64,000 bases of DNA from a virus. The notes under the pieces were generated by a model. That model worked only from the letters and a program-made list of their open reading frames with translations. It made no database searches and was not told the origin of the DNA. Location: the IMG/VR virus record IMGVR_UViG_3300025785_000013, positions 1 to 64,000 of that record; one strand, given 5' to 3'. The translations under genes were made by a program, and so were the position numbers. This document shows, piece by piece, positions 1 to 64,000 of this stretch. Every line of letters starts with the position of its first letter. The first letter of the stretch is position 1.

Positions 1-474
1 CAAAAGGGAGACGTTCCCGGCCACGAATTCCACGGTAATCAGTATGCCGAAGCACGCAGTGCGAACGACCACCTAAAGATTGCAAACAACTTGCATCTTC
101 AGCACGATGACGAAGCCGACCCAGAGAGTGTGTCGGCACAGCACGAAATCGCAGCATCGCTACACCGTGATATGTCTAGCAAGTTGCGCGACCTTGCTCA
201 AAAAGCCTTAGATAGCCAGCACCCCATTACCTCCAGTTCTTTGCGTCACGCCGCTGAACTTCACGCAGAGGCGGCTCAGGCACACGAAGAAGCAGCCAAA
301 GTGACTGCTGAAAAGGGAATTGGTCAAGAAAGTATTGACGCCGCTTTCCCAGCCGTTAGAGCAAGCCGTGGCGCAAATGAGGCTACTGACCAAGCACTCA
401 ATTTGGCAGGGGACACGGGGCTTGCTCCAGTGTCTTCGTCCTTCCCCAGTGGCGCACCTCACTACAACTACTGA
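1..474 (+). CDS. 5'-truncated His/Ala-rich putative internal head (cargo) protein carrying the KGD..GHxFxGNQY tag
   Basis: Frame is open from base 1: QKGDVPGHEFHGNQY (4-45) runs in frame into the ORF-track protein 91..474, which has HxxAAxxH heptads. Confidence 0.75.
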   Translation, partial: QKGDVPGHEFHGNQYAEARSANDHLKIANNLHLQHDDEADPESVSAQHEIAASLHRDMSSKLRDLAQKALDSQHPITSSSLRHAAELHAEAAQAHEEAAKVTAEKGIGQESIDAAFPAVRASRGANEATDQALNLAGDTGLAPVSSSFPSGAPHYNY

Positions 475-529
475 AAAGCAAAACCATTGGTAGCATTATT
501 GCAACCACGACTTAGTAAAGGAAGTCCAA

Positions 530-1120
530 ATGTCGGATTACGATTCGCAAATTGAGGAATGGCTGGTTCTGGCGAAGGGTGGCCCCGGTTCGGGTGAACA
601 CGAGGGACACCCATTCCGTGGCAACGGCACCACCGGTGGTGTCCCACAGTCTCGGAGCCACGACAACCCAGAAGGCGAAAAGTCGTGGAGCCACGGTCAG
701 CACCTTGACGCTGCATCGTCACATATGGCTGCTGCTCAGGCTGCGTTGATGCGTGGTAGCCACGGTGTCGCAATGCGCCACTTCAACACTGCTGCTCGTC
801 ACTACGCTTGGGCTGCTGCTCGGCTCAACACCAACGGCGCAGACCCGATGCTTCACCAGACTGCGAAGACTGGCTACGCTGCTGCCCACCACGCTGGCGA
901 CACTGCTGAAATCGCCAACAAGGACGTTCGTGCCTACGCTTCTGCGCTCCGTTCGGGTGCTGATGCCCACACCCTCTCGCTTCTTGCAATGAAGGCTCAG
1001 GCGAGCCACAGTGAGGCAGTCAAGGCTGCAACCACGGCAATGAACAACGAGAGTGAAATCGGCGCACACCGTATGAGTGCTGCCATCTCCGGTGCCATCC
1101 CGCAGGCAGAATCGGCTTAG
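530..1120 (+). CDS. His/Ala-rich putative head cargo protein with tag LAKGGPGSGEHEGHPFRGN
   Basis: AAGGA RBS-like element upstream; tag near N-terminus; HxxAAxxH helical repeats. Confidence 0.75.
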   Translation: MSDYDSQIEEWLVLAKGGPGSGEHEGHPFRGNGTTGGVPQSRSHDNPEGEKSWSHGQHLDAASSHMAAAQAALMRGSHGVAMRHFNTAARHYAWAAARLNTNGADPMLHQTAKTGYAAAHHAGDTAEIANKDVRAYASALRSGADAHTLSLLAMKAQASHSEAVKAATTAMNNESEIGAHRMSAAISGAIPQAESA

Positions 1121-1122
1121 TA

Positions 1123-1581
1123 ATGCTGGTTGAAAAGGATGGCTCAGTGACACTTCCGGTGGCGTTGGCGACTTGTCTCGCTGATGCCACTGTGATGTAT
1201 CACCGCGTCCACGCTTTTCATTGGAACATCGTCGGCACCGACTTCCCCCAGTACCACGCAAAGTTTGAGGAAATCTACAACGACGTGTGGGAAAGCCTTG
1301 ACGGTCTTGGTGAAAACCTCCGCAAGGTCGGCGTGTTCGCCCCTTTCCGGTTGACTGACCTTGCTGGAATCGCTTCGGTGTCGGACATCCCGGTTGCCGA
1401 TTACGACCACACGACGCTCGTGACCGACCTCATCGCAGTAAACAACGGTGTGCTGGAAAGCCTGAACTCGGCGTTCCAAATCGCTAGCAATACTGGTAAG
1501 CAGGGAATTGCAAACTTCCTCGCTGGCCGAATCGAAATGCACGACAAATGGGCTTGGCAACTCCAAGCCTCACTCGGTTAG
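1123..1581 (+). CDS. dps: Dps / DNA-binding ferritin-like protein
   Basis: Signature HAFHWNIVGTDFPQYHAKFEEIY; DGLGE; C-terminal HDKWAWQL; 152 aa. Confidence 0.92.
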   Translation: MLVEKDGSVTLPVALATCLADATVMYHRVHAFHWNIVGTDFPQYHAKFEEIYNDVWESLDGLGENLRKVGVFAPFRLTDLAGIASVSDIPVADYDHTTLVTDLIAVNNGVLESLNSAFQIASNTGKQGIANFLAGRIEMHDKWAWQLQASLG

Positions 1582-1589
1582 GACAAAAA

Positions 1590-2663
1590 ATGACCCAGAA
1601 CCCATTCCACCCAGACGCACTTGACCCAATCGGCAAGTCACTCACTGAAATCCTCAAAGGTGACCTTCCGGGACACGAGTTTCGTGGGAACCAATACACC
1701 CAAGGTAGCGCACAGGACACGGCAACTCGTCTGGCCCAGTTCGTCACGAAGAACCGAGGGAACATTTCACCATACACGGCAAAGGACATCGCTCAGGCTC
1801 ACGTTGACCACGCTGGCTACCACAACAAGATGGCAAAATATCTTCACGAGCAAGCCAATGCAGTTGCCCTCAATGGGATGGGCAACGTTGCGCTGGCAAA
1901 GCAAATGGAAAAGGAAGCGCAACTCCACGACAAGGCTTCTTCAGCGCACCTCGCTGCTTCTGAAACCGTGCTAAAGGCTCAGGGTGAGTGGGGTGGACGC
2001 TTGGGTCTTGACGAGAAGAAGCCGACCGCTTCCCAAGTTTCTGCTGCGAGCAACGCTGCTGCAAAGGCAACTGTCGCTGCTTCTGGCCCACAAACCACTG
2101 CTGCACTGGGATGGCAAACTCCTGATATCCAACTTCCCAGTGGCGCACCTTACTTTCTGGCGAAGGGTGGCCCCGGCAGTGGCGCACAGGCTGGCCACCC
2201 TTTTGAGGGGAACCAGTACGCCACTGGCGGTGGCCGTGGTGATGGCCCCAACGACCTCGCTCCTTGGCAAAATGCGCGCAATGTAGCGACGGCAGCAAGT
2301 GACATTCGTGCTAATGAGCGAGCAGGCGTTCCCCAGACCAGTATTCATCAGAGTATTCTTGATAGACACATCGCTATTGGCAAAGAACTCCTGAAGGCTG
2401 CCGAAGATGCCAAGGCTGACCCAGCATCGGCCACAAGCCAGATGGTCAAAGATGGCATTCGTGGTGCCGAACTTGCTGCACAAGCCCATTTCGCTGCTGC
2501 ACAGGCCCACATTGACGCAGCGCCATTCAGTAACACCGTCCATCCCGGCGCTTGGGAGAAGTCACGACTTGACCACGCCGAGGCTGCTAGCCACGCTGCT
2601 GCTGCACTGACTGAAGACACGATGAAGGCAGGCCAACGAGCAAATAGCCGTGTGACGTACTAA
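1590..2663 (+). CDS. Two-module His/Ala-rich tagged cargo protein
   Basis: Start reassigned to ATG 1590 (no overlap with dps). Tags ILKGDLPGHEFRGNQY and LAKGGPGSGAQAGHPFEGNQY each precede a His-rich helical module. Confidence 0.75.
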   Translation: MTQNPFHPDALDPIGKSLTEILKGDLPGHEFRGNQYTQGSAQDTATRLAQFVTKNRGNISPYTAKDIAQAHVDHAGYHNKMAKYLHEQANAVALNGMGNVALAKQMEKEAQLHDKASSAHLAASETVLKAQGEWGGRLGLDEKKPTASQVSAASNAAAKATVAASGPQTTAALGWQTPDIQLPSGAPYFLAKGGPGSGAQAGHPFEGNQYATGGGRGDGPNDLAPWQNARNVATAASDIRANERAGVPQTSIHQSILDRHIAIGKELLKAAEDAKADPASATSQMVKDGIRGAELAAQAHFAAAQAHIDAAPFSNTVHPGAWEKSRLDHAEAASHAAAALTEDTMKAGQRANSRVTY

Positions 2664-2666
2664 TAA

Positions 2667-2972
2667 ATGGCCACTACTTCACCAAACCAAACTTCGCTGT
2701 GGGCAAACACACCGGGCAGTAGCGTCTCTTGCTCTACTGCTTCTGGTGGAACCACGCTTTTGGTCGCCAACCAGCAACGTCAGGGCGTTTGGATTACAAA
2801 CGGTTCCAGCACGGCTGGCAACATTCTCTGGCTCTCTCTCGGTGGCACGGCAGCCACGGGTGCTGGAATCGGAGTACAACCAAGTTCCAGTTGGTTTTCC
2901 AATCAGTTCAGTGGACAAATCAACGGGATTGCAACTAACGCCACGATTTCCGTGGGCATTTCGGAAATCTAA
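2667..2972 (+). CDS. Small beta-rich putative virion protein
   Basis: 101 aa, S/T/G-rich, ANQQRQGVWITN motif; tightly packed in the operon. Confidence 0.55.
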   Translation: MATTSPNQTSLWANTPGSSVSCSTASGGTTLLVANQQRQGVWITNGSSTAGNILWLSLGGTAATGAGIGVQPSSSWFSNQFSGQINGIATNATISVGISEI

Positions 2973-2986
2973 GAAAGGGCAGTGAA

Positions 2987-3454
2987 ATGACTGTTTCCAA
3001 CGCAGAAATCGCAGAGTGGATTTTGAAGTCCTTTGGCTACGATGTCATCAAGGATATGGCTGGCCACGAGTTCCACGGCAACCAGTACACGCAGGGTTCC
3101 GGCAGTGGCCCGAACACCACTTCTAACCCCGAACTGCACCGTCAAGGCGATGCTGGACGTGACCGTTGGGCCGCAATGGTCAGTCGCTACAACGACCCCG
3201 GCCGCCAATACCGTGAGGGTACCCCGGATGCAGGTAGTGGAAAGGTCGGCCACGCCGAAGGCCCAATGGGTCAAATGGGTACGCCGGACGTTTCACCAAG
3301 CAGGCCTGATTCGTCGTACCACACCAGTGGTCTTGGTAGTGGTGGTGCGGGTAGCCCCGACATTACGCAGGGTCACGCTTTCCAAGGGAACAAGTACGCA
3401 GGCGGTCTTCCGAAAGACCACCCCCTCCACGACATACTGCACGAAGAAGGCTAG
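2987..3454 (+). CDS. Gly-rich, probably disordered tagged cargo protein (two tag copies)
   Basis: VIKDMAGHEFHGNQY and GHAFQGNKY. Confidence 0.7.
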   Translation: MTVSNAEIAEWILKSFGYDVIKDMAGHEFHGNQYTQGSGSGPNTTSNPELHRQGDAGRDRWAAMVSRYNDPGRQYREGTPDAGSGKVGHAEGPMGQMGTPDVSPSRPDSSYHTSGLGSGGAGSPDITQGHAFQGNKYAGGLPKDHPLHDILHEEG

Positions 3455-3509
3455 TAAGTATTTCCAATTCTCGGTGTAGTCTTTCTAAAGACGCGAAAGG
3501 ATTTCTCGT

Positions 3510-4817
3510 ATGATTCAAGTTCCAAACACCACGCCAGACGTTGTGACCTTTTACCAAAAGGGCCGTGACGAGGTGGCTGGGCGCATCGCTGGCGACCAGA
3601 TTGCCAAGGCTGCCCGTATGGAAGTTGAGGCTCTTTCAGCAGTTGACAACGCCAACTTCCGTCTTGTGAAGGCCACCGAGCAGATGAAGGCCGCTGAAAT
3701 CGCCTACTTCACTGCCGTTGAGAAGGGCGCATCGAACCGCGAAGAACTGCGCTCAATTTACAACAACACGCTCGCTGGCTACCGTGACGCTGACAAGGCT
3801 GCTGAAAAGGCTGTTGACGAACTGTCGCTCGTCAAGTCTGCTTTGGAAGGTCTTCGTGACATCGCCAAGCGTGAAGTTTCGGACACGGAGCGTCAAGACC
3901 TCGCTGAAAAGGGTAAGGCTATGCCCGACGGCTCCTACCCAATCAAGACGGTTGGCGACCTGAAGAACGCCATCTCGTCGTATGGTCGTGCCAAGAACCC
4001 AGATGCGGTCAAGGCGCACATCATCGCACAGGCAAAGGCCCTGAATGCGACTGACCAACTTCCCGAATCTTGGTCAGATTCCACCACCAAATCACTCCGA
4101 AAGGACGCGGCGATGGCCGATACTTACAACGAAGCAGTCCCGGCTGCGCTGAGGAACCTCTGCCCATCCTGTATGGGGCACGGCGAGGAATCTTGCCCCA
4201 CCTGCAAGGGCGCTGCTGCCGTCTCTGACGAAATGGTTCTGGGTTCGATTTACGACTACCCGGACAACCCGGAACACCCGATGATGAAGAACGCTTTCAG
4301 CACCGAGGCGTTGCTTACCCGTGACTTCCAAAAGTCGGCTGCCTACCAGAACTACATCTTCACCAAGGGTGGCGAGGGTTCTGGCGCACAGCCCGGTCAC
4401 CCGTTCAACGGCAACCAGTACACCGGTGGCGTTTCCACCTCTGCTCGTGGCATCAAGGAAGGCTGGAAGTCCAAGATGGCTCGCTACGCCAAGGCTGCCG
4501 AAGGCCACCTCGCTAACGGTGTCAAGGCAATGGCCGATGGTCGTGCGCTGAAGGCTGCTGGCCAACACGCTGCTGCTGCTGCCAAGTTCTTGGAATCCAA
4601 GGGCCACTTTGAAAAGGGTGCTGGCGCACACTACGGAATCAGCACGGTTCTGAAGGAACACGCTGACCACCCGGACGTGAAGTCGGGCAAGAATATGCCT
4701 GCCGGTGTCCAGTCCCAAGGCTTCCACTACGGCGAGGCTGACCGCATCCGTACTGACCTGAAGGCTGGTGCTGCGTACCAAGCCGACCTCGCAAGTCGCA
4801 AGGCTGCTGGCCAGTAA
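3510..4817 (+). CDS. Head-associated multidomain protein: coiled coil, DUF6582-like (GSYPI) domain, CxxCxGxG Zn finger, tagged His-rich module
   Basis: AMPDGSYPIKTVGDLKNAISSYGRAKNP..LPESW; CPSCMGHG..CPTCKG; FTKGGEGSGAQPGHPFNGNQY. Confidence 0.7.
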   Translation: MIQVPNTTPDVVTFYQKGRDEVAGRIAGDQIAKAARMEVEALSAVDNANFRLVKATEQMKAAEIAYFTAVEKGASNREELRSIYNNTLAGYRDADKAAEKAVDELSLVKSALEGLRDIAKREVSDTERQDLAEKGKAMPDGSYPIKTVGDLKNAISSYGRAKNPDAVKAHIIAQAKALNATDQLPESWSDSTTKSLRKDAAMADTYNEAVPAALRNLCPSCMGHGEESCPTCKGAAAVSDEMVLGSIYDYPDNPEHPMMKNAFSTEALLTRDFQKSAAYQNYIFTKGGEGSGAQPGHPFNGNQYTGGVSTSARGIKEGWKSKMARYAKAAEGHLANGVKAMADGRALKAAGQHAAAAAKFLESKGHFEKGAGAHYGISTVLKEHADHPDVKSGKNMPAGVQSQGFHYGEADRIRTDLKAGAAYQADLASRKAAGQ

Positions 4818-4836
4818 ATCCACACATTGTCGTAGC

Positions 4837-4882
4837 AGTGCCACTACTGAAATCCCGAAGTCTGGGATAAAGTAGTGGCACT
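4837..4882. other. Intergenic inverted repeat (hairpin)
   Basis: AGTGCCACTACT...AGTAGTGGCACT 12-bp perfect stem plus inner ATCCC/GGGAT; no U-tract. Confidence 0.7.
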
Positions 4883-4902
4883 TGCTATTTCTAGGAGAAC
4901 TT

Positions 4903-7257
4903 ATGTCTTCCGATGGTCAAATTCTTTCGTGGGTCAAGTTCGCTCGTACATTTGAAATCCACAAGGCCGGAGATGCTTCTGGCTTAATTGACTGGTACGA
5001 AGACGGTGCTGATGGCCAGATTGACTGGGGCCAGCCCGGAGACTTTGAGCAATGCGTCGCTATTGCTGGAAAGTATATTGACAACCCCGAAGGCTTTTGC
5101 CAACTGCGTCATATTGGAGCAACCGGGGAGCCAGCAGGCCACGCCGAAAGTGAAATCTCCAAAGCCGATGACGATACCGACTACACGGGCATCATTTCTG
5201 ACCGCAAGGGCGAGCCAGCGAACAAGAAACTCTACAGCCGGGTCAAGGCAGACGCAAAGAAGAAGTTCGATGTCTACCCATCAGCAGTCGCAAACGGCTG
5301 GGTTGTCCAAGAGTACAAGCGTCGTGGTGGAACCTACAGGAAGCCTGTAGCAAAGTCAGAATCCTTTACCCCTCCAAAGGGCGTTCAAGAAGCAGCGAAG
5401 AAGGCTTTGGCGTGGATGAAGGATGGAAAGGCTGGCGACGGATTCACCTCAGTGGGCCGTAAACGAGCCTCAGACCTCGCCAACGGCCACGCTGTGTCTA
5501 TGGACACCCTGAAGCGTATGAAGGCCTATTTTGACCGTCATCAGGGCGACAAGGATTCACCACACTGGGATGAGCCAAGCCCCGGCAAGGTGGCGTGGTA
5601 TGCGTGGGGTGGCGATGCTGGCTACTCGTGGGCCAAGTCGGTTGTGGGCAGTGAAATCCAAAAGGGCGACTTCCTCGGACACATCTTCCACGGAAATCAG
5701 TTCACGGGTGGAGAAGCGTCAGGCCGTGCTGAAAAGTTGTCTTCCAAACTGAGCAAGAAGACCTACATTGACCCGGCATCGGCAGGCCCACTCATCAACG
5801 AAGCCAGAGACATTGCCGACATTCACCAAGACCGTTGGAAGCAAATCGTCTCATCCATCCATAACGTCCCAGAAGGCTTGCAAAGCGACAAGGCTAGGTT
5901 CCTCTCGTCGCTCGCCAGTGACCAGTGGCGGGCCTACTCAGCCAATTCAGCAACGGCAGATGCTATCGAAAAGTACCTGCGGGCTGGGAAAAACTTCAAA
6001 ATTGTTCCAGCATCAGCAGCGAAGGCAGCAGCAGCCAGCGCACAGGCCGACAAGTCGTGGGAACGAAACAAGGACTTCATCAGCACCAACACGGGCCAAC
6101 TCGCTCTCACTAAGGGAGATGACCCCGGCCACCCCTTTCGTGGGAATCAGTGGACAGGTGGCGAAGGCAACACTGCCCCGGACAATAAATCACCACTGGA
6201 AGGCGTGAAGCCAAACCCCACGAGCCAAGACTTGGGAGAACGAGTTCTCACTCCAAAGGGCGATACAAGGGAAGACAGAAGGCAGTTTGCCGTCAAAGTG
6301 CTGAAAAGCCTGAACGACGGGAAGCAACCCGTCATTGACGAGAAGAACTTGGAAACTTTTTTTGAGGGGATGAAGGGTGGAATCGGCCACGAGTTCCTGA
6401 AGTCCGACATTACGGAACTTCGCATTGACGGAACACGGTTGATGGGCAAGGACGGTCTGGGCATCGCACGAGTGGATATGCCTCAGGTGGAAACCGAACA
6501 ACGCCCACAGTTCCTCAGCGACTTGGAGAAGAACAACGGCGTGACGGCAACCAAGGAAGACGTTGACCCAACTACCTTGAAGCCCGTGCAGAAGGAAGTG
6601 TTTGCAGTGAAATCTGCTGCCATCTTCCGGTCTTTCAAGGACAGTGCCATCCCGGACAAGATGAGGATTCTCATTTCCAAAGATGGCTACGTCCTTGACG
6701 GTCACCACACTTGGGCAGCAGCAGTTGGCATCCACTTCCACAACGGAGCCAAGATGCCTGTCTACCGACTGTCGGTGAACCACGGCGAAGCGTTGAAACT
6801 CACCACCCAGTGGGCTAACGCCAACAACGCCGAGAACCAAGGGCAAGGGAAGCCGACGGCAACCAAGAAGGCACTGGACTTCATCACTTCGACGCTCCTT
6901 TCCGAGTACTTGTTCTTCAAGGGGGACTTGCAGGGTCACGTCTTCCGAGGCAACCAACATTCCAAAGGTGGAATCGTTCGATTCGACCCTTACAACGCCC
7001 TCTTTACGGCTCACTGCGCTTCAGGGCATCAGAACACTGTCAGGGTGCCAGAGCAGTGGATTGGTAGAAACGCAGACGGTTCGTTCAACGGCCAGTTCGT
7101 GACCGGTGCGCCGGTGTACGTCTGCTCTACCTGCTCACGCCCCATTGACAACCGTTGGCAACTCGTGAACGGCCAGAAGCCAGTATCACCACCTCCAACC
7201 CCGACTGGTAGCCTTTACCTTGGGTTCGGCCAGTCACCGAAGAACTACGTCAAATAG
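4903..7257 (+). CDS. Head-associated polyprotein: three small phage head domains plus three tagged modules, including a ParB/Srx-like domain and a C-terminal Zn ribbon
   Basis: AGGAG RBS at 4893. Motifs IDWGQPGDFEQCV; YPSAVANGWVVQEYKRRGG; TLKRMKAYFDRH..VAWYAWGGDAG; MPQV..LKPVQ..ILISKDGYVLDGHHTWAA; CASGH..CSTC. Confidence 0.75.
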   Translation: MSSDGQILSWVKFARTFEIHKAGDASGLIDWYEDGADGQIDWGQPGDFEQCVAIAGKYIDNPEGFCQLRHIGATGEPAGHAESEISKADDDTDYTGIISDRKGEPANKKLYSRVKADAKKKFDVYPSAVANGWVVQEYKRRGGTYRKPVAKSESFTPPKGVQEAAKKALAWMKDGKAGDGFTSVGRKRASDLANGHAVSMDTLKRMKAYFDRHQGDKDSPHWDEPSPGKVAWYAWGGDAGYSWAKSVVGSEIQKGDFLGHIFHGNQFTGGEASGRAEKLSSKLSKKTYIDPASAGPLINEARDIADIHQDRWKQIVSSIHNVPEGLQSDKARFLSSLASDQWRAYSANSATADAIEKYLRAGKNFKIVPASAAKAAAASAQADKSWERNKDFISTNTGQLALTKGDDPGHPFRGNQWTGGEGNTAPDNKSPLEGVKPNPTSQDLGERVLTPKGDTREDRRQFAVKVLKSLNDGKQPVIDEKNLETFFEGMKGGIGHEFLKSDITELRIDGTRLMGKDGLGIARVDMPQVETEQRPQFLSDLEKNNGVTATKEDVDPTTLKPVQKEVFAVKSAAIFRSFKDSAIPDKMRILISKDGYVLDGHHTWAAAVGIHFHNGAKMPVYRLSVNHGEALKLTTQWANANNAENQGQGKPTATKKALDFITSTLLSEYLFFKGDLQGHVFRGNQHSKGGIVRFDPYNALFTAHCASGHQNTVRVPEQWIGRNADGSFNGQFVTGAPVYVCSTCSRPIDNRWQLVNGQKPVSPPPTPTGSLYLGFGQSPKNYVK

Positions 7258-7265
7258 GAGCAGCG

Positions 7266-7571
7266 ATGAAGGCTAGAGACATTTTCACCAACCTGAAGAA
7301 AGACGCAACCCCGGCTCCCGAAGCCAAGATGCTCTACTTCTACAACGTTTCGATGCCCGAAAACGGTTGCTACGGGACTGCCACGCTGGAAAACGGCGTT
7401 CTGACTGCCGATGAGGGAACCGCAGCCAATATGGTGCAGGCCATCCGTGACCGTGCAGCCAACGACGGGATGGACAACTTCACGGACAGTGAAATCTACG
7501 ACTACCTGAACGGTTGGAGCAACGGACTGATGTTCGCCACCGACGAGCCTACGACGTGGACAGTTGACTAA
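7266..7571 (+). CDS. Small acidic hypothetical protein
   Basis: AGGAG RBS; stop/start coupled to the next gene. Confidence 0.65.
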   Translation: MKARDIFTNLKKDATPAPEAKMLYFYNVSMPENGCYGTATLENGVLTADEGTAANMVQAIRDRAANDGMDNFTDSEIYDYLNGWSNGLMFATDEPTTWTVD

Positions 7572-8716
7572 TGGACTGGAGAAGCATCACCACAATTCTG
7601 AAAGGTGATGTACCCGGACACGACTTTCACGGTAATCAGTGGGTCAACGAAGCCGGTGGGTTCAACGTCAAGGGCAACAAACCCCGTGGTGGTGGAAAGA
7701 AGCCCAAGGCAGCAGTTCGTCAGCCAGCAGCCCCAAAGAAGCAACCAGCCCCACGCCCTGCCCCTCAGAAGCCAGCAGCGAAGAATCCAAAGCAGCGTGA
7801 CCTGAACAGCGTGTTGTTGTCCATCATCAACAACCACCTCAATGCTCAGAAGCAGCCGACATCAACGCCTGCCGACTACGCCCCATCACCAAAGGAAGCC
7901 AAAGAGCCACCCTTTAAGCCGGGCAAGGGATTCTTACCCTTCACCAGTGAAAAGATACAGAACAACGATGAATCTCTGCATCTCGGTGGAGCGCAGCAAA
8001 TCAAGATGGGCAAAGTCACCTTCGATGACGGCTCCAAGGGTGTAGCGAAGACCATCGGGCAATGGAACGGGATTCCAGCAGAAGAAATGGCGAAAGCCGA
8101 AGTGCTGTCATCCAAAATCGGACAGGCTATCGGTGCGCCTATTCGTGACTGTATCGGCGTTCCCGGCCAAAAGGATGCTGTAATCCAGCCGTGGGTGCAG
8201 GGCGAGACGTGGGCAACTTGCTGCGGGCCGATGGCAATGATGCGGAAAGAGAACTTTAACCCCGGCACTGGCGACCCCGACGGGTACCCGCCCCAATTCC
8301 GTGCAGCCCTTGGTGAAATGCGCCTGTTCGACACAATGGTCGGCAACGGTGACCGACACTGCGAGAACGTGATGGTCACGAACACCAACCCGACTGCCTT
8401 TGAGCCGTTCACAAAGAAAGACGGCTCCCAAACCGTTCGCCTGAAGCAGGGATTGACCATTGCCGACGCAATCACCCCAGATTCCAAACTGGTCGGCATT
8501 GACCATTCGCTGGCGTTCCGTTCCTTGTTTCCACCAAGTTCACGAGAACTCCAAAGCGTTGTGACCCAGTACAGCATTAAGCCGTCCCGATTGAACCAAA
8601 TCAACAAGTCCCTGAAGTCTCTCATCAGTGGTGGAACCCTGAACCAAGAGGAACTTCCAAAAGTCAAGGTAATGCAAGCAACACTGGAGCAGGCTTTCCC
8701 CAAAATCATCAAGTAG
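7571..8716 (+). CDS. Tagged HipA/CtkA/PI3-PI4K-like kinase 1
   Basis: N-terminal tag, Pro/Lys linker, GVAK..E, FDTMVGNGDRHCENVM, LVGIDHSLAF. Confidence 0.8.
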   Translation: MDWRSITTILKGDVPGHDFHGNQWVNEAGGFNVKGNKPRGGGKKPKAAVRQPAAPKKQPAPRPAPQKPAAKNPKQRDLNSVLLSIINNHLNAQKQPTSTPADYAPSPKEAKEPPFKPGKGFLPFTSEKIQNNDESLHLGGAQQIKMGKVTFDDGSKGVAKTIGQWNGIPAEEMAKAEVLSSKIGQAIGAPIRDCIGVPGQKDAVIQPWVQGETWATCCGPMAMMRKENFNPGTGDPDGYPPQFRAALGEMRLFDTMVGNGDRHCENVMVTNTNPTAFEPFTKKDGSQTVRLKQGLTIADAITPDSKLVGIDHSLAFRSLFPPSSRELQSVVTQYSIKPSRLNQINKSLKSLISGGTLNQEELPKVKVMQATLEQAFPKIIK

Positions 8717-8737
8717 TCTTTAAATGGGTGAAATGGT

Positions 8738-9781
8738 ATGAACTTCCGACAAATTCTCGAAATCCTTAAAGGTGACGTTGTAGGTCACGAATTCCACGGC
8801 AATCAGTGGATTAACGGTTCAGGAAAGTTCAATGCAGGTGGTGGAAAGCCCCGACCAGCAGCGAAGCCGAAGCCTGCCGGTCAGCGCAGGGCAGCCGCGC
8901 CAAAGCCAGCACCAGCCCCACGCCGTGTTGCAGCCCCCAAGCCCCCGGCTCCTACCCCACCACGCCCCGAAACACCAAAGCCAACTCCACCGCCAGTAAA
9001 ACTCCCTGAGCCTCAGCAATCCCTGAAGCCAGCCGTCAAGGACTGGAATGAACCCGGCCCCAAGGTTCTGGCCACCAACGAAATTGCTTCCTACGACAAG
9101 AAGTTAGGTTCCAAGGGTGGAGCGCAGAACACTGGACTGCAACTCGTCACGATGAAGGATGGCAGTGCCGGTGTGGTGAAGGGTCTAGCAGAATGGGGAA
9201 AAAATTCCCCAAAACAACTTGCTAAGGCCGAAGTCGCTGCTGGAAAAATCGGCGCAGCGATGGGTATTTCAATTGCCAAGGCTGAGCCGGTTCCGGGTGA
9301 GCCGAAGAAGATTGTGATGCCCCTCATCAAGGGTGAAACAGCATTTGACAGTCGTGGAGCAGACAATGTTTCATCGGAGTGCAACCAGCAGCGAAACGAA
9401 ATGTACTTTTTCGACAAGTTGATTGGCAACGGTGACCGTCATTTTGGAAACTTTATGTACACCAATCTGACCCCCCGCAACTGGGTCACTCAGGATAGCC
9501 AAGTCGTAGCGATTGACCACTCGCTTTGCTTGGGAAACGCCCGTCACGAGCCTTTTCCACCACAGTCCTCCGACCTTGTGCAATTTGCTGTGTTGAAGCG
9601 CATAAACTCCGATAGGTTGACCCAGATGTACACCGGCCTGAAGGATTTGCAGGCAGCCAAGAACAACACCACCTTTGAAAAAGATGCTGTTGATAAGTGC
9701 GTCGGAGTAATGGAAAAGGCGTTCCCCTTTGTCACTGGCAACGACCCAACTGCGAAGAAGATGTACGACAGGATGGTCTAG
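8738..9781 (+). CDS. Tagged HipA/CtkA/PI3-PI4K-like kinase 2
   Basis: N-terminal tag, Pro-rich linker, GVVK..E, FDKLIGNGDRHFGNFM, VVAIDHSLCL. Confidence 0.8.
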   Translation: MNFRQILEILKGDVVGHEFHGNQWINGSGKFNAGGGKPRPAAKPKPAGQRRAAAPKPAPAPRRVAAPKPPAPTPPRPETPKPTPPPVKLPEPQQSLKPAVKDWNEPGPKVLATNEIASYDKKLGSKGGAQNTGLQLVTMKDGSAGVVKGLAEWGKNSPKQLAKAEVAAGKIGAAMGISIAKAEPVPGEPKKIVMPLIKGETAFDSRGADNVSSECNQQRNEMYFFDKLIGNGDRHFGNFMYTNLTPRNWVTQDSQVVAIDHSLCLGNARHEPFPPQSSDLVQFAVLKRINSDRLTQMYTGLKDLQAAKNNTTFEKDAVDKCVGVMEKAFPFVTGNDPTAKKMYDRMV

Positions 9782-12700
9782 TGACGTTCCAACCGAACTT
9801 TGTTAAATTCACCAACACTGACGTAATCGGAACGGAGCCTTTGGAAGGTCGCTTCAAGGGGAACCAGAACGACGGTTTCACCTACGTCCGGTTTGCCGAT
9901 GGCTCTGGTGGCATCATCAAGACGATGAAGGACTGGGTTGGCAACAAGACCGGCAGGCTCTACCCTGCTGAAATCTTGGCAGCGCAGGAGTACTTGGCAT
10001 CGCTGGTGGGCGAAACAATGAACGCTCCGGTTAGGGACTGCCACCTCTACGGCTCTGGTGCCAAGACCGTCATTATGCCGTTCATCGTCGGCCAGACTGG
10101 TGAAGAAGCCGGGCAGACCGAGTTGCCGGAGAACGCTCAGGGAACAGCACTGAAACTGTTCGACTACCTCACCGCCAATGCAGACCGTCGGCCCAAGAAT
10201 TGGATTTCCACCCCCGACGGGCGCATCGTGGGCATTGACCACGCCTTGTGCAACTTCCGGCCCCGTGTTCTAAAGCCTGATTTCGTTAGCGACCTTTGGA
10301 ACAACGGAGTATCACCAGAATCGCTGCTCATTCTCCAGCCGAAGTTGGCAAACCTCGCCATTGACTTCCACCAGATTGGAATGGGCGACAAGCACGAGAC
10401 AATGATGCAGAACTTGTCTCAACTCATCGCGGCTTTCCAAACCTTGGCCAAGTTCGCCACGGTAGTGAAATCCGTTGTGGGGGCAGACCGAATCGTTGTC
10501 AAGGGCGACGAGCCGGGACATCCGTTCAGAGGCAACCAATGGACTGGTGGAAACGCCGAACTTGCTAAGGGCGCAGCCGAATACGCCAAGAGCGTCGGCT
10601 TGCAGCGACCCGACATTGACTACTCCAAGGTGAAAGTCAACCCGTCACGGGCTTTGGAAATCGCCAAGGACTACGTTGCACTGCCGTCTGTGGATGAATC
10701 CACTCGTGCTGCCTACCGAGAGTTCGTCAAGGAAACCCATCAGCAATTTGAGTACCTAACCAAGACCCTTGGGGTCAAGGTCGAAGTAGTCAAGGAAGAC
10801 CCGTACAAGGATGCTGCTGAAATGGCAGCAGACGTTCACGACAACCATCACTTGGCCGTTCTGTCTGCCAGTAGCACTGGTGGCCACCCGTTCGTCACCA
10901 ACCGGGAAATCGAAGAATTCCGTGCTGTCCACGACGCTTTTGGACACGCTGCCACTGGGCGCAACTTCGACAGGAATGGTGAAGAAGCGGCGTGGGCCAG
11001 CCACGCCTCAATGTATGGCCCACTCGCTCGTCAGGCAATGACCACTGCAACTCGTGGTCAAAACTCCGTGATGACCCAACTCGGTGGTGGATTCCCAGAG
11101 CAGAAGGGCGCACTGCTCCCAGAGAAGTGGTCAGACCCATCAACAGCGGGGATGTCCGATGATGTAGTGAAATCTGATGGCGACATCCGGCCCTGCTTCG
11201 CCGGTGGCCGAGCGCAATACGACTATCAGCAGTCGGATGTCCAAAAGGGCGACGTGGATGGTCACCAATTCCACGGGAACCAGTGGGTCACTGTCGGTGG
11301 CAAGTTCAATGCTTCTGGTGGAAAAGCAAAGGCTCCGAAGGCTGCCAAGGCTCCAAAGCCCCGGAAGCCACTCATCCCAGCAGCCAAGCCACCAAAGGCT
11401 GCACAAGTAGCCAAGCCAAAGCCTGTTGCCCCATCACCACCGCCTGCCCCTCAGCCTCAGCCTGCTCCAAAGCCAGAACCCAAGGTGGAAAAGCCCTCGG
11501 CACCGTTGGCCCCGGCCCCGAAGTCGGCCTCAATTGGGCATATCGCTGCAAAGAGCGAGTTTCCACCGGCGACAACTGCGCTCATCAAGAAACTTGTTTC
11601 CGAGTACACCGACAAAGTGGTGTTCAAGAAGGAAGACAACCCCGAACAAAGAAGGGCAACGCTTCAAGAAAACCTCACCAACTTGCTGTTGCAACCCACC
11701 GAATACTTGCGACAGCGTGACATTGCTGTAAAAAACAAGTCCAGCGACCCGTCAAGTACAGCAATTCTCCAAATGCTCGGCTACTCCGAGAGGCCAACTG
11801 TACTCAGTGAAAAGCAGTTTGCCAATACGCCGGGACAGGTTCTTTATTCTGGCCTTACGGACGGCAGCAGTGGCATTATGACGAAGTTGTCGCAAATGTA
11901 CTACGGGGATGTCCCCCGTTATGGTGGTGGCGTGTATGGAGCAGCGTTTTACACCTCTCCGGGCAAGTTGACCCCAGCCGGTTATGCTAATTACAAAGGG
12001 ACAAATGGTTGCATTTTTCGTTGCAAATTAGACAATCCTGCCAATGTTTGGCAATCTGATTACCATCAAAAGGACAGGCCGAGTAACCAGCAACCATATC
12101 TGCATAATAGCGACTTGCTGAGCAATGAAACTGCTGCCTACATTGAAAGGTCGTTTATAAACGAAATTCCCGGCGAAGCACACTTTTCACCAGAACAACA
12201 AAAAACTCTTGCGTCTATAGGAGAGGCATTTCCTAATCTAGAAGACGCATTTGGTGGTTATGAAATTTACAGTACTCTCCCAGCACTTGCGGGTTTCGAC
12301 GCTTACCACGACACTACGAACAACTACACAATGGTGTTGAATCGCAGTTCGATGATTCTGCCTGAAAACACCACAGTTTCCGTAAATATGAAAGAATCAT
12401 ACTTTGGAGAAGGGGGTGCCTTACCCAATCCAATTGCTGGAAACCGAGATGGGTTGAAGGATGTCCCTGTCCCGTTGCCCGACAAAGTTGAGAAAGGCGA
12501 CCTCGTTGGACACCTGTTCCACGGGAACCAGTACACGAATGGCATCCAAGTAGCAACGTTCTTGGCTTCAGCCCTGCATCGCAGGGCAGCGAAGAACGAA
12601 CCGGGCATCACCAAAGAGATTGCCGAGACTGCTACCGAAGTAGGGGCGCAGCGCATTAAACCAGACAAGGTGCTGAAAAGCGCAGATTCGCTGGCTCGCA

Positions 12701-15700
12701 AGATTGCCCTTGACGCACGAGACTTCGTTGGCCCCAAGTCCGAAGCCGAACAGCAGGCATCGCTGGCGGTCAAGGATTCAATTCGCTACACCTTGGCGTT
12801 GGATGAGAAGAAGTTCAGTGACGGAGTGAAATCGGCTTTGGCAGACCTCCGTAAGGAAGGCTATGAAACCATTGCCATTCGCAACTACTTCAACACCGAC
12901 CCTCACAACTCCTACAAAGGCATCAACGGCCTGTTCCGCGACCCCATCAAGAACCAAATGTTTGAGGTGCAGTTCCACACCCCGGAATCAGCAGCAATGG
13001 CCACGAAGACCCACGGAATCTACGAGCGCATCCGTGACCTGAATCCAAAAGACCCTGCCTACATAAAGGGTCAGGCCAAGATGGTGAAAATGTGGGCCAA
13101 AGTTTCCATTCCTGCTGGCGTGGAAGACATCGGCACCCGGAGTATCAAGGCTTCTGCGTGGACGTACTACGAGTATTCCACCACCGAAGGAAAGCCGTTC
13201 GCCTACTACCGATACGACGGAACTGACGCAGAGGCTTACGTTGAGGGACAGTGGATTCCAGCATCGGCGTTCTTGGAGAACTGGATTGAGGGCAACCCAC
13301 TTCTGACTGAACTTGACGGCCCACCAGAGGAAGCGATTTCCAAAGGTGACGTTCCCGGCCACCAGTTTCACGGTAATCAGTGGTTGACCGTCGGGGGTGG
13401 CTTCAACACCCGTGGTGGAAAGCCGAGTTCGGCAGCCAAGGCCCCGGCGAAGGCACCAAAGGCACCCAAAGCAAAGGCTCCGAAGGCTCCTAGGGTTCCA
13501 AAAGCCCCTAAGCCTGTCGCATCACCACCAGAGCCGAAGCCAGAACCAAAGCCAGAGCCAGAGCCAACCCCACCAAAGGCCGAGACACCAGCACCCGAAC
13601 TAGAGTTCAAAAGCGAGTTGTCACCAAAGGAGACTGCTGAAATTCGCCAGTACGTCGAAAACGCTTCAAAGGACATCCCAATCTCAGGCCAACTTGGAGA
13701 CAAGTCGCAAGATGACGCTCGTAGGGCGTTGTTCGCCAAGAATTTGACAATGGTGTTGTGCAACCCCGGCGAATACAACAGGCAATTCAAAATTGCAAAA
13801 GAGCAACGAAGCAACGACCCTATGAACGCAGCAATTCTTCAGATGCTTGGATACGGAGCAAAGCCAAGGGTTGTCAGCGAAGAAGAATTCGCCAAGGTAC
13901 CAACTCCGTGCCTGTTCTCCGGCATCAAGACCGGCTCAACTTCAGTCGGAACCAAGATGTCCCAGTTGTACTACGGGAAGGTTCCTCGCTACGGTGGTGG
14001 TTTTTACGGAGCAGCGTTCTACACCTCCCCTGAGAAGTACACCCCGGTGGGGTACACGAGAATTGGTAGAGGTGGAGACAGTTGCATTTTTAGAGCAAAG
14101 TTGGAAAGCACATCGAACACTTGGACTTATGACGGCTTGGCCTACGAGAGGCCAGAAGGTATTTCACTGCTGCCCTTGATGAAACAGGGCATCACCCCAG
14201 ACCAAGCGTCGGCTTACGGCAAAATTGACGCAGTAATGACCGACTACTCAATGAGGATGAGTGCCGTTCCAGCACTTGCTGGCTTTGATGCCCTGACCGT
14301 ACCGCAAGTCGGTATTAAAAACGATGACTACACGATGCTGTTAAACCGTGGTGCTTTGGTTCTCCCGAAGAACATCACCATTGGTAGTGACAAATCCTTT
14401 AACGAGTTTAACTTTGATGAAAAGGGCGCAGTAGGCAACGAACTGACCAACGTGCCGGTTCAACCATACGAAAAGCCCGTACAAAAGGGCGACGTTGAAG
14501 GCCATCCCTTTCACGGAAACCAGTGGACAGGTGGAGAGGGTGGCAGTGAAATCTCCCAAGCCGAGAGCAAGCCGGGGGACAACGTTTCCGTGTACCTCAA
14601 CAGTCGCAAGGTCGCAGAAGCGGTGGAAAAGGGTCTAACAGGCCCCAAGTGGGATATGAAGGTTCGTGGTGACTGCAAAGCAGCAATCGCCAAGGACATT
14701 GCTTCTCGCCTCGGCCCCGAATGGGATGAAGCGTTAGGCAGCAGGCAGCCAGAGGAACGGGCAGCAGCCGTCAGCAAACTCGTCTCGGAATGGGCCAACA
14801 CGTCGAACGACACTTCTCCACTGTCATTGGCAATGCAGCAATTAGCAGCCAAGGAGTTCGGTCTTGCTGGACATTTTGACTGGGATTACAAAGAAGCAGC
14901 AAGGCAATTCCTCGGCTACAGCAGTAGGGGGAAACTTGATTCAGCACAACAAGACCAAATTACAAATTTAGCAACAGCAACACAGGCACAAGTTGACAAA
15001 CTTGTCAGTGAAAACGGTGACTTCTACAAGGCTTTCCTCCGGGCGCAGTACAACGCAACGCAGGATTACTTCAAGGCTGCTGGAATCAAGGAAGTTTCCG
15101 TGTACCGAGGGATGACTTTCCGTTCTCAAAGTTCTCCACCGGATTGGACAAAAGGTTTTAAAACAAATTCAGAAGTGCCACTTCGCCCGCTTTCTTCGTT
15201 TGCCTATTCAGCAACCGAAGCAAGTCATTTTGGCGAAGTTATGATTTCTGGCACCGTCCCAGTAGAGCGAGTTCTGTCGTGTGCTAGAACCGGCGTGGGT
15301 TGTCTAGACGAAGACGAAATTGTTGTAATGGCTGGCCCCGGCAAATGGCAAGTCAATGGTCAAAACGATTTTCGCAATGCCGATTTGCAAGGTGCCAAAA
15401 TTAAAGACATTGCAGAGTACGCTAATTTTTCGGGTGCCAACCTCCAAGGCGCAAAGTTTGAAACCCCCTCACAAAACGCAAATTTTTCAGGGGCAAATCT
15501 TACAAACGCTGACTTTTCAACAGACCGCACTCCTTTTTTGAATGGCAACGGCTCCAACGGAAACCTTAACCACGTTTGGTATGGCGCAAACTTCAGCAAT
15601 GCCAACCTCACTGGCGCAAACTTGTCGGGTTCATTTTTTTCAGCAAGCGATTTCATTAAAGCCAATTTTTCTGGGTGCAACTTGTCAAAGGCCGAGATTG

Positions 15701-15909
15701 GCAACTCACGCCTTTCGGAAGCCAATCTTGAAGGTGCAAACCTTGAAGATGTAAACTTTAGAGATGTAAGCCTTAAAGGTGCAAATCTTGCTAACGCAAA
15801 CCTGTCAGGAGCAGAATTTGCAGCCGTGCAGTCTGACAAAGACACCGTGCTTCCAAGCGGATACGAATTCAGCCAGTACGGAATCCGTCAAGTCAGTAGA
15901 AACGCGTAA
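9781..15909 (+). CDS. About 2040-aa polyvalent effector polyprotein: kinase 3, HDxFGH domain, 2x ART-like, RelA/SpoT-like plus putative immunity, R-S-E ART, pentapeptide repeats
   Basis: Start reassigned to GTG 9781, overlapping the upstream TAG. Five tag copies delimit the modules. Motifs DRRPKN/IDH; FRAVHDAFGH; YGGGxYGAAFY; KSADSLARKI/DSIRYT/YKGIN/FEVQFHT; VYRG/LSSF/EDE; ANLSG repeats. Confidence 0.85.
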   Translation: MTFQPNFVKFTNTDVIGTEPLEGRFKGNQNDGFTYVRFADGSGGIIKTMKDWVGNKTGRLYPAEILAAQEYLASLVGETMNAPVRDCHLYGSGAKTVIMPFIVGQTGEEAGQTELPENAQGTALKLFDYLTANADRRPKNWISTPDGRIVGIDHALCNFRPRVLKPDFVSDLWNNGVSPESLLILQPKLANLAIDFHQIGMGDKHETMMQNLSQLIAAFQTLAKFATVVKSVVGADRIVVKGDEPGHPFRGNQWTGGNAELAKGAAEYAKSVGLQRPDIDYSKVKVNPSRALEIAKDYVALPSVDESTRAAYREFVKETHQQFEYLTKTLGVKVEVVKEDPYKDAAEMAADVHDNHHLAVLSASSTGGHPFVTNREIEEFRAVHDAFGHAATGRNFDRNGEEAAWASHASMYGPLARQAMTTATRGQNSVMTQLGGGFPEQKGALLPEKWSDPSTAGMSDDVVKSDGDIRPCFAGGRAQYDYQQSDVQKGDVDGHQFHGNQWVTVGGKFNASGGKAKAPKAAKAPKPRKPLIPAAKPPKAAQVAKPKPVAPSPPPAPQPQPAPKPEPKVEKPSAPLAPAPKSASIGHIAAKSEFPPATTALIKKLVSEYTDKVVFKKEDNPEQRRATLQENLTNLLLQPTEYLRQRDIAVKNKSSDPSSTAILQMLGYSERPTVLSEKQFANTPGQVLYSGLTDGSSGIMTKLSQMYYGDVPRYGGGVYGAAFYTSPGKLTPAGYANYKGTNGCIFRCKLDNPANVWQSDYHQKDRPSNQQPYLHNSDLLSNETAAYIERSFINEIPGEAHFSPEQQKTLASIGEAFPNLEDAFGGYEIYSTLPALAGFDAYHDTTNNYTMVLNRSSMILPENTTVSVNMKESYFGEGGALPNPIAGNRDGLKDVPVPLPDKVEKGDLVGHLFHGNQYTNGIQVATFLASALHRRAAKNEPGITKEIAETATEVGAQRIKPDKVLKSADSLARKIALDARDFVGPKSEAEQQASLAVKDSIRYTLALDEKKFSDGVKSALADLRKEGYETIAIRNYFNTDPHNSYKGINGLFRDPIKNQMFEVQFHTPESAAMATKTHGIYERIRDLNPKDPAYIKGQAKMVKMWAKVSIPAGVEDIGTRSIKASAWTYYEYSTTEGKPFAYYRYDGTDAEAYVEGQWIPASAFLENWIEGNPLLTELDGPPEEAISKGDVPGHQFHGNQWLTVGGGFNTRGGKPSSAAKAPAKAPKAPKAKAPKAPRVPKAPKPVASPPEPKPEPKPEPEPTPPKAETPAPELEFKSELSPKETAEIRQYVENASKDIPISGQLGDKSQDDARRALFAKNLTMVLCNPGEYNRQFKIAKEQRSNDPMNAAILQMLGYGAKPRVVSEEEFAKVPTPCLFSGIKTGSTSVGTKMSQLYYGKVPRYGGGFYGAAFYTSPEKYTPVGYTRIGRGGDSCIFRAKLESTSNTWTYDGLAYERPEGISLLPLMKQGITPDQASAYGKIDAVMTDYSMRMSAVPALAGFDALTVPQVGIKNDDYTMLLNRGALVLPKNITIGSDKSFNEFNFDEKGAVGNELTNVPVQPYEKPVQKGDVEGHPFHGNQWTGGEGGSEISQAESKPGDNVSVYLNSRKVAEAVEKGLTGPKWDMKVRGDCKAAIAKDIASRLGPEWDEALGSRQPEERAAAVSKLVSEWANTSNDTSPLSLAMQQLAAKEFGLAGHFDWDYKEAARQFLGYSSRGKLDSAQQDQITNLATATQAQVDKLVSENGDFYKAFLRAQYNATQDYFKAAGIKEVSVYRGMTFRSQSSPPDWTKGFKTNSEVPLRPLSSFAYSATEASHFGEVMISGTVPVERVLSCARTGVGCLDEDEIVVMAGPGKWQVNGQNDFRNADLQGAKIKDIAEYANFSGANLQGAKFETPSQNANFSGANLTNADFSTDRTPFLNGNGSNGNLNHVWYGANFSNANLTGANLSGSFFSASDFIKANFSGCNLSKAEIGNSRLSEANLEGANLEDVNFRDVSLKGANLANANLSGAEFAAVQSDKDTVLPSGYEFSQYGIRQVSRNA
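15367..15840 (+). repeat. Pentapeptide repeats (A[ND][LF]xx)
   Basis: ADLQG, ANFSG, ANLQG, ANLTN, ANLTG, ANLSG, ANLEG and similar. Confidence 0.9.
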
Positions 15910-15918
15910 ACTGAGCCA

Positions 15919-17277
15919 ATGGAAACCAACGCGTCAAACACCCTGAACGAAGACTGGATTAAGACCGGTACTTGGGACTTGTGGCGTATGAACACGCTCA
16001 TCACCACCATCCCCGACCTGTTGTGGTTCTTGAACGTCACTGACGCACCCCTCGCAGACCAGCAGGCAGCCGTACTGAAAATGACGAAGATGCCGTCGTG
16101 GATTCCGGCCCCGCAGGAACTTAAAGATGCTGCGACGGCGTTCCTCGCCACTGGTGAAATCCAAAAGGGGGATGTCAACGGTCACGTTTTTCACGGGAAC
16201 CAATGGGTCGCTGGCGAAGGTGGAAGTGGAATCTCCCCCGAAGCAACAAAAAAACTGTCCGAGGATGTCCAAAACTTCACGGAGTGGCTGACACAGGAAA
16301 AGGCCTTTGCTAGTGACCCTGCTGAAAACGAGCGACGGGCAGCCATCTTCCAAAGAAACTTCACGCACATCGTGTGCAACCCCGACGAGTACTGGAAGCA
16401 GTACACCATTGCCCGTGACAATCGGAACACCGACCCAGAAAGCGCAGCAATTCTGAGGATGCTTGGCTATGCCGAGAAGCCAACGGTGGTCAGTGAGGCG
16501 AAGTTTGCTGAAACCCCCGGCCCGTGCTTGTTCTCCGGCATTACTGCTGGAAGCAGTGGATTAGAAGCCAAACTGTCATCCCTTTATTTTGGAACGCCAA
16601 GGTTCGGTGGTGGAAACTACGGTGCTGCGTTTTACACATCAAGTACCAAAGACACTGCTGCCGATTACTCTAGGCCAGACGCTGGTGAACCGGCAGGTGG
16701 CTGCATCTTCCGTAGCAAGTTGGCCAACCCGTCGAACGTGCTGGAAAGTCAAGACATCCCGAACTCCTTTGGAGCAGCGGGCTGGGACACGATAATGAGC
16801 AAGAACCGGCTTTTCGCTGACGCTCAAATGTACGGTGGCGAAATCTATGGTGGAAACGGGCAGCAACAAGCCGCCTACCAAAAAATGGCTAAGGCAATTG
16901 CATTGCCCTTTGAAAGTTTCCAAATTGCCAGTTCGCTTCCTGCGCTCGCCGGGTACGACGCTTATCACGACAACAATCGCAACTACACAATGGTGCTGAA
17001 TCGCAGCGCAATGGTTCTCCCTGAAAGCGTCAGCATTTCCCCCAACGGTTTTGGATACGACAACGTTGACGAGACTGGCGCACTTGACCCGGCCAAGAAC
17101 GTGCTGGTGTCCTCACTCGCCAAGGACAGCGAAGTCGCCAAGACAGCCAACGCCCTGCTCGTTCAGGCCCTTGGAAGCAAACTGCGCTCCCACGACGCAA
17201 TCACCAAGACCGTTCGGGGAATGAATGTCTCGGCAGCCGAGTACGACGCTTGGGTTGCCCGAAACGGACAGTGGTAG
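15919..17277 (+). CDS. Tagged cargo protein with the third copy of the ART-like (GGGxYGAAFY) domain
   Basis: IQKGDVNGHVFHGNQW at 16165; clear paralogy to two modules of the preceding polyprotein; TAAACT 6 nt before ATG. Confidence 0.8.
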   Translation: METNASNTLNEDWIKTGTWDLWRMNTLITTIPDLLWFLNVTDAPLADQQAAVLKMTKMPSWIPAPQELKDAATAFLATGEIQKGDVNGHVFHGNQWVAGEGGSGISPEATKKLSEDVQNFTEWLTQEKAFASDPAENERRAAIFQRNFTHIVCNPDEYWKQYTIARDNRNTDPESAAILRMLGYAEKPTVVSEAKFAETPGPCLFSGITAGSSGLEAKLSSLYFGTPRFGGGNYGAAFYTSSTKDTAADYSRPDAGEPAGGCIFRSKLANPSNVLESQDIPNSFGAAGWDTIMSKNRLFADAQMYGGEIYGGNGQQQAAYQKMAKAIALPFESFQIASSLPALAGYDAYHDNNRNYTMVLNRSAMVLPESVSISPNGFGYDNVDETGALDPAKNVLVSSLAKDSEVAKTANALLVQALGSKLRSHDAITKTVRGMNVSAAEYDAWVARNGQW

Positions 17278-17286
17278 GATTTCACT

Positions 17287-17469
17287 ATGGCAAATCAAGA
17301 GCGTGACCCGTCAACTTGGAAGTGGTCTGGCAACCTGTTCGGGGATGACGAAGATGACAGTTCCGAGGATGTTTCCAACGTTGACGAGGATTCGTCTGAG
17401 CCGGAAATCACCAAGACGGTCAATCCAAATCTGATTCCTACGTCTCGCTTCTTTAAGCGTCGCAAGTAG
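17287..17469 (+). CDS. Small acidic hypothetical protein
   Basis: 60 aa; TAGGAT 6 nt upstream of ATG (leaderless pattern). Confidence 0.5.
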   Translation: MANQERDPSTWKWSGNLFGDDEDDSSEDVSNVDEDSSEPEITKTVNPNLIPTSRFFKRRK

Positions 17470-17474
17470 AAAGA

Positions 17475-17490
17475 CCACCCCGTAGGGTGG
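17475..17490. terminator. Hairpin between convergent transcription units
   Basis: CCACCC-CGTA-GGGTGG. Confidence 0.45.
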
Positions 17491-17538
17491 CCTAACTACC
17501 GGATAGAGCAACTGACCAACAGGGTCAGGATAAGGCTA

Positions 17539-18009
17539 TCACCAAGCGTGGCAGCCGTACTGGTCTGGTACTCCGTAGCCAGCGTTGATGCGCTTGGCCA
17601 CAGCGACCTGCTGGACAGGCGTGGCATCAGCAGCGTTCGCCGGGAAGCCCATCCCGCGTGAGAAGTATCGCCAGTTGGAGTTGGTGATGCCGAGGCCCCC
17701 GGAGTAGAGCGAGCCTCTGACGTGCCAGTTTCCACCTTCCTCGCAAGAAGCCACACGGCTCCACTCACGCAGGTCGGTAGCAGTCACGCCCCAAGGCCAG
17801 CCCTTTGGAGCGTGGTGAACGACAGGTGGCTTGTGGGCCACTGGCGTATGCGCCACGGTGGTCACTGGAGCGTGTTTCGGCGCACCGTGAAGTGGGCCGT
17901 GGAAATTGGAATGGTGCGGAGCAGATGCCCCGGCTGGTTGCAACAACACTGCCCCGATAGCGACAACGGAGACAGCGATAAGGGAACGGATAGACAAGGT
18001 AGGCCGCAT
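17539..18009 (-). CDS. Secreted Rpf-family (resuscitation-promoting factor-like) lytic transglycosylase
   Basis: AAGGAG RBS; signal peptide MRPTLSIRSLIAVSVVAIGAVLL..AGA; WSRVASCEEGGNW..YSGGLGI..ATPVQQVAVA matches the Rpf core. Confidence 0.85.
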   Translation of the reverse strand: MRPTLSIRSLIAVSVVAIGAVLLQPAGASAPHHSNFHGPLHGAPKHAPVTTVAHTPVAHKPPVVHHAPKGWPWGVTATDLREWSRVASCEEGGNWHVRGSLYSGGLGITNSNWRYFSRGMGFPANAADATPVQQVAVAKRINAGYGVPDQYGCHAW

Positions 18010-18199
18010 CGGACACTCCTTCAGGTCACGCGTCGTACAGCAGACGCAGGTTCTAGGTGGTGGTGGTGCGGGCAAACGCCATACGACATTCATACCCCAG
18101 TCCGGTTCCGGTGTGGAATACAACGGCCTCGCTTATTCAGCATCGGGTGTGTCGGCGTTATCACGGCCCTTATGGGGTCATTGGCCTCCCAAGTGGTTG
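18010..18199 (-). ncRNA. Candidate structured 5' leader (c-di-AMP/ydaO-like riboswitch?)
   Basis: About 190 nt between promoter and start. GACCCCA...UGGGGUAUGAAU pairing plus GCUGAAU and GGAACCGG elements; only partial resemblance. Confidence 0.35.
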
Positions 18200-18205
18200 A
18201 TGAAA

Positions 18206-18234
18206 ACCCTAGTCGGGTGACAGCAATGTGTCAA
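18206..18234 (-). promoter_or_regulatory. SigA/sigma70-type promoter of the Rpf-like gene
   Basis: TTGACA-17-TAGGGT. Confidence 0.7.
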
Positions 18235-18260
18235 GTTGACGAGGGTTCAGCAAACGGAAG

Positions 18261-18449
18261 TTAGTCCCAGCCGTAGCATCCGCAGTAGTAGGAATCGAAT
18301 TTAGCATCAGGCCGAGGCCTGAAGAACGGCAATGGATTGGCTGAGGGTTGCTCGCCACCGCACCCACGGAAGTAAGTGCAACGTGCTTTGCGCTGCTGCA
18401 CCAGCGTGGTCGGCGCGGGTGGGTAGTGGTTGCTCGTGAGGTGTCCCAT
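18261..18449 (-). CDS. Small Cys-containing hypothetical protein
   Basis: ATG overlaps the upstream TGA; C-terminal DSYYCGCYGWD. Confidence 0.6.
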   Translation of the reverse strand: MGHLTSNHYPPAPTTLVQQRKARCTYFRGCGGEQPSANPLPFFRPRPDAKFDSYYCGCYGWD

Positions 18450-18700
18450 CAGTCGTACTGCCCATCGTTCTGCCAAGCCGGGGAGCCGTAGGTGTGGTGG
18501 TGATGACCCTTGGCACAATGCCACGAGCCGTACTCGTCGGTGAGAACCGTGGCTGCGCCACAGGGAAGAATCTCAATGCGAGGGTTATCGTCGTAGTCGT
18601 AGCCGACAACACGCTCTACGAGCCAAGCGCATCCTTCAGCATCCAATTCGGCCTGAATCTGTGCAAGTTCATTTGGGGTCAATGCTTCGATAAGTGGCAT
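18449..18700 (-). CDS. Hypothetical protein (CxxGH Zn motif)
   Basis: GAGGA RBS; coupled to neighbour. Confidence 0.6.
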   Translation of the reverse strand: MPLIEALTPNELAQIQAELDAEGCAWLVERVVGYDYDDNPRIEILPCGAATVLTDEYGSWHCAKGHHHHTYGSPAWQNDGQYD

Positions 18701-18714
18701 CTGTTTCCTCTCGG

Positions 18715-18909
18715 TTAGTTGTCTTCGCTGGGGTTGGTGATTCGGTAGCCACCGTACCTAATGGCGTAGTCAACGCTCTGCCCTTGGTGACGATGCAGCC
18801 ATCCGATTGCCTCAAACAATCCCTCGTTGAACACAGGCGAAATAACTGCGCCGTCACGGGTGACAACATACGGCCCGTGCGATGGGATGGTGGCATATGA
18901 GTTCTTCAT
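18715..18909 (-). CDS. Hypothetical protein
   Basis: GAGG RBS before ATG 18909; follows promoter 18941-18969. Confidence 0.6.
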   Translation of the reverse strand: MKNSYATIPSHGPYVVTRDGAVISPVFNEGLFEAIGWLHRHQGQSVDYAIRYGGYRITNPSEDN

Positions 18910-18940
18910 CGGTTCCTCTCGTTTGGCACTACTAAACACC

Positions 18941-18969
18941 AGTCTAGCGAATGGGTGTCACAAAGTCAA
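18941..18969 (-). promoter_or_regulatory. Early-type promoter with TGTGACACCC spacer element
   Basis: TTGACT-17-TAGACT. Confidence 0.75.
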
Positions 18970-18987
18970 GTCATTTCTTTAGGTTCC

Positions 18988-19016
18988 TTGCCCGGCATCA
19001 CCAACCCTGCTACGGT
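18988..19016 (+). promoter_or_regulatory. Promoter for a leaderless transcript
   Basis: TTGCCC-17-TACGGT; ATG follows 7 nt downstream. Confidence 0.55.
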
Positions 19017-19023
19017 TGCTTAT

Positions 19024-19203
19024 ATGACTGAAGCAATCGGAGTTGACCCCCTGACCGAAGAACGTTCACCACTTTGGCTGTGCGACGAGCCGGAGTGTAC
19101 GAGAGCAACGGAGCCGGGAACCCCGGATGCTGAGGATTGGCTTCCAACTGAAGAAGCCCACTTCTGCCCTAAGCACGCCAACCTGCGCTTCGGCGGGAAG
19201 TAA
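19024..19203 (+). CDS. Small Zn-finger hypothetical protein
   Basis: CDEPEC..CPKH; coupled to the MTase gene. Confidence 0.55.
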   Translation: MTEAIGVDPLTEERSPLWLCDEPECTRATEPGTPDAEDWLPTEEAHFCPKHANLRFGGK

Positions 19204-20144
19204 TGCCACACGCTCGCATCCTCGTGGGTGACGTGCGTACACGCTTGGCCGAAATCCCCGACGGCTCTGTCCGCACCTGCATCACTTCACCGCCCTACTT
19301 CGGGCTGCGTGACTATGGACACGATGGACAGATTGGCCTAGAGCAGACACCAGACGATTACGTCAATGAACTGGTGGAGGTATTCCGTGAGGTGCGCCGT
19401 GTGCTGTCTGACGATGGAACCTTGTGGCTCAACCTTGGGGACAGTTATGCTGGCTCAGGAGTTGGTGGTGGTGGTAACCGTAAGGGCAATGAAAACGGTC
19501 AACACGACGCATTGAAAGCCCTAGGCCGACCACCAGTGCCCACTGGCCTGAAGCCGAAAGACTTGATTGGCATACCTTGGCGCGTGGCGTTCGCACTTCA
19601 GCAAGACGGCTGGTATCTCCGCAGCGACATCATCTGGCACAAGCCCAATCCGATGCCCGAGAGCGTCACCGACCGACCCACCAAGAGCCACGAGTATCTG
19701 TTTCTGCTCACCAAGTCGCCTCGGTATTACTACGACCACGAGGCCATCAAAGAGGATGGCGTTATCCCTGCTGGCACAAAGGCGGCAAAGGGTTCTGCTG
19801 AAAGGCAGGGTCTAAAGGGGGTCAATGCCCGACCACCCGAATACAAGGTCTATGACGGTAAGCGGAATAAGCGTGACGTATGGACTATCAACACTAAGCC
19901 CTTCAAAGGGGCGCACTTTGCGGTGATGCCAGAGGCCCTTGCAGAGCCGTGCATCCTTGCTGGTTCAGCACCCGGCGACACGGTACTTGACCCGTTTGCT
20001 GGAAGTGGAACGGTGGCAGTCGTTGCGCTGCGCCACGGAAGGAACTTTGTTGGTACGGAACTCAACCCTGAGTACAGTGAAATCGCACAAAACCGTATCT
20101 ACGATGATGCCCCAATGTTCTACCAGATAGAGGTGGTCGAATGA
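19203..20144 (+). CDS. Orphan beta-class N4-C/N6-A DNA methyltransferase
   Basis: Motif IV TSPPY near the N-terminus; motif I VLDPFAGSGT near the C-terminus; HFAVMP. Confidence 0.93.
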   Translation: MPHARILVGDVRTRLAEIPDGSVRTCITSPPYFGLRDYGHDGQIGLEQTPDDYVNELVEVFREVRRVLSDDGTLWLNLGDSYAGSGVGGGGNRKGNENGQHDALKALGRPPVPTGLKPKDLIGIPWRVAFALQQDGWYLRSDIIWHKPNPMPESVTDRPTKSHEYLFLLTKSPRYYYDHEAIKEDGVIPAGTKAAKGSAERQGLKGVNARPPEYKVYDGKRNKRDVWTINTKPFKGAHFAVMPEALAEPCILAGSAPGDTVLDPFAGSGTVAVVALRHGRNFVGTELNPEYSEIAQNRIYDDAPMFYQIEVVE

Positions 20145-20320
20145 CGTTTGACGAATGGCTGGAATTTGGAATTGCTTCGGGTTTCTGTACCCAGCAGTAC
20201 TGCGCTTTCCACGATTTTCCACCACTGACGGATGCCGAAGAAGCGTTGCTGGATGAAAATGACGAGATTTGCTACGGCGTTGTCCGGCTCGGAAGCCCAA
20301 GCGACTGGCTACAGGCGTGA
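20141..20320 (+). CDS. Hypothetical protein (59 aa, not in ORF track)
   Basis: ATGA overlap with the MTase stop; MTFDEWLEFGIASGFC..; GTGA overlap with next gene. Confidence 0.6.
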   Translation: MTFDEWLEFGIASGFCTQQYCAFHDFPPLTDAEEALLDENDEICYGVVRLGSPSDWLQA

Positions 20321-20544
20321 AGGCCATCGTTCATATTCACCAACAGAAAATCAAGAAGGGCGAACCAGCCATCATCGTTCGCACCTACAAAGGGGTTGCT
20401 CACTACAGTGAAATCCTCATCAACGGCCCGATGCGCCTCGTGCAGAGCGACACCCCGGACAAATGTGGCGCACGGGTTTGGATTGAAACCGACACCGAGT
20501 ACATCACCCCAGTGAGCGACTTCATTCTCTTTGGGGAGCAGTAG
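20317..20544 (+). CDS. Hypothetical protein
   Basis: GTG start overlapping the upstream stop; CGARVWIET motif. Confidence 0.6.
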   Translation: MKAIVHIHQQKIKKGEPAIIVRTYKGVAHYSEILINGPMRLVQSDTPDKCGARVWIETDTEYITPVSDFILFGEQ

Positions 20545-20729
20545 TGCTGGGCGAAGGTGAAAAACGGCTAGTCAGCCTTTGGTATGGGAACGGTTTCTAC
20601 GCCAAGGTCTACGAAGAAGCCGACGGCTCGTTCCACGCATTTTTCACTACGCCCGACTTTGACAACATTGCCGACGCACTCCAGTTTGTGGATAGGATTG
20701 CCGTCATTCTCCTTGGGGGTTTGGAATAG
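20544..20729 (+). CDS. Hypothetical protein
   Basis: GGAG RBS; coupled start/stop. Confidence 0.55.
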   Translation: MLGEGEKRLVSLWYGNGFYAKVYEEADGSFHAFFTTPDFDNIADALQFVDRIAVILLGGLE

Positions 20730-20872
20730 TGGATTGTCCGCACGAATGGCAACTCATCGCAGTAGGAAGCAAGGTGTGGGTGAACTGCAAGAACTGCACG
20801 AAGCGGTTCCCGTTCACCACCGAGTTCAATGGAACGCCCTACAAGGGGCCTATTCCCGAAAGGTACCGATGA
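20729..20872 (+). CDS. Small Zn-ribbon hypothetical protein (47 aa, not in ORF track)
   Basis: MDCPHEW..CKNC; coupled at both ends. Confidence 0.5.
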   Translation: MDCPHEWQLIAVGSKVWVNCKNCTKRFPFTTEFNGTPYKGPIPERYR

Positions 20873-21153
20873 GGAAGAAAGAACTGAAGGCGTTGGTGGA
20901 AACCACCCGAAGGGATTTGGAAACCTGCCACCAGTTGCTCTACAAGTACGCCGAAGACATTGACAAGTTGATTCAGCACACCGTCACAACGGACAACAAG
21001 ATTGCCGAAATCGAAAAGGAGAAAGACGTACTTCGCTACGCTTTTCACCTCGCCACTGGTCGGCTCGCAGCGCATCAAGGCATTGACTTCGACAACATCT
21101 CGGCCTTTGCCGACGCACTCATCTCCGAGGCAGAGCAAGACGCTCAGGATTGA
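20869..21153 (+). CDS. Coiled-coil hypothetical protein
   Basis: ATGA overlap; C-terminal half of ORF-track 20584..21153. Confidence 0.6.
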   Translation: MRKKELKALVETTRRDLETCHQLLYKYAEDIDKLIQHTVTTDNKIAEIEKEKDVLRYAFHLATGRLAAHQGIDFDNISAFADALISEAEQDAQD

Positions 21154-21154
21154 A

Positions 21155-21390
21155 TTGCAGTTGGCTGGCCAAGCCTTGGTAATCAGGGGACTGCTACTCC
21201 CATACCTATCTGTATATGCCAAAATCACCATCCGATAGGCAATGGTTCTTTTTATACGGCTTCCAACCTTGTCACCCAAGGTAGGAAATTTTGGATGGTG
21301 ACTTCCAAAGAACCGTAAGTGGCAACCTGTCTTCTGACAACGCTCGTGGCTTAATGCCCTTTTTACCGTCGCCACGCCGACGTGCTTCCA
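21155..21390 (-). ncRNA. Candidate structured ncRNA (about 235 nt)
   Basis: Own consensus promoter, no credible ORF, many complementary segments. Confidence 0.5.
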
Positions 21391-21395
21391 AACAC

Positions 21396-21424
21396 AGTAT
21401 ACCAACCCCACTACAGGGTGTCAA
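21396..21424 (-). promoter_or_regulatory. Near-consensus promoter
   Basis: TTGACA-17-TATACT. Confidence 0.8.
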
Positions 21425-21541
21425 GAGAAATGACGAAGCGGCCCGTTGGAGAGGCCGCCTCGTCGGTACTTCTGGTGTTGGTTAACGCAGCATTGCAGTA
21501 CTTCGGGTTAGGGCTTGGCAGACTGTCTGCCAACCGAAGCC
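21422..21541 (-). ncRNA. Candidate sRNA (about 120 nt) with intrinsic terminator
   Basis: Promoter upstream; 5' hairpin TTGGCAGA/TCTGCCAA; 3' hairpin 21432-21464 followed by AUUUCUCUU. Confidence 0.55.
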
Positions 21542-21546
21542 CCGTT

Positions 21547-21598
21547 ATCGTATCCACTTCAGCAGAGGTTTGCAACAACACACTCAACCCTGTACGGT
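21547..21598. promoter_or_regulatory. Divergent promoter pair sharing one palindromic -35 (TTGCAA)
   Basis: TTGCAA at 21570-21575; TACGGT 17 nt right on +; TACGAT 17 nt left on -. Confidence 0.6.
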
Positions 21599-21604
21599 AG
21601 TGAA

Positions 21605-21997
21605 ATGCGAACGAAACCGAACACGCCACCCCGTCGTAAAGACGCAGAGATTCTTCGCTACATCGCTTGGCACTGTAGGGAGATGGGGTTTTCACCATCC
21701 ATCCGAAGTATCTGCACTGCGACAGGAATTCGGAGTACATCAACGGTTCAGCAGATGCTGGTCAGAATGGAAGTCGAAGGCCGGATTCGCCGTGACGGGT
21801 ACAAGCGCACCGTCATCACTGTCCAAGATGTTGACCCGGAGTTCTGCCAGCACGACTGGCGCATCACCAACAAAGATTGCATTGCCCTCGGAGAGGCGTT
21901 GGTGGAATGTCTGCACTGCCATCGGAGTACAGCCGTTGAGTTCCACCCGGATTGGAACGACTTAGAAACTTGCCCACGCTACACGGGTCAAGTGTAG
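21605..21997 (+). CDS. LexA-like winged-HTH regulator with a C-terminal Zn-finger-like domain
   Basis: EILRYI..GFSPSIRSICTATGIRSTSTV..GRIRR matches the LexA DNA-binding domain; CQHDW..CLHC; no peptidase domain. Confidence 0.8.
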   Translation: MRTKPNTPPRRKDAEILRYIAWHCREMGFSPSIRSICTATGIRSTSTVQQMLVRMEVEGRIRRDGYKRTVITVQDVDPEFCQHDWRITNKDCIALGEALVECLHCHRSTAVEFHPDWNDLETCPRYTGQV

Positions 21998-22052
21998 GCA
22001 AACTAAATATCTGTGCTAACCTATGTGCAGCAACCCTAGTAGGGAGTTGAGG

Positions 22053-22286
22053 ATGAGTTCACTGAACGAATTGGCCGAGAGGATTGCCAAGGAAATGACC
22101 CTTGGTACGCCGAACGACGAAGACTTGCACAACCTTGTCCAAAAGGCACTGACCCAGCAGGATGCCCTTGCGCGGCTGGCCAGTGAAAACGAAGCACTGA
22201 CCAAGCAGGTGGCCGACCTCACTGCTCGCTTGGAATCCATTGAGCCGTTCACCCACCTCGTGCAGTACGCAGAGGGTTCTGCCTGA
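22053..22286 (+). CDS. Coiled-coil hypothetical protein
   Basis: GAGG RBS; coupled to next gene. Confidence 0.6.
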   Translation: MSSLNELAERIAKEMTLGTPNDEDLHNLVQKALTQQDALARLASENEALTKQVADLTARLESIEPFTHLVQYAEGSA

Positions 22287-22543
22287 TGTGGCCGTTCACC
22301 AAGTCCCGGCTTGTGTGGAAGAAGGGCGAGTTCAACGAATTTGAAGCAGTAGACGAGCCGTATCGCTACGTCGTTTGGTCGGGGAATGGAATCACCGAAC
22401 TGCGCCTCATCCAGCGTGAGCAGTTCAACGGCATTGGTATGCCGTTCCAAGATTTCAGCATCTACACCCGTGACATTGACGCTGCGTTCGCTTTGGCCGA
22501 AGAAGTCAACAAGTTGATTCGTAAGGCTCGCCGGTACAAGTAA
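22286..22543 (+). CDS. Hypothetical protein
   Basis: TGATG coupling. Confidence 0.6.
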   Translation: MWPFTKSRLVWKKGEFNEFEAVDEPYRYVVWSGNGITELRLIQREQFNGIGMPFQDFSIYTRDIDAAFALAEEVNKLIRKARRYK

Positions 22544-22573
22544 ACGTCACACCGTTCTGCTATGGTGGAACGT

Positions 22574-23371
22574 ATGTCCTCAACCCCTGTTTATCTCGGT
22601 GAGAAGCCCGACGGAGTATCACCAAGTCGGGTAAGCCAATTCAAAAACTGCCCTCGCCAGTACCAGTACGTCTCGGTGGAGAGACTGCCAGAGAAGAAGG
22701 GTGAGGCTGCATACCGGGGAACTATCTTCCACGCCGTGCTGGAAAACCTGTTCCGTGACGAAGCCCCCGAAGACCGGACAGTGGACAATGCGATGAAGCA
22801 CTTCCGTTCGCTCTATCGGGAATATATGACCCCCGAAGCGATTGAAGAACTTGGCTTCGATGAAATCCGTGTGCAGAAGTACGCTGCCGAAATCACCAAG
22901 TTGATTCGCACCTACTTCACGATGGAAGACCCCAGTTCGATTGACGTGGTTTCCACCGAAATCCGTTTGGACTTGGATATGGGCGACTTTGGCCTGCGAG
23001 GAATCATTGACCGGCTAGACCGGCTCCCAGATGGCACACTCGCCATCCGTGACTACAAGACCGGCAAGGTTCCAAAGCCCCGGTACGAATCCAAGGCATT
23101 GGAAGCGTGTCAGGTGTACGCCTACCTGTGCGAAAAGGTTTACGGTGAACGGCCCAGCGTGATGAGCCTTATCTACGTCAAGGATGCAGTCACCATCGAA
23201 AAAACCGTGACGGACATTGACATCCGGGATGCTGAAACTCGTGTGCGTTCCGTGTGGGCAGCCATTGAGCGAGCCTACGAGACTTCCAATTTTCCAGCAC
23301 AGCCATCCATCCTGTGCAACTGGTGTTCGTTCCAACAACGCTGCCAAGAGGACAACTACTCCGTCTTCTAG
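22574..23371 (+). CDS. PD-(D/E)XK RecB/Cas4-like exonuclease
   Basis: SPSRVSQFKNCP, GTIFH, RGIIDRLD, DYKTG, CNWCSFQQRC; TATGGT 7 nt before ATG 22574. Confidence 0.9.
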   Translation: MSSTPVYLGEKPDGVSPSRVSQFKNCPRQYQYVSVERLPEKKGEAAYRGTIFHAVLENLFRDEAPEDRTVDNAMKHFRSLYREYMTPEAIEELGFDEIRVQKYAAEITKLIRTYFTMEDPSSIDVVSTEIRLDLDMGDFGLRGIIDRLDRLPDGTLAIRDYKTGKVPKPRYESKALEACQVYAYLCEKVYGERPSVMSLIYVKDAVTIEKTVTDIDIRDAETRVRSVWAAIERAYETSNFPAQPSILCNWCSFQQRCQEDNYSVF

Positions 23372-23402
23372 GCCCTCGGCAAGCGCAATATCGCGCTATT
23401 GC

Positions 23403-23430
23403 TTGACACTTCCAAAAAGTCTTCTACGAT
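23403..23430 (+). promoter_or_regulatory. Promoter of the capsid operon
   Basis: TTGACA-16-TACGAT. Confidence 0.6.
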
Positions 23431-23476
23431 TTCAGTAGTCAAGCCCTAGATGGGCAATGAATCGTTAGGAGATGGC

Positions 23477-24253
23477 GTGGCTCGTAAGTTAGTCCGTCTG
23501 AACATCAAGGAGACTTCGGGCGTTGACCGCCCGGCGCACCTCCACGATGGCTGGGTAGTGATGAAGTCTGCCAATCCTTCTGACGTTGCTGCGGTTCTTG
23601 ACGAAGTTCGCCCCGAAGACACTGAAATCGAATTGGCAGATGATGCCAACGACGAAGTGGAAGTCGAAGCGAACAAGGCAGTAATCCCCACCCTCGTTTC
23701 CAAGGAGGAAACTATGTCTTTCACCCCAGAGGTGTCAACCCCAGAGGTTGTCATCATCCCTGAGGCTGCGAGCGAGGCTGACATCATTAAGGCGATGCCT
23801 GCGGCTATCCGCAAGATGCTGGATGACGCTTCGGCTAACGCCGAGGCTGCACTCCGCAAGGCTGCTGCCTCAGAGCAGGCTCTTTTGGCCGAGCGTGACG
23901 CTCGTGCTGACGAGGCTGCCGTGATGAAGGCTGCTCAGTGGTCGCACCTGAACATTGACCCCACGATTGTCGGCCCTGCGCTTCGTCGCTTGGCTGAAAA
24001 CGATGGCACCCTCGCGAACGAGGTTGTCAAGGCACTTGACAGTGCCAACGCTTTGCTTGAAACCAACGTGGTTTTCACTGAGGTTGGTTCCGACGCTCCT
24101 GTTGCGAGCGACGATTCCTACTCCAAGATGGAGAACCTCGCGAAGGCTGCTGTTGCTTCCGGCACGGCCCCGTCCTTTGAGGCTGCTCTGCTGGCTGTTG
24201 CCCAGTCGAACCCAGACCTCTACACCCAGTACCTCGCTGAAAAGGCTCGATAA
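23477..24253 (+). CDS. Capsid scaffold with an XkdF-protease-associated N-terminal segment
   Basis: AGGAG RBS then GTG; LVRLNIKETSGVDRPAH..VVMKSA; acidic helical body; C-terminal NPDLYTQY; lies before decoration and capsid genes. Confidence 0.75.
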   Translation: MARKLVRLNIKETSGVDRPAHLHDGWVVMKSANPSDVAAVLDEVRPEDTEIELADDANDEVEVEANKAVIPTLVSKEETMSFTPEVSTPEVVIIPEAASEADIIKAMPAAIRKMLDDASANAEAALRKAAASEQALLAERDARADEAAVMKAAQWSHLNIDPTIVGPALRRLAENDGTLANEVVKALDSANALLETNVVFTEVGSDAPVASDDSYSKMENLAKAAVASGTAPSFEAALLAVAQSNPDLYTQYLAEKAR

Positions 24254-24255
24254 AT

Positions 24256-25017
24256 ATGGCTTGGGAACAAAATCCATACACCGTCAAGGTTTCGCTGGTT
24301 GCCGATTCGTCGCTTTCGACGCAGGTTAACTCGGCTGGAACCCCGGTCTTCACCCCGCAGTTCCGCTTCGTTTCCCTTGGTTCGACCAGTGCGACCATCA
24401 CTGCGAACGTGACCGCTGGTAGCAACTCGGTGTCGGTGACCGGTACCACGGCGACCCCAGCAGCATTTGCTGGAATCGTCCCCGGTGCGCTCGTCACCGC
24501 GCCAGCCGGTCTTGCTGGTGCAACGGTTGTCGGCATCAACATTGCTGCTGGCTCGTTCACCATCTCGCAGGCTGCTCCCGGTACCACCGCAAGCGCTTCG
24601 ATTACCCTCACGGTTCAGGGTCAGCCTGCTAGCCAACCTGTTGCCACGGCGATTGTTGCCGGACAGACTGCTCCCGGCACGACTGCCGTGAACGCTGGTG
24701 GAACCGGCCCCAAGGCCATCGGTATTCTTCAGAACCAGCCGGTGTACCGCACTGCTGCTGGCGGCAACCTTGAAGCCCTCGCTGAGGCTGAGGTCACCCT
24801 TTCGGGTATCTCCAAGGTTGTTTGTGGTCTTGCTGTGACCGTCGGTCAGGCTCTGACGATTGACACCTCTGGCGCAGTTGTCCCTGTCACCTACCCAACG
24901 ACTGGTTCTTACGCCAGCCCTACCTCGTGGGTTTACGGTACTGCGCTTTCCAGCGGTGCTCAGGGTGACCTCATTGCGATGGCTGTCACGGCTTCGGCCC
25001 CGTCTCGCAACGCATAG
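24256..25017 (+). CDS. Head decoration/cement protein with inserted beta module
   Basis: QFRFV...AIGILQNQP...AEVTLSGISKV..AVTVGQAL; between scaffold and MCP. Confidence 0.7.
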   Translation: MAWEQNPYTVKVSLVADSSLSTQVNSAGTPVFTPQFRFVSLGSTSATITANVTAGSNSVSVTGTTATPAAFAGIVPGALVTAPAGLAGATVVGINIAAGSFTISQAAPGTTASASITLTVQGQPASQPVATAIVAGQTAPGTTAVNAGGTGPKAIGILQNQPVYRTAAGGNLEALAEAEVTLSGISKVVCGLAVTVGQALTIDTSGAVVPVTYPTTGSYASPTSWVYGTALSSGAQGDLIAMAVTASAPSRNA

Positions 25018-25038
25018 GTTTAGAAAGGAACCTGAACA

Positions 25039-26118
25039 ATGCCCCAACCAAACGTTCAAAATGTTCACATTGACGCGATTCTGACCAACATTTCAGTCGC
25101 GTACTTGCAGAACACCGACAACTTCATCGCTGACAAGGTTTTCCCTGTCATCCCGGTGGACAAGAAGTCCAACCTGTACTTCAAGTACACGAAGGATGAC
25201 TGGTTCCGTGACGAGGCTCAGCGTCGTGCTGATGGCACCGTCTCCGCTGGTTCTGGCTACGGCCTCACCACGGACACCTATATGGCCGACGTGTGGGCTT
25301 TCCACAAGGACATTGGTGACCAGACCCGTGCCAACTCCGACAACCCCCTCAACCCCGATATGGAGGCGACGCAGTTCATCACCCAGCGTCTTCTTCTCCG
25401 TCGTGAGGTTCAGTGGGCCAGCGACTACTTCCAAGCCGGTGTCTGGGCCTTGGGTGTCAATGGTCAGCCCGCTACCGGTTCTACCGCGGCTGTTAACGCT
25501 GGTACTGCCGTGTGGCAGTGGGATGACTACGTTGGTGCGACGGGTACCTCGTCGTACACCAACGGTGGAACCTACTACTCCAACCCGATTGCGGACGTGG
25601 AACTCGCCAAGGCTGCCATCTTGCAGACCACGGGCTACGAGCCGAACACCCTCGTGCTTGGCTACCGTGTCTTCCAAGTGCTGAAGAACCACCCGCTTCT
25701 CGTTGACCGCTACAAGTTCACTCAGGCCGGTGCCATCGTCACCGAAGACCTGCTCGCCCAACTCTTTGGAGTTGACCGAGTGCTGGTCGCCAAGGCTGTC
25801 GTGAACACGGCGAACGAGACGGCGAGCGACCTGCTCGGTGTTGGTGTTGCTTCCAGCAACTACAAGTTCACCGTCGGCAACAACGCCCTGCTTGCCTACA
25901 CCGCCCCGAACCCCGGTGTGATGACCCCCTCCGCTGGCTACACGTTTATGTGGACTGGCGTGTCGGGTGGCCTCGGTACCACGGTTGGTGTGAGCCGCTT
26001 CCGTATGGAGGAACTGAAGGCAGACCGAGTTGAAGGTGAAATCGCCTTTGACAACAAGGTTGTCGCAGCCGACCTCGGCTACTTCTTCAGCAACATCATC
26101 GGTGGCACGGCCATCTAG
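25039..26118 (+). CDS. Major capsid protein (HK97 fold, lambda gpE-like group)
   Basis: AAGGA RBS; VHIDAILTNISVAY..FIADKVFPVIPV..PNTLVLG..DLGYFF; strongly biased codons. Confidence 0.92.
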   Translation: MPQPNVQNVHIDAILTNISVAYLQNTDNFIADKVFPVIPVDKKSNLYFKYTKDDWFRDEAQRRADGTVSAGSGYGLTTDTYMADVWAFHKDIGDQTRANSDNPLNPDMEATQFITQRLLLRREVQWASDYFQAGVWALGVNGQPATGSTAAVNAGTAVWQWDDYVGATGTSSYTNGGTYYSNPIADVELAKAAILQTTGYEPNTLVLGYRVFQVLKNHPLLVDRYKFTQAGAIVTEDLLAQLFGVDRVLVAKAVVNTANETASDLLGVGVASSNYKFTVGNNALLAYTAPNPGVMTPSAGYTFMWTGVSGGLGTTVGVSRFRMEELKADRVEGEIAFDNKVVAADLGYFFSNIIGGTAI

Positions 26119-26137
26119 CCTCTAGTAGGCTAGGGGT

Positions 26138-26494
26138 ATGAACCCCGAACCACGCTTCACACACAGAATCGCCAAAGTGTACCCAGCCGGTGCCTTTGGC
26201 GATTCTGTGTTTGGGCCGAACAATCTCGTCTCCACTGAAACGTGGACACGACGAGGATTTGACCACATCGAACTGTACGGATGGGCAAGGCCCTTGACCC
26301 CGTATGAATTGGAACACCTTGACGAGGAACTGGCTGCTGCCGGGTGGGTTTGGCCCCCCGTGGAAGCCGAGCCTGAGGTGGAAACCGTTGTTGAGCCTGA
26401 GGCTGTAGACGAGCCTGTTGTGACCAAGGCTCCGGCCAAGAAGCCAGCAGCGAAGACGGTGAAAAAGGCAGTCAAGAAGCCAGCCACCGAGTAG
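26138..26494 (+). CDS. Hypothetical protein with acidic and Lys/Ala-rich tail
   Basis: TAGGCT 6 nt before ATG. Confidence 0.6.
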   Translation: MNPEPRFTHRIAKVYPAGAFGDSVFGPNNLVSTETWTRRGFDHIELYGWARPLTPYELEHLDEELAAAGWVWPPVEAEPEVETVVEPEAVDEPVVTKAPAKKPAAKTVKKAVKKPATE

Positions 26495-26531
26495 CCACAG
26501 TTTACGGCAATACTGGTGATACGATTTCCGT

Positions 26532-26792
26532 ATGTCGCTGCGAGATGCTGAAAAGCGTATTGAGCAATCATCCACCTGTCGCTTCGCAGACTTCCTGAAG
26601 TCGTTAGACAAGGATGACACTGCCACGCTGAAATCGTGGATTGAACTCCAAAAGCCTGCTGGCTGGATTGCCAGAGTGGTCACTGCCGACGGCAAGAAAC
26701 TCAACGAGAAGACCCTGAAGCGTCACCTTGACGGCCAGTGTCAATGCCCTGCTGAATCCACCCACAAGGGGGCGTATCGTGTCGCTAAGTGA
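26532..26792 (+). CDS. Hypothetical protein (small HTH/Cys motif)
   Basis: TACGAT 6 nt before ATG; RHLDGQCQC. Confidence 0.65.
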   Translation: MSLRDAEKRIEQSSTCRFADFLKSLDKDDTATLKSWIELQKPAGWIARVVTADGKKLNEKTLKRHLDGQCQCPAESTHKGAYRVAK

Positions 26793-28020
26793 CGCAGCAT
26801 CGTCATTGCCACAGCGTCACGTCAACACCATTCCAAAAGGAACTGAGCCATCGTTCCAATGGAATGGCAACGAGGGCTACATCACCTCACCGCTTCTCCC
26901 CAATGAGCCAGACCCGGCGTTTTGGGAAGTCCTTATGCAGGACTGGGGGCTTTCACCAGACACTACGGAAGTCGTAGACGGCTCCGTCAATATCCGTGGC
27001 TGGGATGCCAATATGGGCCGAGATGCAGACGGTCACCCAACCGTGCATCGAATGAAGTACTACCGAGCGCAGATTCGCCGTCGCCAAGGTGGTGAACGCT
27101 CCATCAACGTGGACACGTTGTGCGAGAAGATTCTGAAGCGCAAGCCACTGAAGTCCGCCCCAAGTGTAAACAGCAACCGTGCATTGGTAGTCACTTTTTC
27201 CGATTGGCAGACAGGAAAAGGGGAAGGGGGTGGCCCAGATGCAATGACCGAGCGCATCTGCCTCGCCCAAGACCGTGTGGTGGAACGGGTCAAGGAACTG
27301 CGTAAGGCTGGTCGTGCGCCTAGCCATATCTACATTGCTGGAATGGGCGACCTCGTGGAGCAGTGCGACGGTCACTACGATATGCAGACTTTCCAAACCG
27401 TCCTCACTCGTCGCCAACAGAAGGACTTGGTGGTCTACCTCATTGACCGGATGGTGGAATTGTTGGTAGACAATTTCCCCGATATCCAAATCATCCTCAC
27501 TGCCGTTCCGGGCAATCACGGTGAAAACCGCAAGAACGGCAAGGCGTTCACGGACTGGTTGGACAACGACGATTTGGATGTTTTCACCTCAACGTACCGT
27601 TGTTATCTGAAGAACCCAGAACGCTACGTCAATGTTTCGATGCCCCAGTTCGACGGCCTCGTTCAGGAAGACTTGACTATCACCTTGGACATCTGTGGTG
27701 TGCCAGTGACGTTCGCTCACGGCCACCAATTTGGAAAGGGCAACGGTGGAGGCACGGTTGCCAAGATTGAGGCGTGGTGGAAAGGCCAAGTAATGGGTCG
27801 CACTCCGGCTGCGGACAGCGCAATCCTCATCTCTGGCCATTATCACCACTTCGTCGCATCTGAAGGCACTGGTCGCCAAGTGTTCCAATGCCCAGCGATG
27901 GATGGTGGTTCTAAGTGGTTTACAAGCCAGACGGGTGCAAACTCCCCTGCTGGAATGTTGACGGTTGGTATCGGACTTGACTACGGCTCTCGTGGCTGGG
28001 GAGATTTACTGATTATCTGA
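26779..28020 (+). CDS. Metallophosphoesterase (Mre11/SbcD-like)
   Basis: SDWQ, GDLVE, GNHGE, HGHQ, GHYHH motifs. Confidence 0.88.
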   Translation: MSLSDAASSLPQRHVNTIPKGTEPSFQWNGNEGYITSPLLPNEPDPAFWEVLMQDWGLSPDTTEVVDGSVNIRGWDANMGRDADGHPTVHRMKYYRAQIRRRQGGERSINVDTLCEKILKRKPLKSAPSVNSNRALVVTFSDWQTGKGEGGGPDAMTERICLAQDRVVERVKELRKAGRAPSHIYIAGMGDLVEQCDGHYDMQTFQTVLTRRQQKDLVVYLIDRMVELLVDNFPDIQIILTAVPGNHGENRKNGKAFTDWLDNDDLDVFTSTYRCYLKNPERYVNVSMPQFDGLVQEDLTITLDICGVPVTFAHGHQFGKGNGGGTVAKIEAWWKGQVMGRTPAADSAILISGHYHHFVASEGTGRQVFQCPAMDGGSKWFTSQTGANSPAGMLTVGIGLDYGSRGWGDLLII

Positions 28021-28400
28021 TGGCGTATTACTTGTGCGGCCCGATGCGGGGTCTGCCCCACTCCAACTTCCCTGCCTTTGAAGAAGCGCGGGAACACCTC
28101 AGAAGCCTCGGATTCGACGCTCTTTGCCCCGTAGAGGCTGCCAAAGAGCGATTGGGTGCTGATATCCAAGCCGACGATTCTAACTACTACGACCAAATGT
28201 GGCACTGCTTCGATATGGTGCAGCGTTGCGATGGTGTAATCGTGCTGCCGGGTTGGGCGAAGTCTGAAGGCGCAAAGGCAGAAGTACTGGTTGCCGTGAA
28301 CACTGGCAAGCCGGTTTACGCCTACCACAAGCACCGCCCCCACGTTTTGGAAGAACTGGTCGGCGTGAAAATCACCACACGGGCAGAAATGTTGTCGTAA
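28020..28400 (+). CDS. DUF4406 / nucleoside 2-deoxyribosyltransferase-like protein
   Basis: YLCGPMRG..NFPAF..CDGVIVLPGWAKSEGAKAE. Confidence 0.8.
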   Translation: MAYYLCGPMRGLPHSNFPAFEEAREHLRSLGFDALCPVEAAKERLGADIQADDSNYYDQMWHCFDMVQRCDGVIVLPGWAKSEGAKAEVLVAVNTGKPVYAYHKHRPHVLEELVGVKITTRAEMLS

Positions 28401-28912
28401 TGGGAATCGGCGTACCCCCACCGTGGATTGACGGTACCGAAGAAGACGATTGGGAAGATTGGTACGACCCACGCAATCCTTGGACACCACTCCCCGGCGT
28501 TCGTACAGGAGCAGAACTCACTCGTGGTGAAAAAGCAGCCGACGCTATGCGAAACAAAATGGGTTCGTGGGCGTTCGTTGGTTGGTTCGTCGTGTTTATG
28601 GCGAGTTGGGCAGTCCTGAATAGTTTTGCCTTGAACAACAATGGCTTTGACCCGTACCCGTACATCTTGCTGAATCTGTTCTTGTCAATGCTCGCCGGTC
28701 TTCAGGGGGCCATCTTGCTGATTGCCGCCAAGCGAGCCGATGCCATCGCAGCAGAGCAGGCCCTATCCCACTTGACAATCTCTAAAGCAAGTAGTGAAAT
28801 CATTGCTGCGGTCAAAAAGGACTTGGCTTCCAATACTCACTTGACGCACGAGATTCACGCAGCACTGAAGGACATCCAGCACTACATTGCCGAAAGGGAG
28901 AACAATGACTGA
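28400..28912 (+). CDS. DUF1003 membrane protein
   Basis: GSWAFV..FDPYPYILLNLFLSMLAGLQGAILL. Confidence 0.85.
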   Translation: MGIGVPPPWIDGTEEDDWEDWYDPRNPWTPLPGVRTGAELTRGEKAADAMRNKMGSWAFVGWFVVFMASWAVLNSFALNNNGFDPYPYILLNLFLSMLAGLQGAILLIAAKRADAIAAEQALSHLTISKASSEIIAAVKKDLASNTHLTHEIHAALKDIQHYIAERENND

Positions 28913-29453
28913 CATCAACCGTGTTTCACCACACCCACGCCGTTCGATGGAGGAAATCAACCAATTCCTCGCACAGGAGAACGAGAACATCCTGAACTGG
29001 AAAGGTACGAACACGGCTGGCAGTGCTATTCAGGCACCCTTGAAGTCAACGATGACCAAGCGTCTCGTCACGGCTGGTGGTGGCCGTCGAAGGGCTGGCT
29101 CCGGGTACCAATTCGCTTCATCACCGGTTGAGCCAGAGTTCCCCGAAGGTGGCGACCCACGCTTCCGTGCAGTCCTGTCCGAGATGCTGAAATTGCATAT
29201 CTCTAAGAGCAACGACTACGGCACGAACCGTGACCCCTATGCCAACTACCGGGCTGCCGAACAAATCGGCGTTTCAGCGTGGAAGTCCTGCTTCATCCGA
29301 GGTTTGGAAAAGGTGCAGCGCATCGCTAACGCAGCATCGGGCAAGCGTCTGAACCACGAGAGTGCTGAAAACTCGTTCCTCGACCTTGCCAATCACATTG
29401 TCATCGCCAAGGTTCTCTACGACGAGGAACAGGACAACAAACGCCAAATCTGA
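28905..29453 (+). CDS. DUF1599/Nmad1-like (MazG-type all-alpha NTP-PPase-like) protein
   Basis: LHISKSNDYG..DPYANY..KVQRI..SFLDLANH. Confidence 0.65.
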   Translation: MTDINRVSPHPRRSMEEINQFLAQENENILNWKGTNTAGSAIQAPLKSTMTKRLVTAGGGRRRAGSGYQFASSPVEPEFPEGGDPRFRAVLSEMLKLHISKSNDYGTNRDPYANYRAAEQIGVSAWKSCFIRGLEKVQRIANAASGKRLNHESAENSFLDLANHIVIAKVLYDEEQDNKRQI

Positions 29454-29507
29454 AATTGTGTGGCAAAATGGGGGGGCAACTACGCTTACCCATAGGAGTT
29501 TTACCAG

Positions 29508-30290
29508 ATGGCTCTTGCTGCTCAGGCATTTCCAAACGAAGGTCTTGACCTTATTTTTAGCCAGTTGGCCATCTACTCCGGTGGTGTGACTACCCCGCAG
29601 ACAACGGGCCTCAACCCTTACTACATCGGTCTTTTCACCTCATCCAGTGGCCTTGGAACGCAGGTTCCTTACGGTGCAGCCACTCTCGCTGTCGTTGATT
29701 CAGCCACGGGCTACACGGGAACCTACACGACGAACGGTGGTGGAACCGGTACTGGTGTCACTTTCCGTGAACTGGGAACTGCTAATTCGACTGCTGCCGG
29801 GTACGCACGAGTGAGTGCGACGTACAGCCTGAGTTCGACTGCTGCTGCGACTGGTGCGACGAGTGGTACCTTGACGGCACTTTCAGCAACCGCTACTTGG
29901 ACGCTCACGGTTAGTGCAACTGCCGGTCTTGCCGTTGGTATGAACATCACGGTCACCGATTCCTTGTCGGCGCAGGAGACACGAGTTATCACCAACATCC
30001 CAACGGGTAGTTCCATTGTGGTTCTCTCGGCTGCGCTCTCTGCGACCTGCAACTCTGGCGCAGCGTGGACTGCTGGAGATGCTGTAAACGGTCAGAAGTC
30101 AACTGCCCCAGCCGTCACGTTCACGGCCCAAGGCGTTTGGCCTGCCGTGTGTGGCTACTTCATCACCAACGTTGCAAGCGGTACGTCGGGCAAGATTGTC
30201 TACATTGCAAACTTTGCCGACACCTCAACGCCTATTCTCAACCCCAACGATTCACTGACGGTCACGCCTACTTGGTTGATGAGCAACTAG
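29508..30290 (+). CDS. Virion structural (fibre-associated) protein
   Basis: AGGAG RBS; YIGLFT..GYARV..VTFTA..W..GYFI..LNPNDSLTVTP. Confidence 0.65.
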   Translation: MALAAQAFPNEGLDLIFSQLAIYSGGVTTPQTTGLNPYYIGLFTSSSGLGTQVPYGAATLAVVDSATGYTGTYTTNGGGTGTGVTFRELGTANSTAAGYARVSATYSLSSTAAATGATSGTLTALSATATWTLTVSATAGLAVGMNITVTDSLSAQETRVITNIPTGSSIVVLSAALSATCNSGAAWTAGDAVNGQKSTAPAVTFTAQGVWPAVCGYFITNVASGTSGKIVYIANFADTSTPILNPNDSLTVTPTWLMSN

Positions 30291-30318
30291 GGAGGTGAAA
30301 TCCCCTAGGGGATAGACG

Positions 30319-33300
30319 ATGGCTCGCACCCCTTATACACAGAACTCATACGTCGGTGGAGCATACGCTGCCACGCTGACGGGGAGCATCAACAGTTCTA
30401 CGTCAACGATTTCACTGACGTTTTCCGGGACGCAGTACTCATCGTGGACTGGCCTCGGCATCGCCACTTCACCAAGTGGAGCGACGGCCAACGCTGGTTT
30501 CTTCCTGTCCATTGACTACAACTCGGCCTCTGAAGAAAAGGTCTGGGTTCCAGCGCAGACGATTTCGTGGACTACTTCTCCTATCACGCTCACTGGGGTT
30601 GTCCGTGGTCAAGACGGGACATCAGCAGTAAGCCACCTTGCTACGGCTGCCGTCATCCCTGTTCTGACAGCCTCTGACATTTCAGAAGGCAACTACACGG
30701 TAAGCCAGACCGTTGGCCAAGTTCAGGCAGTCGGAGACATCCTCTACGGTTCAACGGCTCAGGCGTTCAGCAGGCTTCCAATTGGTTCTGCCGGGCAGGT
30801 TTTGGTTGCAGGCACGACTGGGCCGTTCTGGTCAACAACGAACACCAATGCCCACTCATCAGTGATTGTGGCTGACTTTGGTACCGGGGCAGCAGTCCTT
30901 GTCGGCACCAATGCTTCGTACACAGCCGGTACTACCGATGCCAGTGGTGGTTTGGGTATCGGCGCAAGAATCACGGGAAACAGCACGGGAACGCTGACAA
31001 TTGACGGGGTGGGTCTGACTGGTTCCTACGCTAACTCCCGTGTGTTGATTGCTGGAAACACCAGCACGCAATCTAAGTACAACGGCATTTACACGCTCAC
31101 TACCGTTGGAAATACCACCACTCCCTACGTCCTCACCCGTGCAACTGACTACAACGACAGCATTGCTGGCGAGGTTGCTCCCGGTGACTACGTTCTTACG
31201 ATTCAAGGAAGTTCCTACGCAGGCCGAACGTTTGTAATGAACGCCACTGGCTCCGGTGCTAGTGGAATCACCATTATTGGAACCGACCCCATCACTTGGG
31301 TGCAATCCGGTGGTGTCGGCCCGACAGGGCCTACTGGCCCTACCGGTGCTGGTGGCACACTAGGCTACTACGGTTCATTTTACGACACCACCACGCAGTC
31401 AGTAGGTTCTGCCAACACGCCTACGGCAATGACCTTCAACACCACGGCGGAGAACAACGGTGTCTCCATCACCAGCAGCAGCCACATTTTGTTTGCCAAC
31501 GCCGGAACCTACAACGTGCAGTTCTCGGCGCAACTCACGCAGACCGATAACAGCATTGACCAAGTGCAGATTTGGCTCCGCAAGAACGGCAGCGACCTCA
31601 CAGAGACCAACACCACGGTCACGATGGACAAGCAGAACAGCGACAAAGTTGCCTCGTGGAACTTTGTGCTTACCGTCGCAGCCAACGATTACTTGCAACT
31701 TATGTGGGAATCTAATTCCACGAGTGTGACGTTACTGGCTCAATCTGCGGGTAGCAATTACCCTGCTACGCCTTCCATCATCTTGACCGTACAGCAAGTG
31801 ATGTACACCCAGATTGGCCCTACAGGGGCCACAGGTGCCACTGGAGCCACTGGAGCCACCGGCCCGACTGGTGCTGGCTACTCAGGTGTCACTTCAACCT
31901 CTACGGTCAACCTCGGCACGGGAAGCGCAGTTTTTTCCGGTATCACCTCAACCGGGGCGTTCCAAATTGGACAGCGCGCTCGTGCCATCTCTACGGCGAA
32001 CACGAGCCAATACGTTGAAGGCACCATCACGGCGTTGACGGCCAATACGTCAATCACCATCAACGTAGATACGTTCGCTGGTTCGGGCAGCCCGTCATCG
32101 TGGTCTATTGCCGTTGCTGGAAACGTTGGCAACACCGGGGCAACCGGGGCAACTGGAGCAACAGGTGCAACTGGAGCAACCGGGGCAACTGGTGCTACAG
32201 GAGCAACGGGTGCGACGGGTGCAAGTGGTTCGTTTGGAACAGCAAACGCTCCACTCTCCCTCTCTGGCACGACGCTTTCCATTTCCAATGCTACGACGGG
32301 TGCAAGTGGTGTAATCACGCTCGGCGGCGACCTCAACGCAACGGGTTCGACGGCAGGAACTCCCCGTGTCGGTTCGTGGCAAGGACAAGCCTTCACCACC
32401 GGAACAACGGCTGGTCAAGTTTACATCTTCAGTGGCACAACTTGGGCAGCCACTTCCCTTTCTGGCGACGTAACGGTTTCGGCTGCTGGAACTGCCACCC
32501 TTGCCACAACCGGCCCCGGCGCAGGCACTTACGGCTCATCGGGTTCGACTATCTCCCACGCCATTATTTCACTAGACGCAAAGGGTCGGGTCACAGGTGC
32601 AACATCAAGTCCTGCAAGTCTCGTCGCAGGTGTTCTAAACGCAACAAGCGCAACAACTTGGACTGCCTCGGCATCTGATAACGGACAGTTCGTTCGCTTC
32701 AGCAGCACAGTCGTTGTGACCCTTCCGGCAACGGCTCCTTCAGCCCCTTGGCTTGCCACCTATTACGGCTCAGGCTCGCTCACGATTACACCAAGTTCGC
32801 CAGCGACGCTCAACGGTTTGTCATCGTCGTATTACCTATCGTCGGGTATTCCAGCACTGGTTTGGACAGACGGAACCAACTACTTCGTGCAGCCATCTAT
32901 TTCAACAGGAAACTGGACCGCTACTTCCTATCTGAACGCAACTCAATACATCACTGCTGCGAATACACTTCTCACCCTCGGCAACAAGGCGGTCTATAAC
33001 GGAACCGTATCAACGGCACTGACCCTCAACTCTGCTTCAACAAACAACTACATTCCGCAAATCCTCGTCAATGGCTCTACCCAGACGGTTTACCTCTTGC
33101 CGAATGGACAGGTGACGGGTTCACCAAGCATCCTCAACGCTTACGGCACGACCTATGCGGGCTATGTCGTTGGGGTTGGCGGCATTTCCACCAACGGAAC
33201 CATTTGGACAGTCACGACTGGAACAACCCACAACTTCTTGACCGGGCAGACAGTTTACCTTGGTGGCATTTCTGCCGGTGGCTCTACTGCCTACAACGGT

Positions 33301-34524
33301 TCGTTTACGATTGCCTCTACAGGTGCAACCAACACTTTCACCATCGCAAATACGGCTCAACCCGGTGCAGTCACTTTCGCTGGCACTGCAACCGTGCAAC
33401 CCTTCCCCCTTCCAGCAGGAGGGGCAGTTTCGTATCAAGGCATCAGCGGTTCAACTAATGCAGTCTGGCTCACTGGTTCCAATCCGCAAACGCTCTCTGG
33501 TGATGTGACGGTTGGCAATACAGGAGCAGCCACGGTCAACAAGGTTCAGGGTGTAGCAATCAGCGGAACGCCTTCTGCTGGTCAAGTTCTGACGGCTTCA
33601 GCAACAAACGCTGCATCGTGGTCGGCACAGTCAAGTGTCACGGTCCTTTCCACCACGGGAGGAACGGGAACTGCTGGCACGACAGGAACCTACACGGTGC
33701 CTTCTTGGGCTACCAACCTTCACGTCATCTGCGTTGGTGGTGGAGGTGGGGGTGCAGGTGGTGGATACTTTGCAGGGACAACCGGCTACGCCAGTGGGGG
33801 CGTTGGCGGGAATGGTGGAAATGCCACAATTATTGACATTCCTGTCACCGCGTCCCTTATCTCTTCGGGTATTCCTTACGGCATCGGTGGTGGTGGAACT
33901 GGAGGGACTTGTGCCTCATCAACGACAACTTCTGGTGCTGCTGGGGGAACGGGAGCGACTACCTACTTCGGCTCAACAAACGCTGCGACCAACTCCTACT
34001 GCTACGCCAGTGGTGGGGTGGGTGGTTCGACTGGTGGAAAGTTCAATACTTCATCATTCATCTACAACTTCCAAGGTGTGGTCACCAACGCTCAGACTTC
34101 GGGAAACGTTCTCTACGGTGGCGTTGGGGGCTATGGGGGAACTGGAGGAACTGCTGGTGTTGCTGGAACCAATGCTCAGCAGGGAACCCTTGGTGGCTTC
34201 ACTGGAGGCGGTGGAGGCGGTGGAGGATGCAGTTTCAACACTGGCAACTCCAACGGTGGGGCTGGTGGAAAGCCAGACATCTCGCCCGGTATGTCCACCG
34301 TTGGTGCTGGTGGTGTTGTTTCTGGTTCGGCAGCCACGAGTGGAAGCACCTTTGGATACGCTTCGCCGGGTGCCGGTGGTGGAAACGGCAACAACACTCC
34401 AACTCCAGCAGGAGCCAACGGAGTTTACGGTGGAGGTGGAGGTGGAGGCGGTGCTGCTGCCAACACAACAACTGGCGTTGGTGGAAATGGTGGCGCAGGC
34501 TACATCGTTGTTATTGCGACCTAA
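30319..34524 (+). CDS. Long fibre protein with collagen-like repeats and Gly-rich C-terminal domain
   Basis: GPT/GAT triplets; LSGDVT shaft repeats; CVGGGGGG Gly-rich domain; 1401 aa. Confidence 0.8.
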   Translation: MARTPYTQNSYVGGAYAATLTGSINSSTSTISLTFSGTQYSSWTGLGIATSPSGATANAGFFLSIDYNSASEEKVWVPAQTISWTTSPITLTGVVRGQDGTSAVSHLATAAVIPVLTASDISEGNYTVSQTVGQVQAVGDILYGSTAQAFSRLPIGSAGQVLVAGTTGPFWSTTNTNAHSSVIVADFGTGAAVLVGTNASYTAGTTDASGGLGIGARITGNSTGTLTIDGVGLTGSYANSRVLIAGNTSTQSKYNGIYTLTTVGNTTTPYVLTRATDYNDSIAGEVAPGDYVLTIQGSSYAGRTFVMNATGSGASGITIIGTDPITWVQSGGVGPTGPTGPTGAGGTLGYYGSFYDTTTQSVGSANTPTAMTFNTTAENNGVSITSSSHILFANAGTYNVQFSAQLTQTDNSIDQVQIWLRKNGSDLTETNTTVTMDKQNSDKVASWNFVLTVAANDYLQLMWESNSTSVTLLAQSAGSNYPATPSIILTVQQVMYTQIGPTGATGATGATGATGPTGAGYSGVTSTSTVNLGTGSAVFSGITSTGAFQIGQRARAISTANTSQYVEGTITALTANTSITINVDTFAGSGSPSSWSIAVAGNVGNTGATGATGATGATGATGATGATGATGATGASGSFGTANAPLSLSGTTLSISNATTGASGVITLGGDLNATGSTAGTPRVGSWQGQAFTTGTTAGQVYIFSGTTWAATSLSGDVTVSAAGTATLATTGPGAGTYGSSGSTISHAIISLDAKGRVTGATSSPASLVAGVLNATSATTWTASASDNGQFVRFSSTVVVTLPATAPSAPWLATYYGSGSLTITPSSPATLNGLSSSYYLSSGIPALVWTDGTNYFVQPSISTGNWTATSYLNATQYITAANTLLTLGNKAVYNGTVSTALTLNSASTNNYIPQILVNGSTQTVYLLPNGQVTGSPSILNAYGTTYAGYVVGVGGISTNGTIWTVTTGTTHNFLTGQTVYLGGISAGGSTAYNGSFTIASTGATNTFTIANTAQPGAVTFAGTATVQPFPLPAGGAVSYQGISGSTNAVWLTGSNPQTLSGDVTVGNTGAATVNKVQGVAISGTPSAGQVLTASATNAASWSAQSSVTVLSTTGGTGTAGTTGTYTVPSWATNLHVICVGGGGGGAGGGYFAGTTGYASGGVGGNGGNATIIDIPVTASLISSGIPYGIGGGGTGGTCASSTTTSGAAGGTGATTYFGSTNAATNSYCYASGGVGGSTGGKFNTSSFIYNFQGVVTNAQTSGNVLYGGVGGYGGTGGTAGVAGTNAQQGTLGGFTGGGGGGGGCSFNTGNSNGGAGGKPDISPGMSTVGAGGVVSGSAATSGSTFGYASPGAGGGNGNNTPTPAGANGVYGGGGGGGGAAANTTTGVGGNGGAGYIVVIAT
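32119..32226 (+). repeat. Collagen-like (Gly-Ala-Thr)n repeat
   Basis: GGN GCN ACN tandem 9-mers; shorter tracts near 31318 and 31816. Confidence 0.9.
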
Positions 34525-34532
34525 GGGTTTAG

Positions 34533-36023
34533 ATGCCTCTTGCTAACGAGCAAATTGGACAGACTTTCCTTGGTGGTGCCGAGTTCTTCTTCAGTGGGCG
34601 CACCATCGGGGAAGTCGCCGTCTCCAGTGAAATCGAAATAGCCGAAGCCGTTGACAGCCACAAGTACAACAAAGTTTCTGAAGTTCCTGCTTTGGAAAAC
34701 AGCACGGGCGAAACTTCGGTCATCCACGCTCGTTCAAGTTCCAACGCTTTGGTGGAAACCGATGAGGGAACGACATCGCACACTTCCAAAACTGTCTCAT
34801 CTGTTGCAGAAACAGCAACAGCCACCGACGGCAACAAATCTGCACGAAAGTCTGCTTCCAGCATTGTGGAACAAGACGGAACGGCCATTGCCGAAGACGC
34901 GACCAGCCGGACAAAAAATAGTTTGGCCAGTGAAATCCAAAACTCGCAAGCAGTTGACATCCGCACACGGAACCCTGTTAGCGCAGTGTTTGAAGTGGAA
35001 ACCACTGCTGCTCCAAAGGTCTACGGCAGGAACGTCGTTTCAAAAGCGAGTGTTATTGAATCCAGCACCAACAACAAGCAGTACGCCCGGAACCTTGTCA
35101 GCCACGTCGAACTTCGCAATACCCGTGAGCAACACAAGAAGAACAGCATCCTTGGCCTTGGCGCACTTGGGGCTGGCTACCTTGGGTACTGGATGGCTGG
35201 CTTCCTTCCAAAACAGACCGTTCCAGCAGCCGATGGTGCGATTCGTGGAAAAGTAAGCGACGCATCTCTGGTGGAATCCCAAACAAGCCAGCGAATCGCT
35301 GCGTTCGTCAATAACGGCACGACAACGGAGACGTTCACCACTGATGGCGTAGATTCCCGGACTGTTCCCCGTACTGGTTCGATATCTGAAACGTTTGCAG
35401 CCGAGGCAACTGGTGGAAAAATCCGCAATGCCCTTTCTTCGTCGGCCCTGTTCCAAAGTAGTTCTGCCGTCAAGAAGCAAAACTTGCCACGCCTTTCAAC
35501 AGTTGCCGAAGTGCTGGTCAGTGCAGCCACGGGCCAAAACGTTCGTCGGCCCATTTCGGCAGTGGTGGAATCCTCGCAGCAAACCAATACCAAGAGCCAC
35601 GGATTTGGCCGACTTTCTTCTGCGTTCCAAACGTTCGTTGCGGCTGCAACAACCGGGCGTACCCGAACCGAAGTTGGTGAAACGGCCTTCGTACAGGCCG
35701 AAGCAGGCGTTCGCTCTACGATTCACAGGGAAACTGGAGCAGCAAAACTCGTAGAGGCCAAGACCGAAGCCAAGAAGACTTCCTACCTGACCAATTCAGC
35801 AGCATCTCTGGTGCAAGCCGTATCTAGTAGCCGTTCGTTGCAAGCAATTGTTAACGGTGCTGGAATCCTCGTTCAGGTCGCTTCGTGCTTCAGTTTTGCT
35901 CGCATCATCACCAACCCCCTGCCCGAAACGTATATCGAAAAAACGGCTGCTGGGGTGTATGGTGAAATGTCCCAAATTCTTTTTGAAGACGGTGGAGTAG
36001 GCTCTTACAAGGACGGCCCATAA
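34533..36023 (+). CDS. Putative virion structural protein (S/T/A-rich)
   Basis: 496 aa, inside the structural operon. Confidence 0.6.
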   Translation: MPLANEQIGQTFLGGAEFFFSGRTIGEVAVSSEIEIAEAVDSHKYNKVSEVPALENSTGETSVIHARSSSNALVETDEGTTSHTSKTVSSVAETATATDGNKSARKSASSIVEQDGTAIAEDATSRTKNSLASEIQNSQAVDIRTRNPVSAVFEVETTAAPKVYGRNVVSKASVIESSTNNKQYARNLVSHVELRNTREQHKKNSILGLGALGAGYLGYWMAGFLPKQTVPAADGAIRGKVSDASLVESQTSQRIAAFVNNGTTTETFTTDGVDSRTVPRTGSISETFAAEATGGKIRNALSSSALFQSSSAVKKQNLPRLSTVAEVLVSAATGQNVRRPISAVVESSQQTNTKSHGFGRLSSAFQTFVAAATTGRTRTEVGETAFVQAEAGVRSTIHRETGAAKLVEAKTEAKKTSYLTNSAASLVQAVSSSRSLQAIVNGAGILVQVASCFSFARIITNPLPETYIEKTAAGVYGEMSQILFEDGGVGSYKDGP

Positions 36024-36025
36024 AA

Positions 36026-36358
36026 ATGACGATTAACTACCCAACTCCAGCAGCCAGTCTCCCAGAACTGGAATTTACTTGGGAAGATGCCGTGGGGAAC
36101 GTCATAGATTTCAGCATCCCGGACTGGTCGTTCCAATTGAAGATTGGACGTTTCCCCAGTCCAGCCGTTTTGACCAAGACCAGTGGGATTCAAGGCTTTG
36201 CCGTCGCCCCAAATCTCATTGTCAATTGGAACCCCGGTGACCTCAACAAGTTGACCCCCGGTGTGTGGTACTTGCAAGTGACAGCAACCTACGGCCCAAC
36301 GGCGCAGCAGCGTGTGTTGACCGGCTCTATCCGTATTGACCAACCAGTGATGTCGTAG
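36026..36358 (+). CDS. BppU-N-like small structural protein
   Basis: GDLNKLTPGVWYLQVTAT..G.I.I pattern. Confidence 0.55.
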   Translation: MTINYPTPAASLPELEFTWEDAVGNVIDFSIPDWSFQLKIGRFPSPAVLTKTSGIQGFAVAPNLIVNWNPGDLNKLTPGVWYLQVTATYGPTAQQRVLTGSIRIDQPVMS

Positions 36359-36366
36359 GTGAAAAG

Positions 36367-36885
36367 ATGACGTGGACATACACGCAAGACCCAACCAGTT
36401 CCGTCAAGGATGCCGTGCGCTTCCTCATCGGAGACACCAACGAAGGTGACCCGCTTCTCCAAGACGAGGAAATCTACTTCAACCTCTCTGAGGTGAATAT
36501 GGATGTCTACCGTGCTGCATCGAACAGTTGCTACAACTTGGCTGCCAAGTTCACCCAGCAGGCAACCAACGTCTCCAAGAGCGTCGGTGGCCTCTCCCTG
36601 AGCCAAGGCTACGGTGACCGAGCGCAGCGTTTTGAGCGTCTGGCCAAGGACTTGCTGATTCGCAGCCGTCGTGTCAATCCCCCGATTGCCAACGTTGACC
36701 CCCACGCACTCTGGGCAGAACTCAAAGTTGGTGGCCTTGACCCGTACATCCTCACTGAAAACACTTGGCCGACGAACTCAGAACTCGGCACAACGACTTC
36801 CTACGGGATGGGCTACAACCCCGGTGGTGGTGAAAACAACTCCGATGCCAACGGCGATGAATACAACGGCAACGATGTACCGTGA
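36367..36885 (+). CDS. Head-to-tail adaptor
   Basis: WTY..DP..DAVRFLIGDT..LLQDEEI..SVGGLSLS. Confidence 0.8.
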   Translation: MTWTYTQDPTSSVKDAVRFLIGDTNEGDPLLQDEEIYFNLSEVNMDVYRAASNSCYNLAAKFTQQATNVSKSVGGLSLSQGYGDRAQRFERLAKDLLIRSRRVNPPIANVDPHALWAELKVGGLDPYILTENTWPTNSELGTTTSYGMGYNPGGGENNSDANGDEYNGNDVP

Positions 36886-37292
36886 GTATTGACCCAGAAC
36901 TTCTGGCGATAATGACCCAGACCATTATCGTCCAAAACCCGATTGCAGCAAAAAGCCCCGGTGGTGGCCCACCGGTTTTGGATGGCTACGGGAGACACTA
37001 CGTCAACAGCAGTGGGCAAAGTGGTTCGACGGTGGAATACGGCCCACCAGTGACCTACAAGTGTCGCTTGGAGTACAAAATGAAGGTGCTGGCCACTGAA
37101 AATGGCCGTGACCGGATGAGTTCTGGCCGTGCCTACCTCAACGGTTTCTACCCCAACCTCACTACTGAGTGTCTGGTCGTTGTCCCAAACCAGACGCAGG
37201 AATCCTTGAAGTACCCAGTGGTGATGTATGTAGAGAACAACTTCGATGAGACTGGCCTGACGGGGTACAACACCGTTCTGCACTTTGAATAG
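36882..37292 (+). CDS. Head-to-tail stopper / head closure protein
   Basis: Synteny; DGYG..YGPPVTYKCRLE. Confidence 0.7.
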   Translation: MSIDPELLAIMTQTIIVQNPIAAKSPGGGPPVLDGYGRHYVNSSGQSGSTVEYGPPVTYKCRLEYKMKVLATENGRDRMSSGRAYLNGFYPNLTTECLVVVPNQTQESLKYPVVMYVENNFDETGLTGYNTVLHFE

Positions 37293-37303
37293 GGGGCAGT
37301 GAA

Positions 37304-37693
37304 ATGGCCGAAGAACTTACTGCCGAAGTCTCGCTCCACCTGTTCAATATGATGAACGCTCCAAAGCGTGTTTTGGAGGAAATGGTTGATGCCTATAACG
37401 AATATCTGCACTTCGTTTTTCAACTGAGCCAAGAGTTAGTCCCAGTGGACACTGGTGATTTGATGATGAGTGGCCAAGTTGACGATGCCGTGCTCCGTGA
37501 CGAAAACACGGTTGGTGGGTCAATCACCTACGGCGACAATTTGGTGGATTACGCAGTGATTGTCCACGAAGATTTGGATGCTTACCACGAGTATCCAACG
37601 CAGGCGAAGTACCTTGAACAACCGTTTACCGACAATTTCCCCGACCTCGTAGAAGACGTAAAGCGTAGAATCCGAAAGGCGTTGAAAGAATAA
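37304..37693 (+). CDS. HK97 gp10-like neck protein
   Basis: VPVDTGDL..SG..YAVIVHE..QAKYLEQP. Confidence 0.8.
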   Translation: MAEELTAEVSLHLFNMMNAPKRVLEEMVDAYNEYLHFVFQLSQELVPVDTGDLMMSGQVDDAVLRDENTVGGSITYGDNLVDYAVIVHEDLDAYHEYPTQAKYLEQPFTDNFPDLVEDVKRRIRKALKE

Positions 37694-38127
37694 TGGCACT
37701 CCTTGATTCGATGGGCCAGTATCTCCAAGACCAGACAGCCAGTCTCCCTAGCAATCAGCAGTTGACCCTCGGTGGGAACCTGTTCCTTGGTCGCTTCCCG
37801 GCAGAAGCCCCGAACGCTGCCGTCCTCATCCAACAATACGGTGGTGGAACTCCGACGATGACGATGGGTTCAGCACCGGCGGTCATTGAGAATCCAAAAC
37901 TCCAGTTGCTCGTTCGTGGTGAGCGAGAGGACTACCCGGATGCCTACCAGTTGGCCTACATCCTTTGGACAATTTTGTCCTCAGTGGTCACAAACGTCAC
38001 CATTGACGGCACCAACATTCTCCGTATCGCTCCTATGGGGATGCCGAACTACATCGGCTACGACGATACTGACCGACCTAAGTTCACCATCAACTTCACA
38101 GCGATGGTCGCTACGCCCTCGTCGTGA
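37693..38127 (+). CDS. Tail terminator
   Basis: LFLGRFP..P..QLLVRG..GYDDTDRPKFTINF; synteny. Confidence 0.8.
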   Translation: MALLDSMGQYLQDQTASLPSNQQLTLGGNLFLGRFPAEAPNAAVLIQQYGGGTPTMTMGSAPAVIENPKLQLLVRGEREDYPDAYQLAYILWTILSSVVTNVTIDGTNILRIAPMGMPNYIGYDDTDRPKFTINFTAMVATPSS

Positions 38128-38360
38128 GCGAACTCAACCTTGTACTGAAATCCATTGAGGCTGCCAAGGCAGCCAACCTCGCAGCCATCCGTGCTTTGGA
38201 AGCCGTCGAACAGATGTTGGGTGGTTCTGCCCCTGAGCCTGAGCCAGAGACGGAGCCGGAACAGCAGCCTGAGGGATGCCAACACACCGATGCCGTGAAG
38301 GTTCCTACGGTCAACGGCTCGTTCCTCGTCTGCCCCTGCGGGCATCAGCAAGAAATCTAA
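38124..38360 (+). CDS. Small hypothetical protein (CxH..CxCG)
   Basis: GTGA overlap. Confidence 0.55.
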   Translation: MSELNLVLKSIEAAKAANLAAIRALEAVEQMLGGSAPEPEPETEPEQQPEGCQHTDAVKVPTVNGSFLVCPCGHQQEI

Positions 38361-38369
38361 AATCCTGAC

Positions 38370-38398
38370 TTGACTTTGTTCTAACCCTAATGTAAACT
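38370..38398 (+). promoter_or_regulatory. Internal promoter (moron-like unit)
   Basis: TTGACT-17-TAAACT; ATG 6 nt downstream. Confidence 0.75.
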
Positions 38399-38404
38399 TA
38401 GGGT

Positions 38405-38551
38405 ATGAGCAACCTCACAGAAGAACAGCAAGCAGCGATGAACAGATTCGCTCAGGACTTTGCAGCAGTGCTTTTTCCCATTGTGCGTAGGAAGTACGAG
38501 CAAGACCTGAGCAACGGAGCCACCGAAGCCCAGACGATAGGAGAGCAATGA
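38405..38551 (+). CDS. 48-aa leaderless hypothetical protein (not in ORF track)
   Basis: MSNLTEEQQAAMNRFAQDFAAVLFPIVRRKY..; ATGA overlap with next gene. Confidence 0.55.
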   Translation: MSNLTEEQQAAMNRFAQDFAAVLFPIVRRKYEQDLSNGATEAQTIGEQ

Positions 38552-38841
38552 ACACCATCACCCCTCTGTTCCCCCTTGGGAACGTGGTCATCACGACCAA
38601 CGCCCTGAACACCCTCACCGAGGCCAACCCTGAGGCTTCCTACGAGATGGTCAAAATCCTTGGCCGTCACCAGTCTGGCGACTGGGGAATCGTTGACAAC
38701 GAGGACAAGAGTTCCAACGACGATGCCGTGAAGAACGGAAGCCGTATCCTGTCGGCCTACGAAATCGAAGGCATCAAGGTGTGGGTCATCACCGAGTATG
38801 ACCGGAGCATCACCACCATTTTGCTCCCTGAGGACTACTAA
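38548..38841 (+). CDS. Conserved mobile-element small protein
   Basis: FPLGNVVIT..RHQSGDWG..RILSAY..WVITEYDRSITTILLPEDY. Confidence 0.75.
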   Translation: MNTITPLFPLGNVVITTNALNTLTEANPEASYEMVKILGRHQSGDWGIVDNEDKSSNDDAVKNGSRILSAYEIEGIKVWVITEYDRSITTILLPEDY

Positions 38842-38894
38842 GCAGCCAATCCAAGGTTGTGTAGAATCCCCTAGGGAAATACACAGGAGACAAA

Positions 38895-39167
38895 ATGGCA
38901 GCGCGGAAAACGCAAGGCGTGGCAGACCTCGCTCTCACCTACGAATGGGAGAACGTTGAGGAATGGGATGGCCTCGTCAAGGGTGACCTCGTACTCGTCA
39001 AGGGCGAGCGTGGTGATTGGCGTTTCCAATGGGCTAAGGTCAAAGATGGCGAAGTCACTGAGGTGACTGTCCACGGTGGCCCCAATGGTCACGGCTCGTT
39101 CCGAACGTTCTTACCGAACCGGGTCAGCAAGCCAAAGGTCAGGAATCGCAGGCCTGCCAAGGCGTAG
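38895..39167 (+). CDS. SH3-like hypothetical protein, paralogue of 60801-61088
   Basis: AGGAG RBS; shared W..KG.LV.V.G..G..RF..DGEV.EVTVHGG..GH.S.RTF. Confidence 0.7.
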   Translation: MAARKTQGVADLALTYEWENVEEWDGLVKGDLVLVKGERGDWRFQWAKVKDGEVTEVTVHGGPNGHGSFRTFLPNRVSKPKVRNRRPAKA

Positions 39168-39248
39168 TACGGTGTTGTAGTCAAATCCATTTCGGACTTT
39201 CGGTGGTAATCTTGCGGGGTAAGTACCCTCGCTCACCGGAAGGGCCAG

Positions 39249-39464
39249 ATGGCTAAGGCTGCACCGAAGTCCTACCAAGTCACCGACAAGTCGCCCCTTA
39301 CCTACAACGGTAAGCGGGCTATGCCCAGTGACGTGGTGACGGATATCCCCGGCGAGGACATTTCGTGGCTTCTTGAAGGTGGCTACATCGTTCCTGTCGA
39401 ATCAGCACCTGAGCCAGACGTGGATGCTAGCGAGCCTGCCCCTGCGACTACCGAGGCCAACTAA
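39249..39464 (+). CDS. Small tail-associated hypothetical protein
   Basis: Coupled to the major tail gene; WLLEGGYI. Confidence 0.6.
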   Translation: MAKAAPKSYQVTDKSPLTYNGKRAMPSDVVTDIPGEDISWLLEGGYIVPVESAPEPDVDASEPAPATTEAN

Positions 39465-40465
39465 TGCCGATTTTCCAGCACGGTAAGAATACTCGCACCA
39501 TCCTCACGGTTCCAAATTCGACGGCAGGCACGTTCACTGGCACGGCCACCAACAGCAGTTATTACTTGACTGGCGTAGTCACCTCGTTCGGCTTGACGGT
39601 TGGAATGGTCATCACGTCTCCCTCAGACCTGTCGTGGTCGGCAGTCATCACCTCAATCGGTTCCAACTCCGTAATGCTTAACGCCACGCCGAGTTCGGGT
39701 GTCTACAGCGCAACGGCCCCACAGGTTTTCACTGTGCTTCTGCCCCAAGTTTCGGCTGGAGTGACCGGAATTGGCTACGACCTCTCCCAATTTCTGAACG
39801 ATGCCAGCATCAGCCAGATGATTGACGCTACTGAAACCACCACGTTCCAAACCGGTGGCAGTAAGTCCTACATTCAAGGGTTGAAGGAAGGCACCGTCAG
39901 TCTGTCCGGCTTCTATGACGGAACACCAGCCGGTATTGACCCAATTATGTACAGGACTGCCAACCTCGCAGCCAACAAGTCCGTTCTTATCTTCCTTGAT
40001 GGTGGAAACAACGCTACCCCGGCAGTTTGCTATATGGCCAACGGTGTCCAAACTAAGTACGACTTGAAGTCGCCAGTTGCCGGTGTTGTTAGTGCTGATA
40101 TGGAACTTCAGGCCGATGGTGGCGTGTGGCGTGGATACGGCCAGTACATCACTTCGGGAACCACCAGCCTCATTGCAGCAGCCACGGTCAACAACAACTT
40201 TTCCACCTCAAAGGGTGGGCTGTTGATTATGGGCGTTTCGTCGGCCAACGGCAACTCCGGTTCTTCGTTGCTGGAATTCCAAACCTCGCCAACCGGCTCA
40301 GTGTGGACAACGGTGGAAACGCTGACTGTTGACGCTTCAACCTCTTACGGGATTGGTGCAGTCGCCATCAACCTCGTTGGAACCATCCCGCAGTACACCC
40401 GCCTGTACTACTCCGTCGGAAGCGGAGTGACAGCCAACATCTACTACGGGTTCGCCCGCTTCTAG
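39464..40465 (+). CDS. Major tail protein-like 1 (extra C-terminal domain)
   Basis: MPIFQHGKN..ETTTF..KSYIQGLK..SGFYD..YDLKSPVAGVV. Confidence 0.75.
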   Translation: MPIFQHGKNTRTILTVPNSTAGTFTGTATNSSYYLTGVVTSFGLTVGMVITSPSDLSWSAVITSIGSNSVMLNATPSSGVYSATAPQVFTVLLPQVSAGVTGIGYDLSQFLNDASISQMIDATETTTFQTGGSKSYIQGLKEGTVSLSGFYDGTPAGIDPIMYRTANLAANKSVLIFLDGGNNATPAVCYMANGVQTKYDLKSPVAGVVSADMELQADGGVWRGYGQYITSGTTSLIAAATVNNNFSTSKGGLLIMGVSSANGNSGSSLLEFQTSPTGSVWTTVETLTVDASTSYGIGAVAINLVGTIPQYTRLYYSVGSGVTANIYYGFARF

Positions 40466-40477
40466 AAGGAGATAGCA

Positions 40478-41248
40478 ATGCCCATTTTCAATCACGGTAA
40501 GAACGCGTTTCTGGCCCTCGGATACGAGTTGTCCGGTTCCACCTACGCAACCTGCACCCTGACCAGTTCCTCGTCGCTCTCCAGCGTTTTAGTGCCTGCT
40601 GGCACCCTGCTCGCTGGTGGTGCCGGTGCTTACGGCAGCCCGTCAATGCTCGCTGGTTCGACGGCCACCTATGGTGTGTTCGCTGGTGGAATCCCCGGCT
40701 ACACGACCACCCAAATCACGAGCAGCAGCACGAGCGTCACGCTGGCTGAATCGGCAATTGGTGGAACCGGTGTCCTGCCTGCCGTTGGTACGGCTGGCGT
40801 TCCGCTTCTGCCGATGGTGAACATCTCGCCATTTATCAACGACGCTGGACTTCCGGTTGCCATTGACGCAAGCGAAACCACGACGTTCAGCCAAGCCGGT
40901 GTGAAGACCTACATTCAGGGTCTGAAGGGCTACTCGCTTACGTTTGCTGGTATGTACGACCAGACTGCTGCTGGTGCAACCTCGGCTGCCGATGGCGTTG
41001 CTGGTGGAATTGACTACATCGTTTACTGTATGGAGAACTGGCAGAACATTGCTGGAAACTTCGTTCAGTTCGTGTACGGCCCGTCTGACCCCGGCCAGTT
41101 CGTTCTTGGTTCGGCTGGTGTGCCATCCATCAAGTACTTCGGCCAAGGCGTTTTCACCAAGTACGACCTGAAGTCATCGGTCAACGGCGTTGTGACGTTC
41201 GACGGTGAAATCCAAGTGACAGGCCCCGTGTATCGGACTATCCTCTAG
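40478..41248 (+). CDS. Major tail protein 2
   Basis: MPIFNHGKN..ETTTF..KTYIQGLK..YDLKSSVNGVVTFDGEIQVTGPV; directly precedes the chaperone. Confidence 0.8.
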   Translation: MPIFNHGKNAFLALGYELSGSTYATCTLTSSSSLSSVLVPAGTLLAGGAGAYGSPSMLAGSTATYGVFAGGIPGYTTTQITSSSTSVTLAESAIGGTGVLPAVGTAGVPLLPMVNISPFINDAGLPVAIDASETTTFSQAGVKTYIQGLKGYSLTFAGMYDQTAAGATSAADGVAGGIDYIVYCMENWQNIAGNFVQFVYGPSDPGQFVLGSAGVPSIKYFGQGVFTKYDLKSSVNGVVTFDGEIQVTGPVYRTIL

Positions 41249-41270
41249 GTAACCCTAGTAAGGAGCAGGA

Positions 41271-41624
41271 ATGTCAAATCTCGCACAGCAAATTTTTGCC
41301 GTAGACGATATCGAAAGCGAACTTTTGGAAATCGCGCAGTGGAATGTCACCGTGCTGGTCAAGTCAATGACGGCCAAGGACCGCGCCCGGATGATTGGTC
41401 GCTCGGTTCAGGCCAACGGCAACTTCGACTTGGAAGAAGTCCTGCCCGACTTGGTGATTCACTGCACTTTCGACCCAGAGACGGGCGAGCGTGTGTTCAC
41501 GCCAGCCGACCGCGAGATGCTGATGTCCAAGGCTGCCTCGGCCATCGAACTCATCGCCACGGTTGCAATGCGCTTGTCCGGTATGGACGAGGATGCAATT
41601 GAGAGGGCGGGAAAAGGCTTGTAG
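41271..41624 (+). CDS. Tail assembly chaperone (gpG-like)
   Basis: AAGGAG RBS; between MTP and TMP; ends at a slippery site. Confidence 0.85.
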   Translation: MSNLAQQIFAVDDIESELLEIAQWNVTVLVKSMTAKDRARMIGRSVQANGNFDLEEVLPDLVIHCTFDPETGERVFTPADREMLMSKAASAIELIATVAMRLSGMDEDAIERAGKGL

Positions 41625-41800
41625 ATGACCCGGAAAGGAGATTTCTCTTTGAGTTGGCTGAAAAGTTAGGCCGAACCGTAGAGGAACTTCTTGACGGGTC
41701 ACCGTCACACAAACCAATTTCCGCTTACGAAGTGACTGAGTGGCACGCATTGTGGCGACTGAGGAACTACGAACACGAACAGGCCACAAAGGGCTACTAG
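41609..41800 (+). other. -1 programmed frameshift G-GGA-AAA giving the gpGT-like extension
   Basis: GGGAAAA at 41609-41615 in the correct phase; -1 frame reads RLVDDPERRFLFELAEKLGRTVEELL..EW.. to TAG 41800. Confidence 0.88.
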
Positions 41801-41818
41801 CGGAAAGGGGGTAGTGAA

Positions 41819-44740
41819 ATGACGATGGACACCGGTGGCGACAACCTAATCGCCAATGCCATCCGTATCGCTATCCTTGGTGACAACAAGCAATTCAAGA
41901 GCGTTGTCGGTGACAGCGTTGAATCAGCAAAGGCCGCAGCAGACGGCATCAAAGGTGCTTTTGCCGACGTAGGTGGGTTCCTTTCCAAGGCAGTTGGCTT
42001 CTTCGGTGTCGCTGCGATGGTTGACAAATCAGCAGAAGCCGCTTCCAAACTGACCGGTCAACAAAATCTTCAGGCAACGATTCTGAAGAACCAGTTGTCC
42101 CCAGAACTGGTGAAGCAGTTCGGCATCACTAAGGGAATCGAGGGTAATTACTCCAAGATTCTTGCCAATGCTGCGATGATTCAGTCAACTTCAACCGGTA
42201 TGAGCGTCACCCAGATAACGCAGGCCCAGACGATGTTCCTTACCAACAAGGAACTGGCCAATATGTTTGCCACCGGTCAGAAGATTACTTCTGGGCCACT
42301 GACCGGTATGAACGTTCAGTTGGAAAACGCAATGAACGCTGCTGCAAACTTGGCAGGAACGATGGGTGGCAACGTCTACGCCGCGTCTCGTCTGCTGAAC
42401 CGAGTATTGGAAGACCCGGCAAAGCGTGTGACAGCACTTCGCCGTTCTTCGTTGCAGTTGAGTACCGACCAAATCAACTCCATTAAGCAGATTGAGGCTT
42501 CACAGGGCAAAATCGCTGCCCGATACGCCACTTTGCAATTGGTGAACTCAGAACTCGGTGGTGCTGCTCAGGCAGTGGCCAACCCGATGGAGAAGTTGCA
42601 GAACGACTTCCAAAACCTCACCATCGAACTTGGTGAGGTTTTTCTCCCGTTAATTAACGCATTTTCTGATGTAATTGCTAATTTGGTTGGTTCAATTGCT
42701 CCGATGATGCAGCAATTGGCAAACGTTATTAAGCCAACAATGATGGCTATTGGAACTGCAATCGGTGATGTTTTTACGATTGTTGAACCAATCTTGAACA
42801 CCATTACCACAAGAATATTGCCAGACCTTATGATGGTTCTTCAACCAATTATTGACGCATTTGGTAAAATGGCAAACGCTTTTGCAAATTCTGCTGCTCT
42901 AAAAGACTTCTTGACCATCATAGGAAAGTTGTTTGACAACTTGTCTTTGAAACTTCTCAAATTGCTTCTTCCGTTATTCACCAATTTGCAAAAGACATTT
43001 GACAAAATGTCCAAAAACGGTCAATTGGACAAGTTGTTCAAAAATCTTGCCAACGTGTTCGCCACACTGCTGCCGATTCTTCCCCAACTCATCCAGTTCG
43101 CCATCACACTGGTGGAAGCGTTGTTCCCCCTGTTTCTCCAGTTCTTCCCCATCCTCATTCAATTTATGCAGTGGGGTGCTGATTTTCTTGCGTGGTGCAT
43201 CAAGGTTGTCCCTGCCGTAGCACAAGTTGTCGAAAAAATCCTAAAGTGGGCAGACGGGCTTCCCATCATCAAGCAACTGTCGCACCACACTGGCGTTCTG
43301 AAGGACATCATCCTTGGCTTGGTCGCAGTCTGGTTCACCAGAGGGATGTTCCTCGCTCCGTTGAAACTCATCATCGGCACTATTGACAAGATGCGGGACA
43401 GCATCAAGTTGGCCCAGAAGGGCTTCAAGGACTTGAAGGGAGGTGGCTTTGGTAAGGGCCTGAGGCAAATCCTCGGCCTTGGTGGGGCTGCTGAAAAAGA
43501 CGCACAAGTTGTTGCTGTAGAAGCGAACACGGTTGCCCTCGGTGAAAACACGGCTGCCCTTGGTGGCAACGCATTAAGCAACGAAGTTGGCGGTGGCGGT
43601 GGCGCAGGCAAAGACGCAAAGGAAGCCGAAGGATTCTTCAAGAAGTTTATGAAGTTCGCCAAGAACCCAGTGAAAACTTTCAAGGAGATGGCCGGAGGCG
43701 CACTGGGCAAGTTGAAGAACTTGTTTGGTCGTGGTGCTGGAAAAACTGCTGCTGGTGATGCAGCATCCACTGGCGAGGCTGCTGCTGGTGAAGCAGCATC
43801 CACTGGCGAGGCTGCTGCTGGTGATGCAGCATCCACTGGCGAGGCTGCCCTTGCTAGTGGTGGAGCAGAGGCTGCTGCTGCCACTGGTGGTGAAGCACTT
43901 GCCGGTGCTGGTGTTGCTGCTGCTGGCACCGGTGCAGCCGAAGGTGGAATCTTGGCTGCCGGTCTTGCCAGTGCGCCAGAAACCCTTGGTGTTGGTTTGG
44001 CCGTTGCCGCAGTTGCTGCTGGCGTAGTCGCTTTTCACAAGCAGATTGGTCACGCCATTAGCAAGACGGCAAAGTTCCTGTACCACGGCGCACAAGATGT
44101 AGCAAAATGGGGTTCCAAGGAGTTTGGACACGTCGAAAACGGAGTGAAAAACGTCGCCAAGTTTGTCGGTCACGTCGGACACGCTGCTATGGGTGTGGTG
44201 ACTGGTGGGCTTCACGCTGCTGGAACCATTGCTCACGGAATCGGTTCGGCCATTGGAGGCTTCTTTGGTGGCCTGTTCGGTGGTGGTGGAAGTTCCAGTT
44301 CTTCTTCCACCACCACTGGAAGTAGCAATGCGATGATTGGCTGGCTCATCAGGATTGCCCACAACACCTCAGCCACGGCCATTCTGCTGGACAAGGGTGG
44401 CAAGCCTCAGGAAATCGCCCGAATGATGAAGCACCCTGCGATGAAGAAGATGGTTGCTGCCCACTCCCACGAAATGATGAGCCAAGCAATAGCCAAGATG
44501 TTCGGTGCTGGCTCGTTGGTTGGGTCACTGTTCAGCAACGGAAGTCCAGCAAATGCTGGAAAGGCACTGGCCGGGTCAACTCGCACATCCGGGCCAACGC
44601 ACAACGTCACTATTTCACCAAACGCCTTTGTCGTGAACGTGACCGGTGGGGCAGACCCCAAGGTTGCCAAGCAAGTCGAAGCGGCAATCCAAAAGCACTT
44701 CAAGGAAATGCTCCGAACTACCAACGCAATGAGGGCATAG
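41819..44740 (+). CDS. Tape measure protein
   Basis: 973 aa, helical, amphipathic periodicity; follows the chaperone. Confidence 0.9.
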   Translation: MTMDTGGDNLIANAIRIAILGDNKQFKSVVGDSVESAKAAADGIKGAFADVGGFLSKAVGFFGVAAMVDKSAEAASKLTGQQNLQATILKNQLSPELVKQFGITKGIEGNYSKILANAAMIQSTSTGMSVTQITQAQTMFLTNKELANMFATGQKITSGPLTGMNVQLENAMNAAANLAGTMGGNVYAASRLLNRVLEDPAKRVTALRRSSLQLSTDQINSIKQIEASQGKIAARYATLQLVNSELGGAAQAVANPMEKLQNDFQNLTIELGEVFLPLINAFSDVIANLVGSIAPMMQQLANVIKPTMMAIGTAIGDVFTIVEPILNTITTRILPDLMMVLQPIIDAFGKMANAFANSAALKDFLTIIGKLFDNLSLKLLKLLLPLFTNLQKTFDKMSKNGQLDKLFKNLANVFATLLPILPQLIQFAITLVEALFPLFLQFFPILIQFMQWGADFLAWCIKVVPAVAQVVEKILKWADGLPIIKQLSHHTGVLKDIILGLVAVWFTRGMFLAPLKLIIGTIDKMRDSIKLAQKGFKDLKGGGFGKGLRQILGLGGAAEKDAQVVAVEANTVALGENTAALGGNALSNEVGGGGGAGKDAKEAEGFFKKFMKFAKNPVKTFKEMAGGALGKLKNLFGRGAGKTAAGDAASTGEAAAGEAASTGEAAAGDAASTGEAALASGGAEAAAATGGEALAGAGVAAAGTGAAEGGILAAGLASAPETLGVGLAVAAVAAGVVAFHKQIGHAISKTAKFLYHGAQDVAKWGSKEFGHVENGVKNVAKFVGHVGHAAMGVVTGGLHAAGTIAHGIGSAIGGFFGGLFGGGGSSSSSSTTTGSSNAMIGWLIRIAHNTSATAILLDKGGKPQEIARMMKHPAMKKMVAAHSHEMMSQAIAKMFGAGSLVGSLFSNGSPANAGKALAGSTRTSGPTHNVTISPNAFVVNVTGGADPKVAKQVEAAIQKHFKEMLRTTNAMRA
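43748..43846 (+). repeat. 3 x 33-bp tandem repeat in TMP (AAG[DE]AASTGEA)
   Basis: GCTGCTGGTGAWGCAGCATCCACTGGCGAGGCT x3. Confidence 0.95.
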
Positions 44741-44778
44741 CATATTCAGTGAAATAGGGTAGAGTATTCGGGAGGGCT

Positions 44779-47700
44779 ATGAATAACTACGTTGCCAACC
44801 CAAACTACTCAGACGCTGCTGGCTCGCCCTACTGGACTGTTGTGGTTCCGGGGGCGCAGACGCTTTCACCCGATGAGGCCGTAGCCGACATTACCCAACT
44901 CGCCGTTGGTACCGTGATGGATAACGGCTACTACCGTGCTGCCCAAGTCCAAGACGTCTCTAAGTTGGGAGTTGCTGGAACTTCGCTGTCTGTCACAACC
45001 GGCGGGCAATATGGGAACACGAACCCGTCACCGTTCTTCGACAGGGGCGATTCGTTCGCTTACGTCAACAGCGTGGCAGGAATCAGCACTGGCCTGCGTA
45101 TAGCAATTTTGGAAGGTTTGCAGACCGACGCTTCACCATACACGGCTGGCTCAATGTCCACCGATGCCTTTACGAGCGAGTGGATGACGGCTCGTGCAGT
45201 TGGACAGATTCCAGCAGTTGCGAACAACCAGAACTACCAATCGTTCCAAAGTGGGAGCCTGACTTCTTCCTACTGCGCCTACTTGATGACCAACGGCAAT
45301 GCGTTCGGTGCAGCCGGATTCCTCACCCCGATTAGTTCGTTCAGCACGAGGTTCAGTGGTGCGACTTCGTACTGGCTGACCCCGGCTTCAGCAGCAGCGA
45401 CATCCCCGTACTTCTTCATCTCAGCATCTTCTGACCCTCAGGCGATGGCAAACTTCATTAGCGAGTTTGCCTCGGATTTCACTGCAACGGGTACGGCCAT
45501 CAACTCAATTCTGGTCGGCTCTAGCCGGAGCATCGTCAACTGCGTCGTTGACCCCTCGGTAAACGGATTTACTACCGGTCAGTACCTTTCGTTCGTTGAC
45601 ATTGGAACGAACACCATCCTTTCGCCAGCGTCGTACCAGAACCAAAGCACCACCGGTTGGTACGTTGGCCAAGTCACGGGGATGAACTCATTCACCATTC
45701 TCGCTACGACTACCACTGGTGGCTCTAGTGCAACGGTCACTTTCAACCCAACCACAGAAGACCACACCGGCGTTCTCCCCGGAATGATTGTTGCTGGAAC
45801 AGGGATTCCTTCCGGTGCGACGGTTGTTTCCGTGGGGGCCAGTTCGTTCACGATTTCAGCAGGGGCAACGATTGCTACGACTGGCGTGACTTTGACAATT
45901 TCCAAAGGTGCCACCAACTCGTACTTCCTCGTCTGTGACCGCAGCACCAACTACGGGCAGCCCATCCCCGGAACTTGGAACCAACTGATTTTGACAACTT
46001 CTGCCATCAGCAGTACAACTTTGACGATTTCAGCAATTGCTACTTCGTCTGGCTCCACTGCTGGCTACGGATACGGAACGGTTCTTGCCGGGGGTTCCAC
46101 CTACGCATCTGGCGTTTCAACTGGATTGTTCTCTAACAGTGGCCCATTCTCCATCGCCGTGGGCAGCACGATTCCTATTGCCACTCACTACGGTTCCACT
46201 TCGGCTGGCACAACTGCGACCCTCGGCTACGTCTCTGCTCCGAGCAATGTCGTGTCGTTCATCGCTTCCGGCACTTCCGGCACCAACACAATCACCATCA
46301 CAAGTTCTCTCTACATCCTCGGCAATGGAATGTTGGCTGTTGGTCAGTCCATTAGTGGCACTGGCATCCCCAGCAATTCGTACATCACGGCCATCTCTGG
46401 CAACACGCTGACGATTTCAGCAAACTTGACTGCAAACCTGAACGGCACCACAAGCATTGCCACGACATCGTGTTCGGGAATGATTTACGGCACTTCGTTC
46501 CCTGCTGGAAACACCATCGTCCTCAACAACAACGACAACACTTACGTCTTTGATTTCGGCGTTCCTTACTTCGCTCCGTACTTGACGAACACTGGTGGAG
46601 GTTCAATCCCGCCCGGCGAGACACCAACTGCCGGTGTCGGTGGCTCGCACTACGGCTGCGATTTCTACCTGCCGGTCACGCTGACCAACATCATTGGCAC
46701 CCCGTTGGCCAACTTCCAAAGCGCAGCAGTCACTGGGTCTAGTAGCGCAATCTATGTAGATACCACCACCAACTTCTACGTCGGACAAAAAATCACATTC
46801 GGCAGTTTTGGAAACTTGACAATCACGTCTGTTCCGTCATCCACTGAAATCATCGTTAGTGGCACGGCTGCTGGGGCTGCGACCTACAACACGGTCAACT
46901 ACTCCAACGGGTCTTCACCAAACGACATTTGGAACTACGACGATTACTTGCTCTCCGGGGCTGTGTTTGACACGGTGACTGGTACCACTTCTGGTACCGG
47001 TGCCATTGGCTTCGACGGCACATTCATTACTGGATTCCACCAGACCGGCACTTACGTCTTGGCGTACCAAGATGGGCCTCGGTACATCGGCTCATCATCA
47101 GTTGGAGACTTGGAGCAGATTGTTCCAACAACGATTGGCTCAACGGTTGGTGGAACCCTTTACCAACCAGTCGCTGCTGGCTCCACGACATTCGCCGTGA
47201 ATCCAAACCCAAACACCGTTCCCGGCACCACGACATTTGGAATCAACCAGTACCAGAACTATACCTACGGTGGGTTTGTCCCCCTCATCAACAACGGTGT
47301 GACCAACAACTTCGTTGGCAACATCACCACCGGAAGTACGGTCATCACTGGCGTTGCTTCCCAGTACTCATTTGGACTTTCGGTTGGACAAACTGTTGAC
47401 ATTGCAAGCACGGCCCACTTCCCAAGTGGTACTGAAATCGTAACCGTCGGTAAGGGGACTGTCACGGTTTCCAATGCTGCGACAACATCAGCAAGCGCGA
47501 CAAGCCTCACTGCGACTTCCAATGCCATCTACACCCTCGTCGTGGGTCAAGGCTCCACGCAGGAAATGGTGGCAGTTATTTCACCAAGCAACTCAACTTC
47601 TCTCGGCTCCACTGGGTCGAACCCAATTGGCCTTCCCTTTACGCCCGGTGAAACCCTTGACGGCTCCGGCAACATCAACAGCCCAATGCTTTGGACACTG

Positions 47701-50700
47701 GCAGACGGTCAGACGTTCCAATTTGACCACGACGCTGGTGACATCGTTGTCACGCCGAACGTGGTCTACTCGGTTGGTGGAAGCACGATTTCCCACGCTC
47801 AGCAAACTCCGTTCTTAGGTGACCCCAACGTTGGAACGGTCTACTCCATTAGTGGTGGAACCGATTACGCCCAGACGAACGCTCTCATCGCCACGAACCC
47901 GACGAGCGAACTCATCATCAACGCTGCTGCGAACTTCAACCTGACAAACCCGTGGTTGGATTCTGGCGTTGGTGGCTTCCCCAACATCAGCACGAGCCTC
48001 GCTGCGACGGCCTCGGCTGGAGACACCACCATCACGGTGGCCGACAACGCTGGATTTCCACAAACCGTGCAGACGGTTTTCCAAAACGGAATCACCATCC
48101 AGCCCTCGACTGTTGGAACTCTGGTGGGCAGTCTCGCTGCCAATGCAACATCCCTCACCATCATTCCAAAAGCCGAAGTCCCTCAGACCACGCCGTTCTT
48201 CATCAACATCTCTGGGCTTTCGGGTACTGAAACCCTTGAAATTGGCTCGGTGTACTACAACAGCGCACTGAACCTCGCCACTCTGCAACTCTCCAACTTC
48301 CAAGTCCAAGGAATGGTCGCTACTGGCAGCACCTCGGTCTGGCTTGGCGCAGCAGCAATCACCAACGTTGCACCCGGACAGGTCATTACGGACACGCTTG
48401 GCTACATCCCTGCTGGAACCACGGTTGTCAGTGTTTCTACGACCAGCATCACGATTTCCAATCCTGCCACCAACGGTGCAACGGAGAACTTGCAGTTTTA
48501 CACCTCGTCAACGACGCTCTCCTACGCCGACCTCACGCCTGTTCTGCTGGACAGTTTCCCGACAGACACTCAGTATCACACCCTTGAAGTACCATCGTTC
48601 TACCTGACTACGGCCCTGAACCTCGGTGCAACGGTCACGTCACTTTCCACCACCCCGTTGCCTGTGACCGTGCCTTCCGGCACGACGCTCTACATCAACA
48701 ACGGCATCTTTTACGATTCGTTCGTCACTTCAGCAACGGCAAATGCCGGTGCGACTGGTGTTTCCATCAACTCGTACACGCCACACTTTCCTTTTCCGGC
48801 TTCGTCGGGGAGCAGTGGAGTTTTCACCACTTACGGTTCGATTGTGTCCGTTGGCCTTGCATCTCCCTTGCAGCCGAACCAAACCATCTTCCTCAACTGC
48901 CCCGGTGCCATTGGTAGCCTTGGCAACCCATCTTTTGGAATCACGGTTAAGGAATACACGCCTCAGAACGCTTTCACCATCCCGGTTCTGCCATTCATCT
49001 CACCTTACGCCTTCGATACCACGACTACCGAAGTGGACTTCACGGGTTCGGTGACCAACGGCTCCAACGCCATCACCTCGGTAAGCAGCACGGCAGGGCT
49101 TTCGGTAGGCCAACAAGTCTTCACCAGCCAAGACGGGCTTTCTACGACCCAGCCTGCGTTCATTGCTGAAATCAGTGGCTCTACGGTCTACCTGACCACT
49201 CCTTCAGTCACGGCAGCAACCGGGGCGACGAGCCAGTACTTCAACGTCTACCCGACGCAGTTCTTGTCACCATCGCCCGTGACGCTGGATGCCGACCCGT
49301 TGCAAGAGGTCGTGTACCCAATTTCAGTGCCAGTCCCGAACGCCATCAACCCAAACGCTTGGGATGTCAACTTGGCTCTGTCTCTGGCCTACGACCACGA
49401 CTTTGGTGCTGAAGTCTTTTACTACGCTTACCCGACCAACTTCCACGTCAATGATGTGACCTACCGGCCAGACTTGGGCATCTTCCAAACGTGGGATGGC
49501 AGCCAGTGGCGCACGACGAGGGTGAACGCAGTTCAGGCCCTTCTGTCCATTCTTGGCTCCTTTGGTGGAAAAGACACAACCAACGTCACGCTCATTGACC
49601 CAAACACTGGGGCAAACACGCCACCTGACGTATTCGCCAACACGCTTTCGACGGCCTTCACTGCCTACTTTGGTGGAAACCGTTCCAAAGACCCGAACGG
49701 CGACGAGTGGACTGGCGATGCCCTTAACAACATTCTGCTGAACATCTCTGTTCAAGTTCCCCAAAACCAAACGGTGGCCTACCGAAGCCTCGGCCTCATC
49801 GCCCAGTACAAGTCGGAGCCACTGGCCGAGAGCATCTACATTTCACCATCGGACAACTGCGTCATCAACGAGGATGCTGTCACCTCGGTCAACTGGACAT
49901 ACAGCGACCTTGACAACGACCAACAAACCGGTTGGTCAGTGAAAATCTTCAGTCAGGCTTCCGTCTATCTGCCAAACTTCAGCCCCGACACGACAACCCC
50001 TGTCTGGCAGAAGTCGGCTTACAACGCTTCCACCTCTGTGACGTTCGACACCGACAGTGGCTTCGTCAACGGTCAGAAGTACTACGCCTATGTCAAGGTT
50101 TCCAAGACATTCCACCAAAAGGACTGGTGGGGTGCGTGGAACTCTTGCCCATTTACGGTCATTATCAACGCTCCGCAGGCACCGATGGTTGCCGTGTACG
50201 CCGACGATGACAACGCTGTCAACACCATCACCATTCAAAGCACGGACAACTTGCTCGGCCCAGACAACGGCAGTTTCACCAACTCGCTCGGTGGCTGGAC
50301 ACGAGGAAAAAACGACACCGTTGGCACTTCGCTGGAAGTCGCATCTACCGGTATCGCCCTTCGCACCCCACTAACGGCAGGAACGGTTTACACCTCACTG
50401 AACGTCGGAGCAATTGGCTATATCGCTTCCGGCTCAACTATTGCTTCGTCTGGCAAGGGTACGTTCAAGGTTTCCAGCACTTATCCAAAGAACACTGACG
50501 CACTGGGCTTCCCAGTTTCCGGTGAGTTTTGGGTCACTATCGGTGGTGAAAACATCCTCGTGACCAACAAGGTTGACGGCAACAACTCCGGCGACACTTT
50601 TGTCATCCAGCAGCGCAACTACACCGTCGCTGGGGTTCCAAGCACTCAAAGCGCACACGCAGCAGGCGCAACGGTGACTTTTGGATTGCAGGAGCCAATC

Positions 50701-53700
50701 TTCGTTGATTCCGAACTGCAACTGCATTTCACTGAAGTTATTGAACAGAAGTGGGTGGACAAGCAAAAAATTCTCGTTCGCACCATCCCCGGAACGCCCG
50801 GATGGTCAAGCACGAACACCACCGGATTCCAAATCATCAGCAACGGTCAAGGCAACCAAGTCCACGTCGTTGACCCCGGCAACGTTCTCTCTAACGGGTG
50901 GGCAGGTAGAACCGTCTACATCAACCACAAAGAAAGTATGGGTTGGACAACAGCGCAAGCGTCGCAGACGGTCAAGAGAGTTCTCGGCTCCCTCATCGGC
51001 AACGCAATCAACTACAACGTTTCCAAACTGGAGCCAGCAGTCATTCAGTCGGTCAAGGCTGTTTCCACCATCCCATCACGAACCACGACCCTTGCAGTTG
51101 TCAGCACTGATACCCAATTCCCCAAGGGCAACGGTCTATACATCCCAGTGACCCCCAAGGGTGGGTACCCGCTTCTTTCGCTTCCGGCAGGGACAGTTCT
51201 CAACATTAGTAATGGACAAATTATTGGTGTCAATGTCTTTCAAGGTGGGAAGATAGACTGGACACACTACAACGCCATCAACACCGTGACCCTCACCGCG
51301 CCGTATCGAATTGGCGACAGTGGGATGCACGTTGCTGGAATCACCAACGGTTTTGGAAGCAACGTCAAGGCTAAGGATATAACCCTTGGGTTCCTACCAA
51401 GGGGAGCAGTCATCACCTATGTCGCTCCGAGCCTCTACACCGAAAAGGTTGTGACATTCACCAAGCCTTACGGCAAGCAGGCTCCCTATACCGGTATCGG
51501 CGTTTCGATTGGCGACACTCTTGACCTTTCGGTCACGACGTACTACGCAGGAACCAGTGCTGTAAACGTCTACGGCTACAAGTACACCAACAAAGTCGGT
51601 GGCCCCGGACACACCAAACTCGTACCGTTGGAGCAAAAGGTCATTTCGGATTTCACTGTTCCGTCATTCTCGGCTACAGGAACGGTTGGAACGCTCGTCG
51701 GAACGACGTTTACACCACTAACAACCGGAGCGAGCGTCGCAAACCTCACGGCGACGTGGAGTATCTACGGCAACACGATTACAGCAGCCAGTACTGCTGG
51801 CCTCGCAGTTGGACAACTCGTATCCGGCTACGGCATCCAGTCCAACTCGTACATCACCAACATCAGTGGCAGCAGTGTCACGCTTTCCAACCCAACCAAC
51901 GTTGCTACCGGTTCCAGCATCGGGTTGTTGGCGTATCCGACATTCAACGCCATCCAATTGTCCACCAACCCGTTCGGTTCCACCTCGCCGGTTGGCGATG
52001 CAGTCACCGGTGCCGGTATCTCCCCGGCAACGGTTGTTAATGCAGTCGGTTCCACCTACTCAGTGGTGGGTCTTTCGGCAACCGGTGTCGTACAGTTCCA
52101 AAGCGTCAGCGCAACGGCTCCGTACAACCCAATTAAACCTGTGGTGCAAATCCCAGTGACGTTTAACGGGGCTGCCAACTTCAAGATTCCAGCAGGCTCC
52201 ACGGTCATCAAAACCAAGCCGTTTGTTGCTCATTCTTCGTTTCCCTTCGGAACAGCAGTCAAGATTAACTACCCGGCTCTGTACTCTGACCACACCTTCA
52301 CTATCGTTCCAAACGGTGGGTCTGGGACTGGAACGGACATTGCTGAAATCGGCCTGCTCCACACATCTGGGTCAAACTACACCGGTAAGTTCACCCCAAC
52401 CAATTCCATTCCAATCATCGCTGGCCTCACCTATGGAATCGTTGGCTTCACTCGCCTGATGACCACTCCACGCACGAGTGGTGGAATCCCCACGATGAGC
52501 GTGTTCGTTGACATCTACGATGCCAGTGGGAACTGGATTGGAACGGAGAACAGCAGCAACCCTGCCTACCAAGCCGTCCTTTCCAGCAGCACTGGTCAAT
52601 GGGGTTCGGGATGGGTTCCAGTCGCCTATTCATTCGTCGCCCCCACCAACGCAGCCTACGCAGTGCCTCGCTTCCAATGGAAGAACGTATCTTCGGTGGA
52701 TGCCTACGGTCTTTCCGGCTTGATGTTCAAGGCAATCAACCTTCCGGCGTTCGACCTCAACCACAACATCGTGAATATCACCTCGCAGATTGGCACTTCC
52801 AGCCAACTGATGCGCTTGGAGACGAGCCTTTACCCACAGGGAACGAGCAGCAACGACAACACGCAGGTTGCCAACGCGATTTCACTGCCCCAATCTTCTT
52901 CCGAATCCTACGCATCTCTTGGTGGGTACGACAGCCTGTACGTCTTCGACCCCTACAACACTTCCGGCGTGTACGAAATTCAGCAGGGTGGCTCGGACAA
53001 CGAGTTGTTCACGACCCTTACGGCAGCAGTGACCGTTGGAGTTCCCGTTGGTGGAATCACCTACTTGCCTCTCGCCAGTACAAAGGGTATTGCAGTCGGC
53101 ACCACGCTCTACGTTGACTACGGAAACGCCAACACCTACGAAAATGTCATTGTTGACCCCAGTTGGGATGGTTCCACCAACGTGGCCGTACAAACCAACA
53201 CGGGCAATGGCTACAGCACGGCAAACGGTTTTGCTAGAAACCACTCCCTCGGCGCACGAGTGTACGTCGTGACGATTGGACTTGCTGGAACGGTTAACTA
53301 CACCCACGTTGCAGGAGCCACTGCCAGCCAAGGCGTGGCCATCTTCAACTGGAACAGTGACGGATTCGTCAATCAGCCCAACGACACTTACGAGTACCTT
53401 GTTCAAAAGTCCGTTGACGGCGGAGCGACGTGGACACCGATTCGCAACGGAAACAACGTCAAGGCAACTGGAACCGGTTGGGCAACCATCACCGACTACG
53501 AGGCAGTCCCCGGACAAGCGACGCTGTACCAAGCCATTCCAAAGTTCGTCAGCAAGGCTGGCACAGTCACGAAGCGTGGGCCGAAATCAGCACCAATCGC
53601 CCCTGAGAACACGATGACTACTTCGACGTGGTGGATTGCCGACAGTTCCAACCCGACCAACCGATTCCCCATCTTGGTGCAAAACCAGTACACGGACAAA

Positions 53701-54024
53701 ACGAAACACCCCTCAGGTATCTTCTATCCTCTCGGCTCTGCACGGCCTTTCACCATCTCTGGCGTGACCCAAGGGCGAGACGCTGACATCAAGGTCATCT
53801 GGGAAGATTTGGACAACTGGCCTAACTTCTTGAAGTTGCTCAACTCAGGAAACATCCTCATCCTGACCAATCCGGTGGAAAGTAGTCGCACTTACATCTT
53901 CATCAGCGATGATGTGCAAACGACCTATAACGCTGCTACAAGCCCGTGGTTTGAGGTGGAAATCAACTACGTTGAGGCTGCTCCCCCCGGATACGGTTTC
54001 ACCTACGGCAGTAATCTGAGTTAG
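44779..54024 (+). CDS. Giant (3081 aa) minor tail / distal-tail protein with many beta modules, FN3-like and CBM-like domains
   Basis: GGAGG RBS; follows TMP; WTYSDLDNDQQT FN3-like; APTNAAYA CBM-like; Dit-like C-terminus. Confidence 0.8.
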   Translation: MNNYVANPNYSDAAGSPYWTVVVPGAQTLSPDEAVADITQLAVGTVMDNGYYRAAQVQDVSKLGVAGTSLSVTTGGQYGNTNPSPFFDRGDSFAYVNSVAGISTGLRIAILEGLQTDASPYTAGSMSTDAFTSEWMTARAVGQIPAVANNQNYQSFQSGSLTSSYCAYLMTNGNAFGAAGFLTPISSFSTRFSGATSYWLTPASAAATSPYFFISASSDPQAMANFISEFASDFTATGTAINSILVGSSRSIVNCVVDPSVNGFTTGQYLSFVDIGTNTILSPASYQNQSTTGWYVGQVTGMNSFTILATTTTGGSSATVTFNPTTEDHTGVLPGMIVAGTGIPSGATVVSVGASSFTISAGATIATTGVTLTISKGATNSYFLVCDRSTNYGQPIPGTWNQLILTTSAISSTTLTISAIATSSGSTAGYGYGTVLAGGSTYASGVSTGLFSNSGPFSIAVGSTIPIATHYGSTSAGTTATLGYVSAPSNVVSFIASGTSGTNTITITSSLYILGNGMLAVGQSISGTGIPSNSYITAISGNTLTISANLTANLNGTTSIATTSCSGMIYGTSFPAGNTIVLNNNDNTYVFDFGVPYFAPYLTNTGGGSIPPGETPTAGVGGSHYGCDFYLPVTLTNIIGTPLANFQSAAVTGSSSAIYVDTTTNFYVGQKITFGSFGNLTITSVPSSTEIIVSGTAAGAATYNTVNYSNGSSPNDIWNYDDYLLSGAVFDTVTGTTSGTGAIGFDGTFITGFHQTGTYVLAYQDGPRYIGSSSVGDLEQIVPTTIGSTVGGTLYQPVAAGSTTFAVNPNPNTVPGTTTFGINQYQNYTYGGFVPLINNGVTNNFVGNITTGSTVITGVASQYSFGLSVGQTVDIASTAHFPSGTEIVTVGKGTVTVSNAATTSASATSLTATSNAIYTLVVGQGSTQEMVAVISPSNSTSLGSTGSNPIGLPFTPGETLDGSGNINSPMLWTLADGQTFQFDHDAGDIVVTPNVVYSVGGSTISHAQQTPFLGDPNVGTVYSISGGTDYAQTNALIATNPTSELIINAAANFNLTNPWLDSGVGGFPNISTSLAATASAGDTTITVADNAGFPQTVQTVFQNGITIQPSTVGTLVGSLAANATSLTIIPKAEVPQTTPFFINISGLSGTETLEIGSVYYNSALNLATLQLSNFQVQGMVATGSTSVWLGAAAITNVAPGQVITDTLGYIPAGTTVVSVSTTSITISNPATNGATENLQFYTSSTTLSYADLTPVLLDSFPTDTQYHTLEVPSFYLTTALNLGATVTSLSTTPLPVTVPSGTTLYINNGIFYDSFVTSATANAGATGVSINSYTPHFPFPASSGSSGVFTTYGSIVSVGLASPLQPNQTIFLNCPGAIGSLGNPSFGITVKEYTPQNAFTIPVLPFISPYAFDTTTTEVDFTGSVTNGSNAITSVSSTAGLSVGQQVFTSQDGLSTTQPAFIAEISGSTVYLTTPSVTAATGATSQYFNVYPTQFLSPSPVTLDADPLQEVVYPISVPVPNAINPNAWDVNLALSLAYDHDFGAEVFYYAYPTNFHVNDVTYRPDLGIFQTWDGSQWRTTRVNAVQALLSILGSFGGKDTTNVTLIDPNTGANTPPDVFANTLSTAFTAYFGGNRSKDPNGDEWTGDALNNILLNISVQVPQNQTVAYRSLGLIAQYKSEPLAESIYISPSDNCVINEDAVTSVNWTYSDLDNDQQTGWSVKIFSQASVYLPNFSPDTTTPVWQKSAYNASTSVTFDTDSGFVNGQKYYAYVKVSKTFHQKDWWGAWNSCPFTVIINAPQAPMVAVYADDDNAVNTITIQSTDNLLGPDNGSFTNSLGGWTRGKNDTVGTSLEVASTGIALRTPLTAGTVYTSLNVGAIGYIASGSTIASSGKGTFKVSSTYPKNTDALGFPVSGEFWVTIGGENILVTNKVDGNNSGDTFVIQQRNYTVAGVPSTQSAHAAGATVTFGLQEPIFVDSELQLHFTEVIEQKWVDKQKILVRTIPGTPGWSSTNTTGFQIISNGQGNQVHVVDPGNVLSNGWAGRTVYINHKESMGWTTAQASQTVKRVLGSLIGNAINYNVSKLEPAVIQSVKAVSTIPSRTTTLAVVSTDTQFPKGNGLYIPVTPKGGYPLLSLPAGTVLNISNGQIIGVNVFQGGKIDWTHYNAINTVTLTAPYRIGDSGMHVAGITNGFGSNVKAKDITLGFLPRGAVITYVAPSLYTEKVVTFTKPYGKQAPYTGIGVSIGDTLDLSVTTYYAGTSAVNVYGYKYTNKVGGPGHTKLVPLEQKVISDFTVPSFSATGTVGTLVGTTFTPLTTGASVANLTATWSIYGNTITAASTAGLAVGQLVSGYGIQSNSYITNISGSSVTLSNPTNVATGSSIGLLAYPTFNAIQLSTNPFGSTSPVGDAVTGAGISPATVVNAVGSTYSVVGLSATGVVQFQSVSATAPYNPIKPVVQIPVTFNGAANFKIPAGSTVIKTKPFVAHSSFPFGTAVKINYPALYSDHTFTIVPNGGSGTGTDIAEIGLLHTSGSNYTGKFTPTNSIPIIAGLTYGIVGFTRLMTTPRTSGGIPTMSVFVDIYDASGNWIGTENSSNPAYQAVLSSSTGQWGSGWVPVAYSFVAPTNAAYAVPRFQWKNVSSVDAYGLSGLMFKAINLPAFDLNHNIVNITSQIGTSSQLMRLETSLYPQGTSSNDNTQVANAISLPQSSSESYASLGGYDSLYVFDPYNTSGVYEIQQGGSDNELFTTLTAAVTVGVPVGGITYLPLASTKGIAVGTTLYVDYGNANTYENVIVDPSWDGSTNVAVQTNTGNGYSTANGFARNHSLGARVYVVTIGLAGTVNYTHVAGATASQGVAIFNWNSDGFVNQPNDTYEYLVQKSVDGGATWTPIRNGNNVKATGTGWATITDYEAVPGQATLYQAIPKFVSKAGTVTKRGPKSAPIAPENTMTTSTWWIADSSNPTNRFPILVQNQYTDKTKHPSGIFYPLGSARPFTISGVTQGRDADIKVIWEDLDNWPNFLKLLNSGNILILTNPVESSRTYIFISDDVQTTYNAATSPWFEVEINYVEAAPPGYGFTYGSNLS

Positions 54025-54026
54025 TT

Positions 54027-55733
54027 ATGTACCCAGCCAGCCCTGAATTCTTTGAGGCCATCAAAAGCCCTCATCGGGTAATGATTATCGTAAAAGCCCT
54101 GTCCATTGACGGGACTTGGTACACGCTGCCCGTTGTAGACGGTTCGGTGAAAATTGACCAGACCAGTGCCGACGTTCGACGCACCATCAACTTGACCATC
54201 AACGACCCGTTGTACGTTCCAAAGAAGTCAACCGACGCACTCTCCATCTACGGGAATCACCTCTACGCATACCGAGGCGTTGTATGGGACTTGGCCAACG
54301 TTGGTACTGAAATCATTGACGCAAAGCCGCCCCTCGGCCCAGACTTGCTGCGCCCCGAGAACAAGGCTTACGAGTTGGTTCCAATTGGCGTGTTCCGCAT
54401 TACGGATACCAGCATTGAAGAAGACAACGACGGCAACGTGACCATCACGGTCAACGGCTCCGATATGGCCCTGAACATTAAGCAGAACTCGTGGACATCA
54501 CCAGTCACGGTTTGGAAAACGCCATACACGCCCCCTGTTGTGGACACGAACGCTGCCGGTTTCACCCCATACACGACCCAAGAGCAGAACTTGGTGGCCA
54601 ACACCTATTTGGAAGCCGTGAAACTGCTCATCAACAACCGTTGGCCTGCCTACGCCTACGGAGTGTTCGGCCCACCGGTCTTTGAGTTTGCTGGAATCGT
54701 AGATGCCGAGTTGAACCAACCCTTGATTATGGGTTCAGTGTCTATGTCGGTCACTGGCGCTGGCTCACCGTGGACAGATATCACCGGAATCGCAGCCGGA
54801 GTGAACGGACTTCTCTACATTGACGTTGAAGGTCGCTTCTGCGTTCAGCCCCAGCCTGACCCTGCGTCAATACCCCCGGTGTGGAGTTATGTTGATGGCG
54901 ATGGTGGAATGTTAACAAAGGTCACTCGGAAGTTGGACAGTTCCAAAGCCGTGAACTACGTCATTGCCACTGGTGAAAACTCCATTGTCGGTATGCCGTA
55001 CCGTGCGCTGGCATACGATTCCGACCCCAATTCACCTACCTATTACCTCGGCCCCTTTGGTCGGGTGGTTGGCCGTGAACCGGGCCGTAAACGACTGATT
55101 TCACAGAAGCAGACGCAGGCAGCAGCCAACCTCTACCTCAACTGGTTTGTCGGTGGCGATGAAACGACCACCATTGAAGGAATTTGCAATCCTGCTTTGG
55201 ATACTGGCGATGTAGTGCTGGTGCGACGCAAGAATGTCGGCATTTATCAAGATGGTGGAATCATCACGGACTTGACCACGGACTTTCCTGCTGGCTCAGA
55301 CCTCACTCCATCAACCGTTGTGCCAATCACCACTGACTACGGCAACTACGCAGACGTGCAGCCCCCGGCGAAGACTGGGGTTTACACCATCTCGGAATTA
55401 AAAGTCAATCCCACCTATGTGGCTCTCGCTAAGGGCCAAGAAATCATCATTTACACCAACGTGGCGACCAATATCGTCAAAGTCACTGAACACTGCCCGG
55501 TTGGGTCAACAATTATCCCCGTGGAAAGTTTTCACCCCGACATCCAATACTTGAAGGGTACGATGATTCTTGACCCGGCGTTCACGGAAAACGGTGGAGC
55601 CGTGAACTACTTCATTGACCAAATCACCATCCCACTGAACATCACCGATGCTGCCGAACTGGTCGCTCGTGAGCGCAGGGTTGGAACCAAGGAAGACGCT
55701 GCTCGTATTGCAGAATTCACGATGGGGTACTAA
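54027..55733 (+). CDS. Minor tail protein (DUF5047 / Tal-hub-like)
   Basis: GSVKID..RRT..VPIGVFRI..NYVIATGE..TYYLGPFGRV..NPALDTGD. Confidence 0.75.
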   Translation: MYPASPEFFEAIKSPHRVMIIVKALSIDGTWYTLPVVDGSVKIDQTSADVRRTINLTINDPLYVPKKSTDALSIYGNHLYAYRGVVWDLANVGTEIIDAKPPLGPDLLRPENKAYELVPIGVFRITDTSIEEDNDGNVTITVNGSDMALNIKQNSWTSPVTVWKTPYTPPVVDTNAAGFTPYTTQEQNLVANTYLEAVKLLINNRWPAYAYGVFGPPVFEFAGIVDAELNQPLIMGSVSMSVTGAGSPWTDITGIAAGVNGLLYIDVEGRFCVQPQPDPASIPPVWSYVDGDGGMLTKVTRKLDSSKAVNYVIATGENSIVGMPYRALAYDSDPNSPTYYLGPFGRVVGREPGRKRLISQKQTQAAANLYLNWFVGGDETTTIEGICNPALDTGDVVLVRRKNVGIYQDGGIITDLTTDFPAGSDLTPSTVVPITTDYGNYADVQPPAKTGVYTISELKVNPTYVALAKGQEIIIYTNVATNIVKVTEHCPVGSTIIPVESFHPDIQYLKGTMILDPAFTENGGAVNYFIDQITIPLNITDAAELVARERRVGTKEDAARIAEFTMGY

Positions 55734-57328
55734 TGGCTGAATTCGACTTTCGACCACTGGTCAACGCCCTTATTGCCAACAACCAATTTCACTTGCCCCC
55801 AACGGACACCATCCGTATGGGCATTGTCGTTGGCTACGACCCCGGTTTTACACCACCTGAACCGGCAACTGGCGCAGCGTTTTACTCGTTCCCTGTAGTC
55901 AGTGTGCAGTTGGCTGGCGATGACCACCCCACGCACGGAATTCGGTTCTTGGAATCCTACGTTCCAAATATTGGTGACACCGTGTGGATTATGGCTACTG
56001 GCCACGACGAGTGGGTTGTGGGTTCCCTTGCTGGAAGCAACAAGTCCACGATTGGAACTGTCCGTTCACCAATGTCGCTTCTTGGCCATACCGGGGCAAC
56101 GTCGGGGCAAACCATCACGACTACGACCACGCCACAACCGATTTCAGCGACCAAGATTACGACTTCGTATCTTCCAAACCGTATCTACCGAGCCGAAGCC
56201 ACAGTGACCTTTGAAGTCACGGGTACTACGCCATATTTCAGTGGAACGGCCAGCAGCACTTACACGGGTTCTGCGACAGTTTCCAACACCGGAACGTACT
56301 CGGCCTATGCGTCGCTCAGTGGTGGAAACGCTTGGGCATTAGCCACAATGATTGGCTACATCCGAGGCACAACTGGTGGAAGCCCGACGATGACCGTTCG
56401 ACAGGGAAGTGGGACAACTTACACCGTCAACACTGGTCAGTTGCTCCAAAACTTGACGGGTGACGTGACCGGTCTTAACACCCTGCTCTCCCAATCGGGC
56501 AACTCGTACGTCACGGGCTTTGGACTTCCAGCAAACGCTGACCTTTTGTACGACGCTGTTTTTCAATCAACGGCAACGACGCAGACCGTTGGTGGAAACA
56601 CCTACTACTTCAACTTCTCTGGTGGTGGCCTCACGCCCAACCCACCATTCGTGATTTTGAATTCCAGTAGTGCGTTCGTCGGCAATAACGCCTCAGGAGC
56701 CACGGAGTATCCAATCACCACACGAGGCAGCATCGCAGGAGAGGCTGCCTTCGCCGGTAGCCCATTCTCTGGCACGGCACGAGGCACTGGTTCTACCACC
56801 AACCTCACAACGGTTGTCAATGGTTCAACTTCCGATGTCTATTGGACTACCGACAGCAGCAACAATAACAACGAAAACCTGATTCATAACCTGCAATTCA
56901 CCTTCGTGAACTACGGTGCCGTGTCCGTCACGCCACCAAGCCCTTCTGTCACTGTCACCCTTCCAAACCTTTCTACGAGCATCACGGATTCATCAACGCC
57001 TACCCTGATTTCACTGGGCGTTATTGCCCCGTCGCCGTGGGCCGGAACAACCGGCTCGCAATCACCAGCGAACTACCAAGAGATGGAAGTCATCAACGTC
57101 ACCGGAGTGTCGAATAAGGTCTACACCGTTCACTGCTCTACGACGTTCTGGGATTCACCAACCCAAGCCATTAAGACTGGCCAGTGGCAACCGACTTACG
57201 ATTGGTACCTAGGGATGAAGCAAATTGGTTCCAATTCAGCAACCATCGCTTTCGATAGCGTGACCATCCAAAAGTTTGTGGTCTACGACTGTGGTGTAAA
57301 CGACGCTCCACCGGGGTCAATTGCCTAG
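55733..57328 (+). CDS. Tail tip / spike protein
   Basis: N-terminal OB-like YVPNIGDTVW..VVG; position in operon. Confidence 0.65.
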   Translation: MAEFDFRPLVNALIANNQFHLPPTDTIRMGIVVGYDPGFTPPEPATGAAFYSFPVVSVQLAGDDHPTHGIRFLESYVPNIGDTVWIMATGHDEWVVGSLAGSNKSTIGTVRSPMSLLGHTGATSGQTITTTTTPQPISATKITTSYLPNRIYRAEATVTFEVTGTTPYFSGTASSTYTGSATVSNTGTYSAYASLSGGNAWALATMIGYIRGTTGGSPTMTVRQGSGTTYTVNTGQLLQNLTGDVTGLNTLLSQSGNSYVTGFGLPANADLLYDAVFQSTATTQTVGGNTYYFNFSGGGLTPNPPFVILNSSSAFVGNNASGATEYPITTRGSIAGEAAFAGSPFSGTARGTGSTTNLTTVVNGSTSDVYWTTDSSNNNNENLIHNLQFTFVNYGAVSVTPPSPSVTVTLPNLSTSITDSSTPTLISLGVIAPSPWAGTTGSQSPANYQEMEVINVTGVSNKVYTVHCSTTFWDSPTQAIKTGQWQPTYDWYLGMKQIGSNSATIAFDSVTIQKFVVYDCGVNDAPPGSIA

Positions 57329-57363
57329 CACGGTATTTCCAAATCTTGTTCTAAACTTGCGCT

Positions 57364-57750
57364 ATGGCAGCCACGTCTCAACCCTATGTCTTGGCAGCCA
57401 TTATCTCAGCGATTCCAGCGACTTTGGCAGCCAGTTCTGCGTGGTATTCGGCCCACCGTGGCCGTAAGGAGAACCACACCGACAACCAAGGGCTAGCCGA
57501 CCAATTCGACGGAGTGAACACCCAATTTGGAACCGTGGCTGAACACATCGCCCGGATGGACACCAAATTTGAAAAGATTGAACTAGGATTTCAGCGTATG
57601 GACATTCGCTTTGACGGCATTGAGGATAAGGTGGAGCGTCACCTCGGTTGGCATCGTGCCGAAGCCGAGGGCGACCTCACCCAAGCCCTCTCAAAGGAGA
57701 GTAAAAATGACCACCCAACCAACCAACACAGCATCACCAGCCGCGACTAA
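57364..57750 (+). CDS. Membrane protein with coiled coil (lysis-associated?)
   Basis: N-terminal hydrophobic helix, heptad repeat ending HLGWH. Confidence 0.6.
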   Translation: MAATSQPYVLAAIISAIPATLAASSAWYSAHRGRKENHTDNQGLADQFDGVNTQFGTVAEHIARMDTKFEKIELGFQRMDIRFDGIEDKVERHLGWHRAEAEGDLTQALSKESKNDHPTNQHSITSRD

Positions 57751-57994
57751 GCCAGCCGTTGACCCCAAGGCTCTCGGAGCCACGGTCATCCGCTACGTTG
57801 TCCCGGCCATCGTCGGTGTGCTGATTTCGCTCGCTGCCAAGGTCGGCTTCAAGTTGACCCCGACGCAGGCCTACGCCTACGTTGCCCCGGCAGTCGCTAC
57901 GGCCTACAGCACGGCCATCCACTTCGCTGAGGCCAAGGTTCCGGCACTCGGCATCCTTATGGGCGCAAAGCGTCCGGCCAGCATCACCAAGTAG
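57707..57994 (+). CDS. Holin-like membrane protein
   Basis: AAGGAG RBS; two hydrophobic segments; IRYVVPAIVG. Confidence 0.65.
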   Translation: MTTQPTNTASPAATKPAVDPKALGATVIRYVVPAIVGVLISLAAKVGFKLTPTQAYAYVAPAVATAYSTAIHFAEAKVPALGILMGAKRPASITK

Positions 57995-58006
57995 CCAAGC
58001 ACTCAG

Positions 58007-58043
58007 GCCGGTGGGTCTGTGGGAATTTCCCACGCCCACCGGC
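58007..58043. terminator. Hairpin between convergent late and early units
   Basis: GCCGGTGGG..GTGGGAATTTCCCAC..CCCACCGGC. Confidence 0.7.
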
Positions 58044-58049
58044 TCGTGC

Positions 58050-58277
58050 TTACTGCTCTACTGGCACCGTGACAATCTTGGCGAGGCTCGTGTGGCCACT
58101 CGGCAAGTGGCGCACCGGCACCTTCGTCAAACCGGGGTTGAAACTCACTTCGCCCATCAGCACATAGTCGTTGCGGATGAGCCAACTGACCGGCTCGGTT
58201 GTGTCGGGCAGAACAGCACCGAAGATGTTATCGAACCAGACAACCTTTACTGCGTCTTGCTTGCCACCCATTGTCAC
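58050..58277 (-). CDS. Hypothetical protein
   Basis: GTGA overlap with the upstream gene; start uncertain. Confidence 0.5.
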   Translation of the reverse strand: MTMGGKQDAVKVVWFDNIFGAVLPDTTEPVSWLIRNDYVLMGEVSFNPGLTKVPVRHLPSGHTSLAKIVTVPVEQ

Positions 58278-58711
58278 CACCAACTCGTGTAGTAGATGTC
58301 GTAGCCGTCGGCAATGTAGTCTCGTGCCGTACGGATGAACACCAAGTCGTTGTCTTTGCGCTCAGGCGTTGACCTGCCAAAGAAGAACCCCGACGTTTCG
58401 GGAAGTTCATCACGGTTCACCGCGGTCTCCAGTTGCTCCAAGTCGGTGAGGCTTAGTCGCACCGGCTCGCAGTTGAATCCCAAGTCCCCAGCGAACATCC
58501 CATCCTCGGATGGCTGAGGTGGGTCACCAGCGAGGGTGCGCTTCGTCACCCAAAGGTTCTCCATCCAGCCCTGCAAGTCGCTGTGCTTTCGCCACTGGGC
58601 GATTTTGAACACCTTGCTGTCGTAGTCTTGGTCGTGCGCTTCCCACGCCCACCCGAATTCGATGTTGTCGCTGTGGGGGCGAACAGCGTAGGCGTATTGG
58701 TCAAGTCCCAT
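58274..58711 (-). CDS. Conserved phage early hypothetical protein
   Basis: MGLDQYAY..WRKHSDLQGW..LPETSGFFFG..YYTSWW; GGAG RBS. Confidence 0.75.
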   Translation of the reverse strand: MGLDQYAYAVRPHSDNIEFGWAWEAHDQDYDSKVFKIAQWRKHSDLQGWMENLWVTKRTLAGDPPQPSEDGMFAGDLGFNCEPVRLSLTDLEQLETAVNRDELPETSGFFFGRSTPERKDNDLVFIRTARDYIADGYDIYYTSWW

Positions 58712-59058
58712 CAGTTGCTCTCCTTCGGTTCGACAAGTGCAGGCCACGCCGTAGCCCAAGCCTGCAACACTGCTTCCGAGCCATCACCACTGGCGATTGC
58801 ATCCCTTACGTACTCCCGGCCATCGGGGGTCAACGCCGTGAAGATGAGCGCATCGCACGAATCGCAGTGAACCGGAGTGTCGGTTTCGTTGTGGTAGGAG
58901 ATTGGCTCCCAGTCATCACCAACAAGTGCTGCCCCAGCCCGGTCACCGTTATCGGCGCAGTCGCGACATTGCGCTACGCCGATAACGTCACCACCGGTCA
59001 CGATGTAGTAGCCGTTCGGGTTGAACGGACTGGCGTGGTCGTAGATGTTGATGGTCAC
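58711..59058 (-). CDS. Zn-binding hypothetical protein
   Basis: CRDC..CDSC..LTPDG..YV. Confidence 0.65.
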   Translation of the reverse strand: MTINIYDHASPFNPNGYYIVTGGDVIGVAQCRDCADNGDRAGAALVGDDWEPISYHNETDTPVHCDSCDALIFTALTPDGREYVRDAIASGDGSEAVLQAWATAWPALVEPKESN

Positions 59059-59059
59059 C

Positions 59060-59629
59060 TCAGCCAGCCACCTTCACGCTGACTGAGATGCCACCCTCGG
59101 TGTGTTGGAGGCCATCCACCACTGCGCCGGTGAGAGGGTCAACCACGCTGTCACCAGCGAAGTCCACGACCTTCTTCAGCGTCGCAACATCGGCCTCACG
59201 CTTCGTGCGAATCCACTCAGGGTGGTTCACCTCAGCCCAAGCGAGGAACGCATCGGCATCGGTCACGGCCACCTTCGGGGGAGTGACACGAGAGGTCACG
59301 GCACCGTCGGGGAAGTCCAAGGACTTGCGACCATCAGCACTGTCCTCGCGGACACGGATGAGGAAGTCCGACAACGCCAACTCAAAGAACTCCACCGTTG
59401 GCTTGTGGGTGGCAACGTTGGTTTCGACCCAACGCTCAATGCGGTCAATCTCAACTTGCGCCTGACGCTTCACCTCGTCAATGCGACGCTGCGCCTGAGC
59501 GAGGCGACGCATCGCCCACAGTGCCTCGTCTTCATTGTTGATGGTGAACTCAGTCGTGGTGTCCACGAATCGCTCTGGCTGTCCCTCGCTAGCGAGAAAC
59601 TCGGACAGGTCTTGCACTGCTGCTTCCAT
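59060..59629 (-). CDS. gam: Mu Gam-like host-nuclease inhibitor
   Basis: FTI..A.WAMRRL coiled coil; KSLDFPDG.V..R; AAGGA RBS. Confidence 0.75.
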   Translation of the reverse strand: MEAAVQDLSEFLASEGQPERFVDTTTEFTINNEDEALWAMRRLAQAQRRIDEVKRQAQVEIDRIERWVETNVATHKPTVEFFELALSDFLIRVREDSADGRKSLDFPDGAVTSRVTPPKVAVTDADAFLAWAEVNHPEWIRTKREADVATLKKVVDFAGDSVVDPLTGAVVDGLQHTEGGISVSVKVAG

Positions 59630-59667
59630 TGCTTCCTTCTTTCTACTGGTCTGAACTACTAAACTGG

Positions 59668-59696
59668 AGTTTAGCAGATGGGTGTCACACTGTCAA
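59668..59696 (-). promoter_or_regulatory. Early-type promoter with TGTGACACCC spacer element
   Basis: TTGACA-17-TAAACT. Confidence 0.8.
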
Positions 59697-59992
59697 TTCT
59701 CAATCTTGTTCATCGCTGCTCGGAGAATCGGGAACGCTCGGTTCATCTCGCTGGCGAACTCCATCCAGTCGTTCTCCAACGTGTCCTCGTCATCGTTCAG
59801 CGACCAGAAGTTGTCCTTGGCCATCGCTCGCAAGTCTGTGAAGTTGCAGTAGAACTCGTCAAGGGTGCCTTCCCATTCGACATCATCGAACGCTGCGAAC
59901 GCTGCGAACGCAACCTTTGCAACAGGCACTGGGTCACCCCAACTGTTGAAGAAGATGTTGGTGGTGCGCTGTGGCTTGGTGGTGGTGTTCAT
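59693..59992 (-). CDS. Acidic hypothetical protein
   Basis: ATGA overlap; GAGG RBS. Confidence 0.6.
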   Translation of the reverse strand: MNTTTKPQRTTNIFFNSWGDPVPVAKVAFAAFAAFDDVEWEGTLDEFYCNFTDLRAMAKDNFWSLNDDEDTLENDWMEFASEMNRAFPILRAAMNKIEN

Positions 59993-60198
59993 CGTGCTAC
60001 CTCAGTTTCTGTCTCAATGCCTTGAAAGGCAAGTTCGGCCATTGCTTCCTTGTCACTCCACACTTGGAAGTGGTGTTCGTTGGCCTGCTCAAACGAGGCC
60101 ACGATTCCGGCTGCGATAATGTCAGCCTTGATGAGGTCACCCTTGGCGATTGCCTCACGGATGTTGTGTGCTGCTTCGATTACCTGAAGTTCCGTCAT
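59989..60198 (-). CDS. Hypothetical protein
   Basis: TGATG coupling, start MTELQV. Confidence 0.55.
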   Translation of the reverse strand: MTELQVIEAAHNIREAIAKGDLIKADIIAAGIVASFEQANEHHFQVWSDKEAMAELAFQGIETETEVAR

Positions 60199-60356
60199 CA
60201 GATGTTCCTTTCTTCCCAAGCGTTGACTGCCATTTCCTCAGCCAACCACTCTGCGTCTTCGTCGGTCATCGCTGCGAACAATGCTGCTTCGGCTGCGAAT
60301 TCCGCTTCGACCTGCTCCTTGATTTCCTGCATCTCTGCTGCTGTGAGTTGTTCCAT
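60198..60356 (-). CDS. 52-aa acidic leaderless protein (not in ORF track)
   Basis: MEQLTAAEMQEIKEQVEAEFAAEAALF..; ATG 6 nt after the -10 box. Confidence 0.6.
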   Translation of the reverse strand: MEQLTAAEMQEIKEQVEAEFAAEAALFAAMTDEDAEWLAEEMAVNAWEERNI

Positions 60357-60362
60357 AACCTA

Positions 60363-60391
60363 AGTCTGCCTGAGGGTTGTCACAAAGTCAA
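60363..60391 (-). promoter_or_regulatory. Early-type promoter
   Basis: TTGACT-TTGTGACAACCCTCAGG-CAGACT. Confidence 0.7.
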
Positions 60392-60801
60392 GACCTAATC
60401 GGAATTTTTTTAAACTTGTTCCAACGCTCTGGGCGAGCCGGGTCTAGAACAACGCCGCGCTTGGCGTTCTTGCTATCAGCACCAGCCCGACGGCACGGAG
60501 CGCAAATGCACTTGGCTTTGTGTCCCGTGGTCGTGCCGTGTCGCTCGTCGTTGACGGTGAGCCTGCATCGTGTGTTGCCACACTTGCATCGTTCACCACT
60601 GCGCTCGTGCTTCAAGGGGTCGCCCCCGTGTGCGTCACGGCGAGCGTTGTAGTCGCGGAGGTAAAGCCGGTTGGCTTCCAAGCACGGCTCACAGCGACAG
60701 CCGTTGACCGTGTACCCAGAACGCTTGCCGTGTAAGGGTGAGAACACACTCAGTCCACACCGCTTACCCCGGCAAGCGCACTTGATGAATGGCACCAGCA
60801 T
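60388..60801 (-). CDS. Cys/His-rich Zn-binding protein (HGxxxGYxxxGCRCxxC repeats)
   Basis: HGKRSGYTVNGCRCEPC; HGTTTGHKAKCICAPC. Confidence 0.65.
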   Translation of the reverse strand: MLVPFIKCACRGKRCGLSVFSPLHGKRSGYTVNGCRCEPCLEANRLYLRDYNARRDAHGGDPLKHERSGERCKCGNTRCRLTVNDERHGTTTGHKAKCICAPCRRAGADSKNAKRGVVLDPARPERWNKFKKIPIRS

Positions 60802-61088
60802 TACGCCCGAACCATCTCGCTCCGCGTCCTGCGACGCTTCGCTGCCGTTGGCTTCACCACGCGGCCTGCTGCGAACGTGCGGTACGAGGCGTGGCCTCGG
60901 TCACCACCGTGAACGGTCACTTCGACAACTTCACCGTCACGCTCGTGAGCGTACATAAAGCGAAACTCACAACCGTGAGTACCAGTGACGTGAACGAGTT
61001 CGCCTTTCTCAAAGCCGTTCCATTCCGTCACCTCTGTCCACTGCCGGTCATACTGCACCGGTGCGTCAGAAGAATTGCGTCGAATCAT
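60801..61088 (-). CDS. SH3-like hypothetical protein, paralogue of 38895-39167
   Basis: GGGAG RBS; alignable over about 60 aa. Confidence 0.7.
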   Translation of the reverse strand: MIRRNSSDAPVQYDRQWTEVTEWNGFEKGELVHVTGTHGCEFRFMYAHERDGEVVEVTVHGGDRGHASYRTFAAGRVVKPTAAKRRRTRSEMVRA

Positions 61089-61158
61089 CTTCGCTCCCTG
61101 TTTCGGTTGTCAATGAACTGTGCCGGGTTTGCGCCCCACCCGGCAAGGGCCTACCTGA

Positions 61159-61258
61159 AGTATACACTAATCCTAACTAAAGTCAAGGGGCAATTTCTCC
61201 AGTCACCAAAAAATATTTTCAAATTGGGTCTTGACTTTTCCAAAACCTCAGGCATACT
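61159..61258. promoter_or_regulatory. Divergent promoter region (early left / replication right)
   Basis: Minus strand: TTGACT-16-TATACT (61186-61159). Plus strand: TTGACT-16-CATACT (61231-61258). AT-rich spacer. Confidence 0.65.
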
Positions 61259-61322
61259 AAAGGTGCAGTACACGCTGGCTCGCCAGCACGTTCATTGACA
61301 ACCTACCCAAGGGAGCAAGCAA

Positions 61323-61691
61323 ATGGCCAACGCCATTCGCAGTACCCGTCAGGCTGCTACGGCAGCACCGTACGACACGGCAGAGTTCGTGTTGCCAGAG
61401 GAAATCTGGGCGTTCTACAAGGGAGCCGGGCTGCTGGAGTACCCAGTCAGCGAATCGGACAACTTCGATGGAACGTTCACCGTCACCTTGAACGGCATAG
61501 ATGCCGGGAAGATGTTGGTGGAGACAGATGCCATCCGATACCGAGAGGCGTTCTGGCTCGATGTCCCCGAAGGCTTGGAGCGACAGGCCGGAGAGACGTT
61601 TGAGATGCTGATGGCCAACGGTGTGAGCGATGCCCACGTCTTGATGTACCAAGACGATGTTGAGCGTCGCTTCCCCCGGCAGCCTGAGTAG
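61323..61691 (+). CDS. Acidic hypothetical protein
   Basis: GGGAG RBS. Confidence 0.65.
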   Translation: MANAIRSTRQAATAAPYDTAEFVLPEEIWAFYKGAGLLEYPVSESDNFDGTFTVTLNGIDAGKMLVETDAIRYREAFWLDVPEGLERQAGETFEMLMANGVSDAHVLMYQDDVERRFPRQPE

Positions 61692-61711
61692 ACGGGCGAA
61701 GCAGGGCAACG

Positions 61712-61739
61712 CTACCCCACCCCCAGCAGGGTGGGGTAG
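61712..61739 (+). terminator. Hairpin
   Basis: CTACCCCACC/GGTGGGGTAG 10-bp stem. Confidence 0.55.
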
Positions 61740-61843
61740 TAGCCCATCGCTACTTGACACGGGTTGAGTAAATCTGTGGTAGAATCAACGCACCGATACC
61801 AATACCAGTGCCGCGTGCATTGACTACAGAAAGGCAGGGAACC

Positions 61844-62776
61844 GTGAGTTCACTGTTCACCAAAGCGACCAAGGCTGAGGCTAAGGCTCGCATCGCAGTT
61901 ACCGGGCCATCGGGTTCGGGCAAGACCTACTCGTCGCTTCTTTGGGCAGAGGTTCTTGCAGACGGTGGGAAGATTGCCGTCATTGACACCGAGCGTGATT
62001 CAGCAAAGTTGTACGCTGACCGCTTCGACTTCGACGCTCTTTCGATGAGCGCGCCCTACCACCCAGACCGTCTCATTGAGGCGTTGAAGGTTGCCGAGAA
62101 CGAAGGCTACGCGGTTGTCGTGATTGACAGCCTCACGCACTTTTGGAACGGCCAAGGTGGAATCTTGGAAATCGTTGACCAAGCCGGTGCAGCAGCCAAG
62201 GGCAACAACTTCGCCGGTTGGAAGGTAGCGACCCCTATCCAGCAACGGATGGTGGATGCCATCCTCGCGTTCGACGGACACATCATCACCACGATGCGCT
62301 CCAAGACCGAGTACTCACTGGAGAAGAACGAGTACGGCAAAATCAGCCCGAAGAAGGTTGGCCTCGCTCCGCAGCAGCGTGACGGAATCGAATACGAGTA
62401 CACGCTGGTGCTGGAAATGGACACCGACCACCGAACCATCGTGGGCAAGACCCGATGCGAGGTGCTGGCCGACCAAGTGTTCAACGCTGGCAAGGCCAAG
62501 GAGGGTGCCGAGACGTTCCTGTCGTGGCTCCGAGCCGGTGACCCCATCGTGGACAGCAACGAGCGTGACCTGCTGGATGGGCGCATCCGTGCGCTCTCCC
62601 CGGAAAGCCGTCGCACCCTGAAGGCCGTGTGGTCAGACAAGGGACTGCCCAAGGTGGCAGCGATGCCCAAGTCCCGCTTCGATGAGGCGATGGACTTGGT
62701 GAACGACGTGGCCGAGGCAGCAATCGAACTGGCCGCGCTGACGAGCGAAGCGTCTTCCGAGGAAGACGAGGGCTAG
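61844..62776 (+). CDS. AAA_24 / Sak4-like ATPase (recombination)
   Basis: Walker A GPSGSGKT, IDTE, VVVIDSLTHFW, RDGIEYEY. Confidence 0.88.
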   Translation: MSSLFTKATKAEAKARIAVTGPSGSGKTYSSLLWAEVLADGGKIAVIDTERDSAKLYADRFDFDALSMSAPYHPDRLIEALKVAENEGYAVVVIDSLTHFWNGQGGILEIVDQAGAAAKGNNFAGWKVATPIQQRMVDAILAFDGHIITTMRSKTEYSLEKNEYGKISPKKVGLAPQQRDGIEYEYTLVLEMDTDHRTIVGKTRCEVLADQVFNAGKAKEGAETFLSWLRAGDPIVDSNERDLLDGRIRALSPESRRTLKAVWSDKGLPKVAAMPKSRFDEAMDLVNDVAEAAIELAALTSEASSEEDEG

Positions 62777-62944
62777 CCGTAGCCCTGTAGGGCTTCACCA
62801 GACCCGGCTAATTTGCCCCGTGTGGCGTTCAAAGTGTCGGGGGGTAGGAATTCCTGTCCCCGGCACCGAGAACGCTCACGGGGCTTCTCTGCACAGAGCG
62901 CAAAAAGACGGTATGTTCTTCGCCCCACCCGATTGGAGAACCAA

Positions 62945-63727
62945 ATGATTCGTCGGACAGCCAACCCCACCGAGAACTTCACCATCGTGACCAACGCGGC
63001 TATCTGTGATGCCGACCTGAGTTGGTCAGCCCGCGGCCTGCTCATCTACCTGCTCTCCAAGCCAGCGCACTGGTCAGTCCACGCTCGCCAACTGGCGAAA
63101 GAAAGTCCCAACGCCAAGAGGGACAAGATTTACAACCTGCTTGCCGAACTGAAATCTGCTGGGTACGTCAAGACAACGCAGGTGCGCCAAGAGGATGGCA
63201 CCCTTGGTGAATTCGACTACGAGGTCTACGACATCCCCTTTGGTTGGGAAAATGACTTGACCGGTTCCGGGTTTACCGGATACGGAGAAACCGGTAACCG
63301 GTATTTCCGACAAGAAGAAAGGATATATAGAGAGAAAGAACTGAAGATAGAAAAAGATATTGTTCATTCCAGTGAAATCCTTGAAAAATCAAGGAAAAAG
63401 CGGGAACGGCACCCCTACAGCCCAGAGTTTTTAGCAATCTGGCTCGTCTACCCGCGAAAAACAAACAAAACCACTGCTGGCAAGCAGTACGAAGCACGAA
63501 TTCGCGAGGGGATTTCACCGAGCGAACTCTTGACCGCAGCCGAAAACTACGCGCTCCTTCGCCGCAACGCTGACCCGCAGTTCACGATGATGCTTTCCAC
63601 CTTCCTTGGGCCGAACGAGCGTTGGCGGGATTACCTTCCGGGTGGCGCGGGATTGGCCGAGGGGCGACCCGGCAGTGGTGGAACCATCAACATCCTGCAA
63701 CGATTCTTGGACGGAGAAGACCATTGA
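62945..63727 (+). CDS. Replication initiator / replisome organiser (wHTH, lambda O-like)
   Basis: GGAG RBS; NFTIVTN..LSWSARGLLIYLLSKP..ELKSAGY; F..IW..YPRK..K; TFLGP..W.DY. Confidence 0.85.
   Translation: MIRRTANPTENFTIVTNAAICDADLSWSARGLLIYLLSKPAHWSVHARQLAKESPNAKRDKIYNLLAELKSAGYVKTTQVRQEDGTLGEFDYEVYDIPFGWENDLTGSGFTGYGETGNRYFRQEERIYREKELKIEKDIVHSSEILEKSRKKRERHPYSPEFLAIWLVYPRKTNKTTAGKQYEARIREGISPSELLTAAENYALLRRNADPQFTMMLSTFLGPNERWRDYLPGGAGLAEGRPGSGGTINILQRFLDGEDH
63260..63400. other. Putative replication origin inside the initiator gene
   Basis: Three 15-bp ACCGG-led iterons at 63260, 63275, 63290, then an A-rich tract. Confidence 0.5.
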
Positions 63728-64000
63728 CGAAACTAGAACTCGCCCAAGTGCTGGCCGTGCTTTCAGCAGCGTACCCAAAGTGGCAAATCACAGAAGAACT
63801 CCCAAAGGTGTACTACGAACTCCTTGGGGACATTGACGGTGAAATCGTGCAGCGAGCCACGAAGCAGTGGGCGATGACCGAGAAGTGGCCCCCGACCATT
63901 GCCGAACTCCGTTCGACGTGCGCTGAAATCTGCGGGATGCTGGCCCCAAGCCCGGAGATGGCGTGGGCTGAAGTCGCAGATGCGATTCGGACAAAAAATT
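63724..64000 (+). CDS. Helicase loader/inhibitor (SPP1 G39P-like), 3'-truncated
   Basis: TTGA overlap; MTKLELAQVLAVLSAAYP..LGDI..KWPPTIAELR..AWAEV. Confidence 0.8.
   Translation, partial: MTKLELAQVLAVLSAAYPKWQITEELPKVYYELLGDIDGEIVQRATKQWAMTEKWPPTIAELRSTCAEICGMLAPSPEMAWAEVADAIRTKN

Follow-up and report, generated by a model that had tools for sequence, protein, structure and literature searches.

A recurrent header peptide on enzyme modules encoded beside the head genes of an uncultured freshwater phage

Tagged genes at the head locus

The window (64,000 nucleotides, positions 1 to 64,000 of the 83-kb IMG/VR record IMGVR_UViG_3300025785_000013) comes from an uncultured freshwater phage, in which about two dozen enzyme modules next to the head genes are headed by the same peptide, hereafter the tag (Table 1). 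The 2070-aa polyprotein is arranged in the order kinase 3, module b, module X, small alarmone synthetase, module X, and a DRAT-like ART with pentapeptide repeats. The AF2 model of the alarmone synthetase module has a core pLDDT of 80-93, and its Foldseek match is 8vx3, with an E-value of 1.8e-12 and a TM-score of 0.78.

Table 1. Tag copies, genes and modules in the window
Feature	Position	Strand	Remarks
Tag copy 1, K-GDVPGHEFHGNQY	4..45	+	G of GH nt 19; ORF cut by contig end
Tag copy 2, long form LAK-GGPGSGEHE-GHPFRGNG	575..631	+	G of GH nt 605
Tag copy 3, ILK-GDLPGHEFRGNQY	1656..1697	+	G of GH nt 1671
Tag copy 4, long form LAK-GGPGSGAQA-GHPFEGNQY	2163..2219	+	G of GH nt 2193
Tag copy 5, degenerate VIK-DMAGHEFHGNQY	3050..3088	+	G of GH nt 3062
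Tag copy 6, degenerate GHAFQGNKY	3371..3397	+	G of GH nt 3371; no Lys
Tag copy 7, long form FTK-GGEGSGAQP-GHPFNGNQY	4365..4421	+	G of GH nt 4395
Tag copy 8, IQK-GDFLGHIFHGNQF	5662..5703	+	G of GH nt 5677
Tag copy 9, LTK-GDDPGHPFRGNQW	6112..6153	+	G of GH nt 6127
Tag copy 10, FFK-GDLQGHVFRGNQH	6919..6960	+	G of GH nt 6934
Tag copy 11, ILK-GDVPGHDFHGNQW	7601..7642	+	G of GH nt 7616; 11-residue leader before
Tag copy 12, ILK-GDVVGHEFHGNQW	8768..8809	+	G of GH nt 8783; 11-residue leader before
Tag copy 13, VVK-GDEPGHPFRGNQW	10501..10542	+	G of GH nt 10516; kinase 3/module b junction
Tag copy 14, VQK-GDVDGHQFHGNQW	11245..11286	+	G of GH nt 11260; then basic Pro/Ala/Lys-rich linker
Tag copy 15, VEK-GDLVGHLFHGNQY	12493..12534	+	G of GH nt 12508; heads alarmone-synthetase module
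Tag copy 16, ISK-GDVPGHQFHGNQW	13342..13383	+	G of GH nt 13357
Tag copy 17, VQK-GDVEGHPFHGNQW	14485..14526	+	G of GH nt 14500; heads ART-like + pentapeptide-repeat module
Tag copy 18, IQK-GDVNGHVFHGNQW	16165..16206	+	G of GH nt 16180
Two-tag protein, C-terminal 157 aa	1..474	+	L027 version 539 aa, after portal and XkdF protease
791-aa three-tag protein	4882..7257	+	DUF5872, ParB-like (DGHH) module of phrog_2859, Cys-rich C-terminal module
Two HipA/PI3K-like kinase genes	7571-8716, 8738-9781 (7571..9781)	+	One tag each
2070-aa polyprotein	9697..15909	+	Six modules joined by five tags
RelA/SpoT-type small alarmone synthetase module	12535..13341	+	AF2 + Foldseek
452-aa single-tag protein	15919..17277	+	Bears third module X copy
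Scaffold-like protein	23450..24253	+	6 [VILMF]-x-K-[AGS] sites among 13 Lys
Major capsid protein	25039..26118	+	phrog_1005, lambda-E type

A six-frame search of the window with the pattern GH.F.GN gave exactly 18 matches, all on the plus strand and all within the ORFs up to position 17277, and none in the other 47 kb; the chance expectation is 0.023 from 300 nucleotide shuffles and 0.001 from residue shuffles of the 13 proteins. The tag is borne by 10 of the 13 co-oriented ORFs, those lacking it being 1123-1581 (ferritin/Dps-like), 2667-2972 and 7266-7571. Thirteen copies read K-GDxxGHxFxGNQ[YWFH], three K-GG[PE]GSGxxxGHPFxGN, and two are degenerate. A Lys with a hydrophobic residue two positions upstream heads 17 of the 18 copies, only the copy at 3371 lacking the Lys; for the first copy, truncated by the contig end, the near-identical relative L027 supplies V-Q-K upstream. 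These counts agree at every point with those of an earlier note on this DNA. Positions left free by the search pattern are also conserved, namely -7 (V/I/L, 86%), +4 (H/R, 95%) and +8 (aromatic or His, 98%), and four copies run into basic Pro/Ala/Lys-rich stretches. In addition, the third kinase, with which the 2070-aa ORF opens, is headed by a nineteenth, decayed copy (..NFVK FTNTDVIGTEPLEGRFKGNQ). The rest of the record holds five further copies, at 66921 (+), 83200 (+), 79325 (-), 81141 (-) and 81757 (-); the five tagged genes concerned are separate from the head block, and three run on the opposite strand.

Codon usage predicts a third-codon-position identity of 0.50 at the nine invariant residues, and the observed value is 0.47; the copies share a mean pairwise nucleotide identity of 67%, and every synonymous codon is in use. 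Conservation is thus at the protein level only, as had been claimed earlier. The third-position value contradicts a reading of the copies as recombination joints kept at the DNA level for cassette shuffling, or as recent functionless duplications. Phages have clearly exchanged modules at tag borders, which would suit such joints, but the overall nucleotide divergence, the codon usage and the retention of the tag across phages with proteases less than 30% identical make this reading scarcely credible.

The window's own record is a 69%-complete fragment in which no protease, MuF or portal family was detectable. In L027, a portal gene is followed by a gene for a 608-aa XkdF-domain protein and then by the same tagged genes. 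Because the record is fragmentary and without a protease, the XkdF argument for this phage draws on L027, the one relative in which the gene is seen; by that comparison, the protease gene would lie just past the contig's 5' end. Many loci have a portal gene first, then protease or MuF, then tagged polyproteins. Moreover, MuF occurs in 13 of 19 tag-bearing contigs, and fusions of tags to MuF and to portal domains were found.

Header position and distribution of the tag

To map where tags stand, 167 non-redundant tagged ORFs were taken from 113 loci. In 89 of these ORFs no more than 40 residues separate the start from the first tag, the median tag-to-tag distance is 243 aa (below 100 aa only once), and the last tag is followed by a median of 200 aa, with a C-terminal tag almost never found. 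Accordingly, the tag stands at the head of modules about the size of a domain, consistent with the placement near N-termini and domain junctions first noticed in the window. AF2 predicted three tags to be disordered (pLDDT 25-40) next to well-folded cores. Module b, internal in the polyprotein here, is a stand-alone single-tag gene in the relative G002, and the alarmone-synthetase module in two others (L105 and L008) is preceded by ..NEK| without the core. Single-module proteins carry conserved N-terminal leaders of 11-22 residues ending in h-x-K, which are at least as good a candidate as the core for an addressing signal.

The tag occurs in at least 112 IMG/VR stretches; the 50,697 GenBank phages gave no match, and 596 Gb of prokaryote genomes gave two. 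A profile search of 1.84 billion representatives yielded 2,216 protein clusters with up to nine tags each, whose domains include ART, kinase, GNAT, ParB, NUDIX, Zeta, MuF and portal; ART-PolyVal, MuF and related Pfam domains are borne by tagged proteins. That the tag stands before polyvalent-type effector modules supports the earlier idea that it can be attached to varied domains. No tag was found among experimental N-termini, virion proteomes or cultured phages. Altogether, the tag is a widespread, apparently undescribed label restricted to viruses, carried by uncultured, apparently non-prophage ones.

A disordered yet strongly conserved core resembles a short linear motif, and the tags might be flexible linkers that stay uncut and take effect within infected cells, perhaps by docking every effector module onto one host hub protein or onto phage DNA. 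The basic stretches after four copies could bind DNA, the core also occurs in lineages with no recognisable head protease, and some of the tagged genes lie outside the head block. However, the context upstream of the core is uniform within each lineage and co-varies with the protease family, and the conserved, removable-looking leaders stop exactly at the Lys. The link of tagged genes to portal, protease and MuF, and the near absence of the motif from cellular genomes and prophages, also argue against uncut linkers, which we consider improbable.

Lysine context and the XkdF-type protease

An XkdF-type protease (Peptidase_S78_2, PF14550) is present in 14 of 19 contigs with Lys-headed tags, 0 of 14 tag-bearing contigs of the non-Lys class and 0 of 19 random viral contigs, tallies in which the contigs are not phylogenetically independent. 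The co-occurrence of tag and XkdF protease anticipated earlier thus holds within the Lys class, but not beyond it. ClpP, S49 and S78 were looked for in the Lys-class contigs and were absent. The XkdF domains fall into at least three groups less than 30% identical, with invariant His and Ser, and their fold is nearest to T4 gp21 (Z 7.6) and the herpesvirus proteases. Some relatives carry the protease as one of the modules of a tagged polyprotein: G002 encodes protease, LAK|GD tag and kinase within one ORF, and P0199 has the order tag, ParB, tag, module, protease.

Scaffold-like proteins of the Lys-class phages contain 6-12 h-x-K-[AGS] sites, compared to 0.9-1.7 expected; replacing K by R, E or D gave no comparable excess, and non-Lys and random loci lacked it. 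An unbiased scan recovered such Lys-site-rich ORFs at 14 of 599 in the Lys class, 0 of 136 in the non-Lys class and 0 of 946 in random loci. The scaffold-like protein of the window is probably a substrate of the same Lys-specific protease. Patterns of the h-x-K-A type can also arise from amphipathic helices, but no such excess is seen for R, E or D.

In the long form of the tag, GG[PE]GSGxxx is inserted between Lys and GH, which shifts the Lys-to-core spacing by five residues. In other lineages the core is kept and the Lys context is swapped for [RK]-x-[AL], L, F or D, with a single context throughout any one contig. The 14 non-Lys records with the core, three of them at least 92% complete, have no detectable XkdF, S78, ClpP, S49 or S77; cleavage may therefore not be universal. 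These results support the Lys as a real element, separable from the core and tied to the XkdF-type head protease. Of the earlier proposal that one motif combines a cleavage site with an address tag, the first half gains from the co-variation of Lys with XkdF, whereas the core also occurs in phages lacking XkdF. In the papers searched, cutting after Lys was not confirmed for XkdF or SPO1/A511-type proteases.

Alternatively, the whole peptide might be a processing signal only, its core serving as a prime-side docking (exosite) motif for the head protease, with no part in addressing, retention or ejection. The presence of a tag at every junction, not one per polyprotein, the strong co-occurrence with XkdF, the tag directly after the protease in G002 and an accessible, disordered peptide would all fit. 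But the same core stands behind other upstream residues in the 14 records lacking these proteases, the Lys-to-core spacing varies, and the protease does not seem to need the core since the inferred scaffold sites lack it; we thus regard this reading as unlikely. Far less probable is a self-cleaving element, such as Asn cyclisation at GN|Q with help from the His, of the kind known from several self-cleaving viral capsids. An invariant His and Asn in a flexible, Gly-rich context, and tags in lineages with no identified protease, would suit it; however, known autoproteolytic sites lie in folded contexts, unlike this peptide with its predicted disorder, and the reading leaves the conserved Lys/hydrophobic context, the XkdF co-variation and the scaffold Lys sites unexplained.

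Proposed role and comparison with known systems

We favour, by a little over even chances, the reading that the tag is a portable header label for the modules of head-cargo (polyvalent) proteins, joining a Lys cut-site context to a retained core. The hydrophobic-x-Lys context would most likely be cleaved by the XkdF-type head maturation protease of assemblin/gp21 fold, encoded directly 3' of the portal gene. Such cleavage would strip the short conserved leaders from single-module proteins and separate the polyproteins into enzymes, including kinases, alarmone synthetase, ART-like and ParB-like modules. The universal, disordered 13-residue core GDxxGHxFxGNQ[YW] would become the new N-terminus of each released module and might serve inside the particle to retain or order the modules, or to thread them out with the DNA through the tail.

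MuF-toxin fusions, polymorphic toxins of temperate phages, place a head-internal anchor domain before variable toxin domains. The frequent presence of MuF in tag-bearing contigs, sometimes fused to tags, is similar, but the tagged genes of the window are not MuF-fused and the tag viruses are apparently non-prophage. Encapsulin cargo-loading peptides are likewise short, disordered and found on unrelated enzymes, which they load into an HK97-fold shell by binding the shell protein directly; they are usually C-terminal with another consensus, whereas the tag is a header.

The capsid-targeting sequence (CTS) of T4 is a short conserved N-terminal peptide of the internal proteins and Alt (PMC3012670; Mullaney and Black 1996 in PMC9024508), whose otherwise unrelated anti-host bearers enter the prohead, where the head protease trims them at a hydrophobic-x-charged site, and are co-injected with the DNA. 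The putative leaders ending in h-x-K resemble the CTS. However, the conserved part is removed in T4, whereas here the core, the most conserved part, follows the putative cut and would stay; the tag also recurs at every polyprotein junction, the P1 residue would be Lys instead of Glu, and the protease is XkdF-type instead of gp21 (S77). In the Dar system of phage P1, the N-terminal 30 residues of DarB suffice for capsid entry of this large anti-restriction enzyme or of a reporter (PMC9024508). That signal shares no sequence similarity with the tag, is not repeated at junctions and has no known tie to a cut site.

Polyvalent proteins of phages and conjugative elements (Iyer, Burroughs, Anand, de Souza, Aravind 2017, PMC5512222) are very large proteins of many enzyme domains (ART, kinase, ParB, NUDIX, MuF and others), encoded beside head genes, for which that paper proposes packaging, processing chiefly by zincin-like metallopeptidases embedded in them, and injection; the string GNQ is absent from the paper, and its passages on cleavage, proteolysis and processing mention no junction peptide. 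The multi-enzyme proteins beside the head genes here, and the ART-PolyVal and MuF domains of tagged proteins, agree with that description, but here a defined peptide delimits each module, also stands before many genes of one module and goes together with a serine head protease. In the giant phages SPN3US and phiKZ, one prohead protease cuts many head-internal ejection proteins at a short consensus, with multiply cut propeptides and cuts mapped by mass spectrometry (PMC10052503, PMC7411985). Despite long propeptides, no shared retained header peptide, and another protease and motif, these multi-cut propeptides parallel the Lys-site-rich scaffold-like protein of the window.

A header peptide repeated through the head-gene region

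A six-frame scan of the window found 18 matches to GH.F.GN, all on the plus strand and in frame within the open reading frames (ORFs) of positions 1-17277, and none in the other 47 kb, compared to shuffle expectations of 0.023 matches in the window and 0.001 in the 13 proteins. The matches lie in the core, GDxxGHxFxGNQ[YW], of a short header peptide (the tag) that follows a hydrophobic-x-Lys (h-x-K) context, a long form carrying GG[PE]GSGxxx after the Lys. The earlier note had counted 13 short-form, 3 long-form and 2 degenerate copies in 10 of the 13 ORFs, with a hydrophobic residue two positions upstream of the Lys in 17 of 18 copies, and these figures are exact. Its claim of conservation at the protein level also holds: all synonymous codons were found among the copies, and the third positions in the codons of the nine invariant residues are identical at a rate of 0.47, where codon usage alone would give 0.50. 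As this identity is not above expectation, the repeat is kept by selection on the peptide and not by recent duplication or DNA-level recombination.

The rest of the record adds five copies, of which three lie on the opposite strand. Three of these outlying tagged genes form a divergently oriented cluster beside a SNF2 helicase and a ParB-like gene, all with an LLKSxSxYPVxK leader. A decayed copy (NFVK..EGRFKGNQ) precedes the third kinase at the start of the 2070-residue ORF, which overlaps the preceding kinase gene by 85 nt and may start at another codon or be joined to the upstream gene by a frameshift. In addition, behind four tags lies another conserved segment, G[GK]FNxxGGKP, and after it come 60-100 basic, low-complexity residues rich in Pro, Ala and Lys, similar to a histone H1 tail; packaged DNA could be the binding target of these stretches.

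The strict tag pattern, back-translated, matches at least 112 IMG/VR stretches, with up to 10 copies per stretch among the matches listed; prokaryote genomes (596 Gb) gave only 2 matches, each on a MAG contig. When 1.84 billion representative proteins were searched exhaustively with a profile, 2,216 passed E<=0.001 and 91 passed E<=1e-30, and no protein had more than nine tags. Across 241 distinct contexts, V/I/L at -7, H/R at +4, Y/W at +8 and Gly at +11 and +13 are conserved without being forced by the pattern. Searching 50,697 GenBank phage records by tblastn with the tagged proteins and a 28-residue tag peptide gave no true tag match, and thus no cultured phage that carries it. No named family or paper for the tag was found, and its motif strings gave no relevant match among 8.4 million papers.

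The tags are headers of modules. The first tag is mostly within 40 residues of the protein start, the median distance between tags is 243 residues, and a domain-sized stretch follows the last one. AlphaFold gave pLDDT values of 25-40 at three tags flanking well-folded cores.

Cargo and genomic surroundings

Like polyvalent proteins, the 2070-residue ORF joins several unrelated enzymatic or effector domains, namely a kinase, an alarmone synthetase, a DRAT-like ART, pentapeptide repeats and further modules. Tagged in the window are three HipA/PI3K-like kinases, a ParB-like module, DUF5872, the DRAT-like ART with pentapeptide repeats, and a small alarmone synthetase module whose AF2 model matches 8vx3 (Foldseek, E 1.8e-12, TM 0.78). 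Pfam searches with 10 isolated modules of the window mostly gave no family. Across the whole family, precomputed Pfam matches of tagged proteins comprise ADPrib_exo_Tox, ART-PolyVal, PARP, GNAT, NUDIX, Zeta toxin, 2H phosphoesterase and Tpt1, in addition to topoisomerase I, SprT/M48, MuF and portal. Modules recur in different settings: module b is internal in the 2070-residue ORF but forms a gene of its own, with one tag, in G002, a complete contig of 72 kb, and the alarmone synthetase module is tagged in loci L047 and L079 but lacks the core in L105 and L008, where it follows ..NEK. Tag borders are thus sites of module shuffling between phages.

The tagged block is followed by genes for a methyltransferase, an exonuclease, a 267-residue scaffold-like protein, a phrog_673 protein and a lambda-E-type capsid protein, and then by tail genes, the scaffold-like and capsid genes lying 6-8 kb downstream of the tagged ones. 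The tagged genes thus have the head-morphogenesis neighbourhood of phage-type polyvalent proteins, as also seen in the near-identical relative L027, with its portal and protease directly upstream. The window makes up the first 64 kb of an IMG/VR record of 83,477 bp. In this 69%-complete fragment neither a portal nor a MuF or protease family could be detected, and PF14550 and PF04233 did not match it. Joining the contig ends was rejected because IMG/VR classes the record as linear and 69% complete; moreover, the ends have no terminal overlap, and the joined frame contains a stop and has no start before copy 1.

L027 covers what precedes base 1, with a WhiB-like gene, a portal gene (phrog_113) and a gene for a 608-residue protein with a C-terminal XkdF-type Peptidase_S78_2 domain (55 bits). 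Next comes a 539-residue protein with two tags; the first ORF of the window corresponds to its C-terminal 157 residues. The same genes as in the window then follow. From this relative we infer that the phage of the window has a protease gene. The XkdF-domain protein of L027 has an N-terminal extension of ~470 residues, with a long acidic tract rich in Ser and Asp and a Cys-rich segment (CANCVACGDNNSCDW..C..C); this extension may be a core or scaffold-like part.

The stretch is present in 20 freshwater metagenome runs of 2016-2017, and no RNA run is among the sequencing runs listed for it. Among cultured phages, those of Microbacterium and Arthrobacter have the closest capsid proteins (47% identity); together with the WhiB-like gene, located 5' of the portal gene, this hints at an actinobacterial host. 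The head-gene block also encodes a protein with a LexA DNA-binding domain. An untagged ferritin/Dps-like gene (PF00210, phrog_3636) lies amid the tagged genes, and at the same place in eight other loci. Two long untagged ORFs lie farther downstream, one of 1401 residues without PHROG or Pfam match and one of 3081 residues directly 3' of the tape-measure gene.

Coordinates and motifs of the features (leaders end at the predicted cut)
Feature	Location	Strand	Motif
Ferritin/Dps-like gene	window 1123-1581
Start region of 2070-residue ORF, overlapping the preceding kinase gene	window 9697-9900
Second segment and basic stretch behind four tags	window 7645-7800, 8812-9010, 11290-11560, 13390-13640		G[GK]FNxxGGKP
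LexA-DNA-binding-domain protein	window 21515-21997
N-terminal motif of scaffold-like proteins	window 23450-23570; also L025, L037, L040, L055, L066, L088, L090, L093, L105, L290		..E[TI]S[GL]V[DT][HR]PA[HN]..VV[MF]K/S
1401-residue ORF	window 30319-34524
3081-residue ORF	window 44779-54024
Further tagged genes outside the head block (five in all)	record 78717-81838 (L001 14717-17838)	minus
Further tagged genes outside the head block (same five)	record 66837-67463, 83122-83477
WhiB-like gene	L027 408-791
XkdF-domain protein	L027 2589-4415
gp17 and gp18 of Arthrobacter phage Salgado	L234 (NC_055033) 12610-15510
Leader class 1			MTNPFSTxxLLKSxSNYPVxK
Leader class 2			MxNLDSEIxxWVxxAK
Leader class 3			MTNPFxxxNLxPxWxxxxEILK

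The upstream lysine and the XkdF-type head protease

The earlier note had proposed to look for co-occurrence of the tag with XkdF proteases, and this was found. Among 19 tag-bearing contigs of at least 43 kb with Lys before the tag (Lys-class), 14 have a Peptidase_S78_2 domain, 12 of these above the Pfam cut-off and including all three complete contigs, versus 0 of 19 viral contigs drawn at random from a similar size range, of which 12 are at least 90% complete. The hypergeometric p is ~1e-6 by our own arithmetic, for contigs that are not independent and with no phylogenetic correction. S78 above the cut-off, ClpP and S49 were found in none of the 19 tag-bearing contigs. The XkdF-type domains fall into at least three groups less than 30% identical, with His and Ser invariant (11 and 19 sequences). 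Structural comparison using VIA-align gave T4 gp21 (Z 7.6, RMSD 2.7, 108 aligned residues) and, among the herpesvirus proteases (assemblin), the VZV protease (Z 5.6) as best matches, and Foldseek gave no PDB match for the protease model. The domain is thus predicted to have intact catalytic residues and a prohead-protease fold.

A profile search without a forced Lys recovered lineages with [RK]-x-[AL], Leu, Phe or Asp before the tag, the context being uniform within a contig. XkdF, S78, ClpP and S49 are absent from 14 such non-Lys records, three of them at least 92% complete; the S77 search had no positive control and carries no weight. One non-Lys record has a different, weak candidate for a head-maturation protease. 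The Lys before the tag thus co-varies with XkdF, and the core also occurs in these 14 XkdF-free records, behind a non-Lys context.

The scaffold-like protein encoded 5' of the capsid gene is rich in [VILMF]-x-K-[AGS] sites, as are homologues from five further contigs: the six proteins have 6-12 such sites, versus 0.9-1.7 expected. In 2000 shuffles per protein the observed count was reached by none in five of the six proteins and by ~4 in the sixth, and no excess was seen with R, E or D in place of K. An unbiased scan for ORFs rich in h-x-K-[AGS] found 14 of 599 in Lys-class, 0 of 136 in non-Lys-class and 0 of 946 in random contigs. Moreover, the protease itself occurs as a module: one ORF of contig G002 reads protease-..DDLAK/GDFEGHPFRGNQY-P-loop kinase (the slash marks the predicted cut), and protein P0199 has the order tag-ParB-tag-module-protease. 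A second G002 ORF has the order MuF-tag-module-tag-module. In the AF2 model of the natural protease-tag chain of G002 the tag region is of low confidence. Altogether, the co-occurrence, the co-variation, the Lys sites of the scaffold-like proteins and the protease as a tagged module make the Lys of h-x-K the candidate cut site of the XkdF-type head protease. Nothing useful on XkdF cleavage specificity was found in the literature searched.

Three other candidates were rejected. An I-x-K just N-terminal to the XkdF domain, considered as an autoprocessing site, is part of the domain's own conserved beginning. A HExxH metallopeptidase as the processing enzyme found no HExxH or HxxEH in the 13 ORFs (G002 does have HEMGH modules). 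The 267-residue ORF as a protease had no family or PDB match, a poor Atlas model and a weak Mu-like_Pro lead, and is read as scaffold-like. The scaffold-like proteins share an N-terminal motif which presumably resembles a strand of HK97-type proteases and may lie behind weak PF04586 matches in contigs G001 and G007. In Arthrobacter phage Salgado, gp17, annotated as ‘head maturation protease’, has the MuF signature HPGCRCS, and gp18, annotated as ‘RNA ligase’, combines a 2H-phosphoesterase-like N-terminus with an XkdF-type protease domain in one fusion protein; the two GenBank product names look swapped or incomplete. An Arthrobacter Laroyevirus, a cultivable relative, shares the portal-MuF-XkdF layout but carries no tags.

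Core, leaders and a possible role in delivery

Capsid-borne proteins delivered along with the DNA are a phage's first weapons against the defences of its host, and to our knowledge few model phages (T4, P1) have a known packaging signal. The proposed logic of the tag system is similar to that of the T4 CTS with gp21 trimming (PMC3012670), the P1 DarB signal (PMC9024508) and the protease-processed ejection proteins of SPN3US (PMC10052503). As with T4-type leaders, unrelated tagged proteins share short N-terminal leaders that end at a protease site, in this case a predicted one. The cargo repertoire is that of the polyvalent proteins (Iyer et al. 2017, PMC5512222); the string GNQ is absent from that paper, and its passages on cleavage and processing describe no junction peptide. 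MuF-toxin fusions have an N-terminal MuF and a C-terminal toxin, whereas none of the tagged ORFs of the window has MuF; relatives do (the 884-residue protein of G002), and PF04233 is present in 13 of 19 other tag-bearing contigs. What is new is a defined peptide that would be retained after the putative cut, delimits every module of a polyprotein and also heads single genes. It is common to thousands of uncultured viral proteins, with an upstream residue that tracks the protease family.

The core might merely be a recognition sequence of the protease. This is unlikely, since the context and the core are separable: the long form places a flexible GG[PE]GSGxxx spacer between them, the context varies by lineage with the core constant, and the Lys sites of the scaffold-like proteins, an inferred substrate, have no core. 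With a cut before GD, the core would instead become the N-terminus of each freed module, and may act within the particle or on the way out of it. Across loci, leaders of 11-22 residues recur in three classes, each with h-x-K at its end; by analogy with the T4 CTS, these conserved leaders would be an equally good candidate for the loading signal. We regard it as a doubtful possibility that the core is a universal, portable cargo handle of thousands of uncultured phages, spanning head types and proteases, such that any protein placed behind it and a lineage-specific cut site would enter the capsid, be separated from the adjoining modules and reach the host with the DNA.

One peptide labels more than 2,000 protein clusters, whose cargo includes ADP-ribosyltransferases, kinases, alarmone synthetases, acetyltransferases and nucleases, along with many folds of unknown type. 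Should the label have the meaning that these data point to, the injected effectors of uncultured phages could be listed from sequence alone, the conversion of giant polyvalent proteins into separate enzymes would be explained, and the tag would be a candidate for loading foreign proteins into capsids. If the handle reading were true, these phages would in addition be carriers of processed effector polyproteins, and the tag a general, programmable means of protein delivery. Moreover, the pre-tag residue co-varying with protease family gives a testable prediction of protease specificity. In the XkdF-domain proteins P0201 and P0202, the slot after the Lys holds another peptide, K/AFDPNQPRDKDGQW or K/AGFDPNQKRGPLGMW, also ending in G-x-W, which suggests that the slot can take alternative tags.

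Follow-up and report, generated by a model that had tools for sequence, protein, structure and literature searches.

An alarmone-synthetase toxin domain fused in frame to a putative immunity domain within a phage polyvalent protein

Phages are already known to carry alarmone-synthetase toxins whose small immunity gene stands apart. The Apk2-IapK(BcTis1)-Aph1 modules are MuF polymorphic toxins of temperate phages (PMC10083569, PMC12226406), and they share with the locus described here a phage RSH-type toxin domain (28–37% identical) and a partner of about 70 residues, acidic and rich in aromatic residues, directly behind the toxin. The role of such phage-borne toxins in infection is still open according to the authors, in the accessible part of their report (PMC10083569). 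SaEAS (PDB 8VX3; PMC12691689), the closest solved relative by sequence, has the same synthetase motifs; the accessible text describes a signal peptide and the avoidance of self-poisoning by export. CapRelSJ46 of E. coli is, in the accessible part of PMC9712102, a fused toxSAS toxin-antitoxin whose C-terminal neutralising domain docks on the active site; it defends the bacterium against phages, with a capsid protein as trigger and tRNA as target. [quoted passage not shown] 2017, PMC5512222); the accessible portion of that survey lists RelA/SpoT domains among them, mentions no fused immunity domain behind RelA/SpoT and does not contain the string 'GNQ'.

The window (the whole stretch of DNA analysed here, 64 000 nucleotides of the 83-kb IMG/VR record IMGVR_UViG_3300025785_000013) belongs to a phage locus with scaffold, major head, tail and tape-measure genes. 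Segment 12535–13341 forms a single module within a polyvalent phage protein: one open frame, 9697–15909, spans the whole segment and contains five KGDxxGHxFxGNQ peptides, here called header peptides. The features, all on the plus strand, are as follows.

7266–7571, plus strand: stand-alone, untagged gene of the 'B unit', 101 residues
9697–15909, plus strand: 'beads on a string' polyvalent protein, open frame of 2070 residues, true start uncertain; carries the synthetase and the 64-residue unit
12493–12534, plus strand: header peptide KGDLVGHLFHGNQY, ahead of the synthetase module
12535–13149, plus strand: RelA/SpoT-type (SaEAS/Apk2-like) alarmone synthetase domain, basic (pI 9.45), assigned by homology and motifs
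13141–13152, plus strand: junction S-I-K-A, with the synthetase end placed by the stop-codon position in stand-alone homologues
13150–13341, plus strand: 'A unit', 64 residues, acidic (pI 4.05) and aromatic-rich, a putative IapK-like immunity-type domain fused in frame
13342–13383, plus strand: header peptide KGDVPGHQFHGNQW, which opens the next module (Pro/Lys linker)

A sequence-only reading of this DNA had called the domain an Apk2/Tas1-like toxin on account of the motifs KSADSLARKI, KDSIRYT, RNYF..SYKGIN and FEVQFHTPES, and all four are present in the translation of 12535–13341. The resemblance to a synthetase goes beyond a coincidence of motifs. A phmmer search of PDB sequences gave one match, 8vx3_A ('SaSAS', the SaEAS of Streptomyces albidoflavus; E 6.2e-16), in which residues 37–223 of the query (P0001) align with residues 21–202 of the 207 in the chain; the aligned synthetase core corresponds to 12571–13131. 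The domain also matched PHROG 7625, 'head morphogenesis' (3.2e-17), and phrog_2859 (6.4e-11). Using tblastn, it found 128 phage records, headed by a MuF protein of a Mannheimia phage (37.5% identity, E 8e-20), and the MuF toxins of Mannheimia, Pasteurella and Streptococcus phages are 28–37.5% identical to it. All 22 columns that are invariant across 14 homologues, including K..S..RK, D..RYT, Y.G.N and E.QFHT, are present in the window, and the Asp of KDSIRYT aligns with what is presumably the D121A position of the 8VX3 crystal construct, as that construct is described in the accessible part of PMC12691689. The Pfam model RelA_SpoT (PF04607) reached 12.3 bits (E 0.011) against a cut-off of 27 and in another search gave no match at E ≤ 0.1; the synthetase family is too divergent for that model. 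At E ≤ 1 the MuF model (PF04233) matched nothing in the 83-kb record, and it found nothing in the 2070-residue protein either; because the MuF domain is absent the window domain is not Apk2 in the strict sense. What stands of the earlier assignment is the RSH-type homology: sequence comparison supports a relative of the Apk2 and SaEAS toxins. The synthetase is predicted to be a catalytically intact nucleotide pyrophosphokinase and a toxin of the SaEAS/Apk2 kind, of which the products may be (p)ppApp, (p)ppGpp or both.

The A unit follows the synthetase without any linker. The frame reads ..GTRSIK (K at 13147–13149) and then ASAWTYYEY, and where the 64-residue unit begins the frame has no ATG, GTG or TTG codon; an acidic and aromatic unit of 64 residues, running from SIK to the next tag, had been described before, and it indeed occupies 13150–13341, with KGDVPGHQFHGNQW beginning at 13342. 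Stand-alone synthetases stop exactly at S-V-K-R or S-V-K-K (protein P0004 and loci L015, L016 and L027), and stand-alone units begin M-A-W-T, at the residue that aligns with A-S-A-W-T of the window. Two further assemblies, L003 and L004, come from nearly the same phage and show the identical in-frame junction, so the fusion is not an assembly error. A diverged phage (L024), in which the synthetase is 42% identical to that of the window, carries an independent in-frame synthetase-A fusion.

We surveyed 80 IMG/VR loci that contain relatives of the synthetase, using jackhmmer from the window's A unit against 8,700 ORFs, and the search converged at 47 sequences. The A unit was found on the plus strand in 31 of these loci and on the minus strand in two more; among the 31 it is fused in three, lies in the next frame in 25 and is 267–1857 nt away in three, so that 28 of the 31 have it fused or adjoining. 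In eight further loci the IapK profile matches the next ORF. The start codon of the A-unit gene lies 2 nt after the synthetase stop in L015 and L027 and 3 nt after it in L016; in L025 and L028 the order is synthetase, B, A, with A third in the cluster. The unit is a gene of its own, lacking a header peptide, in L016, L025 and L028, and in L015 and L027 it precedes a header peptide in the chain and occupies the position of a leader. A small protein directly downstream of the toxin, which is how IapK and Tis1 are placed, is thus what the A-unit family provides in relatives; in the window it is fused. Judged from gene order, toxin and putative immunity domain are adjacent genes, in that order, in most relatives, and in the window and one other diverged phage the stop codon and a short spacer have apparently been lost, giving one chain.

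The A unit has no Pfam or PDB match, and the window holds the sole copy in the 83-kb record. A single-sequence search with it of 1.84 billion representatives returned 11 matches at E ≤ 0.001. One is the protein that carries the unit in the window, three are long proteins, and seven are of small or medium size. In these seven the unit begins at residue 1–3, or at residue 21 (P0022); the three long proteins, including the repeat protein P0016, are taken as spurious. By these alignments the A unit is a genuine conserved domain family, and the family-invariant residues of both the A unit and the synthetase are retained in the window. Its profile gave six matches to PDB sequences, with E of at least 0.065, all to fucose-lectin-type chains or unnamed proteins and none to a CapRel chain. 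No immunity or antitoxin protein of solved structure was matched, whether the A-unit profile or that of IapK was used. A CapRel-type pseudo-zinc-finger antitoxin in a bacterial defence locus was considered and rejected, since no CapRel chain was matched and the locus is that of a phage.

The sequence-only reading had expected a separate small immunity gene to be the norm behind such toxins, and had proposed a profile comparison of 13150–13341 with IapK-like proteins. The A unit behaves like such a gene, in that it abuts the synthetase stop in relatives and has an IapK-like size, acidity and aromatic content: A units have 64–76 residues, a pI of 4.0–4.8 and 9–12 aromatic residues, and IapK has 69–72 residues, a pI of 4.3–4.7 and 12 aromatic residues. 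The profile comparison came out both ways. With narrow profiles hhalign was negative (0.67% and 0.8%), whereas expanded profiles, which include intermediates picked from ORFs downstream of synthetases and could thereby be pulled towards IapK, gave 58.9% (P 9.3e-5) in an alignment of 60 columns that extends across both families and, in a second comparison, 29.8% (P 5.6e-4), a score reached by none of 200 column-shuffled controls. A chain of pairwise phmmer matches joins the window's A unit to the IapK of Streptococcus and Mannheimia, with a weakest link of 5.7e-6 at Z = 160. Iterated searches did not connect the two: jackhmmer from the A unit did not include IapK (best P0109, E 0.0083), and from IapK it did not reach the A-unit family. 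The A unit thus appears to resemble the characterised IapK immunity proteins weakly, at a level above the controls.

The best reading of these observations, to which we give a probability of roughly 0.6, is that an RSH-type synthetase toxin has been fused, without a linker, to its own immunity-type domain in cis. The module would differ from Apk2-IapK-Aph1 in having neither a MuF domain nor an Aph1-type hydrolase (none was found in the 83-kb record), in placing the toxin inside a 2070-residue polyvalent protein headed by KGDxxGHxFxGNQ peptides, and in carrying the partner in frame instead of as a separate gene. Compared with SaEAS, the window domain has the fused immunity-type domain in place of a signal peptide. 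CapRelSJ46, as far as the accessible text of its report goes, is similar in joining an RSH-type toxin domain and a C-terminal neutralising domain (putative in the window) in one polypeptide, but it serves the bacterium, whereas the protein in the window belongs to a phage. Under this reading toxin and immunity-type domain would be made as one chain in a 1:1 ratio; the acidic A unit, by analogy with IapK/Tis1-like proteins, would bind the basic synthetase and occlude its nucleotide site; and the enzyme would be held off while the polyprotein builds up in the infected cell, so that ATP for phage assembly would not be drained. With a linker of zero length, the A unit may or may not be able to reach the active site in cis. 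Counted against the reading are the A-B proteins away from a synthetase, described below, the missing Aph1-type hydrolase and the negative narrow-profile comparisons.

When a toxin shares one chain with its probable immunity domain, inside a multi-enzyme protein resembling virion cargo, the question arises of when and how the inhibitor is removed, and the answer would tell whether such toxins act in the next host. The block might be lifted by cleavage at the junction, by the two parts coming apart as the chain unfolds during ejection, or by degradation of the A unit in the recipient cell; if the header peptides are the sole processing sites, toxin and inhibitor stay together in the mature product and a further release step would be needed. 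It is doubtful that the antidote lock opens only outside the cytoplasm of the producing cell, by a head-maturation cut or by ejection unfolding that leaves the antidote behind. If it does, the virus would have a built-in safety catch and could bear a weapon that drains ATP while needing no separate gene for immunity. The fused module is also a compact two-part construct.

The B unit represents a second small acidic domain family; A and B are previously unnamed, and they mark this toxin clade in uncultured freshwater-type phages. B is fused behind the synthetase in L001 and L002, lies between the synthetase and A in L025 and L028, and is fused behind A in three proteins (P0020, P0022 and P0023). 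A two-domain A-B protein lies 1.9 kb downstream of the synthetase in L001, and another lies behind a kinase-like module in L100, a contig of only 3.9 kb. The layouts seen are synthetase-A, synthetase-B, A-B, A alone, and A followed by a tag and another domain. These many combinations, together with the A-B proteins away from a synthetase and the weakness of the IapK homology, would suit an A unit that is not an inhibitor but an accessory of the synthetase (for instance one that assists folding or loading, an adaptor for target binding, or a regulator), with B as another such module. We consider this unlikely, because the immunity gene is established to be the one immediately behind a polymorphic toxin domain (PMC3482391, and the accessible part of PMC10083569), and because the A unit matches IapK in size, charge and aromatic content and has a profile similarity to it that exceeds shuffled controls.

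The sequence-only reading had gone further and proposed that the header peptides direct packaging and that a prohead protease cuts S-I-K/A and the header peptides inside the capsid, arming the toxin, which keeps its tag, and shedding the inhibitor, which has none; this would be a safety catch coupled to maturation. The internal proteins and Alt of phage T4 carry a capsid targeting sequence that is cut by the prohead protease. The window is like them in having a repeated short peptide at the head of cargo-like modules near head genes, but its peptide is unrelated in sequence, its cargo role is putative and no protease gene was found in the records searched. The arrangement suits the proposal to this extent: in both phages with the fusion (the window and L024) the A unit is flanked by the synthetase and the header peptide that follows, the separate A-unit genes are untagged (L016, L025 and L028) or in the leader position (L015 and L027), and the gene array is upstream of the scaffold and major head genes. 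Nevertheless, the scheme is quite unlikely. The proposed site is unlike the 14 KGD-type tags, whose context is hydrophobic-x-K-G-D: all of them have a hydrophobic residue at -3 that S-I-K/A lacks. Moreover, the conserved S[IV]K[KR] needs no cleavage site because stand-alone synthetase genes simply end there. Searches of the 83-kb record and of four to five related ones, all of them incomplete (16–74%), put no S78, ClpP or S49 protease above its Pfam cut-off, and PHROG scans of 10 ORFs of at least 120 residues from the last 19 kb and of 20 window ORFs gave no assignment as protease, portal or terminase. It is also not obvious how a folded 7-kDa domain, still bound to its partner, would escape from a closed capsid.

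It is very unlikely that the loss of a stop codon merely left a relic, permanently self-neutralised or otherwise without function, or that the synthetase is non-toxic in its host. A small indel and loss of the stop codon would suffice to make the fusion, and the 83-kb record has no separate A-unit copy and no hydrolase, but the fusion is present in three assemblies of the window's phage and separately in the phage with the 42%-identical synthetase, and the catalytic and family-invariant residues of both parts are all retained.

The segment at 12535-13341, a stretch bounded by two header peptides, lies in a 2070-codon open frame (9697-15909) of an uncultured siphophage, the IMG/VR record of which is linear, 83,477 bases long and an estimated 69% complete; the window covers bases 1-64000 of this record. 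A regular-expression search of the window found 16 copies of the GHxFxGNQ-type peptide between bases 19 and 16203, all on the + strand; 14 of the 16 have the form KGDxxGHxFxGNQ[WYFH], and five fall within the frame 9697-15909. They stand at the front of unrelated modules, in several genes that precede the head genes. The PHROG scan recognized the following structural genes.

Head and tail genes of the window
24256-25017, scaffolding protein
25039-26118, major head protein
39464-40465, major tail protein
41819-44740, tape measure

Among the submitted ORFs PHROGs named no portal, terminase or protease. Whole-ORF megablast against phage records gave no match, and nothing relevant on the header-peptide motif or on DUF5872 turned up in a literature search.

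All of the synthetase motifs listed in the sequence-only reading were found in the translation of the segment. The sole phmmer match in the PDB was 8vx3_A (E 6.2e-16), in which residues 21-202 of the 207-residue chain align with residues 37-223 of the window query (P0001). According to PMC12691689, 8VX3 is the D121A/L83M mutant of SaEAS of Streptomyces albidoflavus. The synthetase stretch was also matched by PHROG 7625 ('head morphogenesis', E 3.2e-17) and phrog_2859. The window retains all 22 invariant columns of a 14-homologue alignment, and the Ala of 8VX3 opposite the Asp of its KDSIRYT is presumably the D121A position. Searches by tblastn hit 128 phage records, led by MuF-type head proteins from phages of Mannheimia, Pasteurella and Streptococcus (28-37.5% identity), and none of the phage records reached at least 80% coverage of the 269-residue query. 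Pfam RelA_SpoT stayed below its cut-off (12.3 bits versus 27), and no MuF domain was found in the 83-kb record. We therefore classify the domain as a synthetase of the RSH type that is related closely to SaEAS and Apk2 without being Apk2 in the strict sense. Its pI is 9.45. RelA/SpoT domains within phage polyvalent proteins have been described previously (PMC5512222).

The 64-aa unit that follows (13150-13341; family A below) has no in-frame start codon where it begins and is present as a single copy in the 83-kb record. Among homologues of the segment as a whole, the closest is P0004 (244 aa, 47% identity), which consists of a header peptide and synthetase only, and ends in S-V-K-R exactly where the window has S-I-K-A. 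A single-sequence search with the unit against 1.84 billion representative proteins gave 11 matches at E<=0.001: the window's own protein, seven proteins 66-210 aa long, with the unit beginning at residue 1-3 (residue 21 in P0022), and three long proteins, including the repeat protein P0016, that were taken as spurious. A profile search added three further small proteins, and the family shares the pattern W-T-Y-Y, Y-R-Y-D-G, an invariant W and G-D-P-x-L-D. We rejected the idea that the unit is a mere leader of the next header peptide, because stand-alone proteins of 62-94 aa without a header peptide also exist. Pfam gave nothing significant for the unit and seven relatives, and its profile found no solved relative among PDB sequences; the best matches, the SH3 domain of Lyn (E 0.52) and fucose lectins (E 0.065), were treated as chance.

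In related loci the unit was found beside the synthetase in several arrangements, together with a second small acidic family (B, about 75 aa, pattern LYFY..G.GTAT...W[ST]NG), as listed below.

Units A and B in the window and in related loci
L015: 244-aa gene of header and synthetase ends at 7787; the next gene, from 7790, begins with the unit and continues with a variant of the header peptide and a domain rich in His
L027: arrangement as in L015
L016: 760-aa polyprotein with the synthetase last, ending at 9998; untagged stand-alone 75-aa unit gene from 10001
L025 and L028: synthetase, then a 91-92-aa B gene, then the unit gene (stop-to-stop frame of 79-91 codons)
L024: in-frame fusion of the unit, then a header peptide; synthetase only 42% identical to that of the window
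L001 and L002: synthetase fused to B instead of A; an additional A-B protein 1.9 kb downstream in L001
Window 7266-7571: B, stand-alone and untagged
L001 1085-1330: B, fused behind the synthetase (likewise in L002)
L025 4670-4945 and L028 4655-4942: B, between the synthetase and A

B is also fused behind A in proteins of 138-185 aa and is a candidate second partner for the toxin.

The synthetase-unit fusion recurs in three assemblies of the window phage and in a second lineage (L024). The unit is present in eight of the nine header-peptide-bearing lineages seen; in the ninth, L002, the sequence ends a few hundred bases past the synthetase gene. For a wider survey we took the best 80 of 235 IMG/VR stretches encoding synthetase relatives. 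A jackhmmer search started from the window unit covered the fetched proteins together with 8,700 six-frame ORFs from every fetched locus, and converged at 47 sequences. It located a + strand copy of the unit in 31 of these 80 loci: three have it in frame with the synthetase, 25 in the next frame and three 267-1857 nt farther on. Two more loci carry it on the opposite strand; in eight further loci the next ORF was matched by a profile of IapK, the small partner of the Apk2 toxin. The 80 loci include 10 duplicates with an identical synthetase ORF and three that are cut at the synthetase end, and because all were selected for holding a synthetase, the position of the unit is informative and its mere presence is not. 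The two minus-strand genes (L047 5945-6091 and L074 2124-2297), on high-GC phage contigs and 1-2 kb from the synthetase gene, were considered as false positives, an explanation that we rejected since both show the family pattern on inspection.

A metagenome scan from the unit yielded three relatives among 59 pattern matches. On a 3.9-kb lake metagenome contig (L100), a 143-aa A-B protein (482-913) follows not a synthetase but a module resembling, by eye, the HipA/PI3K-like kinases of the window, although a synthetase may lie beyond the ends of so short a contig. Behind the synthetase genes of L055, L063, L073, L075, L081 and L090, and of L076 and L079, lie small ORFs (70-85 aa) in clusters reached by neither the unit nor the IapK profile, and these ORFs may represent further immunity families.

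The position of the unit in its relatives supports well a role equivalent to that of IapK, namely that of a small partner whose coding sequence comes directly after the toxin's. IapK was shown to bind and neutralize its cognate toxin in Mannheimia, Pasteurella and Streptococcus (PMC12226406), and our comparison set comprised the small genes that follow the MuF toxins in one phage of each of these three genera. The two families are alike in size (64-76 residues for the unit, 69-72 for IapK), pI (4.0-4.8 and 4.3-4.7) and number of aromatic residues (9-12 and 12). Comparison of narrow profiles was negative (0.67% and 0.8%), whereas expanded profiles gave 29.8% in one run (P 5.6e-4, 56 columns) and 58.9% by hhalign (P 9.3e-5, 60 columns), aligning both families end to end. 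The score of the 29.8% run (21.0) was reached by none of 200 column-shuffled controls (mean 8.5, sd 1.9, max 19.2), and the reversed profile and the B family scored 8.6 and 12.4, respectively. A pairwise phmmer chain also leads from the unit to IapK, with a weakest link of 5.7e-6 at Z=160, through intermediates that were picked from the ORFs downstream of other synthetases. Against the link, searches by jackhmmer from either side did not merge the families, and the choice of intermediates from such ORFs likewise weakens it. On balance, these comparisons make remote homology between the unit and IapK probable. The IapK profile found no relative among solved structures either, so the absence of a Tis1 match for the unit says little. 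P0118, a candidate natural fusion of IapK and toxin, was rejected as a chimeric fragment that joins an IapK N-terminus to a toxin C-terminus.

Tis1 binds and blocks its synthetase toxin, Tas1. By analogy with Tis1 and IapK, the unit would bind and block the synthetase in cis, and this block would shield the infected cell's ATP pool during build-up of the protein. Neutralization in cis works in this enzyme family in CapRelSJ46, a fused toxSAS-antitoxin (PMC9712102).

A toxin with its putative immunity protein fused in cis had been proposed from the sequence alone, and the proposed identity of both parts is supported. The accompanying mechanism, in which a prohead protease cuts between K and A of S-I-K-A within the capsid, arms the tagged toxin and sheds the inhibitor, is not supported. 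None of six incomplete records yielded an S78, ClpP or S49 protease. The junction does not show the hydrophobic-x-K-G-D context seen in the 14 KGD-type tags, and stand-alone synthetases naturally end at the conserved S[IV]K[KR]. A weak S49 match in the polyprotein (10738-10851, 12 bits) was below cut-off and treated as noise. Cleavage confined to the header peptides would leave toxin and inhibitor together in the mature product. The T4 capsid targeting sequence heads T4 capsid cargo, and gene position together with the analogy to MuF and T4 cargo suggests that the protein may be packaged in the capsid.

The closest known system is Apk2-IapK-Aph1, from which the window differs in having no MuF domain, a toxin internal to a polyvalent protein, a partner fused to the toxin, and no hydrolase in the record. 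The main text of PMC5512222 and PMC3482391, as far as available, describes no RelA/SpoT toxin with an immunity domain fused behind it, and in the one paper naming IapK among those searched, 'fused' refers only to two-hybrid constructs. Fused forms may be present among the SaEAS-like or Apk1-like sequence lists in the supplements of PMC12691689.

Several other modules accompany the segment. Two tagged genes at 7571-10460 have weak Pfam matches to PI3_PI4_kinase and HipA_2, and the start of the polyprotein appears, by eye, to hold a third copy of this kinase-like module. Pentapeptide repeats are strongly matched at the polyprotein C-terminus (within 15100-15909; Pfam E 2e-28), and ahead of them lies a weak, below-cut-off match to a DRAT-like ADP-ribosyltransferase (E 0.0027). 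The N-terminal domain of a 791-aa ORF at 4882-7257 (phrog_2859, E 4.7e-74) is common to the synthetase-B proteins of L001 (2-1333) and L002 (9566-10975); the window gene carries other modules instead, and the B unit then follows as a separate gene. This shared N-terminal domain with differing modules points to module shuffling between the window phage and the phages of L001 and L002.
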